NCBI RefSeq assembly: GCF_002087085.1
Contig: NZ_MWQY01000025.1
Coordinates: 1 to 52,664, forward strand
Length of the DNA stretch: 52,664 nucleotides
Reading direction: 5' to 3'
Shown: one piece after another, positions 1 through 52,664 of the stretch
Position numbering within the stretch: the stretch's first letter is position 1
Layout: the number at the start of each line of letters is the position of its first letter
The notes under the pieces: generated by a model
Databases searched by the model: none
Seen by the model: the letters and a program-made list of their open reading frames with translations, nothing else
What the model was told of the DNA's origin: nothing
Position numbers and translations under genes: made by a program

Positions 1-210
1 GATTCGCAAACTGGGGGTCACTTCATATTGTCTACTCTTTTTCCCATATCCTGCGCCGTCAGGAGTTCCGCGCCGGCCTCGGCCCCTGCTGCCGCAGGTG
101 TTTTTTGTGGCTGCACAATCTTTTTCCCTGACGAGGGCGAACAAAATGCACTTTCAGAGGATTTTCTATGCTATTCTCATTTTTTGATTTCTGGTGTAGT
201 ATGAGTAATC

Positions 211-1299
211 ATGTCAGCTATTAACATTAATTCGAATACCCCTGTAGCCGTAGGAATGTCCGGTGGCGTAGACTCCTCGGCCGCGGCTTTCCTCCTGCAG
301 AAGCAGAGCTCCCGGCTCATGGGGGTAAGTCACTATATCTGGCCGGAAGGTGACTGCTGCTCCGCGGAGCTGCTTGCCCGGGCCCGGGATGCCTGCACAC
401 ATCTGGGAATACCCTATATGGTTGAGGATCTCCAGGAGGAGTTCACCGGGGCTGTGGTGCAGGACTTTGTGGATGCCTATCTCGACGGCAAAACTCCAAA
501 CCCCTGTGTGCGCTGCAACCAGCGCATCCGTTTTTCCACCTTCTACCGACGCCTGGAAACGAAGCTTCATGAAACGGGATTCCTGACGGAGGGAGAGAGC
601 CTGAAGATGGCCACCGGTCACTATGTTCGTGTGGAGGAGACCGACGAGGGGCTCTTTCTCCGCCGGGGACTGGACAGAAGGAAGGACCAGAGTTACATGC
701 TCTACCAGATTCCCAGGGACCTCCTCCCCAATTTCGTGTTCCCCCTGGGAGAGATGAAGAAGACCGAGGTCGTGGCTCTGGCAAAGGAGCATGGACTGCC
801 GGCAGCGGCGGCCCGGGAGAGCCAGGACGCCTGCTTTGTCCACGGCCGTTACGGAGACTTCATTGCCGAGTTTACCGGAAGCATGAAAGGAAATGAGCCG
901 GGGGACATCGTGGATACCGCGGGAACGGCCCTGGGGACCCACCGGGGCTATATCAACTATACCATCGGTCAGCGACAGGGGCTGGGGCTTGGAAACGGTC
1001 CCTGGTTTGTTGTGAGAGTCGATCCCCGGGCCAACCGGGTTGTTGTCGGCCGCAGGGAAGAGCTGGGGACCCGGGAATTCAGTATAAGCGGATGTAACTG
1101 GTTTTTCCGAAGAAACCCCGGAAGCTTCGAGGCCAGGGTGAAAATTCGCTACAATTCATCTGCCGTTCCCTGCCGGGTCCGTCTGGAGGATGATTCCCGG
1201 GCACGGGTGAGTCTGTCCCGGTCGGAAGCGGTGACCCCCGGACAGTCAGCGGTCTTTTACCTGGATGAGCTGGTTCTTGGAGGGGGTATTATTGACTGA
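211..1299 (+). CDS. mnmA: tRNA-specific 2-thiouridylase MnmA
   Basis: GMSGGVDSS PP-loop, TPNPCVRCN, ATGHY, KDQSY, ESQDACF, YTIGQRQGLG and TPGQSAVFY motifs. Confidence 0.95.
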   Translation: MSAININSNTPVAVGMSGGVDSSAAAFLLQKQSSRLMGVSHYIWPEGDCCSAELLARARDACTHLGIPYMVEDLQEEFTGAVVQDFVDAYLDGKTPNPCVRCNQRIRFSTFYRRLETKLHETGFLTEGESLKMATGHYVRVEETDEGLFLRRGLDRRKDQSYMLYQIPRDLLPNFVFPLGEMKKTEVVALAKEHGLPAAAARESQDACFVHGRYGDFIAEFTGSMKGNEPGDIVDTAGTALGTHRGYINYTIGQRQGLGLGNGPWFVVRVDPRANRVVVGRREELGTREFSISGCNWFFRRNPGSFEARVKIRYNSSAVPCRVRLEDDSRARVSLSRSEAVTPGQSAVFYLDELVLGGGIID

Positions 1300-2044
1300 G
1301 CTGGACCTGGAGAATCCCTTTTTTTCCGCCCCAGTCTACCATTTAGAGGAAACCGGTTCGACCATGGAGGATGCGGCACGCCTGGCCGCGGAGGGGAAGG
1401 CTTCGGGCTTCGTTGTAACGGCGGATCATCAGATCTCAGGACGCGGGCGAATCGCCGACCGGCGCTGGGAATCCTCCCGGGGCAGGGACCTGCTTTTTAC
1501 CCTGGCCCTGAGACTCAATGATATCCCCTTTGGTCCGACGGCCTTGTCCCTGCGCTGCGGGCTGGGATTGGCCCTCCTGCTGGAAAAACGCTGGGGCCTG
1601 GAGCCGTGGATCAAGTGGCCCAACGATCTGCTCATAAGGGGCGGAAAGATCGCGGGAATCCTCTGCCAGGGACGGGGAGACTGGTTCTTCACGGGGATAG
1701 GTCTGAACCTCGTTTCCCCGACGTCTGCTTCAAAGCTGCGGCGCAGGGCGGCATCAGTTACGGACGAGACCGGCAGGGAAGAAGAGCCTTCTGTTGTGCT
1801 TTCCGCGCTTCTTCCTGCGCTGAAGGAGGCACTGTCTGCCCGGGACTGGCAGGAACAGATTAACCGCAGGCTCTTCGGGGCTGGTTCTCAGGTTACCGTC
1901 TATCCCGGAGCTGCCGGGAGCGGAGAGAGCTATCGCGCCCGGATTCTGGGTGCGGCCCCGGATGGCGGTCTCATCCTTCTGGACGGTGACGGCCGCCGTG
2001 TTACCCTTATTACCGGAGAGATCGATTTCCAGGACCTATCCTGA
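1292..2044 (+). CDS. birA: Biotin--[acetyl-CoA-carboxylase] ligase (no N-terminal HTH)
   Basis: ETGST, QISGRGR, KWPND, KIAGIL and GIGLN motifs. TTG at 1292 follows GGAGG and overlaps the mnmA end; the ORF track starts at 1265. Confidence 0.88.
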   Translation: MTELDLENPFFSAPVYHLEETGSTMEDAARLAAEGKASGFVVTADHQISGRGRIADRRWESSRGRDLLFTLALRLNDIPFGPTALSLRCGLGLALLLEKRWGLEPWIKWPNDLLIRGGKIAGILCQGRGDWFFTGIGLNLVSPTSASKLRRRAASVTDETGREEEPSVVLSALLPALKEALSARDWQEQINRRLFGAGSQVTVYPGAAGSGESYRARILGAAPDGGLILLDGDGRRVTLITGEIDFQDLS

Positions 2045-3664
2045 GTGCACTTCCTCCTGCCGCGTTTCCCTGCAGATCTGATGGCTCTCCAGGTGGGGCA
2101 ACAGGGGAGCCAGGGAGTGTAACGGCGGGTTTTCCGGAGAGAGGGGGTCGAGGCTCAGTACGATGCTGAAGCGTTCCCCCAGTCCTTCAACCTTTTCACC
2201 TGGAAAACCCAGATAACTTCCCCCGGGATTAATGCAGAGCTCCCCGTCGCTGACCTTGAAGGGAAGCTCCCTTACCTTTGCCTGATGATCCGCGAATACG
2301 AGACTCAAGGCTGTGGTCTCATCTTTGAAGGAGAAGGTCGTACCGTGAAGCAGTCCCGCCGATACCGAATCCAGAGGTACCGGAGATGCTCCCTCGTCGG
2401 GATAACGGACCTCCACCACGGGATATCCCCGGGCAGACCGGAAGGGTATTTCGCATACTCCGTAGGAGCGGATCTCTACCCCCGGCCTGCATCGGGGAAA
2501 GAACAGGAAAAAGGAGATACAGAGCCGGGGATCTCCGGCGGCGAAGAAATAATCCCGCACAAGCCGCCCCGGTTCAAGGAATTCCTCGGATTCAAAAACG
2601 GAGCTGTCCCGAAGACCCCGGATGCTGCTGTTCTGAAACGAGAAGGAGCCGATTCTTCGGGAGCGTACAAGATTTCCGGAGGTCTCAATCCATGAGGCTG
2701 AAGGAGCATGAATAAGCCCGGCTGTTCCACCCCTGGAGAATCCCGCCAGTTCTCCCTGACTGAAAGAAGCGGCAACATCCTCTTCATCCATCTCGACCTC
2801 TCCCGGCATGTGGGCAATCAGTCCTCGTTCGGGAACCGGGAGGGATCCGCACTCCCGCTTCTCTTCGTCGTTATCTGTCTCAAAGGCTCTTGACAGCAGG
2901 AGAAACCGGGTCTCCTTCGGTTTGTCCCAGGCTATCTCCCGACGGCTGCGGCTGAGGGGATCAGCCGGCAGGGGCGGATTTGGCGATTTGGAAAGGAGGA
3001 TTTCCTCAGGGGCTGCCGCTGACTCCCGGGTACTGCCGGCCATGTCAAGGAGATCCTCCAGCTCCAGTACATCACAGCGGAATTTTCTGCGCAGCCGTAC
3101 CAGCAGAGAGACCGCCGCCTCCGCATCTTTCGTTGAGCCGGCGTCGAGTACTATGATGGCCGGGATCCTCTCCGTCTGTACCAGGCGTTTGACCTGTTTC
3201 ATGCGCCGTTTCAGAGAGGGATACTCCTCAGTGCCGACCATATGCAGCAGGGGAAACCGAATCGTCCGCCGGGAATCGAAATAAAGCAGCCTGTTCCGGT
3301 CTTCAAGGAAAAGCCGTCCCCGTTTCAGGTAAATGCTTCTCAGGTCTTTGCGAAAAGGAGCGGGACAGGGGGGAAAAAGGTACTCAAGAAGAGCATCGTT
3401 CTGCCTGCTCCGGGGCAGCAGAAGCTCCTCTTCGATTTCATCCCTCCGTAACAGAGCATGGGGCAGGGCGTATTTTCCCTGGGAAATCAGGTTTCTCTCT
3501 TCTGAGCCGGGAACATGAATGTTTCGCGGAAGGCTCCAGAAAAACAGAAAACCCTCCCGGGCGAGTCTTTTCTGCAGATACTCAATTACCTCCCTGTCGG
3601 CGTTCTGACAGGAATGGGATGGACGGATACAGATCCCGCAGGTAAAGGGAAACCTATTTTTCAC
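2036..3664 (-). CDS. Hypothetical protein (542 aa)
   Basis: Long ORF filling the gap between birA and groEL; no family motif recognised. Confidence 0.6.
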   Translation of the reverse strand: MKNRFPFTCGICIRPSHSCQNADREVIEYLQKRLAREGFLFFWSLPRNIHVPGSEERNLISQGKYALPHALLRRDEIEEELLLPRSRQNDALLEYLFPPCPAPFRKDLRSIYLKRGRLFLEDRNRLLYFDSRRTIRFPLLHMVGTEEYPSLKRRMKQVKRLVQTERIPAIIVLDAGSTKDAEAAVSLLVRLRRKFRCDVLELEDLLDMAGSTRESAAAPEEILLSKSPNPPLPADPLSRSRREIAWDKPKETRFLLLSRAFETDNDEEKRECGSLPVPERGLIAHMPGEVEMDEEDVAASFSQGELAGFSRGGTAGLIHAPSASWIETSGNLVRSRRIGSFSFQNSSIRGLRDSSVFESEEFLEPGRLVRDYFFAAGDPRLCISFFLFFPRCRPGVEIRSYGVCEIPFRSARGYPVVEVRYPDEGASPVPLDSVSAGLLHGTTFSFKDETTALSLVFADHQAKVRELPFKVSDGELCINPGGSYLGFPGEKVEGLGERFSIVLSLDPLSPENPPLHSLAPLLPHLESHQICRETRQEEVHSG

Positions 3665-3745
3665 CCCTTTATTCGGCCCGAAAGGGCAAAATAAGTCAAG
3701 GGATGGGGAAAAAATGGTTCAAAATCTCCAGCTATTGGTTGATGA

Positions 3746-5482
<1,737 letters not shown>

Positions 5483-5512
5483 GCCCCCGGCTCTCTTTTG
5501 CTGTCTATCTTC

Positions 5513-5543
5513 GGCGGTCCTCTTGGCGGGGACCGCCTTTTTT
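5513..5543 (+). terminator. Rho-independent terminator after groEL
   Basis: GGCGGTCC...GGACCGCC stem followed by a T run. Confidence 0.8.
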
Positions 5544-5573
5544 ATTTACACTGAGCGGGACGGAGGTTCTGCA

Positions 5574-5870
5574 ATGAAACAGCAGGAGTACATGTTCACC
5601 ATCGGTTTTTCCGGTAACACCGCAATTGTCGACGGCGCGGCAATGAAGAAGTACGGAAAAATGGGGATTGATGAACTTGTCGACCGGGGACTTTTCAAAC
5701 CGGCTCTGGCGGCGGCCTTTTTCGCCGGAGATACCGAGGCCCTGAACAGGGTGCGCGACGCCTACAACAACACGGCAGGCACTGATTTTGAGGGGTATGA
5801 GCAGATTATGCGGGTCTTCGGTCTCGATCCCGCCCCGGAAAACCTGGAAAAAGTGAAAGTTCTTTCCTGA
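5574..5870 (+). CDS. Hypothetical protein (98 aa)
   Basis: ATG at 5574 after GGAGG; protein-like composition (MKQQEYMFTIGFSGN...). Confidence 0.7.
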   Translation: MKQQEYMFTIGFSGNTAIVDGAAMKKYGKMGIDELVDRGLFKPALAAAFFAGDTEALNRVRDAYNNTAGTDFEGYEQIMRVFGLDPAPENLEKVKVLS

Positions 5871-5965
5871 GAGAGCCTGACCTGCGCGGAAGGCCCCCGA
5901 ATCTTTAAGCTTGACCGCGTTTACCTATATGTGTTACGTTTTTGCAATCCCATGGATAGAGGTAA

Positions 5966-6304
5966 GTGATTATAATGACTACGCTTTCTGCATTATTACC
6001 GATCGCCCAGGCGGGCGGTTCCGGTCAGTTGATGACGACCTTCGTAACCTTCGGTCTCGTCATCCTGATCTTTTATTTTCTCATTATCCGGCCCCAGAAC
6101 AAACGCCAGAAAGAGGCGAAAAAGATGCTCGATGCCCTGAAGAAGGGTGATCGTGTCGCCAGTATCGGCGGAGTTCGCGGGGTTGTGCAGTCCGTTAAAG
6201 AGGACACCGTGATTGTTAAGGTAGATGACGCGACCAAGCTTGAGTTTTCCAAGAACGCGATAGCTTCCGTGTTGGCCCCCAGGGAGGAAAAGGTCGAGGA
6301 CTAG
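5966..6304 (+). CDS. yajC: Preprotein translocase subunit YajC
   Basis: FYFLIIRPQNKRQKE...LKKGDRV..GG motif; lies upstream of secD. Confidence 0.93.
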   Translation: MIIMTTLSALLPIAQAGGSGQLMTTFVTFGLVILIFYFLIIRPQNKRQKEAKKMLDALKKGDRVASIGGVRGVVQSVKEDTVIVKVDDATKLEFSKNAIASVLAPREEKVED

Positions 6305-6381
6305 GGAAGCAATCCGTACGCGGATTCCCGCTTTTAATTTTTCTTTTCCAAGCAAATAAATTATTCCATCCGGAGTAGAAC

Positions 6382-8106
6382 ATGAGTAAACGATTCCGAT
6401 TCTTCATCGTGCTCCTGGTGCTGGCGATATCGGGAGCCTTTCTGTACCCCACCTTTGAGTGGTACTTCCTGATACCCGATCAGAAGATCGACCTCGCCTC
6501 CGGTTCCCGCGAGCAGGTCCAGATGTACGCCAAAACCAAAGCTGCGGAGGTTTCCGCCGAGCTCAGGGCCATGGTTGCCCAGAGCCCCGACAAGGAAATC
6601 CCCGCGGAGTACGACTTTTTGATCACCAAGGCAAAGGAGAACTATAAGCTTGCCAAAAAAGAACTGCCCAAGGTCTGGACCGTAGAGGCGGTTTTTGCCG
6701 GTTTTACCGGTGAAGGTGAGTTCTTTGCCGCTGTTGAGGACTATTACCGCAGCGATCTTCTCGCTGTAAAGGAACAGGGCAATTCAATCATGCAGCTCGG
6801 ACTTGATCTGTCCGGAGGTATGCGGGTTCAGCTCAGCGCGGACCGGGAGAGCCTTGCCGAACGGCTGGAGCGGGAACCGAGTACCACGGACATGAACGAG
6901 GCCGTTGACCGCGCCATGGAGATCCTTACCAACCGTATCGACAAGTTCGGCGTAACCGAACCATCGATCCGCAAGCAGGGAGACTCCCAGATAATCATAG
7001 AGATTCCCGGAGCCGCCGACCCCGACAGGGTGCGATCCTTTCTAATGGGCAAGGGAAGCCTGAACTTCCATATTGTCGATCAGGAAATCAGCCAGGAGGT
7101 TCAGAACTTCCTGAACGATAATCCCCAGGCCATGGTAACCAGTGAAGGAAAGATCCGGGGTACCGATATCGTTCCCGCCGGTTATATTATCCGGGGGTAT
7201 TACGTAAAGGACAGCTACGGTATCGACCAGCTGCAGCGTTACGTTGTCATCCGCCAGGATGCCGGGCTCGACGGCGGCCGTATACAGGAAGCCACCGTCG
7301 GATCCCACCCCATTACCGGCAAGCCGGTTATCAACTTCCGCCTTGATCGCGAGGGGGGCGACATCTTCTTCAAACTTACCTCTGAAAACGAAGGAGAAAC
7401 CCTGGCTATCGTTCTGGACGACAAGGTAAAGGCCATGGCCCGTATTTCCGAGCCCATCCGCGAGAGCGTGCAGATGACCGGTTTCGACCGGCAGGAAGCC
7501 AATGATCTCGCCCTGGTACTGCGGACCGCTGCCATGCCGGTGGATCTGATTGTTGAGAACCAGCAGGCCATCGGCGCCGCCCTGGGAGAAGACTCCATCG
7601 CCGAGGGACTGATGGCCATAACCATCGGTTTCATTGCGGTTATCGTCTTTATGCTGGTCTATTACAAGGGTGCCGGACTTGTCTCTGACCTCGCCCTTGT
7701 TCTGAACCTCATTTTCATCGTAGCCATTCTTTCGGCTTTCAATCTTACCCTTACCCTGACCAGTATTGCCGGTCTGATCCTTACCGTGGGTATGGCGGTG
7801 GACGCGAACGTTATCATCTTTGAAAGAATAAAAGAGGAATACCGCATTGGTAAGAGTGCCGATGCTGCGGTGAAAGCCGGCTTCCGGAAAGCTTTCTGGA
7901 CGGTAATGGATGCGAATATCACAACCTTTATCGCGGCAATCTTCCTGTCCCAGCTCGGGTCCGGTCCTATTCAGGGTTTTGCCTACACCCTTGCGGTTGG
8001 TATTGTATCGTCCATGTTTACAGCTCTCTTTGTTTCCCGTCTTGTCTTCGATTTCGGACTTGAGACCCTGGGTATGAAAAAGCTGAGCATCGGGTGGAGG
8101 AAATAA
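6382..8106 (+). CDS. secD: Protein translocase subunit SecD
   Basis: LGLDLSGG, RIDKFGVTEP, GMAVDANVIIFERIKEE and DANITT motifs. Confidence 0.96.
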   Translation: MSKRFRFFIVLLVLAISGAFLYPTFEWYFLIPDQKIDLASGSREQVQMYAKTKAAEVSAELRAMVAQSPDKEIPAEYDFLITKAKENYKLAKKELPKVWTVEAVFAGFTGEGEFFAAVEDYYRSDLLAVKEQGNSIMQLGLDLSGGMRVQLSADRESLAERLEREPSTTDMNEAVDRAMEILTNRIDKFGVTEPSIRKQGDSQIIIEIPGAADPDRVRSFLMGKGSLNFHIVDQEISQEVQNFLNDNPQAMVTSEGKIRGTDIVPAGYIIRGYYVKDSYGIDQLQRYVVIRQDAGLDGGRIQEATVGSHPITGKPVINFRLDREGGDIFFKLTSENEGETLAIVLDDKVKAMARISEPIRESVQMTGFDRQEANDLALVLRTAAMPVDLIVENQQAIGAALGEDSIAEGLMAITIGFIAVIVFMLVYYKGAGLVSDLALVLNLIFIVAILSAFNLTLTLTSIAGLILTVGMAVDANVIIFERIKEEYRIGKSADAAVKAGFRKAFWTVMDANITTFIAAIFLSQLGSGPIQGFAYTLAVGIVSSMFTALFVSRLVFDFGLETLGMKKLSIGWRK

Positions 8107-9431
8107 TGAAGCGCGTAATACAATTCACAAAATTCCGATATCTTATGATCCTTTCTCTGCTGATCATTATCGCCGGTATTGCAGGTACTGTTGTCCAGGG
8201 AGGATTCAACCTGGGTATCGACTTCAACGCCGGCTTGAACCAGCGCGTGCAGATTGCCCCCGTGGCCATGAAGGTCAGCTACAGTGGAGAGGATTCGGTT
8301 CTGTTCAATGTTACCTCCTCGGGACTCATCCTTGAGATTCGTGATGCCGATGGCCTCGATCGGACGGAGATCTCCTATGGTGATTATCCTGTACTGAGGG
8401 CGGTCGCGGCGGCGCTGAACGGCGTAGAGGGTGTCCAGGCGGAGCTGATGGTTTCCGGCCAGATATCTTCCAGCGACCTCTTGAGTCTCAACTTCGCCAT
8501 CGATCTTTCCCAGGAAAGCGCCGTTGTCAACATGCTTCCCGCCGGGGATGAGTCGAGTATCGAGGAAATCCGGTCCCTTCTGGACGGAATCGGTTCTACC
8601 ATGATTCAGATCGTTGGTAGTCCTCAGGACCAGGAGTACCTGATCCGGGTCAAGGATCCCGGCAATACAGATAACTTCAGCGAAACAATGGCCTCGGAAA
8701 TCCGCAGCCGTCTGTCGTCCGAATACGGAGCGGAACAGGTCATAGTCAAGCAGACCGACTACGTGGGTCCCAGGTTCTCCCAGGACCTTGGCCGGCAGTC
8801 CTTTACCCTGACTCTGATCGCCCTGACCCTTATCCTTGTGTACATCTGGTTCAGGTTCCAGCTGGCCTATGCGGTTTCAGCAATTGTGGCCCTGATCCAT
8901 GACGTGGCCTTTATGCTGGGTATTATCGGTACCTTTCAGCTGGAAGTCTCCACCGCGACAATTGCGGCAGTGCTTACCATCATAGGATACTCCCTGAACG
9001 ATACCATCGTTATCTTCGATCGTATCCGTGAAAACCGGGACCTGATGAAGGACTCCCGTCTGCCCGAGGTTATCAATACCAGTATTACCCAGTCCCTCAG
9101 CCGGACGCTGATTACCTCCATTACAACCCTGCTGGCGGTCCTGGCCATCTACATCTTTGCTACCGGTTCAATCAAGCTCTTCGCACTGAACCTGATTATC
9201 GGAATCCTGGTGGGTACCTATTCATCCATCTTTATCGCCTCTCCCGTACTTCTGACCTGGTCCTCCGTGGCCAATAAACGTCGTCAGAGCAGGGACGAAG
9301 CAAAGTATGGAAGTACCAGGAAAGAAGCCCTTCCCAAGGAAGCCTCACCGGAGCAGAAGGCTCAAACTCCCCAGACCGCTATTCCCACGGTGGAACGTAA
9401 AAAACGGGGCGGAAAACGCAAGAAAAAGTAG
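8106..9431 (+). CDS. secF: Protein translocase subunit SecF
   Basis: NLGIDF, VGPRF, IHD, GYSLNDTIVIFDRIRE and GTYSSIFIA motifs. ATG overlaps the secD stop (TAATG). Confidence 0.95.
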   Translation: MKRVIQFTKFRYLMILSLLIIIAGIAGTVVQGGFNLGIDFNAGLNQRVQIAPVAMKVSYSGEDSVLFNVTSSGLILEIRDADGLDRTEISYGDYPVLRAVAAALNGVEGVQAELMVSGQISSSDLLSLNFAIDLSQESAVVNMLPAGDESSIEEIRSLLDGIGSTMIQIVGSPQDQEYLIRVKDPGNTDNFSETMASEIRSRLSSEYGAEQVIVKQTDYVGPRFSQDLGRQSFTLTLIALTLILVYIWFRFQLAYAVSAIVALIHDVAFMLGIIGTFQLEVSTATIAAVLTIIGYSLNDTIVIFDRIRENRDLMKDSRLPEVINTSITQSLSRTLITSITTLLAVLAIYIFATGSIKLFALNLIIGILVGTYSSIFIASPVLLTWSSVANKRRQSRDEAKYGSTRKEALPKEASPEQKAQTPQTAIPTVERKKRGGKRKKK

Positions 9432-9455
9432 AATTGATTCCTTTGATTCAAATAC

Positions 9456-9483
9456 GGGGTCCTGGAAACGGGACCCCTTTTTT
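9456..9483 (+). terminator. Rho-independent terminator after secF
   Basis: GGGGTCC...GGACCCC stem followed by TTTTTT. Confidence 0.8.
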
Positions 9484-9498
9484 CGTACCTTTACATGC

Positions 9499-10758
9499 AT
9501 GGAACCTGTGGAGTTGACAATATATGTGGGAATCGGAGAAATTGAGCGGGACAGCTGGAACAGCCTTGCCCTGGGATCACGGACACCTTTTTATGAGTGG
9601 GAATGGCTGGCACTGCTCGAACAATCCGGCTCCATAGACAGCTCCTCCGGCTGGCAGCCTCTGCATATAAGTTTCAACCGCAATGGGATTCCGGTGGGTA
9701 TTATGCCCCTGTACCTGAAATCCCACAGCCACGGTGAGTTCGTGTTCGACTACGGCTGGGCGGATCTGGCCGGACAGCTGAATATTCCCTATTATCCGAA
9801 ACTGGTGGGAACAGCCCCTGCGACTCCTTCCGGCTATTACCGTCTTTTCTGTTCCGACCCCGGCGAGCTGGATACGCTCCTGTCCCGGGGGCTCTCCACC
9901 CTGGAGGATATAAGCAGGGATAATCAGATACGGGGACTCAATTTTCTCTTCTGTGACCCGGTTTTTGCCCGGGGATTGAAGGAATTTCATCAATGGGAGA
10001 ACCAGAGTTACCTGTGGATAAATCGGGATTACTCGGATTTCCAGGACTTTCTGTCGGAACTGTCAAAAAATCACAGAAGGAACATACGCCGTGAATGGAA
10101 CAGTCTCTCAGATCAAGGACTAGAAATCACAGCTGTAAGCGGCGCTGATTTAAGCGAAGGGATCATGGAACGGATGTACCGTTTCTATCTCCGGACCAAC
10201 GCGCGCTTTGGTCCCTGGGCTGCAAAGTATCTGAACCGGGAGTTCTTTCTGCGCCTGCCCGAGTTCGTTGACCACCGGGTGGTAATCTTCTCAGCCCATC
10301 CCCGCAATGCCAAACCGGAAGAGGCCCTTGGCATGTCCCTCTGTGTGTACAAGGGGGACTGGCTCTTCGGACGTTACTGGGGCGGGGATCCGGGCACCAA
10401 GAACCTGCATTTCAATACCTGCTATTATGCCCCCATGCAGTGGATGATTGAGCGGGGTATGCGTTACTTCGATCCCGGCGCAGGTTCGCCTCATAAGCTT
10501 CACCGGGGATTTATGCCCCATCCCGTGGTCAGCTGCCATCGATTTTTTGACCCCCTGCTTTCAGAAATCTTCAGAGAGAACATTCCGGCCATCAACAGGG
10601 AGAACCGCCGGATGATCCGCAGCATGGAGGAGTCCGTTCCCTTCTCTGAAAAACTCAAGTCGGAACTGCGAACAGAGATCCGACAGCTCTTCAGTCTCTC
10701 CGAGGATGAGACCTGGGGGAATCCTGAAGAGGCGTCCCGGTCTGAGGGCTTGTATTGA
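9499..10758 (+). CDS. GNAT-fold protein, DUF482/FemAB-like family
   Basis: GWQPLH, YLKSHSHGEFVFDYGWAD, YYPKL, GRYWG, LHFNTCYY and HKLHRGF motifs. Start placed at ATG 9499, downstream of the terminator. Confidence 0.85.
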   Translation: MEPVELTIYVGIGEIERDSWNSLALGSRTPFYEWEWLALLEQSGSIDSSSGWQPLHISFNRNGIPVGIMPLYLKSHSHGEFVFDYGWADLAGQLNIPYYPKLVGTAPATPSGYYRLFCSDPGELDTLLSRGLSTLEDISRDNQIRGLNFLFCDPVFARGLKEFHQWENQSYLWINRDYSDFQDFLSELSKNHRRNIRREWNSLSDQGLEITAVSGADLSEGIMERMYRFYLRTNARFGPWAAKYLNREFFLRLPEFVDHRVVIFSAHPRNAKPEEALGMSLCVYKGDWLFGRYWGGDPGTKNLHFNTCYYAPMQWMIERGMRYFDPGAGSPHKLHRGFMPHPVVSCHRFFDPLLSEIFRENIPAINRENRRMIRSMEESVPFSEKLKSELRTEIRQLFSLSEDETWGNPEEASRSEGLY

Positions 10759-10789
10759 GCTTGTCCCGCCATATTGGTAGGATATCGGC

Positions 10790-11206
10790 ATGGAACACAG
10801 ATGTACCCTGAGCGTGCGATCCTACGAGCTTGACAACTACGGACATGTGAATAATGCCGTATACCTGAACTATCTTGAGTATGCCCGGCACCAGTTTCTG
10901 AACGACACGGGATTTCCCTATGAAAATCTGCGCAGGGAAGGCTTCGGCCTGTATGTAGCCCGTGTGGATATCCGCTATATCAAACCCGCCTTTCTGGAAG
11001 ACCAGCTGGTTATTGTTTCAGAGTTGACCGGCATGGGAAGGGTCAAGGGAAGTGTCCGACAGATGATCCTGCGGGGGGATGAGCTGATTGCCGAGGCCCG
11101 TGTCGATTTTGCCACCGTCAACGGAAGCGGCCGTCCCGCCTCGATGCCCGAAGAGGCCAGGAAGGCGTGGACCGCGGCGGAAGCCTTGAAATCCTCCGAA
11201 AGATGA
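10790..11206 (+). CDS. Acyl-CoA thioesterase (4HBT/YbgC-like hotdog fold)
   Basis: VRSYELDNYGHVNNAVYLNYLEYAR motif. Confidence 0.9.
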   Translation: MEHRCTLSVRSYELDNYGHVNNAVYLNYLEYARHQFLNDTGFPYENLRREGFGLYVARVDIRYIKPAFLEDQLVIVSELTGMGRVKGSVRQMILRGDELIAEARVDFATVNGSGRPASMPEEARKAWTAAEALKSSER

Positions 11207-12324
11207 CCCTGGACCCCCTTTCGTTTTCCTTTTCCGGACTCACAGATGAGTTCCGGAGGCGCTATGGAAAAGGGGAGTACTATGCGGATCCCTTTTTTCG
11301 TTCTCTGTATCAGAGAGGCTCTACCGGTCTAAGCGGGCTTCCTCAGTTTTTCTCCAGGCCGGAGCTTGCCAGGCAGATCAGGAATGATTTTACCCTGCGT
11401 CTGCCGGAAATAAAGACTGTTCTCAGGGATGAGACGAGCATCAAGCTTCTCCTGCAGTATCCTGACGGGGCCCGCATCGAAACGGTGGTGCTCTTCATGA
11501 GCACGTATGCTTCCCTGTGTGTTTCAACCCAGGTTGGCTGCGCCCGGGGCTGCAGCTTCTGCGAGACAGGACGCCTTGGTTTCAAGCGGAACCTGACGGC
11601 GGGAGAGATCGTCGCCCAGCAGATGCTTGTTCAATTCTACCTGGGGATACGGGTAAGCAATATTGTTTTTATGGGAATGGGGGAGCCCTTCGATAATTAT
11701 GACCAGCTCCTCATATCGATAGATGTTCTGAAGGATCAGCGTGGCAGTAACATAACGGCTTCGGGTATGACTATTTCCACCGCCGGTCATGTTCCCGGAA
11801 TCCGCCGCCTTGCCCGGCTGATTCGGGAGGAACCGGAACGGGGAATCCGCAGGCTCTCCCTTGCAGTAAGTCTTCACAGCGTCGATAACCGACAGAGGAG
11901 CGCAATAATGCCGATAAACCGGGTCTGGCCCCTGGAGGAGCTGCGTTCGGCCCTGCTGGAATTTCCCCTGTCCAGGAAGCGGGATCGTATTTTCATCGAG
12001 TACACCCTTATTCCCGGTTTCAATGATCATCCGGAAGCGGTACGGGGATTAATTGACTATCTTGAGGGCATTCCAAGCTGTGTTAATATTATTCCCTGTA
12101 ATCCCGTTTCCAGCGGCGGTTTTCCGCGACCGGGCCGGGATCAGGTGGAAAAATTCTTCAAAGCCCTGGTTGCGGGTGGGCAGTACTGCAGGGTGCGGGA
12201 TACCAGGGGCGACTCCATCAGAGCAGCCTGCGGCCAGCTGGGAGAGCTCGCCGGCCACGGGCATAAAAACGTAAGCAACCCCGGGGCAGGCGGCACCGGG
12301 GAGCCTTTGTCTCTTTCTGTCTAG
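11203..12324 (+). CDS. rlmN: RlmN-family radical SAM RNA methyltransferase
   Basis: CVSTQVGCARGCSFC, VFMGMGEP, SLH, EY and AACGQL motifs. ATG overlaps the thioesterase stop (ATGA). Confidence 0.85.
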   Translation: MTLDPLSFSFSGLTDEFRRRYGKGEYYADPFFRSLYQRGSTGLSGLPQFFSRPELARQIRNDFTLRLPEIKTVLRDETSIKLLLQYPDGARIETVVLFMSTYASLCVSTQVGCARGCSFCETGRLGFKRNLTAGEIVAQQMLVQFYLGIRVSNIVFMGMGEPFDNYDQLLISIDVLKDQRGSNITASGMTISTAGHVPGIRRLARLIREEPERGIRRLSLAVSLHSVDNRQRSAIMPINRVWPLEELRSALLEFPLSRKRDRIFIEYTLIPGFNDHPEAVRGLIDYLEGIPSCVNIIPCNPVSSGGFPRPGRDQVEKFFKALVAGGQYCRVRDTRGDSIRAACGQLGELAGHGHKNVSNPGAGGTGEPLSLSV

Positions 12325-13115
12325 CGAAAATCGACAGTTACAGTCTCTTTTGCCTCGATGCATACCCCTGCAGCGGCAAGATCTTTCTGGATATCCTTTT
12401 CGCTGACGGAGCTGCTGGCTACAACCTTGGAAAAAAGCTTTTCGTTGTCCAGAATTTTATCCATCTGAAAGTCCATTATGGTGACGGTATCGCCGTCGAC
12501 GTAGCTGGCATCGGTGGAGTGGATTCCGCTGTCAATCTTTACTGCCACGCTGAAGGCCATTCCTCCGAGAAAGGGCTTCATCATCGAGGCCATCATGGCC
12601 GCTTCCTCCGGACTCTGTTCATCGTATTCATCGCTTTCATCTTCGTCTTCCCCGGACTGCTGAATACTGATGGTCAGACGCGGCCGGCCGGCGCGGTCAA
12701 AACCGAAGGTAACAGCATCGCCGTCTGCGGACTCCTCTTCATCCGTCGGTGCACCCAGCATCGGGTTGATCCTCACCCTGGATATATCGTCGTATTCAAA
12801 GAGCGCCGTATAGCCCATGCTGCCGGAGCTGTCGGATACGGGTGTCGCGGATACGAAGCGTACACCTTCGCCCATGGCTGATGCGAGCTCGCGCATGCCT
12901 TCCGGATCAATCAGGTCTTCGCTGCTCGAGGGCGGCGCATCGTCCCCGTCTTCGGAAAAACTCTGCATCATCTCCATCATTGATTTGTCCATCGAGAAAT
13001 CGACCGAAATCGTTCCCGACCCGTCTCTGTTGACTGTAACCAGCCAGTTGTTGGTGAAGCACCCGCTTAAGAACAGTATGACGACTGCCAGCAGGGCAAG
13101 TCTGATCTTTTTGAT
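12321..13115 (-). CDS. Lipoprotein (LppM/DUF3153-like N-terminus), apparent ATC start
   Basis: The frame is open 41 codons upstream of the track start: IKKIRLALLAVVILFLSGC-FTNNWLVTVNRDGSGT. It has an LSGC lipobox, and GGGAGG lies 6 nt before ATC at 13115. Confidence 0.65.
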   Translation of the reverse strand: MKKIRLALLAVVILFLSGCFTNNWLVTVNRDGSGTISVDFSMDKSMMEMMQSFSEDGDDAPPSSSEDLIDPEGMRELASAMGEGVRFVSATPVSDSSGSMGYTALFEYDDISRVRINPMLGAPTDEEESADGDAVTFGFDRAGRPRLTISIQQSGEDEDESDEYDEQSPEEAAMMASMMKPFLGGMAFSVAVKIDSGIHSTDASYVDGDTVTIMDFQMDKILDNEKLFSKVVASSSVSEKDIQKDLAAAGVCIEAKETVTVDFR

Positions 13116-13429
13116 ACTTTGCCTCCCTTGAGCTACATAAGGGCACCTCTAAAAACTACTCTTTTCACCATATCCTGCGTCGTCAAGATTTCCCGCGGTC
13201 CTCAACTCTTGCTACCACAAGAGTTTGCGGGCGCTACAAAATCTTTCCTCCTTGACTATGGTAAAAATACCACGTTTTTAGAGGTGCCCGTAATTACTAT
13301 GCTGGAATTTACCCAATAACACGGGAATAAACAATATCCCCGCAGCCTGGAAGAGTGCCCGGGGACCTTGGAATTCCCGGGTAAAAAACGTAGTATCCCA
13401 CCTATCCCGATGTGTTACGGGGGAGGTCC

Positions 13430-15211
13430 ATGATATTTCAGCGGAGCAACCTGATCCGTGGTTTTCTCTTCTATCTGCTGATTCTTATCCTTATTGTCGC
13501 AGTGTTCGTTTTCGGGATCGTCCGCTTCTTTTCGGCCAGCATATTCGGACAGGTGGAATATGAGCTGCGGGATTCAGCCCTTATGCTGAAAGGGCTCCTG
13601 GTGTATTCAGAAAAGCAGGGAAGCCCCGATTATGATGCCTTCTGCAAGGAAGCCGGTAAAAACGGTCATACCCGCATTACCATAATTAATGAGGACGGCA
13701 GGGTTCTTGGAGACTCCCATGCCGAAATATCATCCATGAATAACCATGGGGACAGACCGGAGTTTATTCAATCCCTTCGTGGGGGGGAAGGATTCTCCGT
13801 CCGTCATTCCGCATCTGTCGGTTACAGGCTTATGTACCTTGCTTTGCCGGTCGAGGTCGGCACGGGGAATCTTGTCCTCCGCATCTCCCGTCCGGTAAAC
13901 GCTGTCGATCAGGTAATTGCAGGAGCCAACAGAACTGTAATGTTCATCAGTCTGCTCTTTCTGGTTCTTGCCCTGGTGGCTGCCGTAAGAACAGGACAAT
14001 GGATACGCCGCCCCTTAAGACGCCTCGTGGATGTTGCCTCCCGTCTTGAAACGGGTGATCTGGATGCGCGGTCCGAGGTTGCGTATCCCGAAGAGTTCCG
14101 GGTTCTGGGGCATACCATGAACGCCATGGCGAAGAGCCTCGCCGGGAGAATGGAAACGGTTCGGCGTCAGCGGGATGAATACCAGTCGGTACTCTCGGGT
14201 ATGAGCGAGGCCGTTATTGTTCTTGATGAGAAACTGCAGGTCGTGGAGTCGAATCCCGCGGCGGAGAGAATTTTCCTCAGATCAAGAAAGGAGATGCTTT
14301 CCCGGCCCCTGCTGAACGCTGTGCGTAATCTGCACCTGCAGGAATTCGCCGAAGGGCTTCTTGCCGGTCCAGGTACCATGAGTGCGGAATTTCCCCTGAG
14401 CTTCACGACCGGAGGGGAGAGGGACCTCTATCTTCAGGTTCACGGAGCCCTCATACCCAGAGGAGAGAGCGGACACGCCAGGGCGGTGCTGGTTTTTACC
14501 GATATAACCGGCATCAAGCGCAGCGAACAGGTGCGGAAGGACTTCGTTTCCAATGTATCCCACGAACTCAAGACGCCGATAACCTCCATAAAAGGTTTTG
14601 TGGAGACCCTGATTGACGGTGCCGCCGAAGACCGGGAGATCCTGGAGCGCTTTCTCGGTATAATCGCCAGGCAGGCGGACAACATGCATGCCATTATCGA
14701 GGATCTGCTGCAGCTTTCCAGGCTTGATGAACAATCTCTGGGCCTTGAAGAGTCCCCGGTGAATGTGGAAACGGTGCTGAGGAATGCCCTGGAACGTGTC
14801 AGGGAGATCGCCAGGAGCCGGGATATCAGGCTCGAGCTGAGAACCGACGAGGCTTGTATGGTCCGGGGCAACCAGGGACTCCTGGAACAGGCGGTTTTTA
14901 ACCTGCTGGATAATGCTGTAAAATACAGCGGCTCAGGAGGGGAGATCGTTGTGGGCGTTCGGAGAAAAGGAGCCGTGGCGGAGGTTTTTGTCAGGGACCA
15001 GGGTGTGGGAATCCCTCCGGAAGACCTTCCCCGGGTTTTTGAACGCTTCTATCGCGTCGACAAGGCCCGCAGCAGGGAGACCGGCGGGACAGGACTCGGG
15101 CTTGCCATTGTAAAGCACATTGCCCTGGTGCACGGGGGAGGTGTTTCCGTGGAGAGCAGTCCGGGGATGGGATCGGAATTCATGATAACCCTCCCTCAGG
15201 AACAGGCATGA
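13430..15211 (+). CDS. Membrane sensor histidine kinase, PhoR-like (HAMP-PAS-HisKA-HATPase)
   Basis: Two TM segments, NHGDRPE, FVSNVSHELKTPITSIKGF, NLLDNAVKY, FERFYRVDKARSRETGGTGLGLAIVKH. Confidence 0.9.
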   Translation: MIFQRSNLIRGFLFYLLILILIVAVFVFGIVRFFSASIFGQVEYELRDSALMLKGLLVYSEKQGSPDYDAFCKEAGKNGHTRITIINEDGRVLGDSHAEISSMNNHGDRPEFIQSLRGGEGFSVRHSASVGYRLMYLALPVEVGTGNLVLRISRPVNAVDQVIAGANRTVMFISLLFLVLALVAAVRTGQWIRRPLRRLVDVASRLETGDLDARSEVAYPEEFRVLGHTMNAMAKSLAGRMETVRRQRDEYQSVLSGMSEAVIVLDEKLQVVESNPAAERIFLRSRKEMLSRPLLNAVRNLHLQEFAEGLLAGPGTMSAEFPLSFTTGGERDLYLQVHGALIPRGESGHARAVLVFTDITGIKRSEQVRKDFVSNVSHELKTPITSIKGFVETLIDGAAEDREILERFLGIIARQADNMHAIIEDLLQLSRLDEQSLGLEESPVNVETVLRNALERVREIARSRDIRLELRTDEACMVRGNQGLLEQAVFNLLDNAVKYSGSGGEIVVGVRRKGAVAEVFVRDQGVGIPPEDLPRVFERFYRVDKARSRETGGTGLGLAIVKHIALVHGGGVSVESSPGMGSEFMITLPQEQA

Positions 15212-15654
15212 ACGAAGCGAAGCGTGCGGGCTGGAAGGAGTATGTCTCTCTTCCGGAACTTGGGCTTCACCGTATAGTTGCCAAACTGGATACCGGTGCT
15301 CGCTCAGCCGCACTGCATGCGTCGGACATTCTGGTATACGATTCCCCCGGCGGACCCCGGGTCGCCTTCACCGTTTTTCCCCACCGGGGTCTTTCAGGGA
15401 GCGGCACCCGCTGCACCGCACCCCTGGTTGACCGGCGGGAGGTGACCAACTCCGGGGGTGCCGTACAGGTCCGGTACATCATTTCCACCCTGCTGGTACT
15501 GGGCAGTGAAGCCTGGACTGCAGAAATAAGCTTGACCGACCGGACGAGAATGCGGTATCCCATGCTTCTGGGGCGTGCAACCCTGGGAGACCGTTTTCTG
15601 GTTGATCCCGGCAGGAGCTATCTCATGAAAAGACGAAAAGGAAAGACCCAGTGA
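15208..15654 (+). CDS. RimK-associated putative protease (ATP-dependent zinc protease / retropepsin-like family)
   Basis: [36 protein letters not shown] motifs; adjacent to rimK. Confidence 0.88.
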
Positions 15655-16556
15655 AATTTGCCCTGTTATCCCAAAGGAGCTACCTGTATACAACCAAGCG
15701 TCTCGTGGAGGCCGCGACATCCAGGGGACACAAGGTCAGAATAATCAATCCTCTGGAGTGCTACATGAATATCGCCTCCGGAAAACCGGAAATCCATTAT
15801 CGTGGTGAGAACCTGACCGGTTTCGATGCGGTCATCCCCCGTATCGGTGCTTCCATAACCTTTTACGGTACGGCGGTGGTACGTCAGTTCGAGATGATGG
15901 GGGTTTACTGCCTGAACGAGTCGGTACCCATTTCGCGATCCAGGGACAAACTGCGCTGCCTGCAGCTCCTTTCAAAGGGGGGTATCGGAATGCCGGTAAC
16001 CGCCTTTGCGCATTCTACCCGCTATACGGATGATCTTATCGATATGGTCGGAGGCGCACCCCTGGTGGTGAAGATCCTGGAGGGTACCCAGGGAATCGGG
16101 GTAGTGCTGGCGGAGACCAGAAAAGCCGCCAAGAGCGTGGTAGAGGCCTTCCGGGGGGTCAAGGCGAATATCCTGGTGCAGGAGTACATCGCAGAATCCG
16201 AAGGAAGCGATATCCGCTGTCTGGTTATCGGCGACCGTGTGGTGGCCAGCATGATGCGCCGGGGAAGCGAAGGGGATTTTCGTTCCAACCTGCACCGTGG
16301 AGGTTCGGCAGTCAAGATCGAGATCAGCGATGAGGAACGGGAGGCCGCCGTCAAAGCCGTGAGAATTGTAGGCCTCAACGTTGCCGGGGTGGACCTTCTG
16401 CGGAGCAGCAGAGGGCCCGCGGTTATCGAGGTGAACTCGTCGCCCGGGCTGGAAGGAATAGAACAGGTATCCCGCCGGAACATTGCCAAAGATATCATTC
16501 AGTTTATCGAAGAGAATGCCCGGCCGGGACACACCAAGGAGATCGGAACCGGCTGA
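15651..16556 (+). CDS. rimK: Ribosomal protein S6--L-glutamate ligase RimK (ATP-grasp)
   Basis: [36 protein letters not shown] and [12 protein letters not shown] motifs. Confidence 0.95.
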
Positions 16557-16572
16557 TTCCAGCCGCTTCTTC
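16550..16572. terminator. Small hairpin between convergent rimK and hydrogenase genes
   Basis: CGGCTG-ATTC-CAGCCG followed by CTTCTTC. Confidence 0.4.
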
Positions 16573-18048
16573 TTATCCGGCGGACTTTTGCCCCGCTGCA
16601 GACAAGGCAAGATTCTTCTCCTCCGCATATTCATCCAGGCGTCTGCTGCTTACCCGCGGATCAGCGACGGTGCCGGGTCCGCAGATACAGCCGCCGGGGC
16701 AGCTCATGACCTCGGTGAAGTCCGCCGACAGTTTTCCGGAGGCGATAAGTCGCAGTTTCGCCAGGGCCTTTTTATCCAGTCCGTCAATCCGGAGTACCTC
16801 CGGCTCCCGTCCCAGGGTTTCCCCTGCATAGGTCAATACAGCCTGGCTGACGCCGCCGGCCCGGGCAAAGAGGCGTTCGAACCTGTCCACCCGCGGGTTG
16901 TCCGTACCCGATTCGGAGCATTCCGCCACGTCGATATCCATGGCCAGAAACAGGGAGGCCAGTTCTTCGAAGGTCATGACCAGGTCGGCGGATTTATCGT
17001 GTCTGGCCTCCACCCTTTTGGCGATACAGGGGCCGATAAAAACGGTCCTTCGATCCGGCCATCCTTCTTTGGCCCAAGCCGCGCTTGCGGCCATGGGCGT
17101 AGGTGCGGTGGAGACATGGGGGGCGAAGTCCGGACAGTGAAGGCGAACCGCCTCGGTGTAGGCGGGACAGCAGGAGCTCGCCAGGGGCTTGCCTTTTTTG
17201 AGGTGCTCCGCGAGCTCTTCTGCTTCCTTTCGGACCGTCTCGGCGGCACCCCAGGCGACTTCAACGACAGCTGCGAAGCCCGCCTGCCTGAGAGCCGTTG
17301 TGAGCTGACCGAAACCTCCAGGAAACTGGCCCGCCGCAGCGGGGGCAACCAGGGCGACGGGACGCTCCGACTCGGGACCCAGGAGGTCCCGGGCGATGCT
17401 GTACAGGTGGCTGCGTTCCATTACCGCACCGAAAGGACAGCTGATGCTGCACTGTCCGCAGGAGATGCATTTTTCGTGGTCGATAAGCGCGGAGCCGTCC
17501 TCGTTCTTCCGTATTGCTCCGACGGGACAGGCTGCTTCGCAGGGGACCGGGGTGTAAACCACCGCGTTGTACGGACAGGCTTCACGGCATTTTCCGCAGT
17601 TGACGCACTTCTCGTGATCTATTACAGCCTTGCCGTTCACAAAGCTTACAGCGTCCCGGGGACATACGGAGGCACAGTTTCTTGCCAGGCACCCCCGGCA
17701 AAGGTTTGATACTGTATGCCTGCCCGAGGGACAGGAATGACAGGCAGCGTCGATGAGTGTAAGGACCGGTCCATCCGGAGCGCCCTGTCTGCTCCCGGCT
17801 TTTTCGGCGTATTCCTTCAGGGGCCGTGTTTCATCCGTCTCCTCCTCAATGGAAAAACCGAGGAGGGCCATTAGCCGGTACCTGGTTATAGCCCGATCCT
17901 TGTAAATACAGCACCTGTAGGAGCCGCCTTTTTTAGGAAACAGATCAACAGGTATTTTGTCGATAATATCGGCCAGGTTTCTGTTGATAATTCCCTGAAG
18001 GAATCGCTTCGCCAGTTGTATGCGCAGAAAAACAGTATTGTTATTCAT
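16573..18048 (-). CDS. [FeFe]-hydrogenase catalytic subunit with N-terminal 4Fe-4S domains (HfsD / group B-like)
   Basis: H-cluster motifs SSCCPAY, GPCIAKRVE and EVMSCPGGCICGPG; several CxxCxxCxxxCP ferredoxin motifs. Confidence 0.88.
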   Translation of the reverse strand: MNNNTVFLRIQLAKRFLQGIINRNLADIIDKIPVDLFPKKGGSYRCCIYKDRAITRYRLMALLGFSIEEETDETRPLKEYAEKAGSRQGAPDGPVLTLIDAACHSCPSGRHTVSNLCRGCLARNCASVCPRDAVSFVNGKAVIDHEKCVNCGKCREACPYNAVVYTPVPCEAACPVGAIRKNEDGSALIDHEKCISCGQCSISCPFGAVMERSHLYSIARDLLGPESERPVALVAPAAAGQFPGGFGQLTTALRQAGFAAVVEVAWGAAETVRKEAEELAEHLKKGKPLASSCCPAYTEAVRLHCPDFAPHVSTAPTPMAASAAWAKEGWPDRRTVFIGPCIAKRVEARHDKSADLVMTFEELASLFLAMDIDVAECSESGTDNPRVDRFERLFARAGGVSQAVLTYAGETLGREPEVLRIDGLDKKALAKLRLIASGKLSADFTEVMSCPGGCICGPGTVADPRVSSRRLDEYAEEKNLALSAAGQKSAG

Positions 18049-18325
18049 GGTTCTGCCTTGTGTTCCCTTTATCCTGCAGTTTCCCGCGAACGATCTCCGT
18101 CAATTCATCAATGTCGATACCGCCGAAGAGGGTGTCGTCAACCATGGCAAAGGGAGGTCTGGGTCCCGACGAATCCCCGCAGCAGCCGAGGCACCCGACA
18201 CCCTGGATCCGGACGGCGGCGAGTTCCTCGCTGTTCAGTTTGTTCTCAAGATCGAGAAGAAACGAGCCTCCCTGTACATAACAGGCAGTTCCGGTACAGA
18301 TTTTCACGACCACGGAATCCTTCAT
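18041..18325 (-). CDS. Thioredoxin-like [2Fe-2S] ferredoxin (NuoE/HydC-like small subunit)
   Basis: KICTGTACYVQG...GCLGCC motif; within the hydrogenase operon. Confidence 0.8.
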   Translation of the reverse strand: MKDSVVVKICTGTACYVQGGSFLLDLENKLNSEELAAVRIQGVGCLGCCGDSSGPRPPFAMVDDTLFGGIDIDELTEIVRGKLQDKGNTRQNHE

Positions 18326-18334
18326 AGTTCTCTC

Positions 18335-19525
18335 CTATATAAATTCAAGGCTTGTTGTTTTCAGGTAGTTTTTTTCCAGGATCTCGCAAATTCTCTTTAC
18401 CAGGGTACGGCGAATACCGATCTCCACCGGCATGTCAGGATCCTGATGGGCTTCATTGATCTTTGTCCCCACCAGGAAACAGACCTTGTCGCTGTCCACC
18501 AGAAGCCGGCACAGGCGTACCGCAGCGTTGTCCGTGCAGGTATCCGCAAACTCGCCGGTTTCCAGCTGACGGGCCGTTTCGGTAAGGGTGAGCATTCCCT
18601 CGGTCACCAGGTCGATCCCATCCATCTCTGCGGAGGGGGGAATCCTCCGGTCCCGGCTCTTCAGATCAACCAGGACCTCTCTTCCCAGCTCCCGGGCTGC
18701 GAGCTTGGCTGTTGTACCGCCGCAGATAATCTTTTTTCCGGGGAAAAGGGAAAGGCGCTTCGCCAACAGGGTATCCCGTCCGGGGTCCATGGGCGGTCCC
18801 GTGGCGACCATCGCCTGCCTGGGAGTCCTGAAATAGATAACCCCGCAGGTTATATCGTCCTTGGGGGCGTATCCGTCAAGGAGCTGGGAGTTTACGGCGA
18901 TCTTTCTGGCCAGGTCCCTGGCTGAGACCGAGGGGTCTGCGGTAATTCTCCCCCGGGTAAACTGTCGGACTCCATCGAGTCTGAGACCCAGGGGATAAGC
19001 CCGGGATCCCATGCCGCTCTGACTTACCCCGTCGGAAAAGAAGACCAGCCTGTCCTGTACCTGGAGGTCAAGACTGGTATAATACAGGTGCTCCTCTTTG
19101 TGCTCAAAACGCCTGGGCAGTTCCATTACCCGCCTGTCCGGTCTGATTTCTCCGGTGCCCCGGTAAAAGAGAAAGCGCGGATTGTCGTATTCCACGATCT
19201 CCGTTTTTCCGTCCGCCTGGACGTCTATAATGGAAAAGGTCGCGTAACTGATTTTTCTTTCCCGGCAGACCGGAAGGGTCCTCATGATTATCTCCGCGGC
19301 CCTTCGGACATCGAGTTTTTCCGCCACGTATTTCTCCGCCATGGTCGCGGTCAGGTTTGCCAGTACATTTGCCTTTACACCGCTGCCGAGGCCGTCGGAG
19401 AGGACACAGATAATCCTTCCGTCCTCCTCTCGCCGGGACAGGAGAAAGACATCCCCGCCTATCTTGTTGCGGTGTTTGTAAAACTGGCAGTAATCGACCT
19501 CAATAAAACCGTGTTCCACGCTCAT
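18335..19525 (-). CDS. SpoIIE/PP2C-type Ser/Thr phosphatase (HfsC-like)
   Basis: GGD, LSDGLGSGVKAN, FSDGV, DDIT and CGGTTA motifs. Confidence 0.88.
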   Translation of the reverse strand: MSVEHGFIEVDYCQFYKHRNKIGGDVFLLSRREEDGRIICVLSDGLGSGVKANVLANLTATMAEKYVAEKLDVRRAAEIIMRTLPVCRERKISYATFSIIDVQADGKTEIVEYDNPRFLFYRGTGEIRPDRRVMELPRRFEHKEEHLYYTSLDLQVQDRLVFFSDGVSQSGMGSRAYPLGLRLDGVRQFTRGRITADPSVSARDLARKIAVNSQLLDGYAPKDDITCGVIYFRTPRQAMVATGPPMDPGRDTLLAKRLSLFPGKKIICGGTTAKLAARELGREVLVDLKSRDRRIPPSAEMDGIDLVTEGMLTLTETARQLETGEFADTCTDNAAVRLCRLLVDSDKVCFLVGTKINEAHQDPDMPVEIGIRRTLVKRICEILEKNYLKTTSLEFI

Positions 19526-21237
19526 CAGCTCCGTCTGAATTCACCGGGCTCAAAGGAGTCTATAAGGGAGTTGAGGATTATCTCCGTCTCCGCGGCGTTT
19601 TCTCCCAGAAGTCCTGCGATCTGCTGTACGCTCTCGAGGTTTTTGCGGATGACCTCCTCCGCTTTTTTTACCACCATCTCCCGTTTTACCGCCGGGGCCG
19701 TAATATCCTGAAAAACCGCTCCCACAAGGCGCCCCTTCTGTATCTGAAAGAAGTTGCCCCGCATGACCTTGCCGTCTATCTGGATAATCTTTTCCATTGT
19801 CTCGGATCGTTCCAGAAGAGTCCGGAAGGCGTCGGTCTTCGGCAGAAAGGAGGAGAGGCTTTTACCTTCCACCCGCTTGAGTACCTCGAGATCAGGTTCA
19901 AAAGGAATCTGTGCAAAGAGATCCAGAAAATTACGGTTGCATTCCACAATGTGCATCTTTTCATCCGCGATCACGACCCCCATGGGAATGGTATGGAGCA
20001 GAGCTGTTACCTTGTTCTGGGCAATCTTGCGCATTTCGGTGACGCACATCTCCTTTTCAGCTTTTCCGTCCAGAAAGGCCCGGGCGAACTCTTCGCAGGT
20101 CGGGTAACCGCAGCCTCCGCAGTTCTTTCGATCCTCCCGGCTGATTTTACCCAGGGCATTCAAAGCGTCTTCGATCTCTTCATGGGTGTAAGCGCCCCCC
20201 GGTGTTACGGGGATGTTCCAGCAGGAATCAATCAGGTCCGCCGGAAGGAAGTCCAGGGAGCTGCAGCTTTCACGCTGTTCCCAGGTATCGAAGAGCCTGG
20301 CCCGGCGTGTAATGGAGGCCTCATCGGTGTGGCTGACCGGTCCGTTGATGCAGCCTCCTTCGCAGGTCATGAGTTCCAGGAAGTAGTTCTCTTCATCGAT
20401 CTCGGAAAAATGCCTGAGAGTATCCATGAGCTGGGCGGTTCCGGACTGATGAAAGTACCGGTAGTTTTCCGGGGCGGAATTTCCCATGGAGCGGATCATG
20501 CCTCCGTCCACCGGGTAGAGGGAAGCCTTGCCGGCCTTAAAAGGAACAAAGCCTGTTTTTTCCGCAGAGATTCTGTCAGCTTTGATCGTCCCGTCGCATT
20601 CCCCGATCCAGGCAGCCGCCTCCTTGAAGGTCAGGGCAACATCCACCGTATCGGGGTACTGATCGGCCTCCGTCTTCTTCGCGATACAGGGACCGATAAA
20701 GACTACTCCGATATCTTCGCCGTAGAGACGTCGCAGGTATCGTCCGTGGGCAATCATGGGGGAGGTAATACCGCTGATCTTTTTCGCGGCGTCGGGAAAA
20801 TACCTTTGGGCCAGCAGACGCACGGAGGGGCAGGCGGAGGAGATACAAGCCCCGCTGCCGTTGTGCAGCTGTCTTTTCTGTTCCAGGCTGACGATCTCGG
20901 CACCGATGGCGGTTTCAGAAACCCCGGTGAAACCCAGACTCTTCAGCTTGTCGATTAAAACCTGCTCTCCATCGGTAAAGACAGCTGCGTAGGAGGGTGC
21001 CAGGGAAACGTAGACCTTCTCTCTGATGGATAAAAGCTGTTTTGCCCGGGGGATATCGTTACGGACCTTTTTGGCCCCGGCGGGACAGACATCCACACAG
21101 CGTCCGCAGAAGATACAGAGATCATGGTCCACCGTGGCGCTGGATTCCTCAACCCTGATGGCCTTGACCGGACAGTGGCGGACGCATTTATAGCAGTCCC
21201 GGCACTGGGTCTTTTCCGTGTAGATGGCGGGGATCAT
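19525..21237 (-). CDS. Sensory [FeFe]-hydrogenase with C-terminal FeS and PAS domains (HydS/HfsB, group C)
   Basis: CRDCYKCVRHCP, altered P1 motif ISSACP, GPCIAKKTE, ELMTCEGGCINGP, NCGGCGYPTC, and a PAS-like C-terminus (IPMGVVIADE...CNRNF). Confidence 0.88.
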   Translation of the reverse strand: MIPAIYTEKTQCRDCYKCVRHCPVKAIRVEESSATVDHDLCIFCGRCVDVCPAGAKKVRNDIPRAKQLLSIREKVYVSLAPSYAAVFTDGEQVLIDKLKSLGFTGVSETAIGAEIVSLEQKRQLHNGSGACISSACPSVRLLAQRYFPDAAKKISGITSPMIAHGRYLRRLYGEDIGVVFIGPCIAKKTEADQYPDTVDVALTFKEAAAWIGECDGTIKADRISAEKTGFVPFKAGKASLYPVDGGMIRSMGNSAPENYRYFHQSGTAQLMDTLRHFSEIDEENYFLELMTCEGGCINGPVSHTDEASITRRARLFDTWEQRESCSSLDFLPADLIDSCWNIPVTPGGAYTHEEIEDALNALGKISREDRKNCGGCGYPTCEEFARAFLDGKAEKEMCVTEMRKIAQNKVTALLHTIPMGVVIADEKMHIVECNRNFLDLFAQIPFEPDLEVLKRVEGKSLSSFLPKTDAFRTLLERSETMEKIIQIDGKVMRGNFFQIQKGRLVGAVFQDITAPAVKREMVVKKAEEVIRKNLESVQQIAGLLGENAAETEIILNSLIDSFEPGEFRRS

Positions 21238-21500
21238 GAGGCCTCCGGATTCCGGGCATCAAGATGGTAACGCAGAAGATCTTCTAGGGCGTCGGGGTGA
21301 ACCTGGCTGTAGCTGGTATTGTTGATGCTCATGCAGGGGCCGGAGGCGCAGTTTCCGGTGCAGAGGCGCCCTTTTAATTCCACCTCTTCCAGAAGACCTG
21401 TTTTCTGCAGATAGCTTTCCACCCTTTCCAGGCTAAGGGCATTGCCCCTGGAAAAGCAGGAGCTCCCCATACAGATCTCTATGACGGGTTTTGTTTTCAT
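21234..21500 (-). CDS. Thioredoxin-like [2Fe-2S] protein (HfsA-like)
   Basis: EICMGSSCFSRG...LCTGNCASGP motif. Confidence 0.85.
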   Translation of the reverse strand: MKTKPVIEICMGSSCFSRGNALSLERVESYLQKTGLLEEVELKGRLCTGNCASGPCMSINNTSYSQVHPDALEDLLRYHLDARNPEAS

Positions 21501-21568
21501 TAAAGCCTCCGGTGCAAATCCATCCCCGGGATGGAGAGTCTCGGCACCGGCAGGCGTATTACGGCGGC

Positions 21569-22240
21569 CTATACCGGTGCGCTTGGTCCGTTGTTTTCGT
21601 GTTTGAGCATCTCCGATAAACGGACCGACAGTACTGCAAGTCCGGCTGAGAGCTCTTCCCTTTGCACAACCACGTTATCGGGTACCTCGATCTTACAGGG
21701 CGAAAAACTCCAGATGCCCCGTATGCCCGCTTGGATCAGCAGGTCAGCGCACTCCTGTGCAGCAGATTCCGGAACGGTAAGAACGGCAATCAAAACGCCC
21801 ATGCGTTTTGCGAGTTCCGGAACCCGCTCCATGGGAAAGACCTTCTTCCCGTGAATGGCGGTGTTGTGCTTCGACGGGTCCAGGTCAAAGGCCGCAACAA
21901 TATCCAGCCCGTATTCCTGGAAACCCCGGTATCCGAGCAGGGCTGACCCAAGGGCGCCGGCTCCGATAAGGAATGCCTCCTTCGGGTCCTGCCAGCCAAG
22001 CAGCTGATGAAGAGCTGATGTAAGCTGCTCTATATCGTAGCCTACCTTCGGACGGCCGATTATGGCTGAATATCCCAGATCCTTTCGTACCTGAACCTGA
22101 TTGAGCCCAAGGCGTTCTGCTATATCCCTCGCTGATACCGTAGTTATTCCCGTAGATTTCAGTTCCTTCAGTACCTGAAGATACGCGGGGTAGCGTTTTA
22201 TCGTCGGGTACGGAACGGACTGAATCGATGCATCCTCCAT
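21569..22240 (-). CDS. rex: Redox-sensing transcriptional repressor Rex
   Basis: TIKRYPAY wHTH, QVRKDL, GRPKVGY, IGAGALG Rossmann motif, LTVP...AQ. Confidence 0.92.
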   Translation of the reverse strand: MEDASIQSVPYPTIKRYPAYLQVLKELKSTGITTVSARDIAERLGLNQVQVRKDLGYSAIIGRPKVGYDIEQLTSALHQLLGWQDPKEAFLIGAGALGSALLGYRGFQEYGLDIVAAFDLDPSKHNTAIHGKKVFPMERVPELAKRMGVLIAVLTVPESAAQECADLLIQAGIRGIWSFSPCKIEVPDNVVVQREELSAGLAVLSVRLSEMLKHENNGPSAPV

Positions 22241-22288
22241 GGTATACCTCCGTTCTTATATAGTATCGTAAGTATACCGTTCTTACAA

Positions 22289-22308
22289 ATCGTTATTTTA
22301 GTAACGAT
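22289..22308. promoter_or_regulatory. Candidate Rex operator (inverted repeat)
   Basis: ATCGTTA-TTTTAG-TAACGAT. The 18-bp core resembles Rex boxes of the TTGTTAA-N4-TTAACAA type and lies just downstream of the -10 of the rex promoter. Confidence 0.65.
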
Positions 22309-22311
22309 AAA

Positions 22312-22340
22312 AATATATCGATTGAATCGTTTACTGTCAA
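22312..22340 (-). promoter_or_regulatory. Sigma70-type promoter of the rex-hydrogenase operon
   Basis: Minus strand TTGACA (22340-22335), 17-bp spacer, TATATT (22317-22312). Confidence 0.7.
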
Positions 22341-22437
22341 CAGGCCAATCTTTATTTCTGGCGGTTTCTGTACTTTTTTTACCCATTGTCATGAATGGTC
22401 AGGAGGGATAAACTGGGCGATAAAAACGGAGAACAGT

Positions 22438-23334
22438 ATGACCAATAATGCCCTTGTGTTCATCAAACCCCAGGCGATCACCGCCAGGGCGATAGCCTTT
22501 GTGGAGGAGCAACTGGGGAAGGCGGGTGTCAGTTTTTCCGAAGCCGGTGAGATAGAGGCGGCGGTTTTAAAAGAGAAGAGAATAATTGATCGGCACTACG
22601 CTTCCATCTCCCGGGCTGCCATGGATCTGTCTCCCCGGGATCTGCGCATACCCGAGAAAGGCCGGGAAGAGTTTTTCAGGATCTTCCACCGCAGTATTGA
22701 CCAGGTCCTCGCCGCCGGGGAGCTCCTGAACTGTACCGAAGCCTTTGAGATCCTGGGCAATCCGTCGGCCCAGACCCTGAACACCCTGTGGCGGAACGGC
22801 ATCGAAGTAAAGCTTGGTCCGGGACTCTATGTAAGCCGCATGGAGAAGAGCGATCTCTTTGTAATCAACGGATTTTACCCCTCCATGAAGGAGCTCTTTG
22901 TCGCCCCCGGTTTGAAGGTCAGACTCTATGACGCCGGTTTTGATCCCGACGACCTGAGCTGGAAGGATTTTCGCCGTCTGGTAATCGGGGCGACCAACCC
23001 CGAAAAGGCTGCCCCGGGCTCTCTTCGGAGGCTGCTTCGTGACAGATACAAGAACCTGGATCTGGAGGAACAGCCGAGGACGGCCTTTAACGGAATACAC
23101 GCCTCCGCCGGTCCTATAGAGGGTTTACGGGAGTTCCAGGTATGGCTCGATCGGGATCCGGCGGAACATGAACTGGGAGAGGCCCTGCTGAAAGGGGGAA
23201 TGAGCCCCCGGGACCTTCGCGGGTTAATGGAAAATGCTCCTGCCCGTTTTCAGGATACAGAGGGACCGGTTTTTGATATTACCGAAGACGTCGATGCCAG
23301 GGATCTCCCCGGTAATATCCGGCTCCTTGCCTAG
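22438..23334 (+). CDS. Elongated nucleoside-diphosphate-kinase-like protein
   Basis: ALVFIKP, FRRLVIGATNPEKAAPGSLR and NGIHAS (catalytic His position), with a large insertion relative to the ~140-aa NDK. Confidence 0.7.
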   Translation: MTNNALVFIKPQAITARAIAFVEEQLGKAGVSFSEAGEIEAAVLKEKRIIDRHYASISRAAMDLSPRDLRIPEKGREEFFRIFHRSIDQVLAAGELLNCTEAFEILGNPSAQTLNTLWRNGIEVKLGPGLYVSRMEKSDLFVINGFYPSMKELFVAPGLKVRLYDAGFDPDDLSWKDFRRLVIGATNPEKAAPGSLRRLLRDRYKNLDLEEQPRTAFNGIHASAGPIEGLREFQVWLDRDPAEHELGEALLKGGMSPRDLRGLMENAPARFQDTEGPVFDITEDVDARDLPGNIRLLA

Positions 23335-23337
23335 TTT

Positions 23338-24411
23338 TCAGTATGCCTCTCCGAAGAGGAAATAGACGCCGAAGTCTTCACCGGTCCACCCGACGTCGAG
23401 TCGAAAGGATGTATCAGGAGTAGGACCGGTCTGGAATCGCAGGCCTCCTCCCCAGGCCGCCTTGAGTCCCCCCTCTCCGAGGGAACTGATATCCGGGGCA
23501 ACATTTCCGAGGGCGCCGAAAAGGGCCCCCTTCAGTTTACCGTAGATGGGAAACCGGTAGTCCGCCTGAAGCGCCATGGCAACTGCGTCCCGGAAACGGT
23601 CTGCAGCGTAACCCCTGAGCAGGTTTCCCCCGCCGACGGAAGGCAGCTCAAGGAATGGCAGTTCCCCGCCGGAAACGAGGCTCAGGTGCTGAAGGGCGAA
23701 CTGGTGTCCCCTGAGCCCGAGGGGGGAACCGGCAAGGTCGTAAAAGAGGCGGAAATCGCTTTTAAGGTAAAAATCTTCAGCCCGATCTCCCCGGATTGTT
23801 GTGGCGTAGCTTCCGATCGCCTCGTAGAAGATTCCCAGGGCGGGAGTCAGGGGAATAAGCTCTCTTCCAGTTCCCAGACCGATTCCTGAGTAGAGTATCT
23901 GGTAGCCCTCGCTGCCGGCTACGAGATTTCTGTCGATGAGTCCCCCTTCGTCGGGATCCACAAACTCGTTGATTTTGTAGCGGAAAGCCGGCCCTATATA
24001 AAGACCGTCAAAAACCCTGCGGTAGGCACTCAGGCTCTGATCGAGTCCGAGGGTAGTAAAGCCCTCCTCGTCGTCAAGGTCCGTAGCCTCTCCCAGGCCG
24101 TAAAAGGATTCGGGATAATACCTGCCGCTGCCGTCGTACTGGATCCACCAGGGGAACTCGGGTGTAAAGTAATCCAGGTTGTAAAAGATATTTATCTGGT
24201 TTTTCTGCGTGTAGAATCCGGCGATGCTGAAGTTCAGTCCCGAAGGATAGAGGCGCTGAAAGAGTCCGCCCCCCGCAAAACCGGTATCGCTGGTATAAAA
24301 GGCTATGGGTACCAGAAGATTGAAGGTTCCGTCATCCCGTTCTTCCCCTGTCAGGGCGAGGGGGGCAAGGAGAAGGATGACAAAAAGAGCCGGCAGGAAT
24401 TTATTTTTCAC
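23338..24411 (-). CDS. Omp85/BamA-TamA-family outer-membrane beta-barrel, no evident POTRA domains
   Basis: Signal peptide from GTG 24411 (GAGG upstream), LLRGY loop motif, WGGGLRF, and terminal aromatic (FGEAY). Confidence 0.8.
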   Translation of the reverse strand: MKNKFLPALFVILLLAPLALTGEERDDGTFNLLVPIAFYTSDTGFAGGGLFQRLYPSGLNFSIAGFYTQKNQINIFYNLDYFTPEFPWWIQYDGSGRYYPESFYGLGEATDLDDEEGFTTLGLDQSLSAYRRVFDGLYIGPAFRYKINEFVDPDEGGLIDRNLVAGSEGYQILYSGIGLGTGRELIPLTPALGIFYEAIGSYATTIRGDRAEDFYLKSDFRLFYDLAGSPLGLRGHQFALQHLSLVSGGELPFLELPSVGGGNLLRGYAADRFRDAVAMALQADYRFPIYGKLKGALFGALGNVAPDISSLGEGGLKAAWGGGLRFQTGPTPDTSFRLDVGWTGEDFGVYFLFGEAY

Positions 24412-24520
24412 AGGTCTATCCTCATTGTTTCTGCTTAAGAAATGTACCATAAATCGGCAGGCTTAGACAGAAAAAAACTGCGGTCAGCTTTTATCAAATG
24501 AAGATAGACTTATTCATAAA

Positions 24521-24542
24521 TTGTCTAAAAATATATAGACAA
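24521..24542. promoter_or_regulatory. Inverted repeat upstream of the DUF2087 gene
   Basis: TTGTCTA-N8-TAGACAA in an AT-rich divergent intergenic region. Confidence 0.45.
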
Positions 24543-24580
24543 AAAAGGTGTATGTTGATAATAATGATGAAGGAGGACGT

Positions 24581-25327
24581 ATGGATGATATAAAACCCCC
24601 CGATAATCCCTCCCTAACGGAGCTGAAAAGGGGGTACAGAAAGACCGGTGAAAGACTGTTGTGTCTGCAGTGTTCTCATATCCTTGAACGCGGGATGGTA
24701 TACTCCGAGGGAGAGCGCTTACTGACTGCCCGGAAGGCAATGGAAGATCACATCGTATCCGCCCATGGGGGCCCCTTTATGGCCCTGGCATCAGGAAGAT
24801 GGGGATCCGGCGGATTGTCTGAAGTACAGATGAAGGTAATGATGGGAATGTACCGGGGGGAGAAGGACGCGGAAATAGCGAAGCTCCTGGGTAACAAGGC
24901 GAAATCCACCGTAAGAAATCACCGGTACCAGCTGCGTGAACGCTATCGGGAGGCCAAGGTGCTGATGGCCATGACCGAACTTCTGCAGGAACCGCCCGGG
25001 GAAGAACAGCTTGTGGAATATCCCCTGCATATCCGGGCCGATGATATGCGGCTGGTTGTAACCGAAAAGGAGAAATCGGATATCCTGCGGAAGTACATGC
25101 CCGATGCCCGCCTAATCCGATTTCCCAGAAAAGAGAAGGAAAAGCTGGTTATCCTGCAAAGGCTGGCACAGGGCTTGAATGCGGAGCGGAAGTACAGCGA
25201 AGGAGAGATTAATCGGCATATAGCCGGATTCTTCGACGACTATGTAACCCTTCGGCGTTATCTCGTGGAATACGGTTTTCTCGACAGGAGTCCCGGGGGA
25301 AAAAGTTACTGGCTAAAGGAGTCCTGA
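24581..25327 (+). CDS. DUF2087-domain putative transcriptional regulator (Zn-finger + HTH)
   Basis: CLQC...HIVSAH, STVRNHRYQLRE, FPRKEKEKLVIL...YSEGEIN...DYVTLRRYLVEYGFLDR. ATG follows AGGAGG. Confidence 0.82.
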   Translation: MDDIKPPDNPSLTELKRGYRKTGERLLCLQCSHILERGMVYSEGERLLTARKAMEDHIVSAHGGPFMALASGRWGSGGLSEVQMKVMMGMYRGEKDAEIAKLLGNKAKSTVRNHRYQLRERYREAKVLMAMTELLQEPPGEEQLVEYPLHIRADDMRLVVTEKEKSDILRKYMPDARLIRFPRKEKEKLVILQRLAQGLNAERKYSEGEINRHIAGFFDDYVTLRRYLVEYGFLDRSPGGKSYWLKES

Positions 25328-25385
25328 ACAGAAAACCTCCAGCCTGGTTGCCGTTGAACGGCCCGTCGGAGTAGACTCAGGGGTA

Positions 25386-26189
25386 ATGAAACCAGACTTT
25401 GCAACCAAAGATTTTTTTCTCTCCCTTAAAGAGAGTTTTCATTCCCCTGCTCCATACCGGCGGCGGCCGGAAAAGCCCGGACGGCCTTTTCTGGTGCTGC
25501 TGGCGGTAACGGCTCTTCTTTTTATTCCCGGTTATATCAATCTTCTGATACTGGTCAATACCATCAAGCGGGAGGTGGTGGATCCGCTGGTATATCGGCT
25601 GCCGGTCATGGAGGTTATCAGCGGAAGGGTCACCTCCTCGGTGAAACAGCCCTACGAAATCCGTCTCGATGATCAGCTTATGTTCGTTCTTGATACCACT
25701 GGTCAGATAAACAGCCTGGAAGAATCGGGGGCCCTTGCCTTTATGGGTCCCCAGGGACTCGCGGTATACGAGGACCAGCAGAGAACCCGGATCCGCCGTC
25801 TATATTTTTCCGATACCGATTATCTCCTCATCGATCCCCTGTCAATAAAGAACTGGACGGACAGTATTCTGCCTCTGTTGTACCCTCTGGCGTTCATCGT
25901 CACCCTGGGGGGAATCTATCTGTTCCGGGTGGCCCAGATGATGGTCTACATCGCCCTGACCAGAATAACTCTAAGGCTCCGGGGCCAAAGGGCTCCCTTC
26001 GAGGGAATTCTGAATGTGGCGGTCTATGCCATGGTCCCTGCCATGAGCTTTGAGGTGCTGCTGATGTTTGTTCCGGTCTATTTTCCCGGTCGGGGACTGA
26101 TCTTTTACCTGATCTATGCGGGATACATGTGGTGGGGTACCAGGGCCTATATGGAAGGCCGGGATGTGAATCCCGGCCCGGAAGTGTAA
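25386..26189 (+). CDS. Membrane protein (DUF1189/Yip1-like)
   Basis: N-terminal TM segment, soluble loop, then several C-terminal TM helices including VYAMVP. Confidence 0.6.
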   Translation: MKPDFATKDFFLSLKESFHSPAPYRRRPEKPGRPFLVLLAVTALLFIPGYINLLILVNTIKREVVDPLVYRLPVMEVISGRVTSSVKQPYEIRLDDQLMFVLDTTGQINSLEESGALAFMGPQGLAVYEDQQRTRIRRLYFSDTDYLLIDPLSIKNWTDSILPLLYPLAFIVTLGGIYLFRVAQMMVYIALTRITLRLRGQRAPFEGILNVAVYAMVPAMSFEVLLMFVPVYFPGRGLIFYLIYAGYMWWGTRAYMEGRDVNPGPEV

Positions 26190-26194
26190 GTAGA

Positions 26195-27649
26195 TTACGT
26201 GCGCACCGCGGCAATAGCCGCCGCCATGGCCTCATCAAGAAGCTTCTGGGGCGGTTCGGCGATATGTCCGCGGTCTTCCATGTCCCGGTAGAGTCGGCGG
26301 GCCGCTTCTATGTCTGTTTTGGTGCGGGTATATACCTCGTCCCAGCTGAGTTCCCGCCGGGCAACCCCCTCCTCGATGGCCTGCATGGCCACATCGGCTG
26401 CCTCCCGGGCGAAGACCTCCGTCTCTTCCATGGTCGCTATGATATTGTCGGGAGTGATGCCCCGCTTCTCGGAGAAGTCCGCGATGGAATGGGAACAGCG
26501 GATGGCCATGCCGTCGGTAATCTTCTTTGCCCGGACCAGCAGGGCTCCCTTCAGGATTCCCGGAAAGCAGACTGAGTTGTTTACCTGGTTCGGGAAATCT
26601 CCCCGTCCGGTGGCTACAATATAAGCCCCTTCCTCTTTCGCGGCATAGGGCCAGATCTCCGGTACGGGATTAGCGCAGGCAAAGACGATGGATTTGGGCG
26701 CCATGGAGCGTATCCACTCCCGCTTTACCGTGTCAGGACCCGGGGTGGAGAGAGCAATCAGTACATCGGCCCCTTTCATTGCTTCTTCGATGGTGTTGAT
26801 TTTTCCGGGGTTGGTCCTTTCGCAGATCTCCCATTTGCGGTAGTGCCGTGGATCTTTCTGTATATCCTCCCGTCCCGAGTGGAGTCCTCCCCGGGAGTCG
26901 AAGACGCACATCTTAGCAGGATCTCCTCCGTCAGCGAGTATGAGACGGGCAATGGTCGTGTTGGATGCTCCGGCACCGAGAAGAACGATCTTTGCGTCGC
27001 CGATCTTCCTGTCCGTCAGCTTGAGGGCGTTGATGAGGCCGGCGAGGGTCACACAGGCGGTACCCTGGGCGTCATCGTGCCAGACGGGAATATCGCAGCT
27101 GTCCCTGAGTTCATCCAGAACGCGGAAGCAGTTGGGCTGGCTGATGTCCTCGAGGTTGACCGCACCGAAGGAGTGCTGCGCCATCTTTACAAACTCGATG
27201 ATCTTGTCGGGATCGTTTTTTCCGTCCTTTCCCCTGGAATCGACACAGAGCGGGACGCCGTCCACCCCCCCGAGGTACTTCATCAGTAGGGCTTTGCCTT
27301 CCATAACTCCCAGTCCGCCGGGGGGAGTGCAGTCTCCGTCTCCCAGGACACGGGTCGAATCACTGATCACCGCAACGGTATTACCCCTGCTGGAGAGGGC
27401 AAAGGAGCTGTCGCTGTCGTCCCGGATGCTGGTCGATATTTTGGATACCCCCGGGGTATACCAGACATTAAACCAGTTGAAACCGTAGAGCCCGCACCTG
27501 GGAACGGTCTGCATCTTACCGCCGTAGAAGCGATGGGCTTTTTCCGAGAGGTTTTTTAAAAAGAGGGTCTTTGCCTGGGCTTTCTGGTCTTCTGTAAAGT
27601 CCTCGGGAAAGGCCGCCTCCAGGTTTTTCAGGTCCAGATTGATCGACAT
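26195..27649 (-). CDS. NAD(P)-dependent malic enzyme
   Basis: YTPGVS, VMEGKA, NLEDI, VWHDDAQGTA, GAGA, ANPVPEI and ATGRGDFPNQVNN motifs. Confidence 0.93.
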   Translation of the reverse strand: MSINLDLKNLEAAFPEDFTEDQKAQAKTLFLKNLSEKAHRFYGGKMQTVPRCGLYGFNWFNVWYTPGVSKISTSIRDDSDSSFALSSRGNTVAVISDSTRVLGDGDCTPPGGLGVMEGKALLMKYLGGVDGVPLCVDSRGKDGKNDPDKIIEFVKMAQHSFGAVNLEDISQPNCFRVLDELRDSCDIPVWHDDAQGTACVTLAGLINALKLTDRKIGDAKIVLLGAGASNTTIARLILADGGDPAKMCVFDSRGGLHSGREDIQKDPRHYRKWEICERTNPGKINTIEEAMKGADVLIALSTPGPDTVKREWIRSMAPKSIVFACANPVPEIWPYAAKEEGAYIVATGRGDFPNQVNNSVCFPGILKGALLVRAKKITDGMAIRCSHSIADFSEKRGITPDNIIATMEETEVFAREAADVAMQAIEEGVARRELSWDEVYTRTKTDIEAARRLYRDMEDRGHIAEPPQKLLDEAMAAAIAAVRT

Positions 27650-27808
27650 AATCTCCAAACTCCTTATGATCCATGCTCGTTATCATCCCTGGGGAGTATC
27701 CACAGGTTGTATACAGAACTATATCATATAAGACTGAATTCTGTATATATGTGTATAAGTTGTATCTTACTAATTGCTATCTCGAAAAACGCGTTTTTTA
27801 AGGCGCCC

Positions 27809-29452
27809 TTATTCAATGAGTGTTTTCGCTTTTTTCACAGCCGCGGAAAAATCTGCAAATATAGCGTCCCGTCCAAGAACGCCGTGTTTTATCAGTTTTT
27901 CTGTGATTCTGCTGTTTGCTCCGGAGACCAGAACGCGAATTCCTTGTTTCTTCAGGGCATGTACTATCTCCGTAAAACGGCGAAGCCCGGAACTGTCCAT
28001 AATCGGGACATAACGCATGCGGAACAGCACCAGGCTGTGGTGGCTTTGTACATAGGCATGGACATTCAGAAACTGGCCGGCGGAACCGAAGAAGAGGGGT
28101 CCGTTAATCTCGAAGACCTGGACCTCCTCCGGTATCTCCTCTCCGTCGGTACTGAAGAGGGATTCCCCGCTCTTGGATGCCACCAGGGGATTGATATCCA
28201 CCGCTTCGGACATCCGTTTCATGAAAAGAACCAGGGCGAGCACGAAGCCTGCGGGTATGGCTATGGTCAGATCCGTAAACACCGTCAGAAAGAAGGTGGT
28301 CAGCAGCACTGCTGTCTCATAGATGTTTATTCTGCAGGAGAGTATGAAGTAGCGGTACTCGCTCATATTCCATGCAACGACGACAAGGATGCCCGCCAGG
28401 CAGGCCATGGGAATGGCGGAAACCAGGGGCATGGCGACAAGGAAGATAACAAGCAGCGTCAGGGCGTGGACGATCCCCGCTATGGGAGTGCGGGCCCCGA
28501 GTTTTATGCTGGTCATGGTGCGGGCTATTGCCCCCGTGGCTGGTATTCCTCCGAAGAGGGGAGAAACGATATTCGCAAGACCCTGGGCGATCAGTTCGAT
28601 ATTGGAACGATGGCGGCCACCGATGACGCCGTCGGCCACAACAGCCGAGAGCAGGGATTCCAGGGCTCCCAGCAGGGCTATGGAGAAGGCCGCCAGCAGA
28701 AGTCCGCTCCAGATTTGAGGATCAAAGGCGGGGAATACGGGAGGGGGAAAGACCGGGCTCAAAGGGCCGAAGCGTCCGGCGATGGTTTCCACGGGAAGCT
28801 CGAAAAGACTCACCAGGACGGTTGATACTATGATCGCGACGAAGGCTCCGGGGACCTTCGGCAGGAGCCGGGGAACCAGGACTACCGCGGCAATACTGAA
28901 TAGTCCGATAACGAGGGCCCAGGGATTAAGCGTGCTCAGTCCGCCGAGGTAGGTTCCCCACCTGGGAATAAACTCTGCGGGAACTTCCTCAAGATTCAGT
29001 CCCAGAAGGTCCTTGATCTGGCTGCTGAAGATAAGCACCGCGATCCCGGAGGTGAAACCGGTTATAAGAGTCTGGGGGATGTATTTTATCAGGGAACCGA
29101 GACGCAGCAAGCCCATAAGAACCAGGATAATTCCCGCCATCAGGGTGGCAATGAGGAGTCCCTCGTAACCGTGCTGCCGGATTATCCCGTACACAATTAC
29201 AACGAAAGCTCCGGTGGGTCCCCCGATCTGGACCCTGCTGCCGCCGAATATGGAAATCAGAAGACCAGCCAGGATGGCCGTCAGTATCCCACGATCAGGA
29301 GACACTCCGGATGCTATGGCGAAGGCGATTGCCAGGGGCAGGGCCACAATTCCGACGATAAGACCCGCACTTATGTCCCGGACCAACTGCTGCCGGGGAA
29401 CACCTTCTTTAAGGACATGGAAGAGTTTTGGAGTAAACTCAGTGTGTTTCAT
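27809..29452 (-). CDS. SulP/SLC26-family anion transporter with STAS domain
   Basis: VALPLAIAFAIASG, QIGGPTGAF, ESLLSA, ELIAQG, ATGAIART, and STAS-type GPLFFG...MDSSG. Confidence 0.93.
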   Translation of the reverse strand: MKHTEFTPKLFHVLKEGVPRQQLVRDISAGLIVGIVALPLAIAFAIASGVSPDRGILTAILAGLLISIFGGSRVQIGGPTGAFVVIVYGIIRQHGYEGLLIATLMAGIILVLMGLLRLGSLIKYIPQTLITGFTSGIAVLIFSSQIKDLLGLNLEEVPAEFIPRWGTYLGGLSTLNPWALVIGLFSIAAVVLVPRLLPKVPGAFVAIIVSTVLVSLFELPVETIAGRFGPLSPVFPPPVFPAFDPQIWSGLLLAAFSIALLGALESLLSAVVADGVIGGRHRSNIELIAQGLANIVSPLFGGIPATGAIARTMTSIKLGARTPIAGIVHALTLLVIFLVAMPLVSAIPMACLAGILVVVAWNMSEYRYFILSCRINIYETAVLLTTFFLTVFTDLTIAIPAGFVLALVLFMKRMSEAVDINPLVASKSGESLFSTDGEEIPEEVQVFEINGPLFFGSAGQFLNVHAYVQSHHSLVLFRMRYVPIMDSSGLRRFTEIVHALKKQGIRVLVSGANSRITEKLIKHGVLGRDAIFADFSAAVKKAKTLIE

Positions 29453-29519
29453 GGACGGAGTATATTCCTTTCAGGTTGGTCTGACCAGTAGGATTACACA
29501 GGCTGCCTTGGTATTTTTA

Positions 29520-30044
29520 TCAGTTCAGGTCGATACCTTTGAGCTCCAGGGAGCACTCTGCGGCTTTATCTATCTGTCCCGAACGATGGTAAACTGCACA
29601 GCGGAGGACCATCAGGGACGGATCGTCGGGATAGACTGTCTCTGCTCTTTCAATACGGCTGAGAGCCCCATCATGGTTTCCCAGGTCAAGCTGTTCCTCC
29701 GCCTCTTTTATGAGGCTCTCGAAGGAGGCGATACTGACATAGAGAACCTCCAGGGTACTGGAAAAATCCACCCGGGTTCGCTGTTCCTCGTAACCCTCCC
29801 TGCCGATCAGCAGCAGATGGGCACCCTTCGCCAGGGAAGGCGTAACAAATCGTCCGTTCAGGTCGGTGGAAGTCTCCAGCGTGCCGTCGATAAGGACCCG
29901 GGCACCCTGAACGGGCCGCCCGTGGGTATCGTAAACCATTCCTGTGAGGGGCGCCCTGTCACCCGGGGACGACGGTGCGGTAGAACAGGAAGCGGTAAAC
30001 AGCAGGATCAGCAGCAGGAGAAGTGAGCTATTTTTTCGGCACAT
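29520..30044 (-). CDS. Lipoprotein with carboxypeptidase-regulatory-like and TPR-like domains, last gene of the T2SS cluster
   Basis: Lipobox FTAS-C; GMVYD..GRPVQGARV...TDLNGRF...EGYE; helical C-terminus. Confidence 0.7.
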   Translation of the reverse strand: MCRKNSSLLLLLILLFTASCSTAPSSPGDRAPLTGMVYDTHGRPVQGARVLIDGTLETSTDLNGRFVTPSLAKGAHLLLIGREGYEEQRTRVDFSSTLEVLYVSIASFESLIKEAEEQLDLGNHDGALSRIERAETVYPDDPSLMVLRCAVYHRSGQIDKAAECSLELKGIDLN

Positions 30045-30103
30045 AAAGACTCCTTATTTACGGTCGCCATCGGCATGCTGCCTCCGGCTCCGCACAATTT
30101 TGT

Positions 30104-30586
30104 TCAGGGCCGGCGAAGCCGGTACTTTGCTCCCCGGTATTCCAGTATCAGCTCATTTTTTGTGGCGCTGATCAGCCTGTATTCACCCTCTGATTCCTCC
30201 GTGAGACCTACGAGTTTTTCAGGACGGCCTGCCATAAGGTAGTAAACAGGACGGCCCTGGATTACCGCTTCTCCCACGTAGCGAAGGGGAGGGAGAGGGG
30301 GAAGCGGTGAAGCGGGTTCCGGTGATGACGCTTCGCGGGTCTGCTCTTCAGGTGGCTTCGGATCCCTGGGACGGGCCGGAATGGGCCGGACTTCAAAGAG
30401 ATGTGAAAGATCATCCGGCGTAGAGTGCTGCCAGATTTGTGATGACGGAACCTGTACCGGTGTTTTTTTTCCATGCATCTGTGGCGGAATAACAGGGGGC
30501 TTGGAATCCGGCAGGGGCAGCAGGAAGCCCGCTGTAATAAAGCCTGCCGCGATAATCAGCCGGATAGCAGCTTGTTGAAATTTCAT
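30104..30586 (-). CDS. T2SS-associated bitopic Pro-rich protein (possible GspC/PilP analogue)
   Basis: N-terminal TM segment, Pro-rich linker, small beta domain (LRYVG...YYL...GEYRLISATKNELIL); 4-bp overlap with the upstream gene. Confidence 0.5.
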   Translation of the reverse strand: MKFQQAAIRLIIAAGFITAGFLLPLPDSKPPVIPPQMHGKKTPVQVPSSQIWQHSTPDDLSHLFEVRPIPARPRDPKPPEEQTREASSPEPASPLPPLPPLRYVGEAVIQGRPVYYLMAGRPEKLVGLTEESEGEYRLISATKNELILEYRGAKYRLRRP

Positions 30587-31146
30587 TCTTTTGCCTCCGG
30601 AGATTTTGGGCCCTGCACAATATCGAAGGCAATATCCAGCTGTCCCGGGGTGCTGCTGGCGCTGATCATGAGACTCGTAACATTCCAGCAGGAATGCTCC
30701 TGTGAAAGTTCCTGTAAAAAGCGGAGAAGATCTTCGGCGGCGGCGTTCCCGGCAAAGGAGAAACCCGGGACATCCTTCCGACTTTCTCCTCTCTGTCCTG
30801 TCAGGGGACGGTAACGGCGGACCCTTACGGAATGCACCTGCAAAAGTTTCAGTACCGACTCGCCCAGGGAGTACGCGTCGGGGGAGGACTCGGCGCTGAC
30901 AGATTTGAGGCGGGCGGCAAGGGCGTCGCGTTTCCGACGCAGGACTACGGGTGAGGCTGTATCTGTGCTGCGCGCCGTCGTTTGAATAAGCTCCCGTTGC
31001 GCTGCGATGCTGCCGCTGACTTCGGTATAGCGCAGGTAAAAACGGATAAAGCCTGCGGCAGCAAGAGCGATCAGGGCGGTGAAAAGAAGGATCTTTATGA
31101 AGAGCCTCTCCCGTCTGGTCAGGGAGGGTTTACCGTTTTTATTCAT
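30583..31146 (-). CDS. GspM/PilO-like inner-membrane platform protein
   Basis: LTRRER followed by a TM segment, coiled coil and LLRFLQEL domain; position after the GspL-like gene. Confidence 0.6.
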   Translation of the reverse strand: MNKNGKPSLTRRERLFIKILLFTALIALAAAGFIRFYLRYTEVSGSIAAQRELIQTTARSTDTASPVVLRRKRDALAARLKSVSAESSPDAYSLGESVLKLLQVHSVRVRRYRPLTGQRGESRKDVPGFSFAGNAAAEDLLRFLQELSQEHSCWNVTSLMISASSTPGQLDIAFDIVQGPKSPEAKE

Positions 31147-32192
31147 TCGTCCTCCCGTTCCGTTGTGAACCGACCAGCCGGAGTAAAACAGCCGCTAAGC
31201 CGATAGCGGGAACGATATGGACCCTCAGGAGATTCCTGAAGGATGCGCACCTCCTGGAAAACGATATCGGTGAAGCCGGACTCCCGGGAAAGGGCATCTC
31301 CCAGTCCCAGGGCGCTTTCCCGGGAATCGTCGCTGCTGAGTTCCAGGGTAAAAGCGTCTCCCCGGGTAGTCAGGTTTCGGATTCGAGTCCCTCGGGGCAT
31401 CAGGGGGACAAGGCGGTTCAGAAAAAGCCACGGGTCAATATGCGCTGCTGTTTCAGCCTCCTGCAGCCGGTTTTCCAGCGCTTCGATCTCTGCTTTGAGT
31501 GCGGCAGCCGTCTCGATGCGCTCGTTCTCGTCCCGGGTAAGGCGGGACAGCACGGTGAACTCGGCTTCCCGGTCGATCAGGAGGCGCTCCCCGTAGATCC
31601 CAAGCCCCGAGAGGATGGCAACACCGGTAAGAAGGGCTCTGATACCCAGGGACATTCGGGTATTCTGCTTTACGCTGAAGGCGCCGCGATACCCCTTTAT
31701 ACTCTTTTGAATCCTTGTAGCGGCGGTGAGGGGAGAACAGATCTTCCAGCTGTTCCTGTCAGCCTCGGGGTAGACACTGTCTGCAGTCTCCGCCGGCAGG
31801 GAGGAGAGGCGGTAGTTGTCGTCCGTATCCCGGATCAGGCTGTCTTTCAGAGATCCGCTGTATTCCAGCTCCAGGCTTTGCCCCCGGCGGGGGTACCCAC
31901 GGTCGATACAGTGAAGCAGGGGGACGTACACGATTGCCTCCGGCTGAGCGCCGCGGATTTCTTCGATCTCCCGCCGGGAGACAAGCACACTCAGAACAGC
32001 TCCCGAGGTTCCCGGCAGCAGCCTGCTTTCCCAGAGAATGTCCTCCATGGAGCCGGGGTAGAGTTCGGGCAGCCGGAACTCCACGGCCCTGAGGCGTTCT
32101 GATTTCTTGAGACCGGGAAAAACCGACAGCACCAGACGATAGCTGTCTCGGGGGAGCAGGACTGCACGTTTCGGCAGACGTGAGCTTACCAT
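31143..32192 (-). CDS. GspL/PilN-like protein
   Basis: Cytoplasmic domain, TM segment, coiled coil, then a PilN-like segment (LNRLVPLMPRGTRIRNL). Confidence 0.6.
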   Translation of the reverse strand: MVSSRLPKRAVLLPRDSYRLVLSVFPGLKKSERLRAVEFRLPELYPGSMEDILWESRLLPGTSGAVLSVLVSRREIEEIRGAQPEAIVYVPLLHCIDRGYPRRGQSLELEYSGSLKDSLIRDTDDNYRLSSLPAETADSVYPEADRNSWKICSPLTAATRIQKSIKGYRGAFSVKQNTRMSLGIRALLTGVAILSGLGIYGERLLIDREAEFTVLSRLTRDENERIETAAALKAEIEALENRLQEAETAAHIDPWLFLNRLVPLMPRGTRIRNLTTRGDAFTLELSSDDSRESALGLGDALSRESGFTDIVFQEVRILQESPEGPYRSRYRLSGCFTPAGRFTTEREDE

Positions 32193-33259
32193 GGCAGTAC
32201 CTCATAAACAGTACGGTACTCCCTGTGCAGCTCTCCCTCAGGACCCCGCTTATCGGGAATACGGGCGACTACCCGGATCAGGCGGGACGCATCTTTTTCC
32301 ACGCTGATTTGCCAGAACCAGGTGACAGTCCCCATATACGCGAAAAGCCGATTCTGCTCTTTCGGGAGGATGATGTTTCCTCCCTCATCTTTCTCCTGTA
32401 CCGGAATCATGTCAGGGAGTTCCTCCTGCAGTATGGCCCGGGAACCCCGCAGGGAGCTGATCTCCCGGGCAACGGCTTCCGGGGCTGTCACCCGGAAGGC
32501 AGGGTAGGAAATAATCTGTTTCAATACCCAGTCCGGAGTAAAATGTATGTTGACGGAAGGAAAGGCATTGATGCAGGGAAAAACCCGGTCGAACCAGTGT
32601 ACCCCGACAAACTCTTCAAGCTCTTCGGGCTTGACCAGGGTGACTGTCCTGCGGCGTTCCCGCAGTTTGTGGTGAAACTCTTCCGCCGCAGCTTCGTTCC
32701 CGGTTATCTCGGCGAAGACTTTTTTCAGGCTGAACTCGTCGGCGGTGTTGATGTTCCAGTATCCCCGGGAAGTCGCGTAGTTTGCAAGGAACTCCTCCTT
32801 GAAGACGTTACCGAAGCGAGCCAGGATATCCACGGCAAAACCATCGTCCTCCCGGTCCTGCTGAAAGGCGTCGGCTCCCATTCCCGGCAACAGGAAGGAA
32901 CGGACCTCTGTTTCGCTTATCATCTTTGTGTTCATGGAGTTTATGGAAAAGCGGCTGGAGATATCCTCCAGCGTAACAGTGCAGCTCTCCTCGCTCTCCA
33001 GGAGAGCTATATCGGTAAAGACCGCACTTCCGGACCAGTCCGGTTCAGACGGATCCAGTTCCTCAAGGAATTCCTGGACGGAGTCGGCAATTTTTATCAT
33101 CTCGGCGGACTTTTTGGTGGAATCTCTGAAAGAGGCAAGCTGCCGCCGTTGTGTCCAGGCCATGGAAGCCGCGGAGAGGGTGAGTCCGGTGGAGATAATC
33201 AGTAGCACGAGGGCGACTGCTGTAATGCTGCCCTCGTCGGCGTGTTGCCTGCTTCTCAC
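32186..33259 (-). CDS. gspK: GspK-like minor pseudopilin
   Basis: EG|SITAVALVLLII (no Glu5), LEDISSRFSIN and WNINTA HhH-like motifs. Confidence 0.7.
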   Translation of the reverse strand: MRSRQHADEGSITAVALVLLIISTGLTLSAASMAWTQRRQLASFRDSTKKSAEMIKIADSVQEFLEELDPSEPDWSGSAVFTDIALLESEESCTVTLEDISSRFSINSMNTKMISETEVRSFLLPGMGADAFQQDREDDGFAVDILARFGNVFKEEFLANYATSRGYWNINTADEFSLKKVFAEITGNEAAAEEFHHKLRERRRTVTLVKPEELEEFVGVHWFDRVFPCINAFPSVNIHFTPDWVLKQIISYPAFRVTAPEAVAREISSLRGSRAILQEELPDMIPVQEKDEGGNIILPKEQNRLFAYMGTVTWFWQISVEKDASRLIRVVARIPDKRGPEGELHREYRTVYEVLPW

Positions 33260-33762
33260 CGGGAATCCTCCATAAGGGAGTGTGTGCCGAAGACAACGCA
33301 GATTTCCGGGAGTCTCCCTTCGGTATCCAGCAGCAGGCGAAAGCCGCCTTCTGCTTCCTGGTTTGCTCCCTCAAATCGGGGAGTCCAGGTTACGGGAAAG
33401 CTGAGACGGGAGAGCTCGCCGCCGCAATTGACACGAAGTTCTCCCGATCCGATTTCAAGATGCAAGGTATTTTCCCTGACTCCGTCGAGCCAGTTAACTG
33501 TGAGGGACTCAGGGAACAGAGCCATATCCGGACCTTCCGTCCACCAGGGCCCCTGAATCCGGGCAGCCATGAGCCTGAGTTCACGGTCCAGCAGCGCCAC
33601 GGAGGCACTCTCCCTGCTGCCTGAGCGGATAGTAAAAGGAGCTCTGAAAAGGCCGAGAACCAGCACCGCCAGGGCTGAAGCGCTGATTGCAGCGATAAAA
33701 AGGGCGGCGATGGTTTCCATGTAGCTGAAGCCTTCGTCTCCGCGCCGGGATGAACTCCTCAT
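33256..33762 (-). CDS. GspJ-like minor pseudopilin
   Basis: Prepilin motif EG|FSYMETIAALFI. Confidence 0.65.
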   Translation of the reverse strand: MRSSSRRGDEGFSYMETIAALFIAAISASALAVLVLGLFRAPFTIRSGSRESASVALLDRELRLMAARIQGPWWTEGPDMALFPESLTVNWLDGVRENTLHLEIGSGELRVNCGGELSRLSFPVTWTPRFEGANQEAEGGFRLLLDTEGRLPEICVVFGTHSLMEDSR

Positions 33763-33959
33763 CGGGAAGCCTCCCGGGAGGAAGGGCAGGAGATTTCGTT
33801 ACGCCTGGACACAAGGGTATACAGTCCCTCCTTACTTGAGGCGGAATCCCGCAGGGTTGCGGCAAGGAGTGTACCCAGGGGAAGAGCGAGAAGGGTAATC
33901 AGGGCCAGAGCGAGAAGAGCGTCCAGCAGGGCGTATCCTTCCTCGTGCTTGTGCTTCAT
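33759..33959 (-). CDS. GspI/H-like minimal minor pseudopilin
   Basis: EG|YALLDALLALALI prepilin-like motif; packed between gspG and the GspJ-like gene. Confidence 0.6.
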   Translation of the reverse strand: MKHKHEEGYALLDALLALALITLLALPLGTLLAATLRDSASSKEGLYTLVSRRNEISCPSSREASR

Positions 33960-33961
33960 TG

Positions 33962-34453
33962 TCAATGGCTCCAGCTCGCGATATCCGCGTCCTCTCCTTC
34001 TCCTCCCTCTGCGCCGTCGGCCCCGTAGCTGACAATGCCGTAGGGGAGTCCATCAGGTCCCGGTACCTTGTACTGGTAGGGATTCCCCCAGGGGTCTTTT
34101 TCAAGGGGTTTTTCCAGGTAGGGACCGTTCCAGGAGTCCGGTATCGGCGAGGAGGCAGGTTTTGTAAAAAGGGCCTTGAGCCCCTGGTCCTGGGAAGGAT
34201 AGCGGCCGCAGTCAAAAAGGTAGGCATTCAGGGCCAGGTTAAGGGCTTCGATCTGGTTTCCGGCGGCCGCCTTCTTCGCCGTGGCGATGTACCTGAATCC
34301 CATAAAGCCTACAGTGGTGGAGAGGGTTAATACAATTGCCAGTACGATGATGGTCTCGATAAAGGTCCAGCCCTCATCCCCTTTTCTCCCTGCTGTGTTC
34401 GTTCTGCCTGCATCAGCATTTTCTTTGCCGGATTTCGGTAAACGTCGTATCAT
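33962..34453 (-). CDS. gspG: Type II secretion major pseudopilin GspG
   Basis: EG|WTFIETIIVLAI, ALNAYLFDCGRYPS..QGLKAL, WNGPYL, DPWGNPYQY, SYGADGAEGGEGEDADI. Confidence 0.92.
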   Translation of the reverse strand: MIRRLPKSGKENADAGRTNTAGRKGDEGWTFIETIIVLAIVLTLSTTVGFMGFRYIATAKKAAAGNQIEALNLALNAYLFDCGRYPSQDQGLKALFTKPASSPIPDSWNGPYLEKPLEKDPWGNPYQYKVPGPDGLPYGIVSYGADGAEGGEGEDADIASWSH

Positions 34454-34484
34454 CTCTGGTCCCTCAAATCTGCTGAAAGTAAAA

Positions 34485-35687
34485 TCAGAATAATTCCCCG
34501 AAGCCCGAAAGCAGGGGAAGCACAAAAACAACAACCCCGGTAAACAGCAGGGCGCCGGTCAGGATAATAAGGAGCGGTTCGGCGAGACTGCTGACCCGGG
34601 TAAGAAAGGTTTCGTACTCTCCCTGGTACCAGGTTTTGAGTCCGGTAAAGACCTCCTCCACCCGTCCCGTGCGTTCTCCCAGGGCGAGCCAGCGAACCAG
34701 GCGCGGAGGGAACACCCCGGAGGATTCAAAGGCCGCTGAAGGACGCTCTCCCCGGAGAATGTTTTCCCGTGCCTGACGGAGTCCGGCAGAAAATGCCCGA
34801 TTCTCCGTTACATCCGCCGCCTGATACAGGGCATCCTCCAGACTGACCCCGGAGGAGCTGAGTACCTCCAGGGCAAAGACCAAGTTGACCGTGTCTCCCA
34901 GAGACGCGAGCCGGCCGGCCAGGGGCAGACGCAGCAGAGCGCGGTCCGAGGCAAGGCGGAAGGATCCGGAAAACCTCCGAAGGAGCAGTACGGTCAGTCC
35001 TGCTGAAAGCCCCCCGCCGACGATTGTCCCCGACAGAACTGAGAATAAGCTCATGCGCCCGGTGATCAGAAGCATCTGCTCAGGACTCTGGCCGAGACCG
35101 GCCAGGATTTCTCCCATCTTCGGGGCGACGAAAATCAGGAGCGAAAGGCTTCCGATTATTACTGCCGCCAGCACCACCGACGGATAGAGCAGGGCGTTAA
35201 CGAACTTGTCCTTGAGTTCTTTACGGGTTCGCAGATAATCCGCCAGGCCCGGGAGCACCTGGGCCAGGGAACCGACCTTTTCTCCAACCTTGATGAGACC
35301 GGAATAGATCCGGGGGAAGCTCAAGGATTCCGCAGTCCCGGAAAAGGAGTCTCCCCGTTCAAGTCCGGCGGCAAGCTCTTCCACAGTCCTGCCCGCTTTT
35401 CCCTTTGTATAGATGGTACGGGCAATCTCAAGCCCCTCTTTAATATCCAGGCCCGAGCGGTAGAGCAGCGCCAGGGTCTGGGTAAGTTCCAGTACAAAGC
35501 CCGCGGGAGGGGATGATATTCTGCCTGTTCCGTGTTCGCCTGCTGCGGCATCGAGCTCTTCCACCGTAAGGAGCACACAGCCGTTCCGGGGAATCAAGGC
35601 CGCGGCATCATAGCGGGAATCCGCATTGACAATTTTGACCCGCCGGGCTCCTGAGCCCTCTGCGTAACGCAGGCGATAGACCGGCAT
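34485..35687 (-). CDS. gspF: Type II secretion inner-membrane protein GspF
   Basis: Two T2SSF repeats (GEKVGSL...ALLYP; GERTGRV...LAEP). Confidence 0.9.
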   Translation of the reverse strand: MPVYRLRYAEGSGARRVKIVNADSRYDAAALIPRNGCVLLTVEELDAAAGEHGTGRISSPPAGFVLELTQTLALLYRSGLDIKEGLEIARTIYTKGKAGRTVEELAAGLERGDSFSGTAESLSFPRIYSGLIKVGEKVGSLAQVLPGLADYLRTRKELKDKFVNALLYPSVVLAAVIIGSLSLLIFVAPKMGEILAGLGQSPEQMLLITGRMSLFSVLSGTIVGGGLSAGLTVLLLRRFSGSFRLASDRALLRLPLAGRLASLGDTVNLVFALEVLSSSGVSLEDALYQAADVTENRAFSAGLRQARENILRGERPSAAFESSGVFPPRLVRWLALGERTGRVEEVFTGLKTWYQGEYETFLTRVSSLAEPLLIILTGALLFTGVVVFVLPLLSGFGELF

Positions 35688-35689
35688 AA

Positions 35690-37180
35690 TCAGAGTACCC
35701 CCGCCCGCTGCAGTTCTTCGAAGGATGACAGCCCTTCCGCAGCCAGGGTAAGTCCCCGCTGCTTAAGGCCGATCATTCCCTGTTCCCGCAGGTGATGGTC
35801 GAGGGCTGCGGATGTGCCGGCGGAAGCTATTATTCCGGCGGCTTTCCGGTCTACCATAAAGAACTCTGCCGCAGCGATCCGCCCGCGGTATCCCTGATTG
35901 TCGCAGTCCGGGCAGCCGGAAGCGTAAAACTCCTCTTCAGGGCTGGTGAGTCCCGCCCTGTGGTAAAGCTCCGTGTAAAAATCGCCCATGGGACGGGAGC
36001 TGCGGCAGGCGGGGCAGAGCCTGCGGGTAAGACGCTGGGCAATTACCCCCCGCAACACCGCAGCGATCAGGTAGGCTTCGACTCCCAGGTTGATGAGCCT
36101 GCTGACCGCAGAAACCGCGTCGTTGGTATGCAGGCTCGAAAGGACCAGGTGTCCGGTAAGGGCCGCCCGGACCGCGAGCTCCGCCGTCTCGGAATCCCGG
36201 ATTTCTCCCACCAGGATTACATCAGGGTCCTGCCTGAGCACCCGGCGCAGCAGGGTACTGAAACCGAGGCCGATGCGCTCATCCGTCTGGATCTGGTCCA
36301 CCCCGTCAATCAGATATTCCACCGGGTCCTCGATGGTGACGATCTTTATTCCTTCGCTGTTGATACTGCGCAGCATGGCGTTCAGACTTGTGGTTTTGCC
36401 GCTTCCCGTGGGGCCTGTCACCAGAACCATGCCGTGGGGGTTTTTTAAGAGCTCAGCGATGCCGGCAAGACAATCCTCCGGCAATCCCAGATCCGTCAGG
36501 CTGAAGGCCGAATCATCGGCATTGAAGATCCTCAGGACAATGGATTCCGCCCCGGCTCCGGCGGCGGTGGGAACACAGGAAACCCGGATGTCCACATTGC
36601 TCCCCGCCATGTTTACCGTAAGGCGACCGTCCTGGGGACGTCGGCGTTCCATGAGGTTGAGCCCCGCCATGACCTTGATGCGGGAGGCGAGCCCGGAAAA
36701 ACGCTCCGCCGGCAGGGTCTGATGCACCCGGAGCACGCCGTCTATGCGGTAGCGGACAATGGTTGTATCGGCGAAGGCCTCAAGGTGTATGTCCGAGGCC
36801 CGCCGCCGGATGGCTTCGATGCAGATGCTGTTTACCAGGTTGATGACCGGCGCGTCGGAAGCCAGGGCCTCCAGGTCGAGTTTATCCTTGTATCCTGAAT
36901 TGACCGGGCCGGCGGACTCATCGTCGCCGGAGCCCATAAGGCGCCCGAGCCAGGCGGAAAACTCGGCGGAATCCAGCGTTTTTACTGTAATCGGCTTCCG
37001 GTGAAAATCGCGCAGGATACGCTGCAGTTCGCAGGTGTCCCCGTCAACGGCGCCGACTGTTACGCGGCTCTCGTCTTCCTGCAGTTTAAGGACCCTGTTG
37101 GCGCGAATAAATTCCCGGCCGTACTGCTCTTTACCCCGGGGAAGAGGGGCGTAGGCAAGGAGTGAGACCGTACCATTCAT
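35690..37180 (-). CDS. gspE: Type II secretion ATPase GspE
   Basis: ASDIHLE, PQDGR, Walker A GPTGSGKT, TIEDPVE, LRQDPDVILVGEIRD, TGHLVLSSLHTN, tetracysteine CPAC/CPDC. Confidence 0.93.
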   Translation of the reverse strand: MNGTVSLLAYAPLPRGKEQYGREFIRANRVLKLQEDESRVTVGAVDGDTCELQRILRDFHRKPITVKTLDSAEFSAWLGRLMGSGDDESAGPVNSGYKDKLDLEALASDAPVINLVNSICIEAIRRRASDIHLEAFADTTIVRYRIDGVLRVHQTLPAERFSGLASRIKVMAGLNLMERRRPQDGRLTVNMAGSNVDIRVSCVPTAAGAGAESIVLRIFNADDSAFSLTDLGLPEDCLAGIAELLKNPHGMVLVTGPTGSGKTTSLNAMLRSINSEGIKIVTIEDPVEYLIDGVDQIQTDERIGLGFSTLLRRVLRQDPDVILVGEIRDSETAELAVRAALTGHLVLSSLHTNDAVSAVSRLINLGVEAYLIAAVLRGVIAQRLTRRLCPACRSSRPMGDFYTELYHRAGLTSPEEEFYASGCPDCDNQGYRGRIAAAEFFMVDRKAAGIIASAGTSAALDHHLREQGMIGLKQRGLTLAAEGLSSFEELQRAGVL

Positions 37181-39369
37181 TGAGAGTCCTCTTCAGGGGA
37201 GGAGAAATACTTCGCGTACAGGCGCCGGGCCTCGGCCATGCGGCTGAGCTTCTTTTTCTCCGGATATTCCACATGGGGCACCACGTAGATGACCATCTCC
37301 GTGGTATCGGTGCTTTCGCTGCGGCTCTGAAACAGGCGCCCCAGAAGGGGAATGTCCCCCAGGATAGGGGTTTTACTGATGGATATGTCCTGGTCTTGCT
37401 GAATCAGGCCTCCGATGACCACGGGCTTGCCGGAAGGACTGCGCACGTGGGTGGAGACGACCTTTTCCGTGGTTGTCGGAGGATTGGTGGTTGACGACTC
37501 CGAACCCTGGCGGCTGACGGTGGCGGAGATCTCCATGGTGATCATTCCGTCCCCGGAGACCCAGCCGTTCAGGTTGATAATAAGACCGGAGGTCAGCTCC
37601 CGGGTAACCCCCGTGGATTTGAGCTCCCCGGTGTCGGAATCGATTTCGTAATCCCGGTAGCGGTATGTATTGGTATTCTGAAATTTCAAGGTCTCTCCGG
37701 ATATCCCGTTCAGGGTTGTGTCCGCCATAATGCTGGCCCTGGTTTCGCTCAGGGAGAGGCTCAGGTCCACAGCGAAAAGATAGCCGAAGTTGGAGACGAT
37801 ATCGAAGTTCAGATTCAGCAGGGAACCGATGGAACCGAGAAAGGTGGTCTCGTCGCCGTCATTGGCAACCTTGTTCTCGTAATTGGTGTTCCAGTTTAGG
37901 CCCTGTCCCTCCTGGTACTGGACCACCAGCAGGTCGTAACGGATCTGGGGAACCGGACGGTCGACAAGGGCCAGCTGCCGGAGGAACTCCTCTTTTCTGC
38001 TCTCCGGGCCCGTGTAAAAGACCAGGGTCGGATCCACGGTGGCGACGATCTCTTCCTTCGCCGCCGCCGGAGGAAGGGACTTGATAAGAGTCTCCGCGGT
38101 AATATACTTAAGCTGCACCGGAAAGTGCCCCGGGGGTGTATCCAGGGCGGCGAGGTAGGCGGAGAAATCCTCCGCCTGGGCATCGCTCACCGGCACGATA
38201 AACGAGTTCGTTCCGGGCAGAACCTTAGGTCCCAAGGCGGAAAGTCGCGGAGGCAGCAGATTCAGGGCGTCCGTAACATCCGCGTAGCCCAGGTCGAATC
38301 GGCGGTAGCTTACGTGCTGCAGGGGCCTGTCCAGGGAACGGATAAAGCTCTCCAGGGGGCCGATCTCCTCCGGGCTGCCCCGTAGAATTATGGTATTGGA
38401 CTCGGTGTCCGCCCGCATAAGGTTTGCCGCCGCCAGATCCGGGGGCAGGAGGGCGGAGACCGACTGGGCCGGAAGGTGTTCCAGGGGGAGGGAGATGGTG
38501 GTTTTGAGTTTTTTCAGGACGTCCCGCCGTTGAATCTCGAAGATATAATAGATGCCGCCGGAAACCTGATAATCACCGTTGGCCTGTTCCAGTACCAGAC
38601 GGAGCAGCTCGCTGAACTCCTTGTCCTCGAAACGGAGTTCCTCCAGCACAGCGTCTCCCCGCATCAGCAGGCTGTACTCCTCTCCTTCGGCGCTGAAAAG
38701 ATCCTTTAAAAGGTCCCGAAAACGCACCCGTTCCAGATCAAGGCTGTACAGCCCCTCGTTATTGCGGGAAAGGAGCTGACCGCGGCGGGAGGCAGGTTCT
38801 CCTGAAGCTGTACGCCGGATATAGAAATAGTCATCTTCTGTTTCCAGTTCATGCTCCGAAAGCCGGGCAGTAAGGACCTCCAGTGCGGCGGCCGGAGACA
38901 GGTCGTCGATGTGGATTGTAAGCCGTTCATTAGGCAGAGCGTCAAACAGCACCGTTTTGCCCATGGCCCGGGAGAGAGCCCGCAGCAGCAGCCGGAGTTC
39001 AACATCCTCTCCGTGAAGGCTGACTGTTCCTGCCTCTTCGTTCCAGCGGGCATCGATGCGGGAGACGTAGATAAGCCCGTCCCGCCTGATGCCGTAGAGC
39101 TTATAGGTATCCAGGAAGACCCGCAGGGCGGTATCGAAATTCATGGTGCTGAAATGGTAGCTGGCGCTGCCGGAGACCGTCTCGTCGGGGATAATGGAAA
39201 CCTCCCCGATGTCTGCCAGCACCATGAGGATATCGGTGATCGGCTGGTTGCGGAAGGAGAGGCGGTCGAGCGTGAGGGGGGCTGCGCCAGTTGTATCCAG
39301 ATCCTGAGAGAACCCAGGGATGAAAGAAAAAACAATAATTATACTTACTATTCGGTATTTCCAATTCAT
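37177..39369 (-). CDS. gspD: Secretin GspD
   Basis: Signal peptide, repeated N-domains, and the secretin signature VVIGGLI...KTPILGDIPLLGRLF...EMVIYVVP. Confidence 0.9.
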   Translation of the reverse strand: MNWKYRIVSIIIVFSFIPGFSQDLDTTGAAPLTLDRLSFRNQPITDILMVLADIGEVSIIPDETVSGSASYHFSTMNFDTALRVFLDTYKLYGIRRDGLIYVSRIDARWNEEAGTVSLHGEDVELRLLLRALSRAMGKTVLFDALPNERLTIHIDDLSPAAALEVLTARLSEHELETEDDYFYIRRTASGEPASRRGQLLSRNNEGLYSLDLERVRFRDLLKDLFSAEGEEYSLLMRGDAVLEELRFEDKEFSELLRLVLEQANGDYQVSGGIYYIFEIQRRDVLKKLKTTISLPLEHLPAQSVSALLPPDLAAANLMRADTESNTIILRGSPEEIGPLESFIRSLDRPLQHVSYRRFDLGYADVTDALNLLPPRLSALGPKVLPGTNSFIVPVSDAQAEDFSAYLAALDTPPGHFPVQLKYITAETLIKSLPPAAAKEEIVATVDPTLVFYTGPESRKEEFLRQLALVDRPVPQIRYDLLVVQYQEGQGLNWNTNYENKVANDGDETTFLGSIGSLLNLNFDIVSNFGYLFAVDLSLSLSETRASIMADTTLNGISGETLKFQNTNTYRYRDYEIDSDTGELKSTGVTRELTSGLIINLNGWVSGDGMITMEISATVSRQGSESSTTNPPTTTEKVVSTHVRSPSGKPVVIGGLIQQDQDISISKTPILGDIPLLGRLFQSRSESTDTTEMVIYVVPHVEYPEKKKLSRMAEARRLYAKYFSSPEEDSQ

Positions 39370-39484
39370 ATCAACAATTTAAGGATTGACGTTATCAGGT
39401 ATAGTGCCAGAAAGATTGATGGAAGTCAAATCGTAAAATGTGAAAAAAGGAAAGATTTGGGTAATTATAAAAAGTAAAAAAATC

Positions 39485-39513
39485 TTGTGATATCACAAAA
39501 CCAGTGCTACTAT
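39485..39513 (+). promoter_or_regulatory. Candidate tatA promoter overlapped by a perfect 14-bp palindrome
   Basis: TTGTGA (39485-39490), 17-bp spacer, TGc-TACTAT extended -10 (39508-39513). Palindrome TTGTGATATCACAA at 39485-39498. Confidence 0.5.
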
Positions 39514-39545
39514 TATGTCCAGAAAGTTTATTTAAGGAGATTGAT

Positions 39546-39731
39546 ATGATCGGAGCCGGTGAAGCCGTCATTCTTGGCGGGGTGTTTATTCTTATCTTTG
39601 GGGCCTCCCAAATTCCGAAAGTCGCTCGATCCGTTGGAGAAGGCATTACGGAGTTAAAGAAATCTATCCGGGAAGCGAAGGATATCGATCTCGATGATCC
39701 TTCCCTGGGCGATAAGACGAAGAATAATTAA
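39546..39731 (+). CDS. tatA: Twin-arginine translocase subunit TatA
   Basis: MIGAGEAVILGGVFILIFGASQIPKVARSVGEGITELKKS (TM, FG hinge, amphipathic helix); AAGGAGA RBS. Confidence 0.88.
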   Translation: MIGAGEAVILGGVFILIFGASQIPKVARSVGEGITELKKSIREAKDIDLDDPSLGDKTKNN

Positions 39732-39745
39732 CAATCGTTTTATAT

Positions 39746-40480
39746 ATGTCCCAGTGTTATTCTTCGGTGCGTCCTGTTCGCAAGGTCATGCCTTTTTGGG
39801 ACCATGTTTATGAACTACGTAACCGAATTGTTCTGGTTATTACATGCTCTGCTCTTTTCTCGGTTGTAAGTTACGTTTTCTACCCTGATGCCGTTGTTCT
39901 GATTCAGTCTATTTTGCGGGAAGAATTATACGTTACCTCAATAACTGAAGGATTCCTGACTCGGCTGAAAACAAGTCTGCTTTTTGGAATTTATTGTTCC
40001 ATTCCTCTCCTTGGTATTCAGATCTCGTTGTTTGCAGCTCCTGCTCTTTCCGGCTCCGAACGTTTTTATCTTGTCGCCGTGTTGGTCTCGTCTTTTATTC
40101 TGATGTCTGCGGGTCTCCTTTTTGCACTTAAGGCTGTTCTGCCGATAAGCCTTAGATTTTTGCGTTCAGAGGTGTTTTACCCAGGCGATGTCAGCAGACT
40201 GCTTTCTTATACGCTTTATCTGCAGTTCTTTTTTCAGTTTATAATAGGTTTTGGTCTGTTCTTTCAATTTCCCATTGTAATAATTATGCTTCTTAAATTT
40301 AGAATTATTGATACTTCTTTTCTGCTCAGGAATTTTAAATACTTTATCGGCATAATCTTTTTGGTCTCCGCAGCTGTTACTCCGCCGGATATAGTATCCC
40401 AGATTTTACTGGCCCTTCCAATGACACTATTGTACGGGGTGTGCATTGTGCTTGGAAAGGTCTTTCGAATGGATGATTAG
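39746..40480 (+). CDS. tatC: Twin-arginine translocase subunit TatC
   Basis: MPFWDHVYELRNR, TEGF, FAAPAL...ER, GLFFQFP, AAVTPPDIVSQ..LALP...LY; about six TM segments. Confidence 0.92.
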   Translation: MSQCYSSVRPVRKVMPFWDHVYELRNRIVLVITCSALFSVVSYVFYPDAVVLIQSILREELYVTSITEGFLTRLKTSLLFGIYCSIPLLGIQISLFAAPALSGSERFYLVAVLVSSFILMSAGLLFALKAVLPISLRFLRSEVFYPGDVSRLLSYTLYLQFFFQFIIGFGLFFQFPIVIIMLLKFRIIDTSFLLRNFKYFIGIIFLVSAAVTPPDIVSQILLALPMTLLYGVCIVLGKVFRMDD

Positions 40481-40481
40481 A

Positions 40482-40736
40482 ATGTTTGGTATTGGATTTG
40501 GTGAATTATTACTCGCCTTGCTGGTGGTTTTTCTGGTATCCCCCAAGGACTTTCCAAAATTCATGAAGAAAGCGGGAGAGTTTATTGCTACAGGAGACAG
40601 AATCCGTAAAGAGATGTTCGCTTTGCGAAACGAGGTAGTGTCCATAGCGGAAAATCTGGAGATTGATGAAGAAACCGTAAAAAAGAGAAAAAAAGATAAT
40701 CAGGAAGAAGTCAATACGAAAACGGAGAATGGATGA
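40482..40736 (+). CDS. tatB: TatB/TatA-family subunit
   Basis: MFGIGFGELLLALLVVFLVSPKDFPKFMKKAG, a TatB-like N-terminus. Confidence 0.75.
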   Translation: MFGIGFGELLLALLVVFLVSPKDFPKFMKKAGEFIATGDRIRKEMFALRNEVVSIAENLEIDEETVKKRKKDNQEEVNTKTENG

Positions 40737-41912
40737 ATGTTGCGCAATCCCTGGATATACATTACGGAAGCGTGTAATCTCAGATGTAAATATTGTTTTA
40801 ATCCCAATAAAGTATTGAGTCGTGCAAACACGATTACATTATCGAACTTCAAACAAATTATTGAGAATATCCTGTTCTATTCTGATATCTCTGAAGATAT
40901 GCCCTTGCGGATTGTTTTATTCGGCGGAGAACCGACCTTATATCCGGAATTGTTGAAGGAATTGATGGACTATGCCTATGGACGGCTTGAAGGGAAGGTT
41001 CAGTTTCATTTAATAACCAACGGGACAAATATAACCGCAGTCGGAGATTGCATGATTGAGTACAGTCAGAAGTCTGCTTTAAGTATACAGCTTTCGATTG
41101 ATGCTGCTCCGGAAAATCTTACGCTAAGGGTCGGAGATGATAAACGACAAATCTATGAAGACTCGTTAAGAAAAACATTTGATTTTCTGCTGGATAACTC
41201 GATCAGGTTTTCTATTCGAGCAACCCTATCCCCGGAACAAGTTGAAGATTTATGGGAGAATTTCAGGTATTTTGTGTCCGTCTATGATGAATCCGACAAA
41301 ATTACATCCAATATAACTTTTTCACCTGATTTTCTTACTGGAAAGTGGAGCGAAGATAATTTCTCTCGTTTAGATGAACAGGTTGATAAAATTGTTTCCT
41401 GTATTACTAATGAATATGTAGAGAAAAAAAGGATCTTACACGAAACAAATACAAAAAGAGCATTTACTAATCTTTACCGGAAAAAAAACAAAACTACACC
41501 ATCGCGGCGTACCTTCTGCGGCTTTTCCAATAATCTGTTTTCAATAGCTCCCAACGGCGATGCATTTGCCTGTCATCGGGTATATGAGAACACGCGTTTA
41601 CAGTTTGGCAATTTTCTTGATGGAACAATCGATATCGCGAAATTCAACGGAATCTATGCTGCATATAACAACGCCCAGTTTATACGACCAAACAAACGAA
41701 TAGGGATAGAGAAGTGCAGTGACTGTGAAATACAATGGAATTGTGCATCTGTATGTCCGGCCGAGAATGCACACAGCACCAGCAGCGCTGAAATCGAGTA
41801 TGAGTGTGATTATGTGATGTACCGTATGCAGAAATCCTTTGCTGTACATGTTGAGAAGTATATGACTTCTCTGCTGGAAGATGAAGAATATAAAAAAAGA
41901 ATGGTTAATTAA
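40737..41912 (+). CDS. Radical SAM/SPASM-domain maturase
   Basis: CNLRCKYC, FGGEPTL, ITNGT, LSIDA; full SPASM motifs C-x12-G-x4-C and Cx2Cx5Cx3Cx16C. Confidence 0.92.
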   Translation: MLRNPWIYITEACNLRCKYCFNPNKVLSRANTITLSNFKQIIENILFYSDISEDMPLRIVLFGGEPTLYPELLKELMDYAYGRLEGKVQFHLITNGTNITAVGDCMIEYSQKSALSIQLSIDAAPENLTLRVGDDKRQIYEDSLRKTFDFLLDNSIRFSIRATLSPEQVEDLWENFRYFVSVYDESDKITSNITFSPDFLTGKWSEDNFSRLDEQVDKIVSCITNEYVEKKRILHETNTKRAFTNLYRKKNKTTPSRRTFCGFSNNLFSIAPNGDAFACHRVYENTRLQFGNFLDGTIDIAKFNGIYAAYNNAQFIRPNKRIGIEKCSDCEIQWNCASVCPAENAHSTSSAEIEYECDYVMYRMQKSFAVHVEKYMTSLLEDEEYKKRMVN

Positions 41913-41924
41913 GGGAAGAGTGAT

Positions 41925-42725
41925 TTGATGGTTATTCAGAAAATAGACTTTCGGACCTTGGATAGGGAAAACATAAAGACAATGGTTACCAGGATCGGGA
42001 ATAACAAAAAACCTGTTTGCAAACATATTCTAATGATATCCGTAGCGCACCCGGCAGATTTAACAGGCTTGGGAACAATATCCGGTCATTTTTTTAGAAA
42101 GATTTTAGAGATCCCGGCAGGACATTTATCTGCTGTTTCCAATGAACAGCTTTCTGGATTCGACGAAAGTGTGATCAACTGCTTCGGCATGGATGACGTC
42201 GCAGAGATATCCAGGAATGATCTATTATTCTCGAATAATGTTATTTCAATTGTATATAAAGGAGACATCTCTTCTGCTGAAGCGGTCGTCACCGTTCTTG
42301 ATACTTTCGAGCACAAACCCATCAAATCTCTGATAATTGAATCGGAGAAGGTCTGCCGGGACCACAGCGATAAACAGAAATGTATAGAGAATATCTTGAA
42401 AAAAAAGGATTGGCTATCAACTATCGATTTTCAATGCTGGTATCTGAACGAACTGGTTCCGGCAAAATGTGTCTTCCTGGAACAGGCTGACCTGGAAGTG
42501 TTTATCAATGGTGAACGTGCTGTTTGCCCACGCCTAACAGATGAAGGTTTTGTGCACATCACTAAATCTGAAGTCGACACGTTAAAACGCAAGCTTATTG
42601 TAGCACGACTGGAACAGTATTTGATGATGCAAAAAAGGTTTTCGTGCATAGAGTGCCGTAAGGTATTTGGCACGGTATCTCATACGATGCCAGTAAATTT
42701 AAAGGAGTGTATTTATGAAAAATGA
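41925..42725 (+). CDS. Hypothetical protein with twitch/SPASM-like Cys motif, no CxxxCxxC
   Basis: C-x13-G-x4-C (CVFLEQADLEVFINGERAVC) and a later CIEC; overlaps the Rhs start. Confidence 0.6.
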   Translation: MMVIQKIDFRTLDRENIKTMVTRIGNNKKPVCKHILMISVAHPADLTGLGTISGHFFRKILEIPAGHLSAVSNEQLSGFDESVINCFGMDDVAEISRNDLLFSNNVISIVYKGDISSAEAVVTVLDTFEHKPIKSLIIESEKVCRDHSDKQKCIENILKKKDWLSTIDFQCWYLNELVPAKCVFLEQADLEVFINGERAVCPRLTDEGFVHITKSEVDTLKRKLIVARLEQYLMMQKRFSCIECRKVFGTVSHTMPVNLKECIYEK

Positions 42726-45700
42726 AAAGGAATCATCGGATAAAAGTCAGGATATCGATCAGAATATTGACAGACGAGAGTTTCTATCCATTAGTCTAAA
42801 GACGATACTCGGTTCCTCTGTTGGCATTGCATCGTTTATTTCAACAAAAGATACGTTATATGCAGATGATAGAGGCTGCGCTGACTACTGCGGAGGAGAT
42901 TGTATTACCTATGGGAGCGGAGGATGTACGTGTGATGGGGATGATGACAGTTGCAATGACAGTTGTGATGATTGTTCTTCCGACTATTCAGAAGAAATAG
43001 CCGAAGCTCAAGAAGCCATAGCCGCTGCGGAAGAGAAAATTGAAGACGCACAGGCGGCTTATGACGAGGCGATCGCCGCCGGTGATGAAAGGGCTGTGCA
43101 GGCAGCGCGGGATGAAATCCGGGCAGCTGAGGCTTCCCGGGAAGAAGCCGCTGAACGGGTAAGCGAAGCAGAGGCAAAGCAACGGGAAGCCAAGGAAGCC
43201 GCCGCACAGTTTCGGGCAAAATTGGCTCAGACCCAGAACCAGGCTAACAGTACCGTTACCGGCGATCCGGTACGTATAGCCACAGGGGTGTTCCATACGG
43301 AAGTAACTGACCTGTCAATACCGTATCTCGGTTCAAACATTACCTTGCAGCGTCAGTATGAAAGCGATAAAACCTACGGTAAATCTTTCGGTACCGGCTG
43401 GAACTTCTCTTACGATACCCGCATCATCCTTGGTGTGGACCCTGATGCTGCTGAAACTGCGGAACTACTGACAGGATTCGCCGAAACTCAGCGCAGCGAC
43501 TACTATCAGAGGCAAACCGGTCTTGCTGGCGCAACAAGCTCCATGAACACGGCCAAAACAAAGGTCGATGCCGCCCAGGCTACGATTGCGGCTGCACTGC
43601 AGTCAGCCCAGACCGCCCTGGCCAAGGCTCGAGCATCCCACAGCTCATCGCTTATTGCACAGGCCCAGGCGCTGGTGAATCAGATTTCCGGTTCCGGTGG
43701 CTTGACCGGCCAGGCGGCTGAGGTTGAAACCAGGGTCGATGCTGTTTTGACCGAGCTTGCCGATTCAGACGCGACTCTGGAAGAGCTGGATACGCTATGC
43801 GTGGAGCTGGAGAATCTTGCATCGGATGCTAACGACAGAAACGACTATGCAAGTGCAGCTGCGGAACGAAACCTCTACGTAACCGACGGAAACGAACCGC
43901 CTTCCTTTCTCAATACCGGCAACGGTACCTGCACCTGGGTGGATCAAAGTGGAGTTCCCCATTATTACACTCTTGACAAGGCTCCGGACTACAGTAGTGA
44001 TGTACAGTATACGGATGGCAGCAGAAATTACTTTCCCCAGGGCGCCCTCGGCATCCCCCAGCTGCCTATCGATGACGTGTTGCATCTGAACTCACACGGA
44101 ACATGGACCCTTGTGCGCAAGGACCTGCATCATTTTGAGTTTTCGTTTCTCGGGTTGCTCAGCTCGATCAGTGACGCCAACAATAATCAGCTTGCATGTA
44201 CGTACAGCAAGGGTTTGCTGTCCGTGATAAATGATGATTTTGGGAGAACGATCAGGATAACACGGAGCGGAAAAAAGATCTCTGCAATAATATCACCCGA
44301 AGGGTATTCCATCAGTTTTAGCTATAACCTCGACGGAATGCTTGCATCCGTTACCGACCCTGAGGGCGATACTATATCCTACGAATACGACGGTTCGCTT
44401 CTTACCGCTATTGTCAAACCGGATGGCAAACGACGGCGATATATCTATGAATCCCTGTCCGGGACCATGGTTGTTAGCCAGGCAATCGATGAAGAGGGCA
44501 TGAGCGAATATTTCCGCTATTACCCTGCTTCCGGCTACAGCGAATATGAAAACGCTTCCGGTATTGTTGAACGACACTACTACAACGAGCGCAAGCTGGA
44601 AACAAAGGTCGAATACGGTGACGGCGGGACCATCTCCATGGAGTATGATGAGAACAACAACCTGATCAAGCGTACCAACGAGGTCGGTGAAACCTATCAT
44701 TTTACCTATGACGGGCGACGTAACCTGATTGAGTCGATTGACCCACAGGGTCATGCCCAAAAATGGACCTATAACGACATAGACAAGGTAAGCTCCTATA
44801 CTGATCGCCTGGGACGGACTACCGGCTATACCTACGATTCGAAAGGCAATCTTATCGTGCAAGAACTCCCCGACGGCGCTGAAATACATTACGAATATAA
44901 TGATCGAGGACAACGTACCAAAACCACCGACCCCCGCGGCAATTCAACCCTGTTCAGGTATGATTCCCATGGCTACCCGGCATCGGAAACAAGCCCCGAC
45001 GGTACAGTTCGCCGTTTTAAGAACGACCTAACCGGGAATATCCTGGAAGTCACCGATCAGGCAGGATATACAACCACCTATACCTACCGCAAAGACAAAA
45101 AGCTGGTTTGCCTGACCGATCCGGAAGGCAACACTGAAACCTACGAGTACAACAAGCGTAAAGACCTTGTAGCCAAAACCGACAAACGCGGCAATCGTAC
45201 AGAGTTTACTTACGATGGACGGCATCTATTGATCAAGGCAACCAACCCCCTGGGGGAAACCGCAGAGTACAGCTATCGGGCCGACGGCAGGATGATACAA
45301 AAACTCATCGATAAAAAAAGCACCACCAGCTACACTTATGATTCCCGCGGCAACCTGGCCTCCGTAACGCAGCTGGAAACCAACAGCACCGTCCGTTACG
45401 AATATGACGCAGCCCAGCGCCTTACCAAAGTAACCGACCCTAACGGAAACGCAACCTGGTACGACTACACCCTGCTCGGCGATATCGCCAGAGAGGAAAA
45501 CGCCCTGGGTAACATCCGAAGTTTTACCTACGACGCTGAACAAAACCGTACCTACCAGACCGACTTTGCCGGAAACACAACAGAATACCGCTATGATGTC
45601 CGTAACCGCCTGACCGAGTTAATCGACCCCGACAACAAACGGGAACAGTATACATATGACCTAACCGGCAACCGCACCGCGGTAATCGACAAGAACGGCA

Positions 45701-48700
45701 ACACTACGGTTTTCGAATACGACGCCCTGAACCGGCTTATCAAACAGACCGATCCCTTGAACAACACAATCAGGTATGAGTATGAGCCCAGAGGCTTGGT
45801 GAGCAAGCGGACCGACCGGAACGGCGGAACCGTTCTGTTTGCCTACAACTCCCTCGGCACAATCGTAACCGCCACCGACCCTGCAGGCAACACAATCGAA
45901 ACCACCTACAACGAGACCTCCCAGCCCCGTACCCGGAAAGACCGGAACGGTAACATTACAGCTTTCGAATATGACTCCTTAAACCGTCTGATTATAACCC
46001 GCGACCCCTACGGCCACGAAACCAGGCGCAGCTACAATTACCTCGGCCTTGTCGCCGCCATAACCGACCCCCTGGGCAACACCCGTACTTTCGACCATGA
46101 CCCTGCAGGCCGCCTGGTAAAGACAACTGACCCCTTAGGTGGAACGAAACAGTATACGTACGACCCTGCCGGCAACCTTATTTCGTACCAGGATGAAATG
46201 AAGCGGGAAACCGGCTATACCTACGATCAACTCAATCGACTGAAAAGCAGCACCAATGCCCTGGGAGAAAATTACAGCTACACCTACGATGTTAACGGCA
46301 ACCTCATAAGGGAAACCGACCCGGAAGGCAGCGCCTACCAGTATGAATATGACAAACTGAACCGTCTGAAAAAAGAGATAAACCGCCTGGGCGCAGCACA
46401 AACCTACACCCGGGACCCGGTCGGGAACCTGCTGAGCAAAACAGACTTCAACGGAGATCTCACCGCCTATACCTACGACCCGGTAGACCGCCTAATAAAC
46501 ACAAGCTTTGCAGACGGCAGTACCAAAATCTACAGCTATGATGCTGAGGGCAACCTTACCTCAGCCGAGAACCCAGAAAAGCAGCTGGCCTTCAGCTATG
46601 ACCCGGTAAACCGCCTGAGTGAAGTCTATGACTCCAGCGTCGACGACACCGTACGCTACACCTATGATGCCGAAGGCAATCGCCTCTCCACTCACTGGAA
46701 CGAGGGCAACCGCACCATAAACCGCAGCTACGGTAAAGCCAACGAACTGTTAACCGTAACCGATCCCGACGGCACCACCACCGCTTTTACCTACGATGCC
46801 CTGCTGCGGGAAACCGAATGCAAACGTCCGAACGACGTGGTAACAGAAACAGTCTACGACCCTGCAGGAAGGATAACCAGCATAAAGAACTTCGAAGACA
46901 AACACTGGCGGGATACCCTCTTAAGCTCGTTTGCCTACCTCTACAACGCTGCCGGGGAACGTAGGCATCAGATAGATGAAGAGGGGAACATCGAAACTTA
47001 CCAGTACGATGCAGTGGGACGCATTGCCGAAGCTCAGTATCCGTTCAACAGCGGAAAACCTGCCGAAGACTTTGATCAGCGCCTGCGTTTCGGCCTCTAT
47101 CCTGAAGAGGGGAGTAGTAGCTCTCATAACCACGGACATGGACACCACAACGACGAGCGTTACACCTTCAACCTGCCCCGAACCCCGGACAACGACTTTA
47201 TCAACAAGCTCAAAGATATTGCCGAACCCCAGGAAGAGGTCTTCCGGTACTACCGGAAAAAGAAAAAGGATTACCACCCGCGATGGCGCATTCAGCCCGG
47301 TGACGGTGCAACCCGGTTTGCCGCGCGGCTGTCTCTGGATCAAACTTCGCGGGAACAACTCCGAACAGCCTATCAGGACCTGACCGGCAGCCGCAGGCAC
47401 TTCGACGCAGACCCGTGGGTATGGACTGAAAACTTTACCTACGACAGCAGAAACAACCTCACCAGCAAAGCCAACGGCTGGGGAGCCGTACCCTTCAGCT
47501 ACAACGCTGCCAATGAGTTAACACAAGCCGGAGAGAGAACCTACACTCATGATGCCAACGGCAACCTTACCCGGGAAGCCTTAAATGAGGTAAGCGCCGA
47601 CTACAGCTACACCCCGGAGAACCGTATCGAACAGATAGAAACCGAAATTGAAGCCTTCATGAGTCACCACTGCGATGGTGAAACCGGGGTACGCTATACC
47701 TATGATTCCCTGGGACGGCGAAGCTCTCGGACGGCCTATACAACCAAGAGTAATCATGGCTGGCACAACGAGATTGAGTGGAACAAGGAATCGAACCAGA
47801 GTTACCTCTATGACGGTCTGTCTTTCAATGTATTAGCAGAATTAAAAGACACCCAGTTTAGGGTGGACACTCACGGAAGAACTCATCGCCGCACCTCACG
47901 TTACCAGTGGCAACCTGTTAGTGAATACCTCTACGGCAATGGGAGCAGGCTGATCAGTAAAACCGCCTTTGCCACAAACGAACGCTTCGGCAATCGCTAC
48001 CCCCGTCATACCGACACAGACTATTATCTGCAGGATGTGTTGGGATCGGTAGTCGGGATTACCGATGAACGGGGGAACCAGACGGAGGCCTACAGCTTTG
48101 ATGTATGGGGCAACCACTATGATCGACCCAACCAGACAAACAGCACTCATACCGATGCTGGCTGGAATGCGTTGCCGGCCACGTTATTCGGCTTCAACGG
48201 GAAGAAGTTTGATCCGAAGGTCGGACTGTATGATTATGGTTTCAGGGATTATAAGCCTGCCATTAACAGGTGGACCACCATAGACCCAATACGCGCGGGG
48301 AAGAACTGGTACGCCTATGTGGAGAATGATCCGGTGAATTGGGTTGATTTGTGGGGGTTGCTGCCGGAGGTGGGAGGGACTGGTCAGGTTGATGATCCGT
48401 TGGAACGAGCAATTATTGATAATTTAGACTTCGATGAACCTGGTAGCAAGTGTGATGAATTTTGTACCGAAGTTATGGATGATGCAGGCTTGACTCCCAA
48501 TGATTGGCCTGATCCTGATGATTATAAAGTTGGTGAAAACCCTGAAGATATACCTAATTATATTGATCATTATAGTAGTCAGACACAAGATGTACCAAAT
48601 ACTGGTGCAAACGCAGTGATGATGGAAACCGGTCACCCAGCAGAGCATATGGGTATTGTAGATGTTGAAGAGGATGGTTCTATTTCGGGAGCTCATTATA

Positions 48701-48795
48701 GTGGTGGAGAAGTCGAACAATTCGAATATGACAATCAAAATGATTTTGAAGACGCTTTTGTATATGAAGATTTTCATTATCTTCCTTTGGAGTAG
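42715..48795 (+). CDS. Rhs/YD-repeat polymorphic toxin: Tat signal, Cys/Asp-rich segment, coiled coil, DUF6531-like domain, YD repeats, Rhs core, C-terminal toxin
   Basis: DRREFL; GDPVRIATG...FGTGW; many YD/TDPxG repeats; core FNGKKFD..GLYDYGFRDY...RWTTIDP...YAYVENDPVNWVDLWGL; AAGGAG RBS. Confidence 0.95.
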   Translation: MKNEKESSDKSQDIDQNIDRREFLSISLKTILGSSVGIASFISTKDTLYADDRGCADYCGGDCITYGSGGCTCDGDDDSCNDSCDDCSSDYSEEIAEAQEAIAAAEEKIEDAQAAYDEAIAAGDERAVQAARDEIRAAEASREEAAERVSEAEAKQREAKEAAAQFRAKLAQTQNQANSTVTGDPVRIATGVFHTEVTDLSIPYLGSNITLQRQYESDKTYGKSFGTGWNFSYDTRIILGVDPDAAETAELLTGFAETQRSDYYQRQTGLAGATSSMNTAKTKVDAAQATIAAALQSAQTALAKARASHSSSLIAQAQALVNQISGSGGLTGQAAEVETRVDAVLTELADSDATLEELDTLCVELENLASDANDRNDYASAAAERNLYVTDGNEPPSFLNTGNGTCTWVDQSGVPHYYTLDKAPDYSSDVQYTDGSRNYFPQGALGIPQLPIDDVLHLNSHGTWTLVRKDLHHFEFSFLGLLSSISDANNNQLACTYSKGLLSVINDDFGRTIRITRSGKKISAIISPEGYSISFSYNLDGMLASVTDPEGDTISYEYDGSLLTAIVKPDGKRRRYIYESLSGTMVVSQAIDEEGMSEYFRYYPASGYSEYENASGIVERHYYNERKLETKVEYGDGGTISMEYDENNNLIKRTNEVGETYHFTYDGRRNLIESIDPQGHAQKWTYNDIDKVSSYTDRLGRTTGYTYDSKGNLIVQELPDGAEIHYEYNDRGQRTKTTDPRGNSTLFRYDSHGYPASETSPDGTVRRFKNDLTGNILEVTDQAGYTTTYTYRKDKKLVCLTDPEGNTETYEYNKRKDLVAKTDKRGNRTEFTYDGRHLLIKATNPLGETAEYSYRADGRMIQKLIDKKSTTSYTYDSRGNLASVTQLETNSTVRYEYDAAQRLTKVTDPNGNATWYDYTLLGDIAREENALGNIRSFTYDAEQNRTYQTDFAGNTTEYRYDVRNRLTELIDPDNKREQYTYDLTGNRTAVIDKNGNTTVFEYDALNRLIKQTDPLNNTIRYEYEPRGLVSKRTDRNGGTVLFAYNSLGTIVTATDPAGNTIETTYNETSQPRTRKDRNGNITAFEYDSLNRLIITRDPYGHETRRSYNYLGLVAAITDPLGNTRTFDHDPAGRLVKTTDPLGGTKQYTYDPAGNLISYQDEMKRETGYTYDQLNRLKSSTNALGENYSYTYDVNGNLIRETDPEGSAYQYEYDKLNRLKKEINRLGAAQTYTRDPVGNLLSKTDFNGDLTAYTYDPVDRLINTSFADGSTKIYSYDAEGNLTSAENPEKQLAFSYDPVNRLSEVYDSSVDDTVRYTYDAEGNRLSTHWNEGNRTINRSYGKANELLTVTDPDGTTTAFTYDALLRETECKRPNDVVTETVYDPAGRITSIKNFEDKHWRDTLLSSFAYLYNAAGERRHQIDEEGNIETYQYDAVGRIAEAQYPFNSGKPAEDFDQRLRFGLYPEEGSSSSHNHGHGHHNDERYTFNLPRTPDNDFINKLKDIAEPQEEVFRYYRKKKKDYHPRWRIQPGDGATRFAARLSLDQTSREQLRTAYQDLTGSRRHFDADPWVWTENFTYDSRNNLTSKANGWGAVPFSYNAANELTQAGERTYTHDANGNLTREALNEVSADYSYTPENRIEQIETEIEAFMSHHCDGETGVRYTYDSLGRRSSRTAYTTKSNHGWHNEIEWNKESNQSYLYDGLSFNVLAELKDTQFRVDTHGRTHRRTSRYQWQPVSEYLYGNGSRLISKTAFATNERFGNRYPRHTDTDYYLQDVLGSVVGITDERGNQTEAYSFDVWGNHYDRPNQTNSTHTDAGWNALPATLFGFNGKKFDPKVGLYDYGFRDYKPAINRWTTIDPIRAGKNWYAYVENDPVNWVDLWGLLPEVGGTGQVDDPLERAIIDNLDFDEPGSKCDEFCTEVMDDAGLTPNDWPDPDDYKVGENPEDIPNYIDHYSSQTQDVPNTGANAVMMETGHPAEHMGIVDVEEDGSISGAHYSGGEVEQFEYDNQNDFEDAFVYEDFHYLPLE
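45658..46289 (+). repeat. Copy 1 of a ~630-bp near-identical direct repeat (Rhs YD region)
   Basis: Aligns at a constant offset of 4753 to 50411-51042 with scattered substitutions. Confidence 0.9.
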
Positions 48796-48799
48796 ACTT

Positions 48800-49861
48800 A
48801 TGAAAATATGGAAGAGTGCATACATAATTTTAGTTATATTATCCTGTAGCTGTAGTGTTTTCCCTCAAAATGATCTGAGAAGAATAAGATTTGAATTTGA
48901 AAGCTCAACTGGATATTTGAATTCAGATTTAGGGGTTGTTATACCAGCACAGTTTGATTCCGGGACAGATTTCGTCGATGGTATAGCAGTAGTAAAAGAT
49001 GAGAAAGGCTATCATGTAATAAATGAAAAAGGTGAAATTGTTTTTCGTACAGAGGCGGATTACGTTGAAAAACCAAATAATGGAATGATCCTATTTAAAA
49101 TGGATGGAGTATATGGTTTTTATGACTACACTGGTAAAGTAAAACTAGAGGGATATTTGCATGCAAAATCGTTTAGTGAGGATTATGCAATAGTAAGAAC
49201 AACACAAAAAGCATATTATATAAACAAACATGGCGAAGATGTTTTTCCAGATTTGGTTATATCAGGAGGAGGAAATTTTTCTAATGGGTATGCTGTTTTT
49301 TGGGTCAAAACAAATGAGGGCATACAAAAGGGGTTAATAAATAATAGTGGAGAGATTATACTTCCACCAAAGTTTACTATTCTGGGTGAGTTTTCAGATG
49401 GGTTGTGTGAAGCGTCATTTAATGACAAAGTGGGGTACATCGATTTAAGTGGAAGATTCGTTATTCCACCTAAATATAATTATGGTTTCGCTTTTAATCA
49501 AGGAATTGCTGCAGTTCAATATCGTACGTTCGAAAGAAAACAACCGTTCTATCCATTCTGGCGACTTATTAATAAAAGTGGTGATATAGTAAAGGATTTA
49601 TCTGAAGATGTTGTAGTGTTTTCTGATTTTATTGAAAATTATGCAATAATTGGCGTTTTTGACAACACGCGAGAAAAAATGCTATACGGATATTTAAAAA
49701 AAAATGGGGAAACATTAATCAATCCGATATTTGATGACGCTGATGTTTTTCATGATGGCTATGCAGTCATAGAGTACAAAGGTCGTGATGCACTTCTTGA
49801 TAAATTTGGAACAATTATTTATTTGAGGGATATATTAAATCCTCATGTCACTTCGCGGTAA
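48800..49861 (+). CDS. Exported WG-repeat protein, putative cognate immunity protein
   Basis: ATG 4 nt after the toxin stop; signal/lipobox-like MKIWKSAYIILVILSCSC; repeats of GYI(D/N)xxGxxVIxPxF...FSEGxAxV; AT-rich. Confidence 0.82.
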   Translation: MKIWKSAYIILVILSCSCSVFPQNDLRRIRFEFESSTGYLNSDLGVVIPAQFDSGTDFVDGIAVVKDEKGYHVINEKGEIVFRTEADYVEKPNNGMILFKMDGVYGFYDYTGKVKLEGYLHAKSFSEDYAIVRTTQKAYYINKHGEDVFPDLVISGGGNFSNGYAVFWVKTNEGIQKGLINNSGEIILPPKFTILGEFSDGLCEASFNDKVGYIDLSGRFVIPPKYNYGFAFNQGIAAVQYRTFERKQPFYPFWRLINKSGDIVKDLSEDVVVFSDFIENYAIIGVFDNTREKMLYGYLKKNGETLINPIFDDADVFHDGYAVIEYKGRDALLDKFGTIIYLRDILNPHVTSR

Positions 49862-50220
49862 CCGAAACGATGAAAATATTCTTACTGACTATTTTAGTAA
49901 TAGACACGGAATAGTCAGTTTTATAACGACTTTATTTAGTGTGCGAGGAATAATTTTAATGCTGTTCAACAAGCACCGGCATAAAGGTGAAAAAGTTGCT
50001 AAAAACTTGTGATCATTGACAGGTAAGAGAAAGGAAGAAAATCTGGAGAAAGAACCGTCGGGGTAGGCGAAAAGAATACGTTTACTTCTGACGTTTCTTT
50101 CTTCCTTATTTCCGCGTATTCGCATACAACGCGATTGGCGCGGATAAAGAATGTGGATGCAAATAATGGTATGGAAGTTGAAAGTACATGAAGACAGAAC
50201 CCACCGCGTTGGAGATTGCC

Positions 50221-50357
50221 GGCAAGGGATTGGAGGGGCGCCGAAGGCGGACCCCGCAGGGACTGAAAGGTCCGAGGAGGCCGGAGCGATAGCGGAGCCC
50301 CGGAAAGCCCGGTCCTGCACCTACTTTTCAATGTTGAAAAGTAGGTGCAGGGATGCC
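50221..50357. repeat. GC-rich multi-hairpin REP-like element ending in a perfect 18-bp inverted repeat
   Basis: CGCC-GAA-GGCG, CCC-GCA-GGG, GGAC-TGAAAG-GTCC, enclosing GGGGC/GCCCC, and CCTGCACCTACTTTTCAA-TG-TTGAAAAGTAGGTGCAGG at 50314-50351. Confidence 0.6.
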
Positions 50358-50392
50358 GCCAGACAGAACCGCGCAAATCCGAAAAAAAATCC

Positions 50393-52664
50393 GTGCGAAT
50401 CCGCGGTATCGACCTAACCGGCAACCGTACCGCGGTCATCGACAAGAACGGCAACACTACGGTTTTCGAATACGACGCCCTGAACCGGCTTATCAAACAG
50501 ACCGATCCCCTGAACACAACAATCAGGTATGAGTATGAGCCCAGAGGCCTGGTGGGCAAGCGGACCGACCGGAACGGCGGAACCGTTCTGTTTACCTACA
50601 ACTCCCTCGGCACAATCGTAACCGCCACCGACCCTGCAGGCAAGACAATCGAAACCACCTACAATGAGACATCTCAGCCCTGTACCCGGAAAGACCGGAA
50701 CGGTAACACTACAACCTTCGAGTACGACCCCTTAAACCGTCTGATTATAACCCGCGACCCCTACGGCCACGAAACCAGGCGCAGCTACAATTACCTCGGC
50801 CTTGTCGCCGCCATAACCGACCCCCTGGGCAACACCCGAACTTTCGACCATGACCCTGCAGGCCGCCTGGTAAAAGTAACTGACCCCTTAGGTGGAACGA
50901 AACAGTATACGTACGACCCTGCCGGCAACCTTATTTCGTACCAGGATGAAATGGAGCGGGAAACCGGCTATACCTACGATCAACTCAATCGACTGAAAAG
51001 TACTACCAATGCCCTGGGAGAAAACTACAGCTACACCTACGACGAGAACGGCAACCTGAGGGCGGAAATCGACGGCGAAGCGAAAGCCCACAGCTATGAA
51101 TACGACAAACTGAACCGCATTATACAGGAGATAGACCGGCTCGGAAACACCCAGAGTTACACCTACGACGCGGAAGGGAACATCCTGAGTAAGAAAGATT
51201 TTAACGGTGATCAGTCAGAATACTTCTATGACAAACTGAACCGCAGAATCGAAACCCGTTTTGCGAACGGAGAGACCAAACGTTTTGAATATGACCCGGC
51301 AGGCAACCTTGTAGGCGCGGAAAACGGCGAAAAAGCCTTGAGCTTCGCCTATGATCCGGTAAATCGTCTGACAGAAGCAAGCGACGGCCTGCTGAACGAA
51401 ACAACCCGCTACGCCTACGACCCTGCCGGGAACCGCATCCGCGCCGAAAGGAAGAAGGCCAATCGCATAACAACCTACACCTATGGAAAAGCGAACGAGC
51501 TGCTCTCGGTTACCGACCCGGACGGCAAAACCACCGGCTACCGTTACGACGCCCTTGGACGCGAAACGTATAGAACGACCCCGAACGACGTGGTAACAGA
51601 AACAGTCTACGACCCTGCAGGAAGGATAAGCGCCATAAAGTCCTACGAAAAGAAGCGGGGACACAACACGGTCCTCTACTCCTTTGCTTACCTCTACAAC
51701 GAAGCGGGAGAGCAGACATTCCGGATAGACGAAAAGGGCGAGGTCATGAGCTTTGCCTACGACGAAGCGGGACGCATAGCCGAAGTGCGCTACCCCTTTG
51801 AAAGCGGGAAGCCCGAGACCGACTTTGAACAGCGGCTGAACTTCGGCCTCTATCCTGAGGAGAAAACGAGTACGTCCAGAGGAAACAAGCGGCATGGGGA
51901 TGGTGACGAAGGAATGAGCTTTGCGCTGCCGCAGGTAGACAATGACCACGAGCTTAAAGAACGGCTTAAGGAACGTTCCGTCCCCAGGATGGGGGTCTAC
52001 AAAAAGTACCGGGGATTATCGTCGCATGAACATCCCCGCTGGCATGTGACCCCGGGTGAGGGAGCGACGCCCTTCGCGACCAGACTGAACCTTGATCCTG
52101 AAACAAAGAACCAACTCCAGGACGCCTATCGGGAGATCAACCCTTACAGCCGCCGTTTCAACGACCATCAGTATCAATGGACCGAGACTTTCGGCTACGA
52201 TACACGAAACAATCTTTCTACAAGCGCCAACGGCTGGGGGAGGGTGGACTACAGCTACGATGAAGCCCACCGGCTAAAGCAGACAGGAAACAGAAACTAC
52301 CTGCATGACAAAAACGGCAACCTGATAAAAGAGTACCTGGGCGAAGAAGACGGCCCCCTAAGCGCTGACTATACTTATACGCCGGAAAACCGCATAGCCC
52401 AAATCGAAACACACTTCGAAGGCTTCCTGCCCGGACAACTGGAAGCCGACAGCGGAGTCCGCTACACCTACGACGCCCTGGGCCGGCGAAGCTCCCGGGC
52501 ATCCTACCTGAGCAAAAGCTATGGTTTCAGTAAACAACTGGAATGGAACAGGGAGAGTACGGAGACCTACTTATACGAAGCCCTGAGCTTTGACATCTTG
52601 GTGGAATATCGAGATACTGAGTATGAAGTGAACCGACGAAGCAGACACTTCTTCCCATCCTTCT
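50393..52664 (+). CDS. Orphan (5'-truncated) Rhs cassette, runs off the window end
   Basis: Hand translation is open from GTG 50393 (frame opens at 50345) to the window end. Homology to the main Rhs begins at 50411, equivalent to residue 982; no signal peptide or N-terminal domains. Confidence 0.88.
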   Translation, partial: MRIRGIDLTGNRTAVIDKNGNTTVFEYDALNRLIKQTDPLNTTIRYEYEPRGLVGKRTDRNGGTVLFTYNSLGTIVTATDPAGKTIETTYNETSQPCTRKDRNGNTTTFEYDPLNRLIITRDPYGHETRRSYNYLGLVAAITDPLGNTRTFDHDPAGRLVKVTDPLGGTKQYTYDPAGNLISYQDEMERETGYTYDQLNRLKSTTNALGENYSYTYDENGNLRAEIDGEAKAHSYEYDKLNRIIQEIDRLGNTQSYTYDAEGNILSKKDFNGDQSEYFYDKLNRRIETRFANGETKRFEYDPAGNLVGAENGEKALSFAYDPVNRLTEASDGLLNETTRYAYDPAGNRIRAERKKANRITTYTYGKANELLSVTDPDGKTTGYRYDALGRETYRTTPNDVVTETVYDPAGRISAIKSYEKKRGHNTVLYSFAYLYNEAGEQTFRIDEKGEVMSFAYDEAGRIAEVRYPFESGKPETDFEQRLNFGLYPEEKTSTSRGNKRHGDGDEGMSFALPQVDNDHELKERLKERSVPRMGVYKKYRGLSSHEHPRWHVTPGEGATPFATRLNLDPETKNQLQDAYREINPYSRRFNDHQYQWTETFGYDTRNNLSTSANGWGRVDYSYDEAHRLKQTGNRNYLHDKNGNLIKEYLGEEDGPLSADYTYTPENRIAQIETHFEGFLPGQLEADSGVRYTYDALGRRSSRASYLSKSYGFSKQLEWNRESTETYLYEALSFDILVEYRDTEYEVNRRSRHFFPSF
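50411..51042 (+). repeat. Copy 2 of the ~630-bp near-identical direct repeat (start of the orphan Rhs)
   Basis: Begins GACCTAACCGGCAACCG, as at 45658; strong divergence starts after about 51042. Confidence 0.9.

What the first reader, a model, noticed from the sequence alone, without database searches (positions are those of the whole stretch)
29520..52664. Candidate new system: Tat + type II secretion + radical SAM-matured Rhs polymorphic toxin
Seen: a gsp cluster (minus strand) and an operon tatA-tatC-tatB / rSAM-SPASM / twitch-like partner / Rhs / WG-repeat gene (plus strand, gaps of 14 nt or less) diverge from one 176-bp intergenic region. The Rhs carries its own twin-arginine signal, and no VgrG, PAAR, Hcp, T7SS or T9SS features appear in the window. 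Established: Tat moves folded proteins to the periplasm, T2SS can export folded periplasmic substrates including Tat substrates, and Rhs toxins are mostly known as T6SS, Tc or Sec (WapA) cargo. Inference: this is a self-contained pathway in which the toxin is modified in the cytoplasm, exported folded by a dedicated Tat, released by a dedicated T2SS, neutralised by an exported immunity protein and diversified by orphan cassettes. I do not recognise this combination as described.
Basis: partly seen in the sequence, partly recalled or inferred. Interest (0 to 1): 0.92.

Follow-up and report, generated by a model that had tools for sequence, protein, structure and literature searches.

The report
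Tat-exported, radical-SAM-matured Rhs toxin island
A bacterial Rhs toxin gene sits in a foreign-looking island with its own Tat export machine and an iron-sulfur enzyme that probably cross-links a cysteine-repeat stretch at the toxin's front end, a route into the periplasm not described for this toxin class, while the neighbouring type II secretion genes are ordinary core genes.

Summary
The genes are as described: a T2SS-like gsp cluster (minus strand) and tatA-tatC-tatB, rSAM/SPASM, a 266-aa unknown, a 2026-aa Rhs, a WG-repeat lipoprotein and an orphan rhs (plus strand) diverge from a 176-bp spacer.

The T2SS is not dedicated. GspD occurs in 5 of 5 relatives that lack the second tatC and the rSAM. 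It is the genome's only secretin and has native GC (0.54-0.61), against 0.385-0.41 for tatC-tatB-rSAM-p266.

The Tat-rSAM-Rhs link is supported. Rhs residues 1-110 (RR motif plus a Cys/Asp CXXX-like stretch) resemble NCBIfam TIGR04117, "CXXX repeat radical SAM target" (E 7e-7, below cut-off). A same-genus genome keeps the layout with a (CSGD)7 stretch. The rSAM scores best against PapB, a Cys-Asp thioether maturase (below cut-off). This TatC clade lies beside rSAM maturases in 7 of 12 other loci, against 0 of 9 other-type TatC loci, and four loci carry TatB-rSAM fusions.

No T6SS genes were found. I read it as a new N-terminal maturation and export module on an Rhs toxin. How it crosses the outer membrane is unknown.

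The parts
29520..39369 (-). T2SS-like gsp cluster (GspD, E, F, G, pseudopilin-like ORFs, weak GspM-like gene, CarboxypepD_reg/TPR lipoprotein). This is a neighbour of the island, a core-genome cluster and not a dedicated part of it.
   Evidence: Pfam and NCBIfam hits; prepilin-like N-termini; GspD in 5 of 5 relatives without the island; only secretin in the genome; GC 0.54-0.61.
39370..39545 (.). 176-bp AT-rich divergent intergenic region (GC 0.295).
   Evidence: Sequence read; GC; no promoter signal above shuffles.
39546..39731 (+). tatA (61 aa from the ATG that follows AAGGAG).
   Evidence: PF02416, 46.8 bits (cut-off 21); TIGR01411, 46 bits (below the 53.9 cut-off).
39746..40480 (+). tatC, the second (accessory) copy in the genome.
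   Evidence: PF00902, 158.6 bits; TIGR00945, 142.9 bits (above 132.7). A housekeeping-type TatC lies on contig C1 and is only 32% identical. Clade relatives are 38-50% identical in 12 other genomes of the class.
40473..40736 (+). tatB-like gene. Its stop directly abuts the rSAM start.
   Evidence: TIGR01410, E 1.3e-8, 35.3 bits (below the 56.5 cut-off); no Pfam hit. Homologous TatB-like N-termini are fused to rSAM domains in other loci.
40737..41912 (+). Radical SAM/SPASM enzyme (391 aa) that begins directly at the CX3CX2C motif, so it has no N-terminal RRE domain. It carries a full 7-Cys SPASM signature and is PapB-like.
   Evidence: PF04055; best NCBIfam hit NF047865 PapB, 153.2 bits (cut-off 340), next-best 90 bits. 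Motifs are visible. Only 3 close relatives among 5.8 billion proteins.
41925..42725 (+). p266, an accessory protein of a very rare family with 4 invariant Cys; possibly SPASM-like.
   Evidence: No Pfam or NCBIfam family. 5 relatives among 1.84 billion representatives. Invariant C163, C182, C222, C225. The alpha/beta model (pLDDT 62) has no clear PDB match.
42715..42864 (+). Rhs aa 1-50: twin-arginine-type signal (DRREFLS plus a mildly hydrophobic stretch).
   Evidence: Sequence. The same DR[RK]EF motif occurs in the G002 Rhs and in the Tat-linked CXXX target of L048. TIGR04117 covers it.
42871..42990 (+). Rhs aa 53-92: Cys/Asp-rich CXXX-like stretch, the proposed thioether cross-linking site.
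   Evidence: 8 Cys and 11 acidic residues in the richest 40-aa window. By my reading of the 52 windows listed, it is the only Cys/Asp-rich (as opposed to ferredoxin-type or spurious-frame) segment in the genome. TIGR04117, E 7.1e-7 over aa 5-90. G002 has (CSGD)7 at the same place.
42991..48360 (+). Rhs body: Ala/Glu-rich helical linker, DUF6531 (aa 183-238), YD-repeat shell, and Rhs-associated core (aa 1813-1882, ending ...DLWGL).
   Evidence: PF20148, PF05593 (20 stretches), TIGR03696 at 65.7 bits.
48361..48792 (+). Rhs C-terminal toxin tip (about 144 aa); possibly an NlpC/P60/CHAP-like cell-wall hydrolase (a lead only).
   Evidence: No Pfam hit. The AF2 model is poor (pLDDT 44). Atlas neighbours include NlpC/P60 and CHAP clusters at 0.92-0.95. 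Nearly identical to an orphan tip in G002.
48800..49861 (+). WG-repeat lipoprotein, the candidate periplasmic immunity protein.
   Evidence: PF14903, 123.2 bits, 4 stretches. The signal ends in ILSC. A 96% identical copy follows the matching orphan tip in G002. GC 0.334.
50345..52663 (+). Orphan rhs fragment (773+ aa, no own N-terminus) that runs off the contig end.
   Evidence: PF05593, 11 stretches. 50411-50710 is 95% identical to 45658-45957 of the main rhs, and the two further repeat pairs are 74-75% identical. More Rhs ends lie on small contigs.

Best explanation
An accessory genomic island, inserted beside the core T2SS cluster, encodes an Rhs polymorphic toxin whose N-terminal trafficking module is a 'CXXX-repeat radical-SAM target' fused to a twin-arginine signal.

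Proposed mechanism:
1. In the cytoplasm the PapB-like rSAM/SPASM enzyme, probably helped by the rare Cys-containing p266, installs thioether cross-links between Cys and Asp side chains in Rhs residues about 53-92. This step is inferred.
2. The RR signal then sends the finished protein to the island's own TatA-TatC-TatB. Tat is post-translational and tolerates cross-linked or folded cargo, so it fits a cargo that must be completed by an oxygen-sensitive cytoplasmic enzyme. This step is inferred.
3. In the periplasm, or after release by an unknown route (possibly the organism's single general T2SS), the Rhs delivers its C-terminal tip, perhaps a cell-wall hydrolase.
4. The WG-repeat lipoprotein protects the producer.
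5. Orphan rhs cassettes supply alternative tips by recombination.

Shown here: gene content, gene order and tight spacing; the foreign GC of tat-rSAM-p266; the co-presence of the island parts in 2 genomes; the similarity of the Rhs N-terminus to rSAM-target proteins; and the clade-wide link between this TatC type and rSAM maturases.

Not shown: the chemistry, the export route and the killing activity.
For: (1) Operon-like packing of tatA-tatC-tatB-rSAM-p266-Rhs-WG.

(2) tatC, tatB, rSAM and p266 share GC 0.385-0.41, against 0.54-0.61 for gsp.

(3) The genome has two TatC genes. The island copy is 32% identical to the other.

(4) The same-genus genome G002 has the same layout: tatA/C/B 91-97% identical, rSAM 46%, p266 38%, Rhs 53%. 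Its Rhs again starts with DRKEFL followed by a Cys/Asp stretch, here (CSGD)7. The signal-plus-Cys-repeat design is thus kept while the enzyme, its partner and the target diverge together.

(5) Four other genus members and one other family member lack both the second tatC and the rSAM. G001 and G005 have no TatC at all.

(6) Rhs aa 1-110 match NCBIfam TIGR04117, 'Cys-Xaa-Xaa-Xaa repeat radical SAM target protein', at E 7.1e-7 over aa 5-90. The G002 N-terminus matches at E 6.5e-4.

(7) The best family for the rSAM is PapB (153 bits, next-best 90). PapB makes Cys-Asp/Glu thioethers and accepts Cys-Xn-Asp with n = 0-6 (PMC9413430, abstract).

(8) Of 52 windows with at least 8 Cys in 40 aa listed genome-wide, only the Rhs N-terminus is Cys/Asp-rich by my reading of the list; the rest are ferredoxin-type motifs or spurious frames. 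The operon has no room for a separate precursor peptide.

(9) An independent example: in L048 (another family), a tatA-tatC-tatB of the same clade lies near a TIGR04115/04116/04119 CXXX system. Its target protein carries DRREFF, a hydrophobic stretch and a Cys, then C-terminal CXXX repeats.

(10) rSAM maturases lie within about 7 kb of this TatC clade in 7 of 12 loci outside the genus. They lie near none of 9 loci of the other TatC type, tested with the same query panel. TatB-like N-termini are fused to rSAM domains bearing CX3CX2C in 4 loci.

(11) No TssC, Hcp or PAAR in the genome.

(12) Precedents: QhpD thioether-cross-links QhpC in the cytoplasm before export by a dedicated transporter (PMC7876137, introduction passages). 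CrpC installs ranthionine links on a Cys-rich protein (PMC13692751, abstract).
Against: - The rSAM is below the PapB cut-off (153 against 340 bits) and far below the CXXX-rSAM cut-off (54 against 350). The TIGR04117 hit is also below its cut-off (29 against 50) and lies in a compositionally biased stretch.
- No Tat-signal family was listed for the Rhs N-terminus in the relaxed scans. G002 has RK instead of RR.
- In G002 the rSAM carries one in-frame TAA. Either that copy is decaying or the enzyme is dispensable there.
- A 2026-aa Rhs, if fully folded into its shell, would be larger than known Tat cargoes (my recollection, not tested).
- Only two genomes carry the full arrangement and they belong to one genus. 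None of the 12 other Tat-clade loci has an Rhs.
- Word-based searches found no other Rhs with this N-terminus and only 3 close rSAM relatives. Two metagenome scans found nothing.
- The 7 rSAM-linked loci come from 6 genera in 4 families and are not independent.
- The p266 role is a guess.
Confidence: 0.55

Rival explanations
1. One reading: Tat, rSAM, Rhs and the adjacent gsp cluster form one self-contained system in which a dedicated T2SS releases the toxin.
For: The two clusters are divergently adjacent with a shared 176-bp spacer, and the same adjacency occurs in G002. The secretin here is the only one in the genome, so if the Rhs leaves through a secretin it is this one. Signal-peptide-bearing RHS toxins are commonly labelled 'T2SS' in comparative work (PMC3482391, table passages seen).
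Against: GspD is conserved at 48-95% identity in 5 of 5 relatives that lack the second tatC and the rSAM. The gsp genes have native GC and the island does not. The region upstream of gspD differs among the four relatives examined. None of the 12 other Tat-clade loci gave a match to the window's gsp proteins by tblastn. A folded Rhs shell may be too wide for a secretin (my recollection, not tested).
Confidence: 0.12
2. A mosaic of independent modules. The rSAM may modify the Rhs N-terminus, but the neighbouring tat operon is simply a second general Tat system that hitch-hiked on the island. The Rhs would be exported by Sec or by the housekeeping Tat.
For: Another full-length Rhs in the same genome (contig C1, 3380 aa) has an ordinary Sec-type signal, so Rhs export here does not in general need Tat. 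No Tat-signal family was listed for the N-terminus. 5 of 12 clade loci have no rSAM nearby.
Against: tat, rSAM and p266 share GC and abut one another without gaps. The second tatC occurs only where the rSAM and the Rhs occur. This TatC clade is rSAM-linked in 7 of 12 loci against 0 of 9 for the other type, and TatB-rSAM fusions exist. The L048 target combines an RR motif with CXXX repeats.
Confidence: 0.15
3. The Cys/Asp stretch is not a thioether site. It is a metal-binding or disulfide-rich segment, or the rSAM performs other chemistry on it (alpha-carbon sactionine links, or oxidation). Tat would then be needed because a cofactor-loaded or folded domain is exported.
For: The rSAM is below every equivalog cut-off, so its chemistry is not fixed by homology. 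Cys-rich acidic stretches can bind metals. Tat typically carries cofactor-bearing proteins (established knowledge).
Against: PapB is clearly the best-scoring family (153 against 90 bits or less), and the QhpD-type Cys-Asp/Glu enzyme is the third hit. The stretch is rich in Asp placed 2-4 residues after Cys in both genomes, as in PapB substrates (PMC9413430, abstract).
Confidence: 0.13

Closest known systems
CXXX-repeat radical SAM peptide modification systems (NCBIfam TIGR04115 rSAM, TIGR04116, TIGR04119, and targets such as TIGR04117); curated families, to my knowledge not experimentally characterised
   Same: A Cys-every-fourth-residue stretch next to an rSAM/SPASM maturase. The Rhs N-terminus matches TIGR04117 (E 7e-7). 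In L048 such a system lies beside a Tat operon of the same clade, and its target has an RR motif.
   Different: Here the target module is fused to a 2026-aa Rhs toxin, not a short stand-alone protein. The rSAM scores only 54 bits on TIGR04115 (cut-off 350). TIGR04116 and TIGR04119 partners are absent, replaced by the unrelated p266.
PapB/PapA (freyrasin) ranthipeptide system
   Same: PapB is the best-scoring family for the rSAM. Cys and Asp lie a few residues apart in the putative substrate, matching PapB's Cys-Xn-Asp scope (PMC9413430, abstract).
   Different: 153 bits against a cut-off of 340, so this enzyme is not an equivalog. It has no leader-peptide/RRE architecture and starts at the cluster motif. 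The substrate is a large secreted toxin with a Tat-type signal.
QhpD/QhpC/QhpF of quinohemoprotein amine dehydrogenase
   Same: A cytoplasmic rSAM makes Cys-to-Asp/Glu thioethers in a protein, which is then moved to the periplasm by a dedicated exporter encoded in the same operon (PMC7876137, introduction). TIGR03906 is the third-best hit for the rSAM.
   Different: The exporter there is an ABC transporter, here a Tat translocase. The cargo there is a 9-kDa enzyme subunit, here a toxin. No qhp genes are present.
Sec-dependent Rhs/WapA-type and 'T2SS'-labelled RHS polymorphic toxins (Zhang et al. 2012, PMC3482391)
   Same: YD-repeat shell, Rhs-associated core, variable C-terminal tip with a downstream immunity gene, orphan cassettes, and no T6SS.
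   Different: In the 300,000 of 357,715 characters held, that survey has 0 occurrences of 'twin-arginine', 'TAT' or 'radical SAM'. The N-terminal module here combines a Tat-type signal with an enzyme-modified Cys repeat and has its own translocase.
CrpC/CrpA, protein thioether cross-links in methanogens (PMC13692751)
   Same: A SPASM rSAM installs ranthionine links on a Cys-rich protein rather than a short peptide (abstract).
   Different: That system is archaeal. Its abstract describes neither an export link nor a toxin fusion. Only the outline and abstract were read.

Membership tests
Rhs / YD-repeat polymorphic toxin | YD repeats forming the shell | tested here: met
   PF05593, 20 stretches, E 1.7e-136; TIGR01643, 358.5 bits.
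Rhs / YD-repeat polymorphic toxin | Rhs-associated core domain before a variable tip | tested here: met
   TIGR03696, 65.7 bits (cut-off 32.5) at aa 1813-1882, ending ...DPVNWVDLWGL.
Rhs / YD-repeat polymorphic toxin | Variable C-terminal toxin paired with a downstream immunity gene; orphan cassettes | tested here: met
   The tip and the WG gene recur together as an orphan pair in G002, while G002's main Rhs has a different tip and a different downstream gene. Orphan rhs at 50345-52663. Toxicity and immunity were not testable here.
Tat substrate | S/T-R-R-x-F-L-K-type motif followed by a mildly hydrophobic stretch at the N-terminus | tested here: met
   DRREFLSISLKTILGSSVGIASFIS. G002 has DRKEFLN. 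The consensus itself is recalled.
Tat substrate | Recognition by curated Tat-signal profiles (the accession numbers I have in mind, TIGR01409 and PF10518, are recalled) | tested here: inconclusive
   No Tat-signal family was listed in the relaxed scans (Pfam on aa 1-242 at E up to 5; NCBIfam on aa 1-110 at E up to 1). HMMER filters drop many weak short matches.
Tat substrate | Export depends on TatC and on the RR pair | not testable with these tools
   Needs tatC and RR-to-KK mutants.
Tat translocase (TatABC) | TatC plus TatA/B-family subunits | tested here: met
   TatC: TIGR00945, 142.9 bits (above 132.7). TatA: PF02416, 46.8 bits (above 21). TatB-like: only E 1.3e-8, below cut-off.
PapB ranthipeptide maturase (NF047865) | Score at or above the equivalog cut-off | tested here: not met
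   153.2 bits against a cut-off of 340. It is nonetheless the best-scoring family.
Radical SAM / SPASM | CX3CX2C cluster motif and the 7-Cys SPASM signature | tested here: met
   C13-C17-C20. C261, G274-x4-C279, C327-x2-C330-x5-C336-x3-C340 and C357 are invariant in the 4-member alignment. PF04055 is above cut-off; PF13186 SPASM is below it (17.3 against 21.5 bits). The spacing rule for SPASM is recalled.
CXXX-repeat rSAM system (TIGR04115/04116/04119) | rSAM of family TIGR04115 with TIGR04116 and TIGR04119 partners | tested here: not met
   TIGR04115, 54.4 bits against 350. No TIGR04116 or TIGR04119 hit in the operon. p266 against the CXXX maturase: BLASTP nothing, hhalign probability 2%.
CXXX-repeat rSAM target (TIGR04117) | Score at or above the cut-off | tested here: not met
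   29.2 bits (E 7.1e-7) against a cut-off of 50. TIGR04117 is a 'paralog'-type model of one lineage, so this shows resemblance, not membership.
Type II secretion system | Secretin, GspE ATPase, GspF platform, GspG major pseudopilin | tested here: met
   Pfam families are above cut-off for D, E, F and G. GspG is above its equivalog cut-off. GspD, E and F are below theirs.
Type II secretion system dedicated to this Rhs | Co-occurrence of the gsp cluster with the island across genomes | tested here: not met
   GspD in 5 of 5 relatives without the island. No match to the window's gsp proteins in the 12 other Tat-clade loci.
T6SS cargo | T6SS core genes or a PAAR/VgrG adaptor | tested here: not met
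   0 matches for TssC (PF05943), PAAR (PF05488) and Hcp (PF05638) in the 97%-complete genome. VgrG was not searched.

The most novel reading that the evidence does not exclude
A clade of accessory Tat translocases in spirochaete-like bacteria is specialised for exporting proteins that radical SAM enzymes have cross-linked in the cytoplasm. In some members the coupling is physical, through TatB-rSAM fusions. In this genus the module has been captured as the N-terminal trafficking domain of an Rhs toxin. That would be the first Tat-dependent and the first rSAM-modified polymorphic toxin, and one of the largest Tat cargoes.
Probability: 0.4. Interest if true: 0.85.

Novelty: new variant of a known kind. 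Interest (0 to 1): 0.68.

Why it matters
- Rhs and other polymorphic toxins are classified by the N-terminal module that sets their export route. A Tat-type signal joined to an enzyme-cross-linked Cys repeat, with its own translocase, would add a route that the standard survey does not list (PMC3482391: 0 mentions of twin-arginine). My literature searches also did not find it.
- It would show RiPP-type rSAM chemistry being applied to a 225-kDa toxin.
- It gives a testable reason why some bacteria keep a second Tat system: cargo that must be finished by an oxygen-sensitive cytoplasmic enzyme before export.
- The TatB-rSAM fusions seen in passing suggest that maturation and translocation can be physically coupled. 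That bears on how Tat 'proofreads' its cargo.
- Conversely, the most eye-catching part of the original claim, a private T2SS, is probably just a neighbouring core cluster.

Tried and rejected
- Dedicated T2SS: rejected on distribution, GC and neighbourhood.
- Complex prediction of p266 with Rhs aa 1-110: 'no answer' (score 0.02), so it says nothing either way.
- p266 fold: the AF2 model has pLDDT 62. Foldseek against the PDB gave nothing at E 0.001 or better. VIA-align wide gave only generic alpha/beta folds with Z at most 7.5, among them two rSAM barrels at Z 6.6 that do not stand out.
- p266 against the CXXX accessory maturase and against the rSAM's own SPASM region: hhalign probabilities 2% and 0.2%; BLASTP found nothing.
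- Toxin tip: no Pfam hit at E up to 5. The single-sequence AF2 model was too poor to search (pLDDT 44). Only language-model leads to NlpC/P60/CHAP remain.
- More examples of the rSAM subfamily or the p266 family:
  - The genome-contig scan gave only relatives at 24% identity or less.
  - Two metagenome scans gave nothing.
  - One alignment was too divergent for the scan.
  - A phylum sample of 401 genomes had the p266 family in G000 only.
  - The Rhs N-terminus word search found only itself.
  - The contigs of P0002 and P0003 could not be fetched. P0003 and TatC relative P0047 share a source and a longest-contig length of 3344, so they may be neighbours; this is unverified.
- A 14-bp palindrome in the spacer (39485-39498) is absent from the G002 loci, and 10 of 100 shuffles match as well. 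Dropped.
- RR-signal proteins near the other rSAM-linked Tat loci: only L048 gave a clear case. Most regex hits were TatC itself.
- The Haft and Basu 2011 paper on rSAM target families could not be read. Whatever it says about CXXX targets and Tat signals is unchecked.

Full report
WHAT IS THERE

The window is a whole 52,664-base contig (C18) of a 4.2-Mb, 97%-complete draft genome.

The minus strand from 29520 to 39369 carries a T2SS-like cluster:
- secretin GspD 37177-39369;
- ATPase GspE 35690-37180;
- platform GspF 34485-35687;
- major pseudopilin GspG 33962-34534 (TIGR01710, 123 bits, above cut-off);
- a weak GspM-like gene;
- several ORFs without a family, two of which have prepilin-like N-termini;
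- a CarboxypepD_reg/TPR lipoprotein.

The plus strand is tightly packed:
- tatA 39546-39731, preceded by AAGGAG;
- tatC 39746-40480;
- a tatB-like gene ending at 40736;
- an rSAM/SPASM gene 40737-41912;
- a 266-aa ORF ('p266') 41925-42725;
- a 2026-aa Rhs 42715-48795;
- a WG-repeat protein whose likely start (48800) gives a lipoprotein signal ending ILSC;
- an orphan rhs 50345-52663 that runs off the contig.

The spacer between gspD and tatA is 176 bp. Promoter-like and terminator-like matches do not exceed shuffles.

IS THE T2SS PART OF IT?

Probably not as a dedicated component.
- GspD is found at 48-95% identity in all 5 other genus or family members examined. None of them has the rSAM at E 1e-20 or better or the island-type tatC.
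- By the Pfam family, G001 and G005 have no TatC at all.
- The secretin in the window is the only one in the genome.
- The gsp genes have GC 0.54-0.61, close to the large contigs (about 0.51-0.56). tatC, tatB, rSAM and p266 have 0.385-0.41 and the WG gene 0.33.
- What lies upstream of gspD differs among the four relatives examined. G001 has Rhs fragments 9-13 kb away, so this is a variable spot.

My reading is that an island was inserted beside a core cluster. The general T2SS may still be the way out of the periplasm, but nothing here shows it.

IS TAT-rSAM-Rhs A UNIT?

Several independent lines say yes.

(a) The genome has two TatC genes. The island copy is only 32% identical to the other.

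(b) The same-genus genome G002 has the same order. Its tat genes are 91-97% identical, but its rSAM is 46%, its p266 38% and its Rhs 53% identical. Despite that divergence, the G002 Rhs starts with the same design: DRKEFLNISLKT..., then a Cys/Asp stretch, here seven tandem CSGD units. In G000 the stretch reads CADY-CGGD-CITY...CTCD...CNDS-CDDC.

(c) Residues 1-110 of the Rhs match NCBIfam TIGR04117, 'Cys-Xaa-Xaa-Xaa repeat radical SAM target protein', at E 7.1e-7 over aa 5-90. The G002 N-terminus matches at E 6.5e-4. Both are below the 50-bit cut-off.

(d) The rSAM has the CX3CX2C motif at its very start and a complete 7-Cys SPASM signature. Its best family is the PapB ranthipeptide maturase (153 bits, cut-off 340). 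The next hits are at 90 bits or less and include the QhpD type. PapB links Cys to Asp or Glu and accepts Cys-Xn-Asp with n = 0-6 (PMC9413430, abstract only).

(e) A genome-wide scan listed 52 windows with at least 8 Cys in 40 residues. By my reading of that list, only the Rhs N-terminus is Cys/Asp-rich (8 Cys, 11 acidic residues); the others are ferredoxin-type motifs or spurious frames. The operon leaves no room for a separate precursor peptide.

(f) No TssC, Hcp or PAAR is present. Another full-length Rhs in the genome (C1, 3380 aa) has an ordinary Sec-type signal. The Tat-type signal is thus special to the Rhs that carries the Cys repeat.

A WIDER PATTERN

The island TatC belongs to a clade of relatives 43-55% identical (P0046-P0092). 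Three of these are named by their sources as Spirochaetes or Spirochaetales MAGs.

In a sample of 401 genomes of the class, 14 have this clade, G000 and G002 included. I fetched the 12 loci outside the genus.
- Seven of the 12 have rSAM maturases within about 7 kb of tatC.
- Two of the seven (L048, L049) carry the curated CXXX-repeat system (TIGR04115, TIGR04116, TIGR04119).
- Five (L053, L054, L056, L057, L058) carry anSME/DynA-like rSAM genes (L053, L054, L056), YcaO-like genes (L053, L054, L056) or B12-rSAM genes (L057, L058). All five also have a 546-567-aa protein whose N-terminus is TatB-like. In four of the five this protein has a CX3CX2C rSAM domain.
- In L048 the CXXX target protein reads MEKKEIRKDKDGFFSRDLDRREFFRAGAGIVLPSIALLGINITSGC... 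and ends in CSAS-CRDS-CHRS-CSGD-CTGS-CSGW. That is an RR motif with a possible lipobox plus CXXX repeats, the same logic as the Rhs N-terminus.

As a like-for-like control, none of 9 loci holding the other TatC type (28-33% identical) gave an rSAM-domain hit with the same query panel. In G187, G225, G158 and G173 the rSAM-linked TatC is an extra copy. In G304, G020 and G018 it is the only TatC found.

The seven linked loci come from 6 genera in 4 families. They are related, so the counts are not independent events. None of the 12 loci has an Rhs.

THE OTHER PARTS

p266 has no Pfam or NCBIfam family and only 5 relatives among 1.84 billion representative proteins. Four Cys are invariant. Its model is a moderately confident alpha/beta fold with no convincing PDB match. 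A language-model neighbour with a SPASM domain (score 0.90) and a non-significant hhalign match to the CXXX accessory maturase are leads only. 'Twitch-like' therefore stays open.

The toxin tip has no family and a poor model. Its atlas neighbours include NlpC/P60 and CHAP clusters. Together with a lipoprotein-type immunity candidate, this fits a periplasmic, cell-wall target, but that is a lead and not a result.

The tip and the WG gene recur together in G002 as an orphan cassette: the tip is nearly identical and the WG gene 96% identical. G002's main Rhs carries a different tip followed by a small membrane protein. This is typical cassette behaviour.

The orphan rhs in the window shares a 300-nt stretch at 95% identity with the main gene, and two further repeat pairs in the same register are 74-75% identical. 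More Rhs ends lie on small contigs.

MECHANISM I THINK MOST LIKELY (confidence about 0.55)

1. The rSAM, perhaps with p266, cross-links Cys to Asp side chains in Rhs aa 53-92 in the cytoplasm.
2. The RR signal then takes the finished protein to the island's own TatABC.
3. Passage across the outer membrane is unknown.
4. The tip attacks a periplasmic target, and the WG lipoprotein protects the producer.

The closest worked precedent for 'cross-link in the cytoplasm, then export by a private transporter' is QhpD/QhpC/QhpF (PMC7876137, introduction passages). CrpC/CrpA shows the same chemistry on a protein-sized substrate (PMC13692751, abstract).

WEAK POINTS

- All family matches for the rSAM and the target are below their cut-offs.
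- No Tat-signal family was listed for the N-terminus.
- G002 has RK instead of RR and an in-frame TAA in its rSAM.
- The full arrangement is known from one genus only.
- A folded 2026-aa Rhs would be an unusually large Tat cargo (recollection).

LITERATURE

- 'Rhs' + 'twin-arginine' + 'radical SAM' gave one paper, a Pectobacterium pangenome study (listing only, judged from its title).
- 'CXXX repeat' + 'radical SAM' gave 0.
- 'TatC' + 'radical SAM' + 'SPASM' gave 0.
- 'twin-arginine' + 'RiPP' + 'radical SAM' + 'precursor peptide' gave 0.
- 'Rhs' / 'Tat signal' / 'polymorphic toxin' (any two of the three) matched 306 papers. Judging by title and abstract start, the 15 listed concern T6SS or Sec-type systems; only one of them, a T6SS effector-immunity preprint, contains 'Tat signal' at all (once).
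- The 2012 survey of polymorphic toxins uses 'T2SS' as a label for RHS toxins. It has 0 occurrences of twin-arginine, TAT or radical SAM in the 300,000 of 357,715 characters held.
- These libraries omit most subscription journals. The 2011 Haft and Basu paper could not be read.
- Earlier notes of this scan describe Tat-signal repeat peptides beside rSAM enzymes, one of them with its own Tat genes. They are unchecked AI notes that point to the same design principle on other DNA.

VERDICT

This is a new variant of a known kind: an Rhs polymorphic toxin with a previously undescribed N-terminal maturation and export module.

Noticed in passing
L057:10017-11675, L058:5752-7410, L053:2892-4595, L054:4215-5855 (and L056:8050-9735, which lacks the Cys motif): Single ORFs of 546-567 aa with a TatB-like N-terminus (transmembrane plus amphipathic helix) fused to a radical SAM domain bearing CX3CX2C. 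Each lies directly after a tatC of the same clade as the window's. This is a physical Tat-rSAM fusion.
   Followed up: partly
L048:5550-6251: A 233-aa protein with a DRREFF twin-arginine-type signal and a lipobox-like Cys, ending in six CXXX repeats. It lies directly upstream of a TIGR04115 CXXX-repeat rSAM maturase and about 4 kb from tatA-tatC-tatB.
   Followed up: yes
L021:17940-19115 (G002, minus strand): The G002 orthologue of the rSAM has a single in-frame TAA at codon 69, inside the GGEPTL motif region, but is otherwise intact. The G002 Rhs signal has RK instead of RR. The system may be decaying in that genome, or this may be a sequencing error.
   Followed up: partly
G001 and G005 whole genomes: No TatC was found by the Pfam family in two 96-97% complete genomes of the same genus, so Tat is not a core function in this genus.
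   Followed up: partly
G000 contig C1:206518-216657: A second full-length Rhs (3380-aa frame) with a Sec-type signal. Its C-terminal tip contains HLH and GVD motifs that remind me of M23 peptidases (a recalled resemblance, not tested).
   Followed up: no
window 39485-39498: A perfect 14-bp palindrome in the divergent spacer. It is absent from the G002 loci and is no rarer than chance (10 of 100 shuffles).
   Followed up: yes
L021/L022 (G002), orthologues of window 27809-29452, 29520-30044 and 30104-30586: tblastn matches to these three genes are split into two or more pieces in G002. This suggests frameshifts or indels in one of the two genomes.
   Followed up: no
L031:9342-13003 (G001, upstream side of gspD): Rhs C-terminal fragments lie 9-13 kb from gspD in a genome that lacks the Tat-rSAM island. 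The spot next to gsp therefore seems to be a recurrent landing site for rhs material.
   Followed up: no
window 1-27000: Only an ORF list was made for the first half of the window. Nothing there was annotated.
   Followed up: no

Follow-up and report, generated by a model that had tools for sequence, protein, structure and literature searches.

What does a Cys-rich N-terminus do on a giant Rhs toxin whose gene closes a run of genes for a radical SAM (rSAM) enzyme and for twin-arginine translocation (Tat)? In the window, that is, the whole 52,664-nt stretch of contig NZ_MWQY01000025.1 that was analysed, these genes stand side by side, and the first-pass annotation had proposed that the Rhs N-terminus is a RiPP-like precursor fused in-frame to the toxin. 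Our analysis makes it reasonably probable that Rhs residues ~1–92 constitute a CXXX-repeat rSAM-target precursor module (leader plus Cys/Asp core), carried on a helical stalk and the Rhs shell. Gene content, homologies, and co-occurrences are the supporting data, from which crosslinking, cleavage, and export by Tat and T2SS are predicted. The locus and the fused form are known from two genomes of one genus, the one of the window (G000) and G002.

Gene Content of the Locus

The genes follow the order tatA, tatC, tatB-like, rSAM/SPASM, 4-Cys partner, and Rhs, tightly packed and with Rhs at the end (Table 1). The partner and Rhs ORFs overlap by 11 nt, the tatB-like stop abuts the ATG of the rSAM gene, and an AGGAG was read by eye about 8 nt upstream of the Rhs ATG. 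The tatB-like protein gave no match to Pfam TatA_B_E, and in fact probably starts at an internal Met shortly past the tatC stop. GC content is mosaic along the locus (38–45% in the tat, rSAM, and partner genes, 35% in the Rhs leader, and 52–58% in the stalk and shell). A promoter and terminator scan gave a match count not above that of shuffled sequence, and no TIGR04116 homologue was present among the locus ORFs scanned, which included a subset of the small ones.

The body of the protein is that of a Rhs/YD-repeat toxin, with RHS repeats, a Rhs-associated core, and a variable C-terminal tip. It scored 443 bits over 20 stretches with PF05593, 47.8 bits with PF20148, and 65.7 bits with TIGR03696 (cut-off 32.5). 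For the tip, searches in Pfam, PHROG, and solved structures were all negative, and no head of the PAAR, VgrG-binding, or LXG kind was called by Pfam or NCBIfam. In the stalk, AF2 predicts two helices (residues 92–122 and 125–177), with pLDDT of 80–95 across residues 91–160.

Table 1. Features of the window with their positions, strands, and main supporting evidence.
Feature	Position	Strand	Evidence or remark
gspG pseudopilin	33962–34534		PF08334
Divergent T2SS genes gspF, gspE, gspD secretin	34485–39369	-	PF00482, PF00437, PF00263
tatA	39504–39731	+	PF02416 46.8 bits (cut-off 21); TIGR01411 46 bits (below cut-off 53.9)
tatC, second copy, specific to the locus	39746–40480	+	PF00902 158.6 bits; TIGR00945 142.9 bits (cut-off 132.7)
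tatB-like small membrane protein	40446–40736	+	TIGR01410 35.3 bits (below cut-off 56.5)
Radical SAM/SPASM enzyme, PapB-like, without N-terminal RRE-type domain	40737–41912	+	PF04055 51.9 bits
266-aa partner: beta/alpha domain plus 4-Cys SPASM/twitch-like C-terminal part	41925–42725	+	no CX3CX2C
Rhs gene	42715–48795	+	2026 aa; head module, residues 1–92
Twin-arginine type leader/signal, residues 1–50	42715–42864	+	RREFL, h-region, K45, L-Y-A
Cys/Asp/Gly-rich core, residues 51–92, proposed rSAM target	42865–42990	+	8 Cys
Ala/Glu-rich helical stalk, ~residues 92–177	42991–43254	+	AF2 prediction
Rhs/YD-repeat toxin architecture	42715–48795	+	DUF6531 183–238, YD shell, Rhs-associated core 1813–1882, C-terminal tip of ~140 aa
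WG-repeat protein, candidate immunity protein	48800–49861	+	PF14903 123 bits; GC 33%; directly after the toxin tip
Orphan Rhs C-terminal fragment, runs off the contig	50345–52663	+	RHS repeats 273 bits

Leader and Core of the Rhs N-Terminus

The translation and a Kyte-Doolittle profile bear out the three elements of a Tat signal that had been claimed, a twin-arginine motif, a weak h-region, and an LYA|DD site. R20-R21 lie within D-R-R-E-F-L, residues 22–42 are mildly hydrophobic (11-residue means of 0.1–1.7), and L48-Y49-A50 stand ahead of D51-D52. After RREFL come 15 uncharged residues, and a basic residue precedes the putative cut site. The Tat motif has a consensus of the S/T-R-R-x-F-L-K type, with which both D-R-R-E-F-L of the window genome and D-R-K-E-F-L of G002 agree, the latter reading R-K rather than R-R at the twin-arginine position. 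The leader of Rhs gave no match to TIGR01409 or Pfam TAT_signal at E ≤ 10.

The eight Cys were found exactly where they had been placed (residues 55, 59, 63, 71, 73, 80, 84, and 87, nt 42877–42975), eight in 33 residues, and the richness in Asp and Gly is equally clear, with 10 Asp, 8 Cys, and 7 Gly within residues 53–91. The remaining 1993 residues of Rhs hold only 8 Cys; at the background rate, at least eight in a 33-residue window would have P ~9e-13, or ~2e-9 when multiplied by the number of windows. As for the CxxxC spacing attributed to the core, it holds for three of the seven Cys gaps and fails for the other four, which are x7, x1, x6, and x2. Asp stands at +3 after four of the eight Cys. 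Against TIGR04117, the core scored weakly, 17.4 bits in the window genome and 13.3 bits in G002, under the cut-off of 50. A word search with Rhs residues 1–100 among proteins of 1114–3546 aa returned the self-match only, and all ESM Atlas scores for the N-terminus were below 0.85, to be read as leads only.

The sole Rhs orthologue found, that of G002, conserves the feature in kind, as it carries D-R-K-E-F-L, L-H-A, and then 15 Cys. Its core is the more regular, a Cys at every fourth residue being found in 10 of its 14 gaps and CSGD recurring sevenfold in succession, and the region aligns with family-like peptides. Eight Cys stand at aligned positions in the two proteins, at a regional identity of only 47%.

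Stand-Alone Peptides with the Same Leader and Repeats

A search profile made of the two Rhs N-termini was run against 5.8 billion sequences at E ≤ 1, and it matched 33 short proteins (best E 1.9e-7 and 6.8e-5). The retrieved stand-alone peptides, of 70–130 aa, have the same twin-arginine leader and then CxxxC repeats, and they belong to NCBIfam TIGR04117, “Cys-Xaa-Xaa-Xaa repeat radical SAM target”, or lie close to it. P0032 passes TIGR04117 (53.6 > 50), P0031 passes TIGR01409 TAT_signal (18.6 > 16.7), and RRx plus two hydrophobic residues was seen in 10 of the 33 matches. In an alignment of the leaders of Rhs and stand-alone peptides, R20 and F23 were invariant in nine sequences, and the start of the Rhs core, R-G-C-A-D-Y-C-G-G-D-C, is nearly identical to R-G-C-A-D-N-C-S-G-D-C of P0042.

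We then turned to 60 metagenome loci encoding such peptides. An rSAM/SPASM ORF was located downstream of the peptide in all 39 loci with at least 1500 nt of downstream flank, and tatC in all 15 with at least 7500 nt; across the full set of 60, rSAM was detected in 46, tatA in 28, and tatC in 24. Loci L039 and L062 presented the order peptide, TIGR04115 rSAM (640 bits), TIGR04119 SPASM-type second protein, TIGR04116, tatA, and tatC, and the same peptide/rSAM/tat cluster was present in G188, a genome of the same phylum. No toxin fusion was detected among the 54 complete peptide ORFs, with sizes of 41–254 aa.

The claim of a RiPP-like precursor is strengthened by these searches, which relate the Rhs N-terminus to rSAM target peptides that stand alone and have the same leader and CxxxC repeats. 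From the homology of leader and core, together with the co-occurrence of rSAM and tatC, the Rhs head looks like an rSAM-plus-Tat precursor fused to a toxin. Since such peptides adjoin an rSAM gene and their own tatA and tatC, the signal, also that of Rhs, plausibly serves both as leader and as export signal. The CXXX-repeat rSAM system of the loci examined brings along its own Tat translocase, which indicates that its products are synthesised in the cytoplasm and have their activity outside.

The rSAM Enzyme and Its Partner

The reading of the neighbouring gene as that of an rSAM/SPASM enzyme agrees with its best curated match, the PapB model, and its best solved relative, CteB. Among 67 NCBIfam families, PapB (NF047865) ranked first with 153 bits, below its cut-off of 340; QhpD scored 73.6 and SCIFF 70, so that its best curated matches are maturases that form thioethers, and HxsB scored 43 bits. 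Cys-rich peptides are the substrates of all the nearest curated families. With TIGR04115, it scored 54 bits, under the cut-off of 350, true members reaching ~640. The alignment with CteB (5wgg, E 1.1e-22) covers chain residues 97–425 only. The enzyme has CX3CX2C at C13/C17/C20 and a complete set of seven SPASM Cys (C261, C279, C327, C330, C336, C340, and C357). Searches with the rSAM alignment found only relatives of 19–24% identity in Clostridia-type MAGs among GTDB genomes and none in the metagenome contig collection.

The 266-aa partner matched no Pfam or NCBIfam family, had six relatives among 1.84 billion representatives, and keeps C182, C201, C241, and C244 invariant. Its profile gave nothing in 400 further genomes of the phylum beyond two chance-level matches (E ~0.005) and no match in the 60 stand-alone-peptide loci. 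The sequence found nothing in the PDB, hhalign nothing against the rSAM alignment, and Foldseek on the partner model only TIM-barrel-like matches (TM ≤ 0.29). In the ESM Atlas, its features scored 0.93 to SPASM clusters, with TM of 0.62–0.70 to rSAM/SPASM models, and in VIA, rSAM enzymes were among the top rows (Z ≤ 7.4), both indicating a rSAM/SPASM-like fold. It occupies the same position next to the rSAM gene as TIGR04119, with which it had no HMM match at E ≤ 1 and an hhalign probability of 8.7% over the Cys motifs.

Comparison between the window genome and G002 showed high identity for the secretin (94%), tatA (99%), tatC (91%), and tatB (93%), and low identity for rSAM (46%), partner (33–38%), and Rhs (52%). 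With 33–52% for these last three versus 91–99% for the tat genes, rSAM, partner, and Rhs appear to diverge together. In the G002 rSAM gene, the codon corresponding to Tyr69 is an in-frame TAA, and only a 291-aa remainder is present in the protein collection; despite this stop, the Rhs of G002 is intact and retains its 15 Cys.

A Second Set of tat Genes

Among six genomes of the genus, tatC is present in two copies in the window genome and G002, in one copy in G003 and G004, and in none in G001 and G005; the duplication is confined to the two of six with the cassette. The T2SS secretin was found in all five other genomes of the genus. The closest relative of the locus tatC is that of the canonical CXXX-repeat cluster of G188 (204 bits, versus 111 bits for the other tatC of its own genome), and in the tree, both group together (UFboot 90/SH-aLRT 91), outside the housekeeping clade (99/95). 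The second tatC copies of G007 and G040 were considered as similar systems and rejected, as a tblastn search around them for rSAM, partner, and Rhs was negative. The ORFs beside those copies have RRxFL-type leaders and, by eye, look like ordinary redox enzymes.

Proposed Mechanism and Alternative Readings

If the Rhs head is indeed such a precursor module, the PapB-like rSAM/SPASM enzyme and its SPASM-like 266-aa partner would cross-link the core Cys in the cytoplasm after translation, and the most likely products would be thioethers from Cys-S to Asp or another side-chain carbon, of the ranthipeptide-like type. The folded and modified Rhs would then be exported via the TatA, TatC, and TatB of the same gene run, and leader cleavage near A50|D51 would place the knot, borne on a long helix, at the very N-terminal end of the mature toxin. 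Passage of the outer membrane through the neighbouring T2SS is the weakest step, being suggested by position only. That the knot might act as a T2SS tag or as a receptor-binding tip, as the first-pass annotation had it, is speculation. A folded Rhs of ~225 kDa would be an unusually large Tat passenger, which counts against the proposal. A wider version of the proposal can be offered as a tentative one, namely, that a whole RiPP cassette (rSAM, SPASM partner, and private TatABC) was captured and that a thioether knot tips the ~225 kDa Rhs cocoon, licenses its passage through Tat, and then serves as a handle for T2SS release or docking to the target cell.

Several observations speak against the precursor module. 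The curated cut-offs for PapB, TIGR04115, TIGR04117, and TIGR01409 are all missed, the G002 rSAM has an in-frame stop, G002 reads R-K, the core of the window genome is irregular, the partner has no significant sequence link to TIGR04119, no TIGR04116 homologue was found among the ORFs scanned, and the fusion is known from two genomes only.

In a first alternative, Rhs is exported by Tat because a cofactor or a folded shell has to cross the membrane, its core being a metal/Fe-S site or a disulfide knot and the rSAM acting on another residue or substrate. Typical Tat passengers are cofactor proteins. An LTXXQ-type (P0033) and an FKBP-type (P0035) protein, both without a leader of this kind, also end in CSGD-type runs, which fits simple metal binding; G002 has kept the Cys run with a broken rSAM; and metal binding is suspected for CrpA by its authors (PMC13692751). 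However, in every testable locus an rSAM lies downstream of the leader-plus-CxxxC module, the enzymes diverge with Rhs and the tat genes do not, the gene run offers no Cys-rich candidate target other than the Rhs core, and the substrates of the nearest curated rSAM families are Cys-rich peptides, so we regard this explanation as unlikely. The stop codon in the G002 rSAM would also suit a module captured as an export tag only, whose leader routes Rhs to the private Tat and whose Cys stretch is a decaying, unmodified, and unneeded remnant, and so would the core of the window genome, shorter and more irregular than those of G002 and the stand-alone peptides and without a fold in AF2 (pLDDT < 45). 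Against such decay, the eight aligned Cys have been kept in a poorly conserved region, the rSAM and partner of the window genome are intact, tightly coupled ORFs, and the repeat of G002 is a perfect sevenfold run, which leaves little probability for a mere tag.

A Sec-type or lipoprotein signal, or else a membrane anchor, is a highly improbable reading of the N-terminus, with the adjacent tat genes then serving other proteins. The missing match to TIGR01409, the R-K of G002, and a lipobox-like motif in 14 of the 60 stand-alone relatives would favour it, but RREFL with its uncharged stretch and the basic residue before the cut site have the form of a Tat signal, the profile, in its leader part, also retrieves RRxFL leaders of molybdoenzyme-like and binding proteins of the same phylum, and a second tatABC exists in the genus only alongside the cassette. 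The lipoprotein reading in particular was rejected because the residues preceding the first Cys (D-R-G in the window genome and A-G-P in G002) misfit the familiar lipobox pattern.

Comparison with Known Systems

The CXXX-repeat system (targets TIGR04114/TIGR04117, with TIGR04115, TIGR04119, and TIGR04116), for which no paper was found in our literature search, is like this locus in its twin-arginine leader followed by CxxxC repeats, in its rSAM/SPASM enzyme without N-terminal recognition domain, followed by a second protein, SPASM-type there and SPASM-like here, without the SAM-cluster motif, and in the tatA and tatC within the cluster, which were seen here and lie outside the curated definition. 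In contrast, the target here heads a 2026-aa toxin and not a peptide of 41–254 aa, the rSAM, partner, and target are all below curated cut-offs, no TIGR04116 was found, and the tat genes come first. The underlying rSAM-plus-Tat peptide system looks like one already known, if uncharacterised, and the fusion to a toxin like what is new. No earlier description of a Rhs toxin with RiPP-like head, rSAM, and own Tat was found, nor a paper that brings Rhs, radical SAM, and twin-arginine together in such a sense.

With PapB, CteB, and QhpD acting on QhpC, the locus shares an rSAM with full SPASM and target Cys with Asp two to three residues on. The differences are the score with the PapB model (153 versus 340), the lack of the region aligned to CteB residues 1–96, and, with respect to ranthipeptide maturases, the presence of a SPASM-like partner as a separate protein and a predicted substrate that is secreted and of giant size. 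Thioether formation by rSAM enzymes on whole proteins is described for QhpC and for the 28.8 kDa CrpA with its C-X-X-Q/D motif, CrpC making ranthionine crosslinks on this Cys-rich protein, with an N-terminal region for recognition (PMC13692751). Likewise, the putative RiPP-like thioether enzyme of our locus would have a protein and not a peptide as substrate. In contrast, CrpC belongs to TIGR04463 and has an RRE, CrpA is archaeal, with C-terminal Cys repeats, and is about eight times smaller than Rhs, and neither Tat nor a toxin is reported to be involved (PMC13692751). The HXS system, in which the periplasmic effector HxsA is matured by the rSAM pair HxsB/HxsC, offers a similar case of a signal-bearing protein matured in the cytoplasm and active outside it; it differs in its HxS repeat, its rSAM family, and its role in phage defence, and dedicated Tat genes are unreported in the part of the source available (PMC13128918).

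Were the proposal true, radical-SAM peptide maturation would meet polymorphic toxins, two fields so far apart; a new Rhs delivery head would be added to PAAR, LXG, and similar ones; and the substrates of rSAM thioether chemistry, so far peptides and a 29 kDa protein, would come to include a secreted toxin of 225 kDa. Should the captured-cassette version hold as well, Rhs would be a “RiPP-tipped” toxin, the largest known Tat passenger and the largest known rSAM thioether substrate. Rhs residues 1–100 provide a tractable substrate on which to study the double use of a Tat leader as RiPP leader, and they raise the question of whether a private Tat checks that modification is finished before export, as a form of quality control.

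As in Rhs/YD-repeat polymorphic toxins, DUF6531, YD shell, Rhs-associated core, and variable tip are followed by a small downstream gene and an orphan fragment, whereas a Tat-type leader and a putative rSAM-target core replace the PAAR, VgrG-binding, or LXG head. The orphan fragment is 81% identical to the main Rhs of G002 versus 65% to that of its own genome.

The Rhs Protein and Its Cys-Rich Head

Five genes lie 5' of the Rhs/YD-repeat gene on the same strand, gapless or overlapping (tatA, tatC, a tatB-like gene, a radical SAM/SPASM enzyme, hereafter rSAM, and a 266-aa partner), and an AGGAG resembling a Shine-Dalgarno sequence was read by eye 5' of the Rhs ATG. The T2SS genes gspG, gspF, gspE and the gspD secretin run divergently from tatA on the opposite strand.

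Features of the Rhs locus and of related loci, with identity to the counterparts in the congeneric genome G002 and GC content (positions are those of the window unless another genome is named)
Feature	Position	Strand	Description	Identity to G002	GC
T2SS genes					59%
Secretin				94%	
tatA	39504-39731	+	PF02416 46.8 bits	99%	40-45% (tatA/tatC/tatB)
tatC	39746-40480	+	PF00902 158.6 bits; TIGR00945 142.9 bits, over its cut-off	91%	
tatB-like gene	40446-40736	+	TIGR01410 35.3 bits, under its cut-off	93%	
rSAM	40737-41912	+	CX3CX2C, seven-Cys SPASM pattern	46%	38.5%
Partner	41925-42725	+	266 aa, no family; 11-nt overlap with Rhs start	33-38%	40%
Rhs/YD-repeat gene	42715-48795	+	2026 residues	52%	
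Rhs leader					35%
Rhs Cys-rich core					48%
Rhs stalk					58%
Rhs shell					52-55%
C-terminal toxin tip	48355-48795	+	~140 aa, Cys and His residues, no family		
WG-repeat protein	48800-49861	+	after the toxin tip		33%
Orphan Rhs fragment	50345-52663				
rSAM gene of G002	L005, G002:C4, ~12940-14112	-	in-frame TAA		
TcB/TcC-like protein of G003	L028 (G003:C185) 5812-15978		SpvB, TcdB_midN, RHS		

The Rhs protein matched RHS_repeat in 20 stretches (443 bits), DUF6531 (residues 183-238), and the Rhs-associated core (residues 1813-1882; 65.7 bits, cut-off 32.5). Its head (residues 1-92) carries a D19-R-R-E-F-L motif, a mildly hydrophobic stretch at residues 22-42 (11-residue hydropathy means 0.1 to 1.7), K45, L-Y-A at 48-50, and Cys at 55, 59, 63, 71, 73, 80, 84, and 87, with 10 Asp and 7 Gly among them. 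The translated ORF thus bore out the RREFL motif, weak h-region, LYA, and eight Cys positions of the first-pass annotation; the CxxxC spacing that it had ascribed to these Cys is present in just three of the seven spacings. As only 8 Cys occur in the remaining 1993 residues, the cluster is far beyond chance (P ~9e-13 per window, ~2e-9 corrected for all windows). The AF2 model gave a confident long helix for residues 92-177 and no fold for the head. Elsewhere, a Ser/His-rich insert (S-S-S-S-H-N-H-G-H-G-H-H, residues ~1466-1480) in the shell region was unconserved in the orphan Rhs copy and in G002.

Stand-Alone Relatives of the Head

A word search with Rhs residues 1-100 among long proteins returned no match besides the Rhs itself. 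Among short proteins, a two-head profile gave 33 matches at E<=1 (the top two at 1.9e-7 and 6.8e-5), peptides of 67-205 aa with CxxxC runs, in which this spacing occurred 276 times in the pooled Cys-to-Cys gaps and any other at most 14, with the repeat consensus C-S-G-[S/D]; 10 of the 33 showed a twin-arginine leader, such as S-R-R-E-F-F-K-K. At 53.6 bits, peptide P0032 exceeded the cut-off (50) of the NCBIfam model TIGR04117, "Cys-Xaa-Xaa-Xaa repeat radical SAM target protein", and P0031 that of TIGR01409 TAT_signal (18.6 vs 16.7), while the Rhs heads themselves scored only 17.4 and 13.3 bits with TIGR04117 (cut-off 50). R20, F23, and five Cys were invariant in a nine-sequence alignment of heads and peptides, and the core of P0042 starts R-G-C-A-D-N-C-S-G-D-C, as against R-G-C-A-D-Y-C-G-G-D-C in the Rhs. 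CSGD-type Cys/Asp runs were also seen at the C-termini of two other proteins (P0033, P0035), one LTXXQ-type and periplasmic, the other FKBP-type, probably as plain metal-binding tails.

Three of these peptides, used as queries against a metagenome contig collection, yielded 60 loci, selected via the leader, so that their twin-arginine motifs (60/60) are there by construction; many are near-copies, and the counts are not independent. An rSAM/SPASM ORF was found downstream of the peptide in all 39 loci whose flank reached 1500 nt or more, and tatC, with tatA immediately ahead of it, in all 15 reaching 7500 nt or more; over the whole set, rSAM was present in 46, tatA in 28, and tatC in 24. The two fully annotated loci (L039, L062) showed the order peptide, TIGR04115 rSAM (~640 bits), TIGR04119, TIGR04116, tatA, tatC. 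Their TIGR04119 "CXXX repeat peptide maturase" also gave weaker matches to SPASM-domain and rSAM/SPASM models, and homologues of it numbered 39 ORFs across the peptide loci. The 54 complete peptide ORFs measured 41-254 aa, none being a large protein. Stand-alone twin-arginine CXXX-repeat peptides thus cluster regularly with their own tatA and tatC (L033-L092). A lipobox-like motif precedes the repeats in 14 of the 60, and some of these peptides may be Tat-exported lipoproteins.

A canonical cluster of this kind, with tatA, tatC, and a tatB-like gene, was present in the window's own phylum (genome G188), and its tatC proved closest to the locus tatC (204 bits, vs 111 for the genome's own other tatC). 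The IQ-TREE analysis grouped both (UFboot 90/SH-aLRT 91), apart from the clade that the housekeeping copies form (99/95), in a tree with long branches and an unsettled bootstrap. Within the genus, the window's genome (G000) and G002 have two tatC copies each, the extra one being that of the Rhs locus, G003 and G004 one, and G001 and G005 none.

The Radical SAM Enzyme and Its Partner

The rSAM showed CX3CX2C at residues 13-20 and a complete seven-Cys SPASM pattern. Its top curated families were without exception maturases of Cys-rich peptides (PapB 153 bits, QhpD 73.6, SCIFF 70, CXXX-repeat family 54, each under cut-off). CteB was its closest solved relative (E 1.1e-22), and as the alignment is confined to chain residues 97-425, the window's enzyme lacks an equivalent of CteB's N-terminal recognition domain.

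The partner had just six relatives among 1.84 billion representatives, with four Cys (C182, C201, C241, C244) invariant throughout. Their layout, C-x13-G-x4-C, a gap, and C-x2-C, corresponds to the opening half of the SPASM/twitch signature; no CX3CX2C was found in the sequence. Its AF2 model was mediocre (pLDDT 59.5), with a beta/alpha domain at residues 58-177. Foldseek gave weak TIM-barrel matches only, VIA-align placed several radical SAM enzymes (DesII, PqqE, SkfB) in the top rows at Z <=7.4, within the common-fold range, and the ESM Atlas set the protein beside SPASM-only and rSAM/SPASM clusters (feature score 0.93, TM 0.62-0.70), one neighbour being a GeoRSP SPASM protein. These weak but concordant lines suggest a degenerate rSAM/SPASM-type second subunit.

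A Divergent Locus in G002

When the rSAM was searched among 60 relatives, G002 was the one other positive genome of the genus, and it repeats the whole gene arrangement. Its Rhs head reads D-R-K-E-F-L, L-H-A, and then 15 Cys, including a sevenfold consecutive CSGD. Identity between both loci drops sharply at the tatB/rSAM junction (window 40736/40737), from 91-99% on the left to 33-52% on the right; rSAM and partner thus move and diverge together with the toxin rather than the translocase. The break looks like the edge, set by recombination, of a toxin cassette that can be swapped together with its maturase.

Along window 39000-43000, GC falls from ~59% in the T2SS to 38-45% in the tat, rSAM, and partner genes and rises again within the Rhs ORF past the head, which places a compositional seam inside the ORF, 3' of the head. 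The pattern agrees with a head that came in as part of the cassette and was then attached to the Rhs body. Short windows and a stalk biased towards Ala/Glu weaken this argument.

Origin and Possible Maturation of the Head

Judged from sequence, the Rhs head is a putative precursor module of the CXXX-repeat rSAM/Tat system, a divergent one that has become joined to a toxin. The earlier proposal of a RiPP-like precursor fused in-frame to the toxin was thus kept, now on its apparent relatedness to stand-alone rSAM-target peptides; the evidence is purely comparative, and a single genus, with two genomes, supplied all examples of the fusion. The co-change of rSAM, partner, and Rhs would be the behaviour expected of an enzyme-substrate set. 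Against this reading of the co-divergence speaks the rSAM gene of G002, which is interrupted by an in-frame TAA opposite the Tyr69 codon of the window's enzyme and appears in the protein collection as a 291-aa remainder only; the stop reflects an assembly error or else a recent loss, and the adjoining Rhs is intact. The same stop codon favours the two main rivals, namely that the core is a metal or disulfide site and the rSAM has an unrelated role, or that the Cys module is a vestigial tag.

If the head is such a precursor module, the core would most likely be cross-linked in the cytoplasm by the PapB-like enzyme and its SPASM-like partner, and the finished Rhs would then be exported via its private TatABC, cleaved near A50, and possibly released by the T2SS. 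We infer thioethers as the crosslink type because the nearest curated families of the enzyme form them, because Asp stands at +3 after Cys in 4/8 cases in G000 and 9/15 in G002, and because of the precedent of CrpA with its C-X-X-Q/D motif (PMC13692751). The largest protein-sized rSAM thioether substrates so far are of 28.8 kDa (PMC13692751).

Each part belongs to a known kind, be it Rhs toxin, rSAM thioether maturase, or curated CXXX-repeat target family. In the literature searched, TIGR accession numbers included, we found no study of that target family, and nothing relevant on the union of Rhs, radical SAM, and twin-arginine, on a ranthipeptide with twin-arginine, or on an Rhs with Tat signal and T2SS.

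The T2SS-Adjacent Site and the Toxin Tip

The gspD secretin was found in all five other genomes of the genus, so the T2SS is core and the cassette an insertion beside it. Next to that T2SS, G003 encodes a 3388-aa TcB/TcC-like YD protein with a Sec-like signal and G001 (L025) retains Rhs C-terminal pieces only; in G005, no YD/Rhs-type gene was found within 16.8 kb, and the G004 contig stops 1.6 kb from the T2SS. Large YD-shell toxins have a hotspot at this site, and this positional habit is the sole evidence for the possible T2SS release of the Rhs.

The sole solved match of the toxin tip was a C39-like peptidase, non-significant (E 0.66), and the WG-repeat protein after it may be its immunity protein. 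The orphan Rhs fragment, which shares 81% identity with the G002 main Rhs and only 65% with that of its own genome, may keep the other allele in store.
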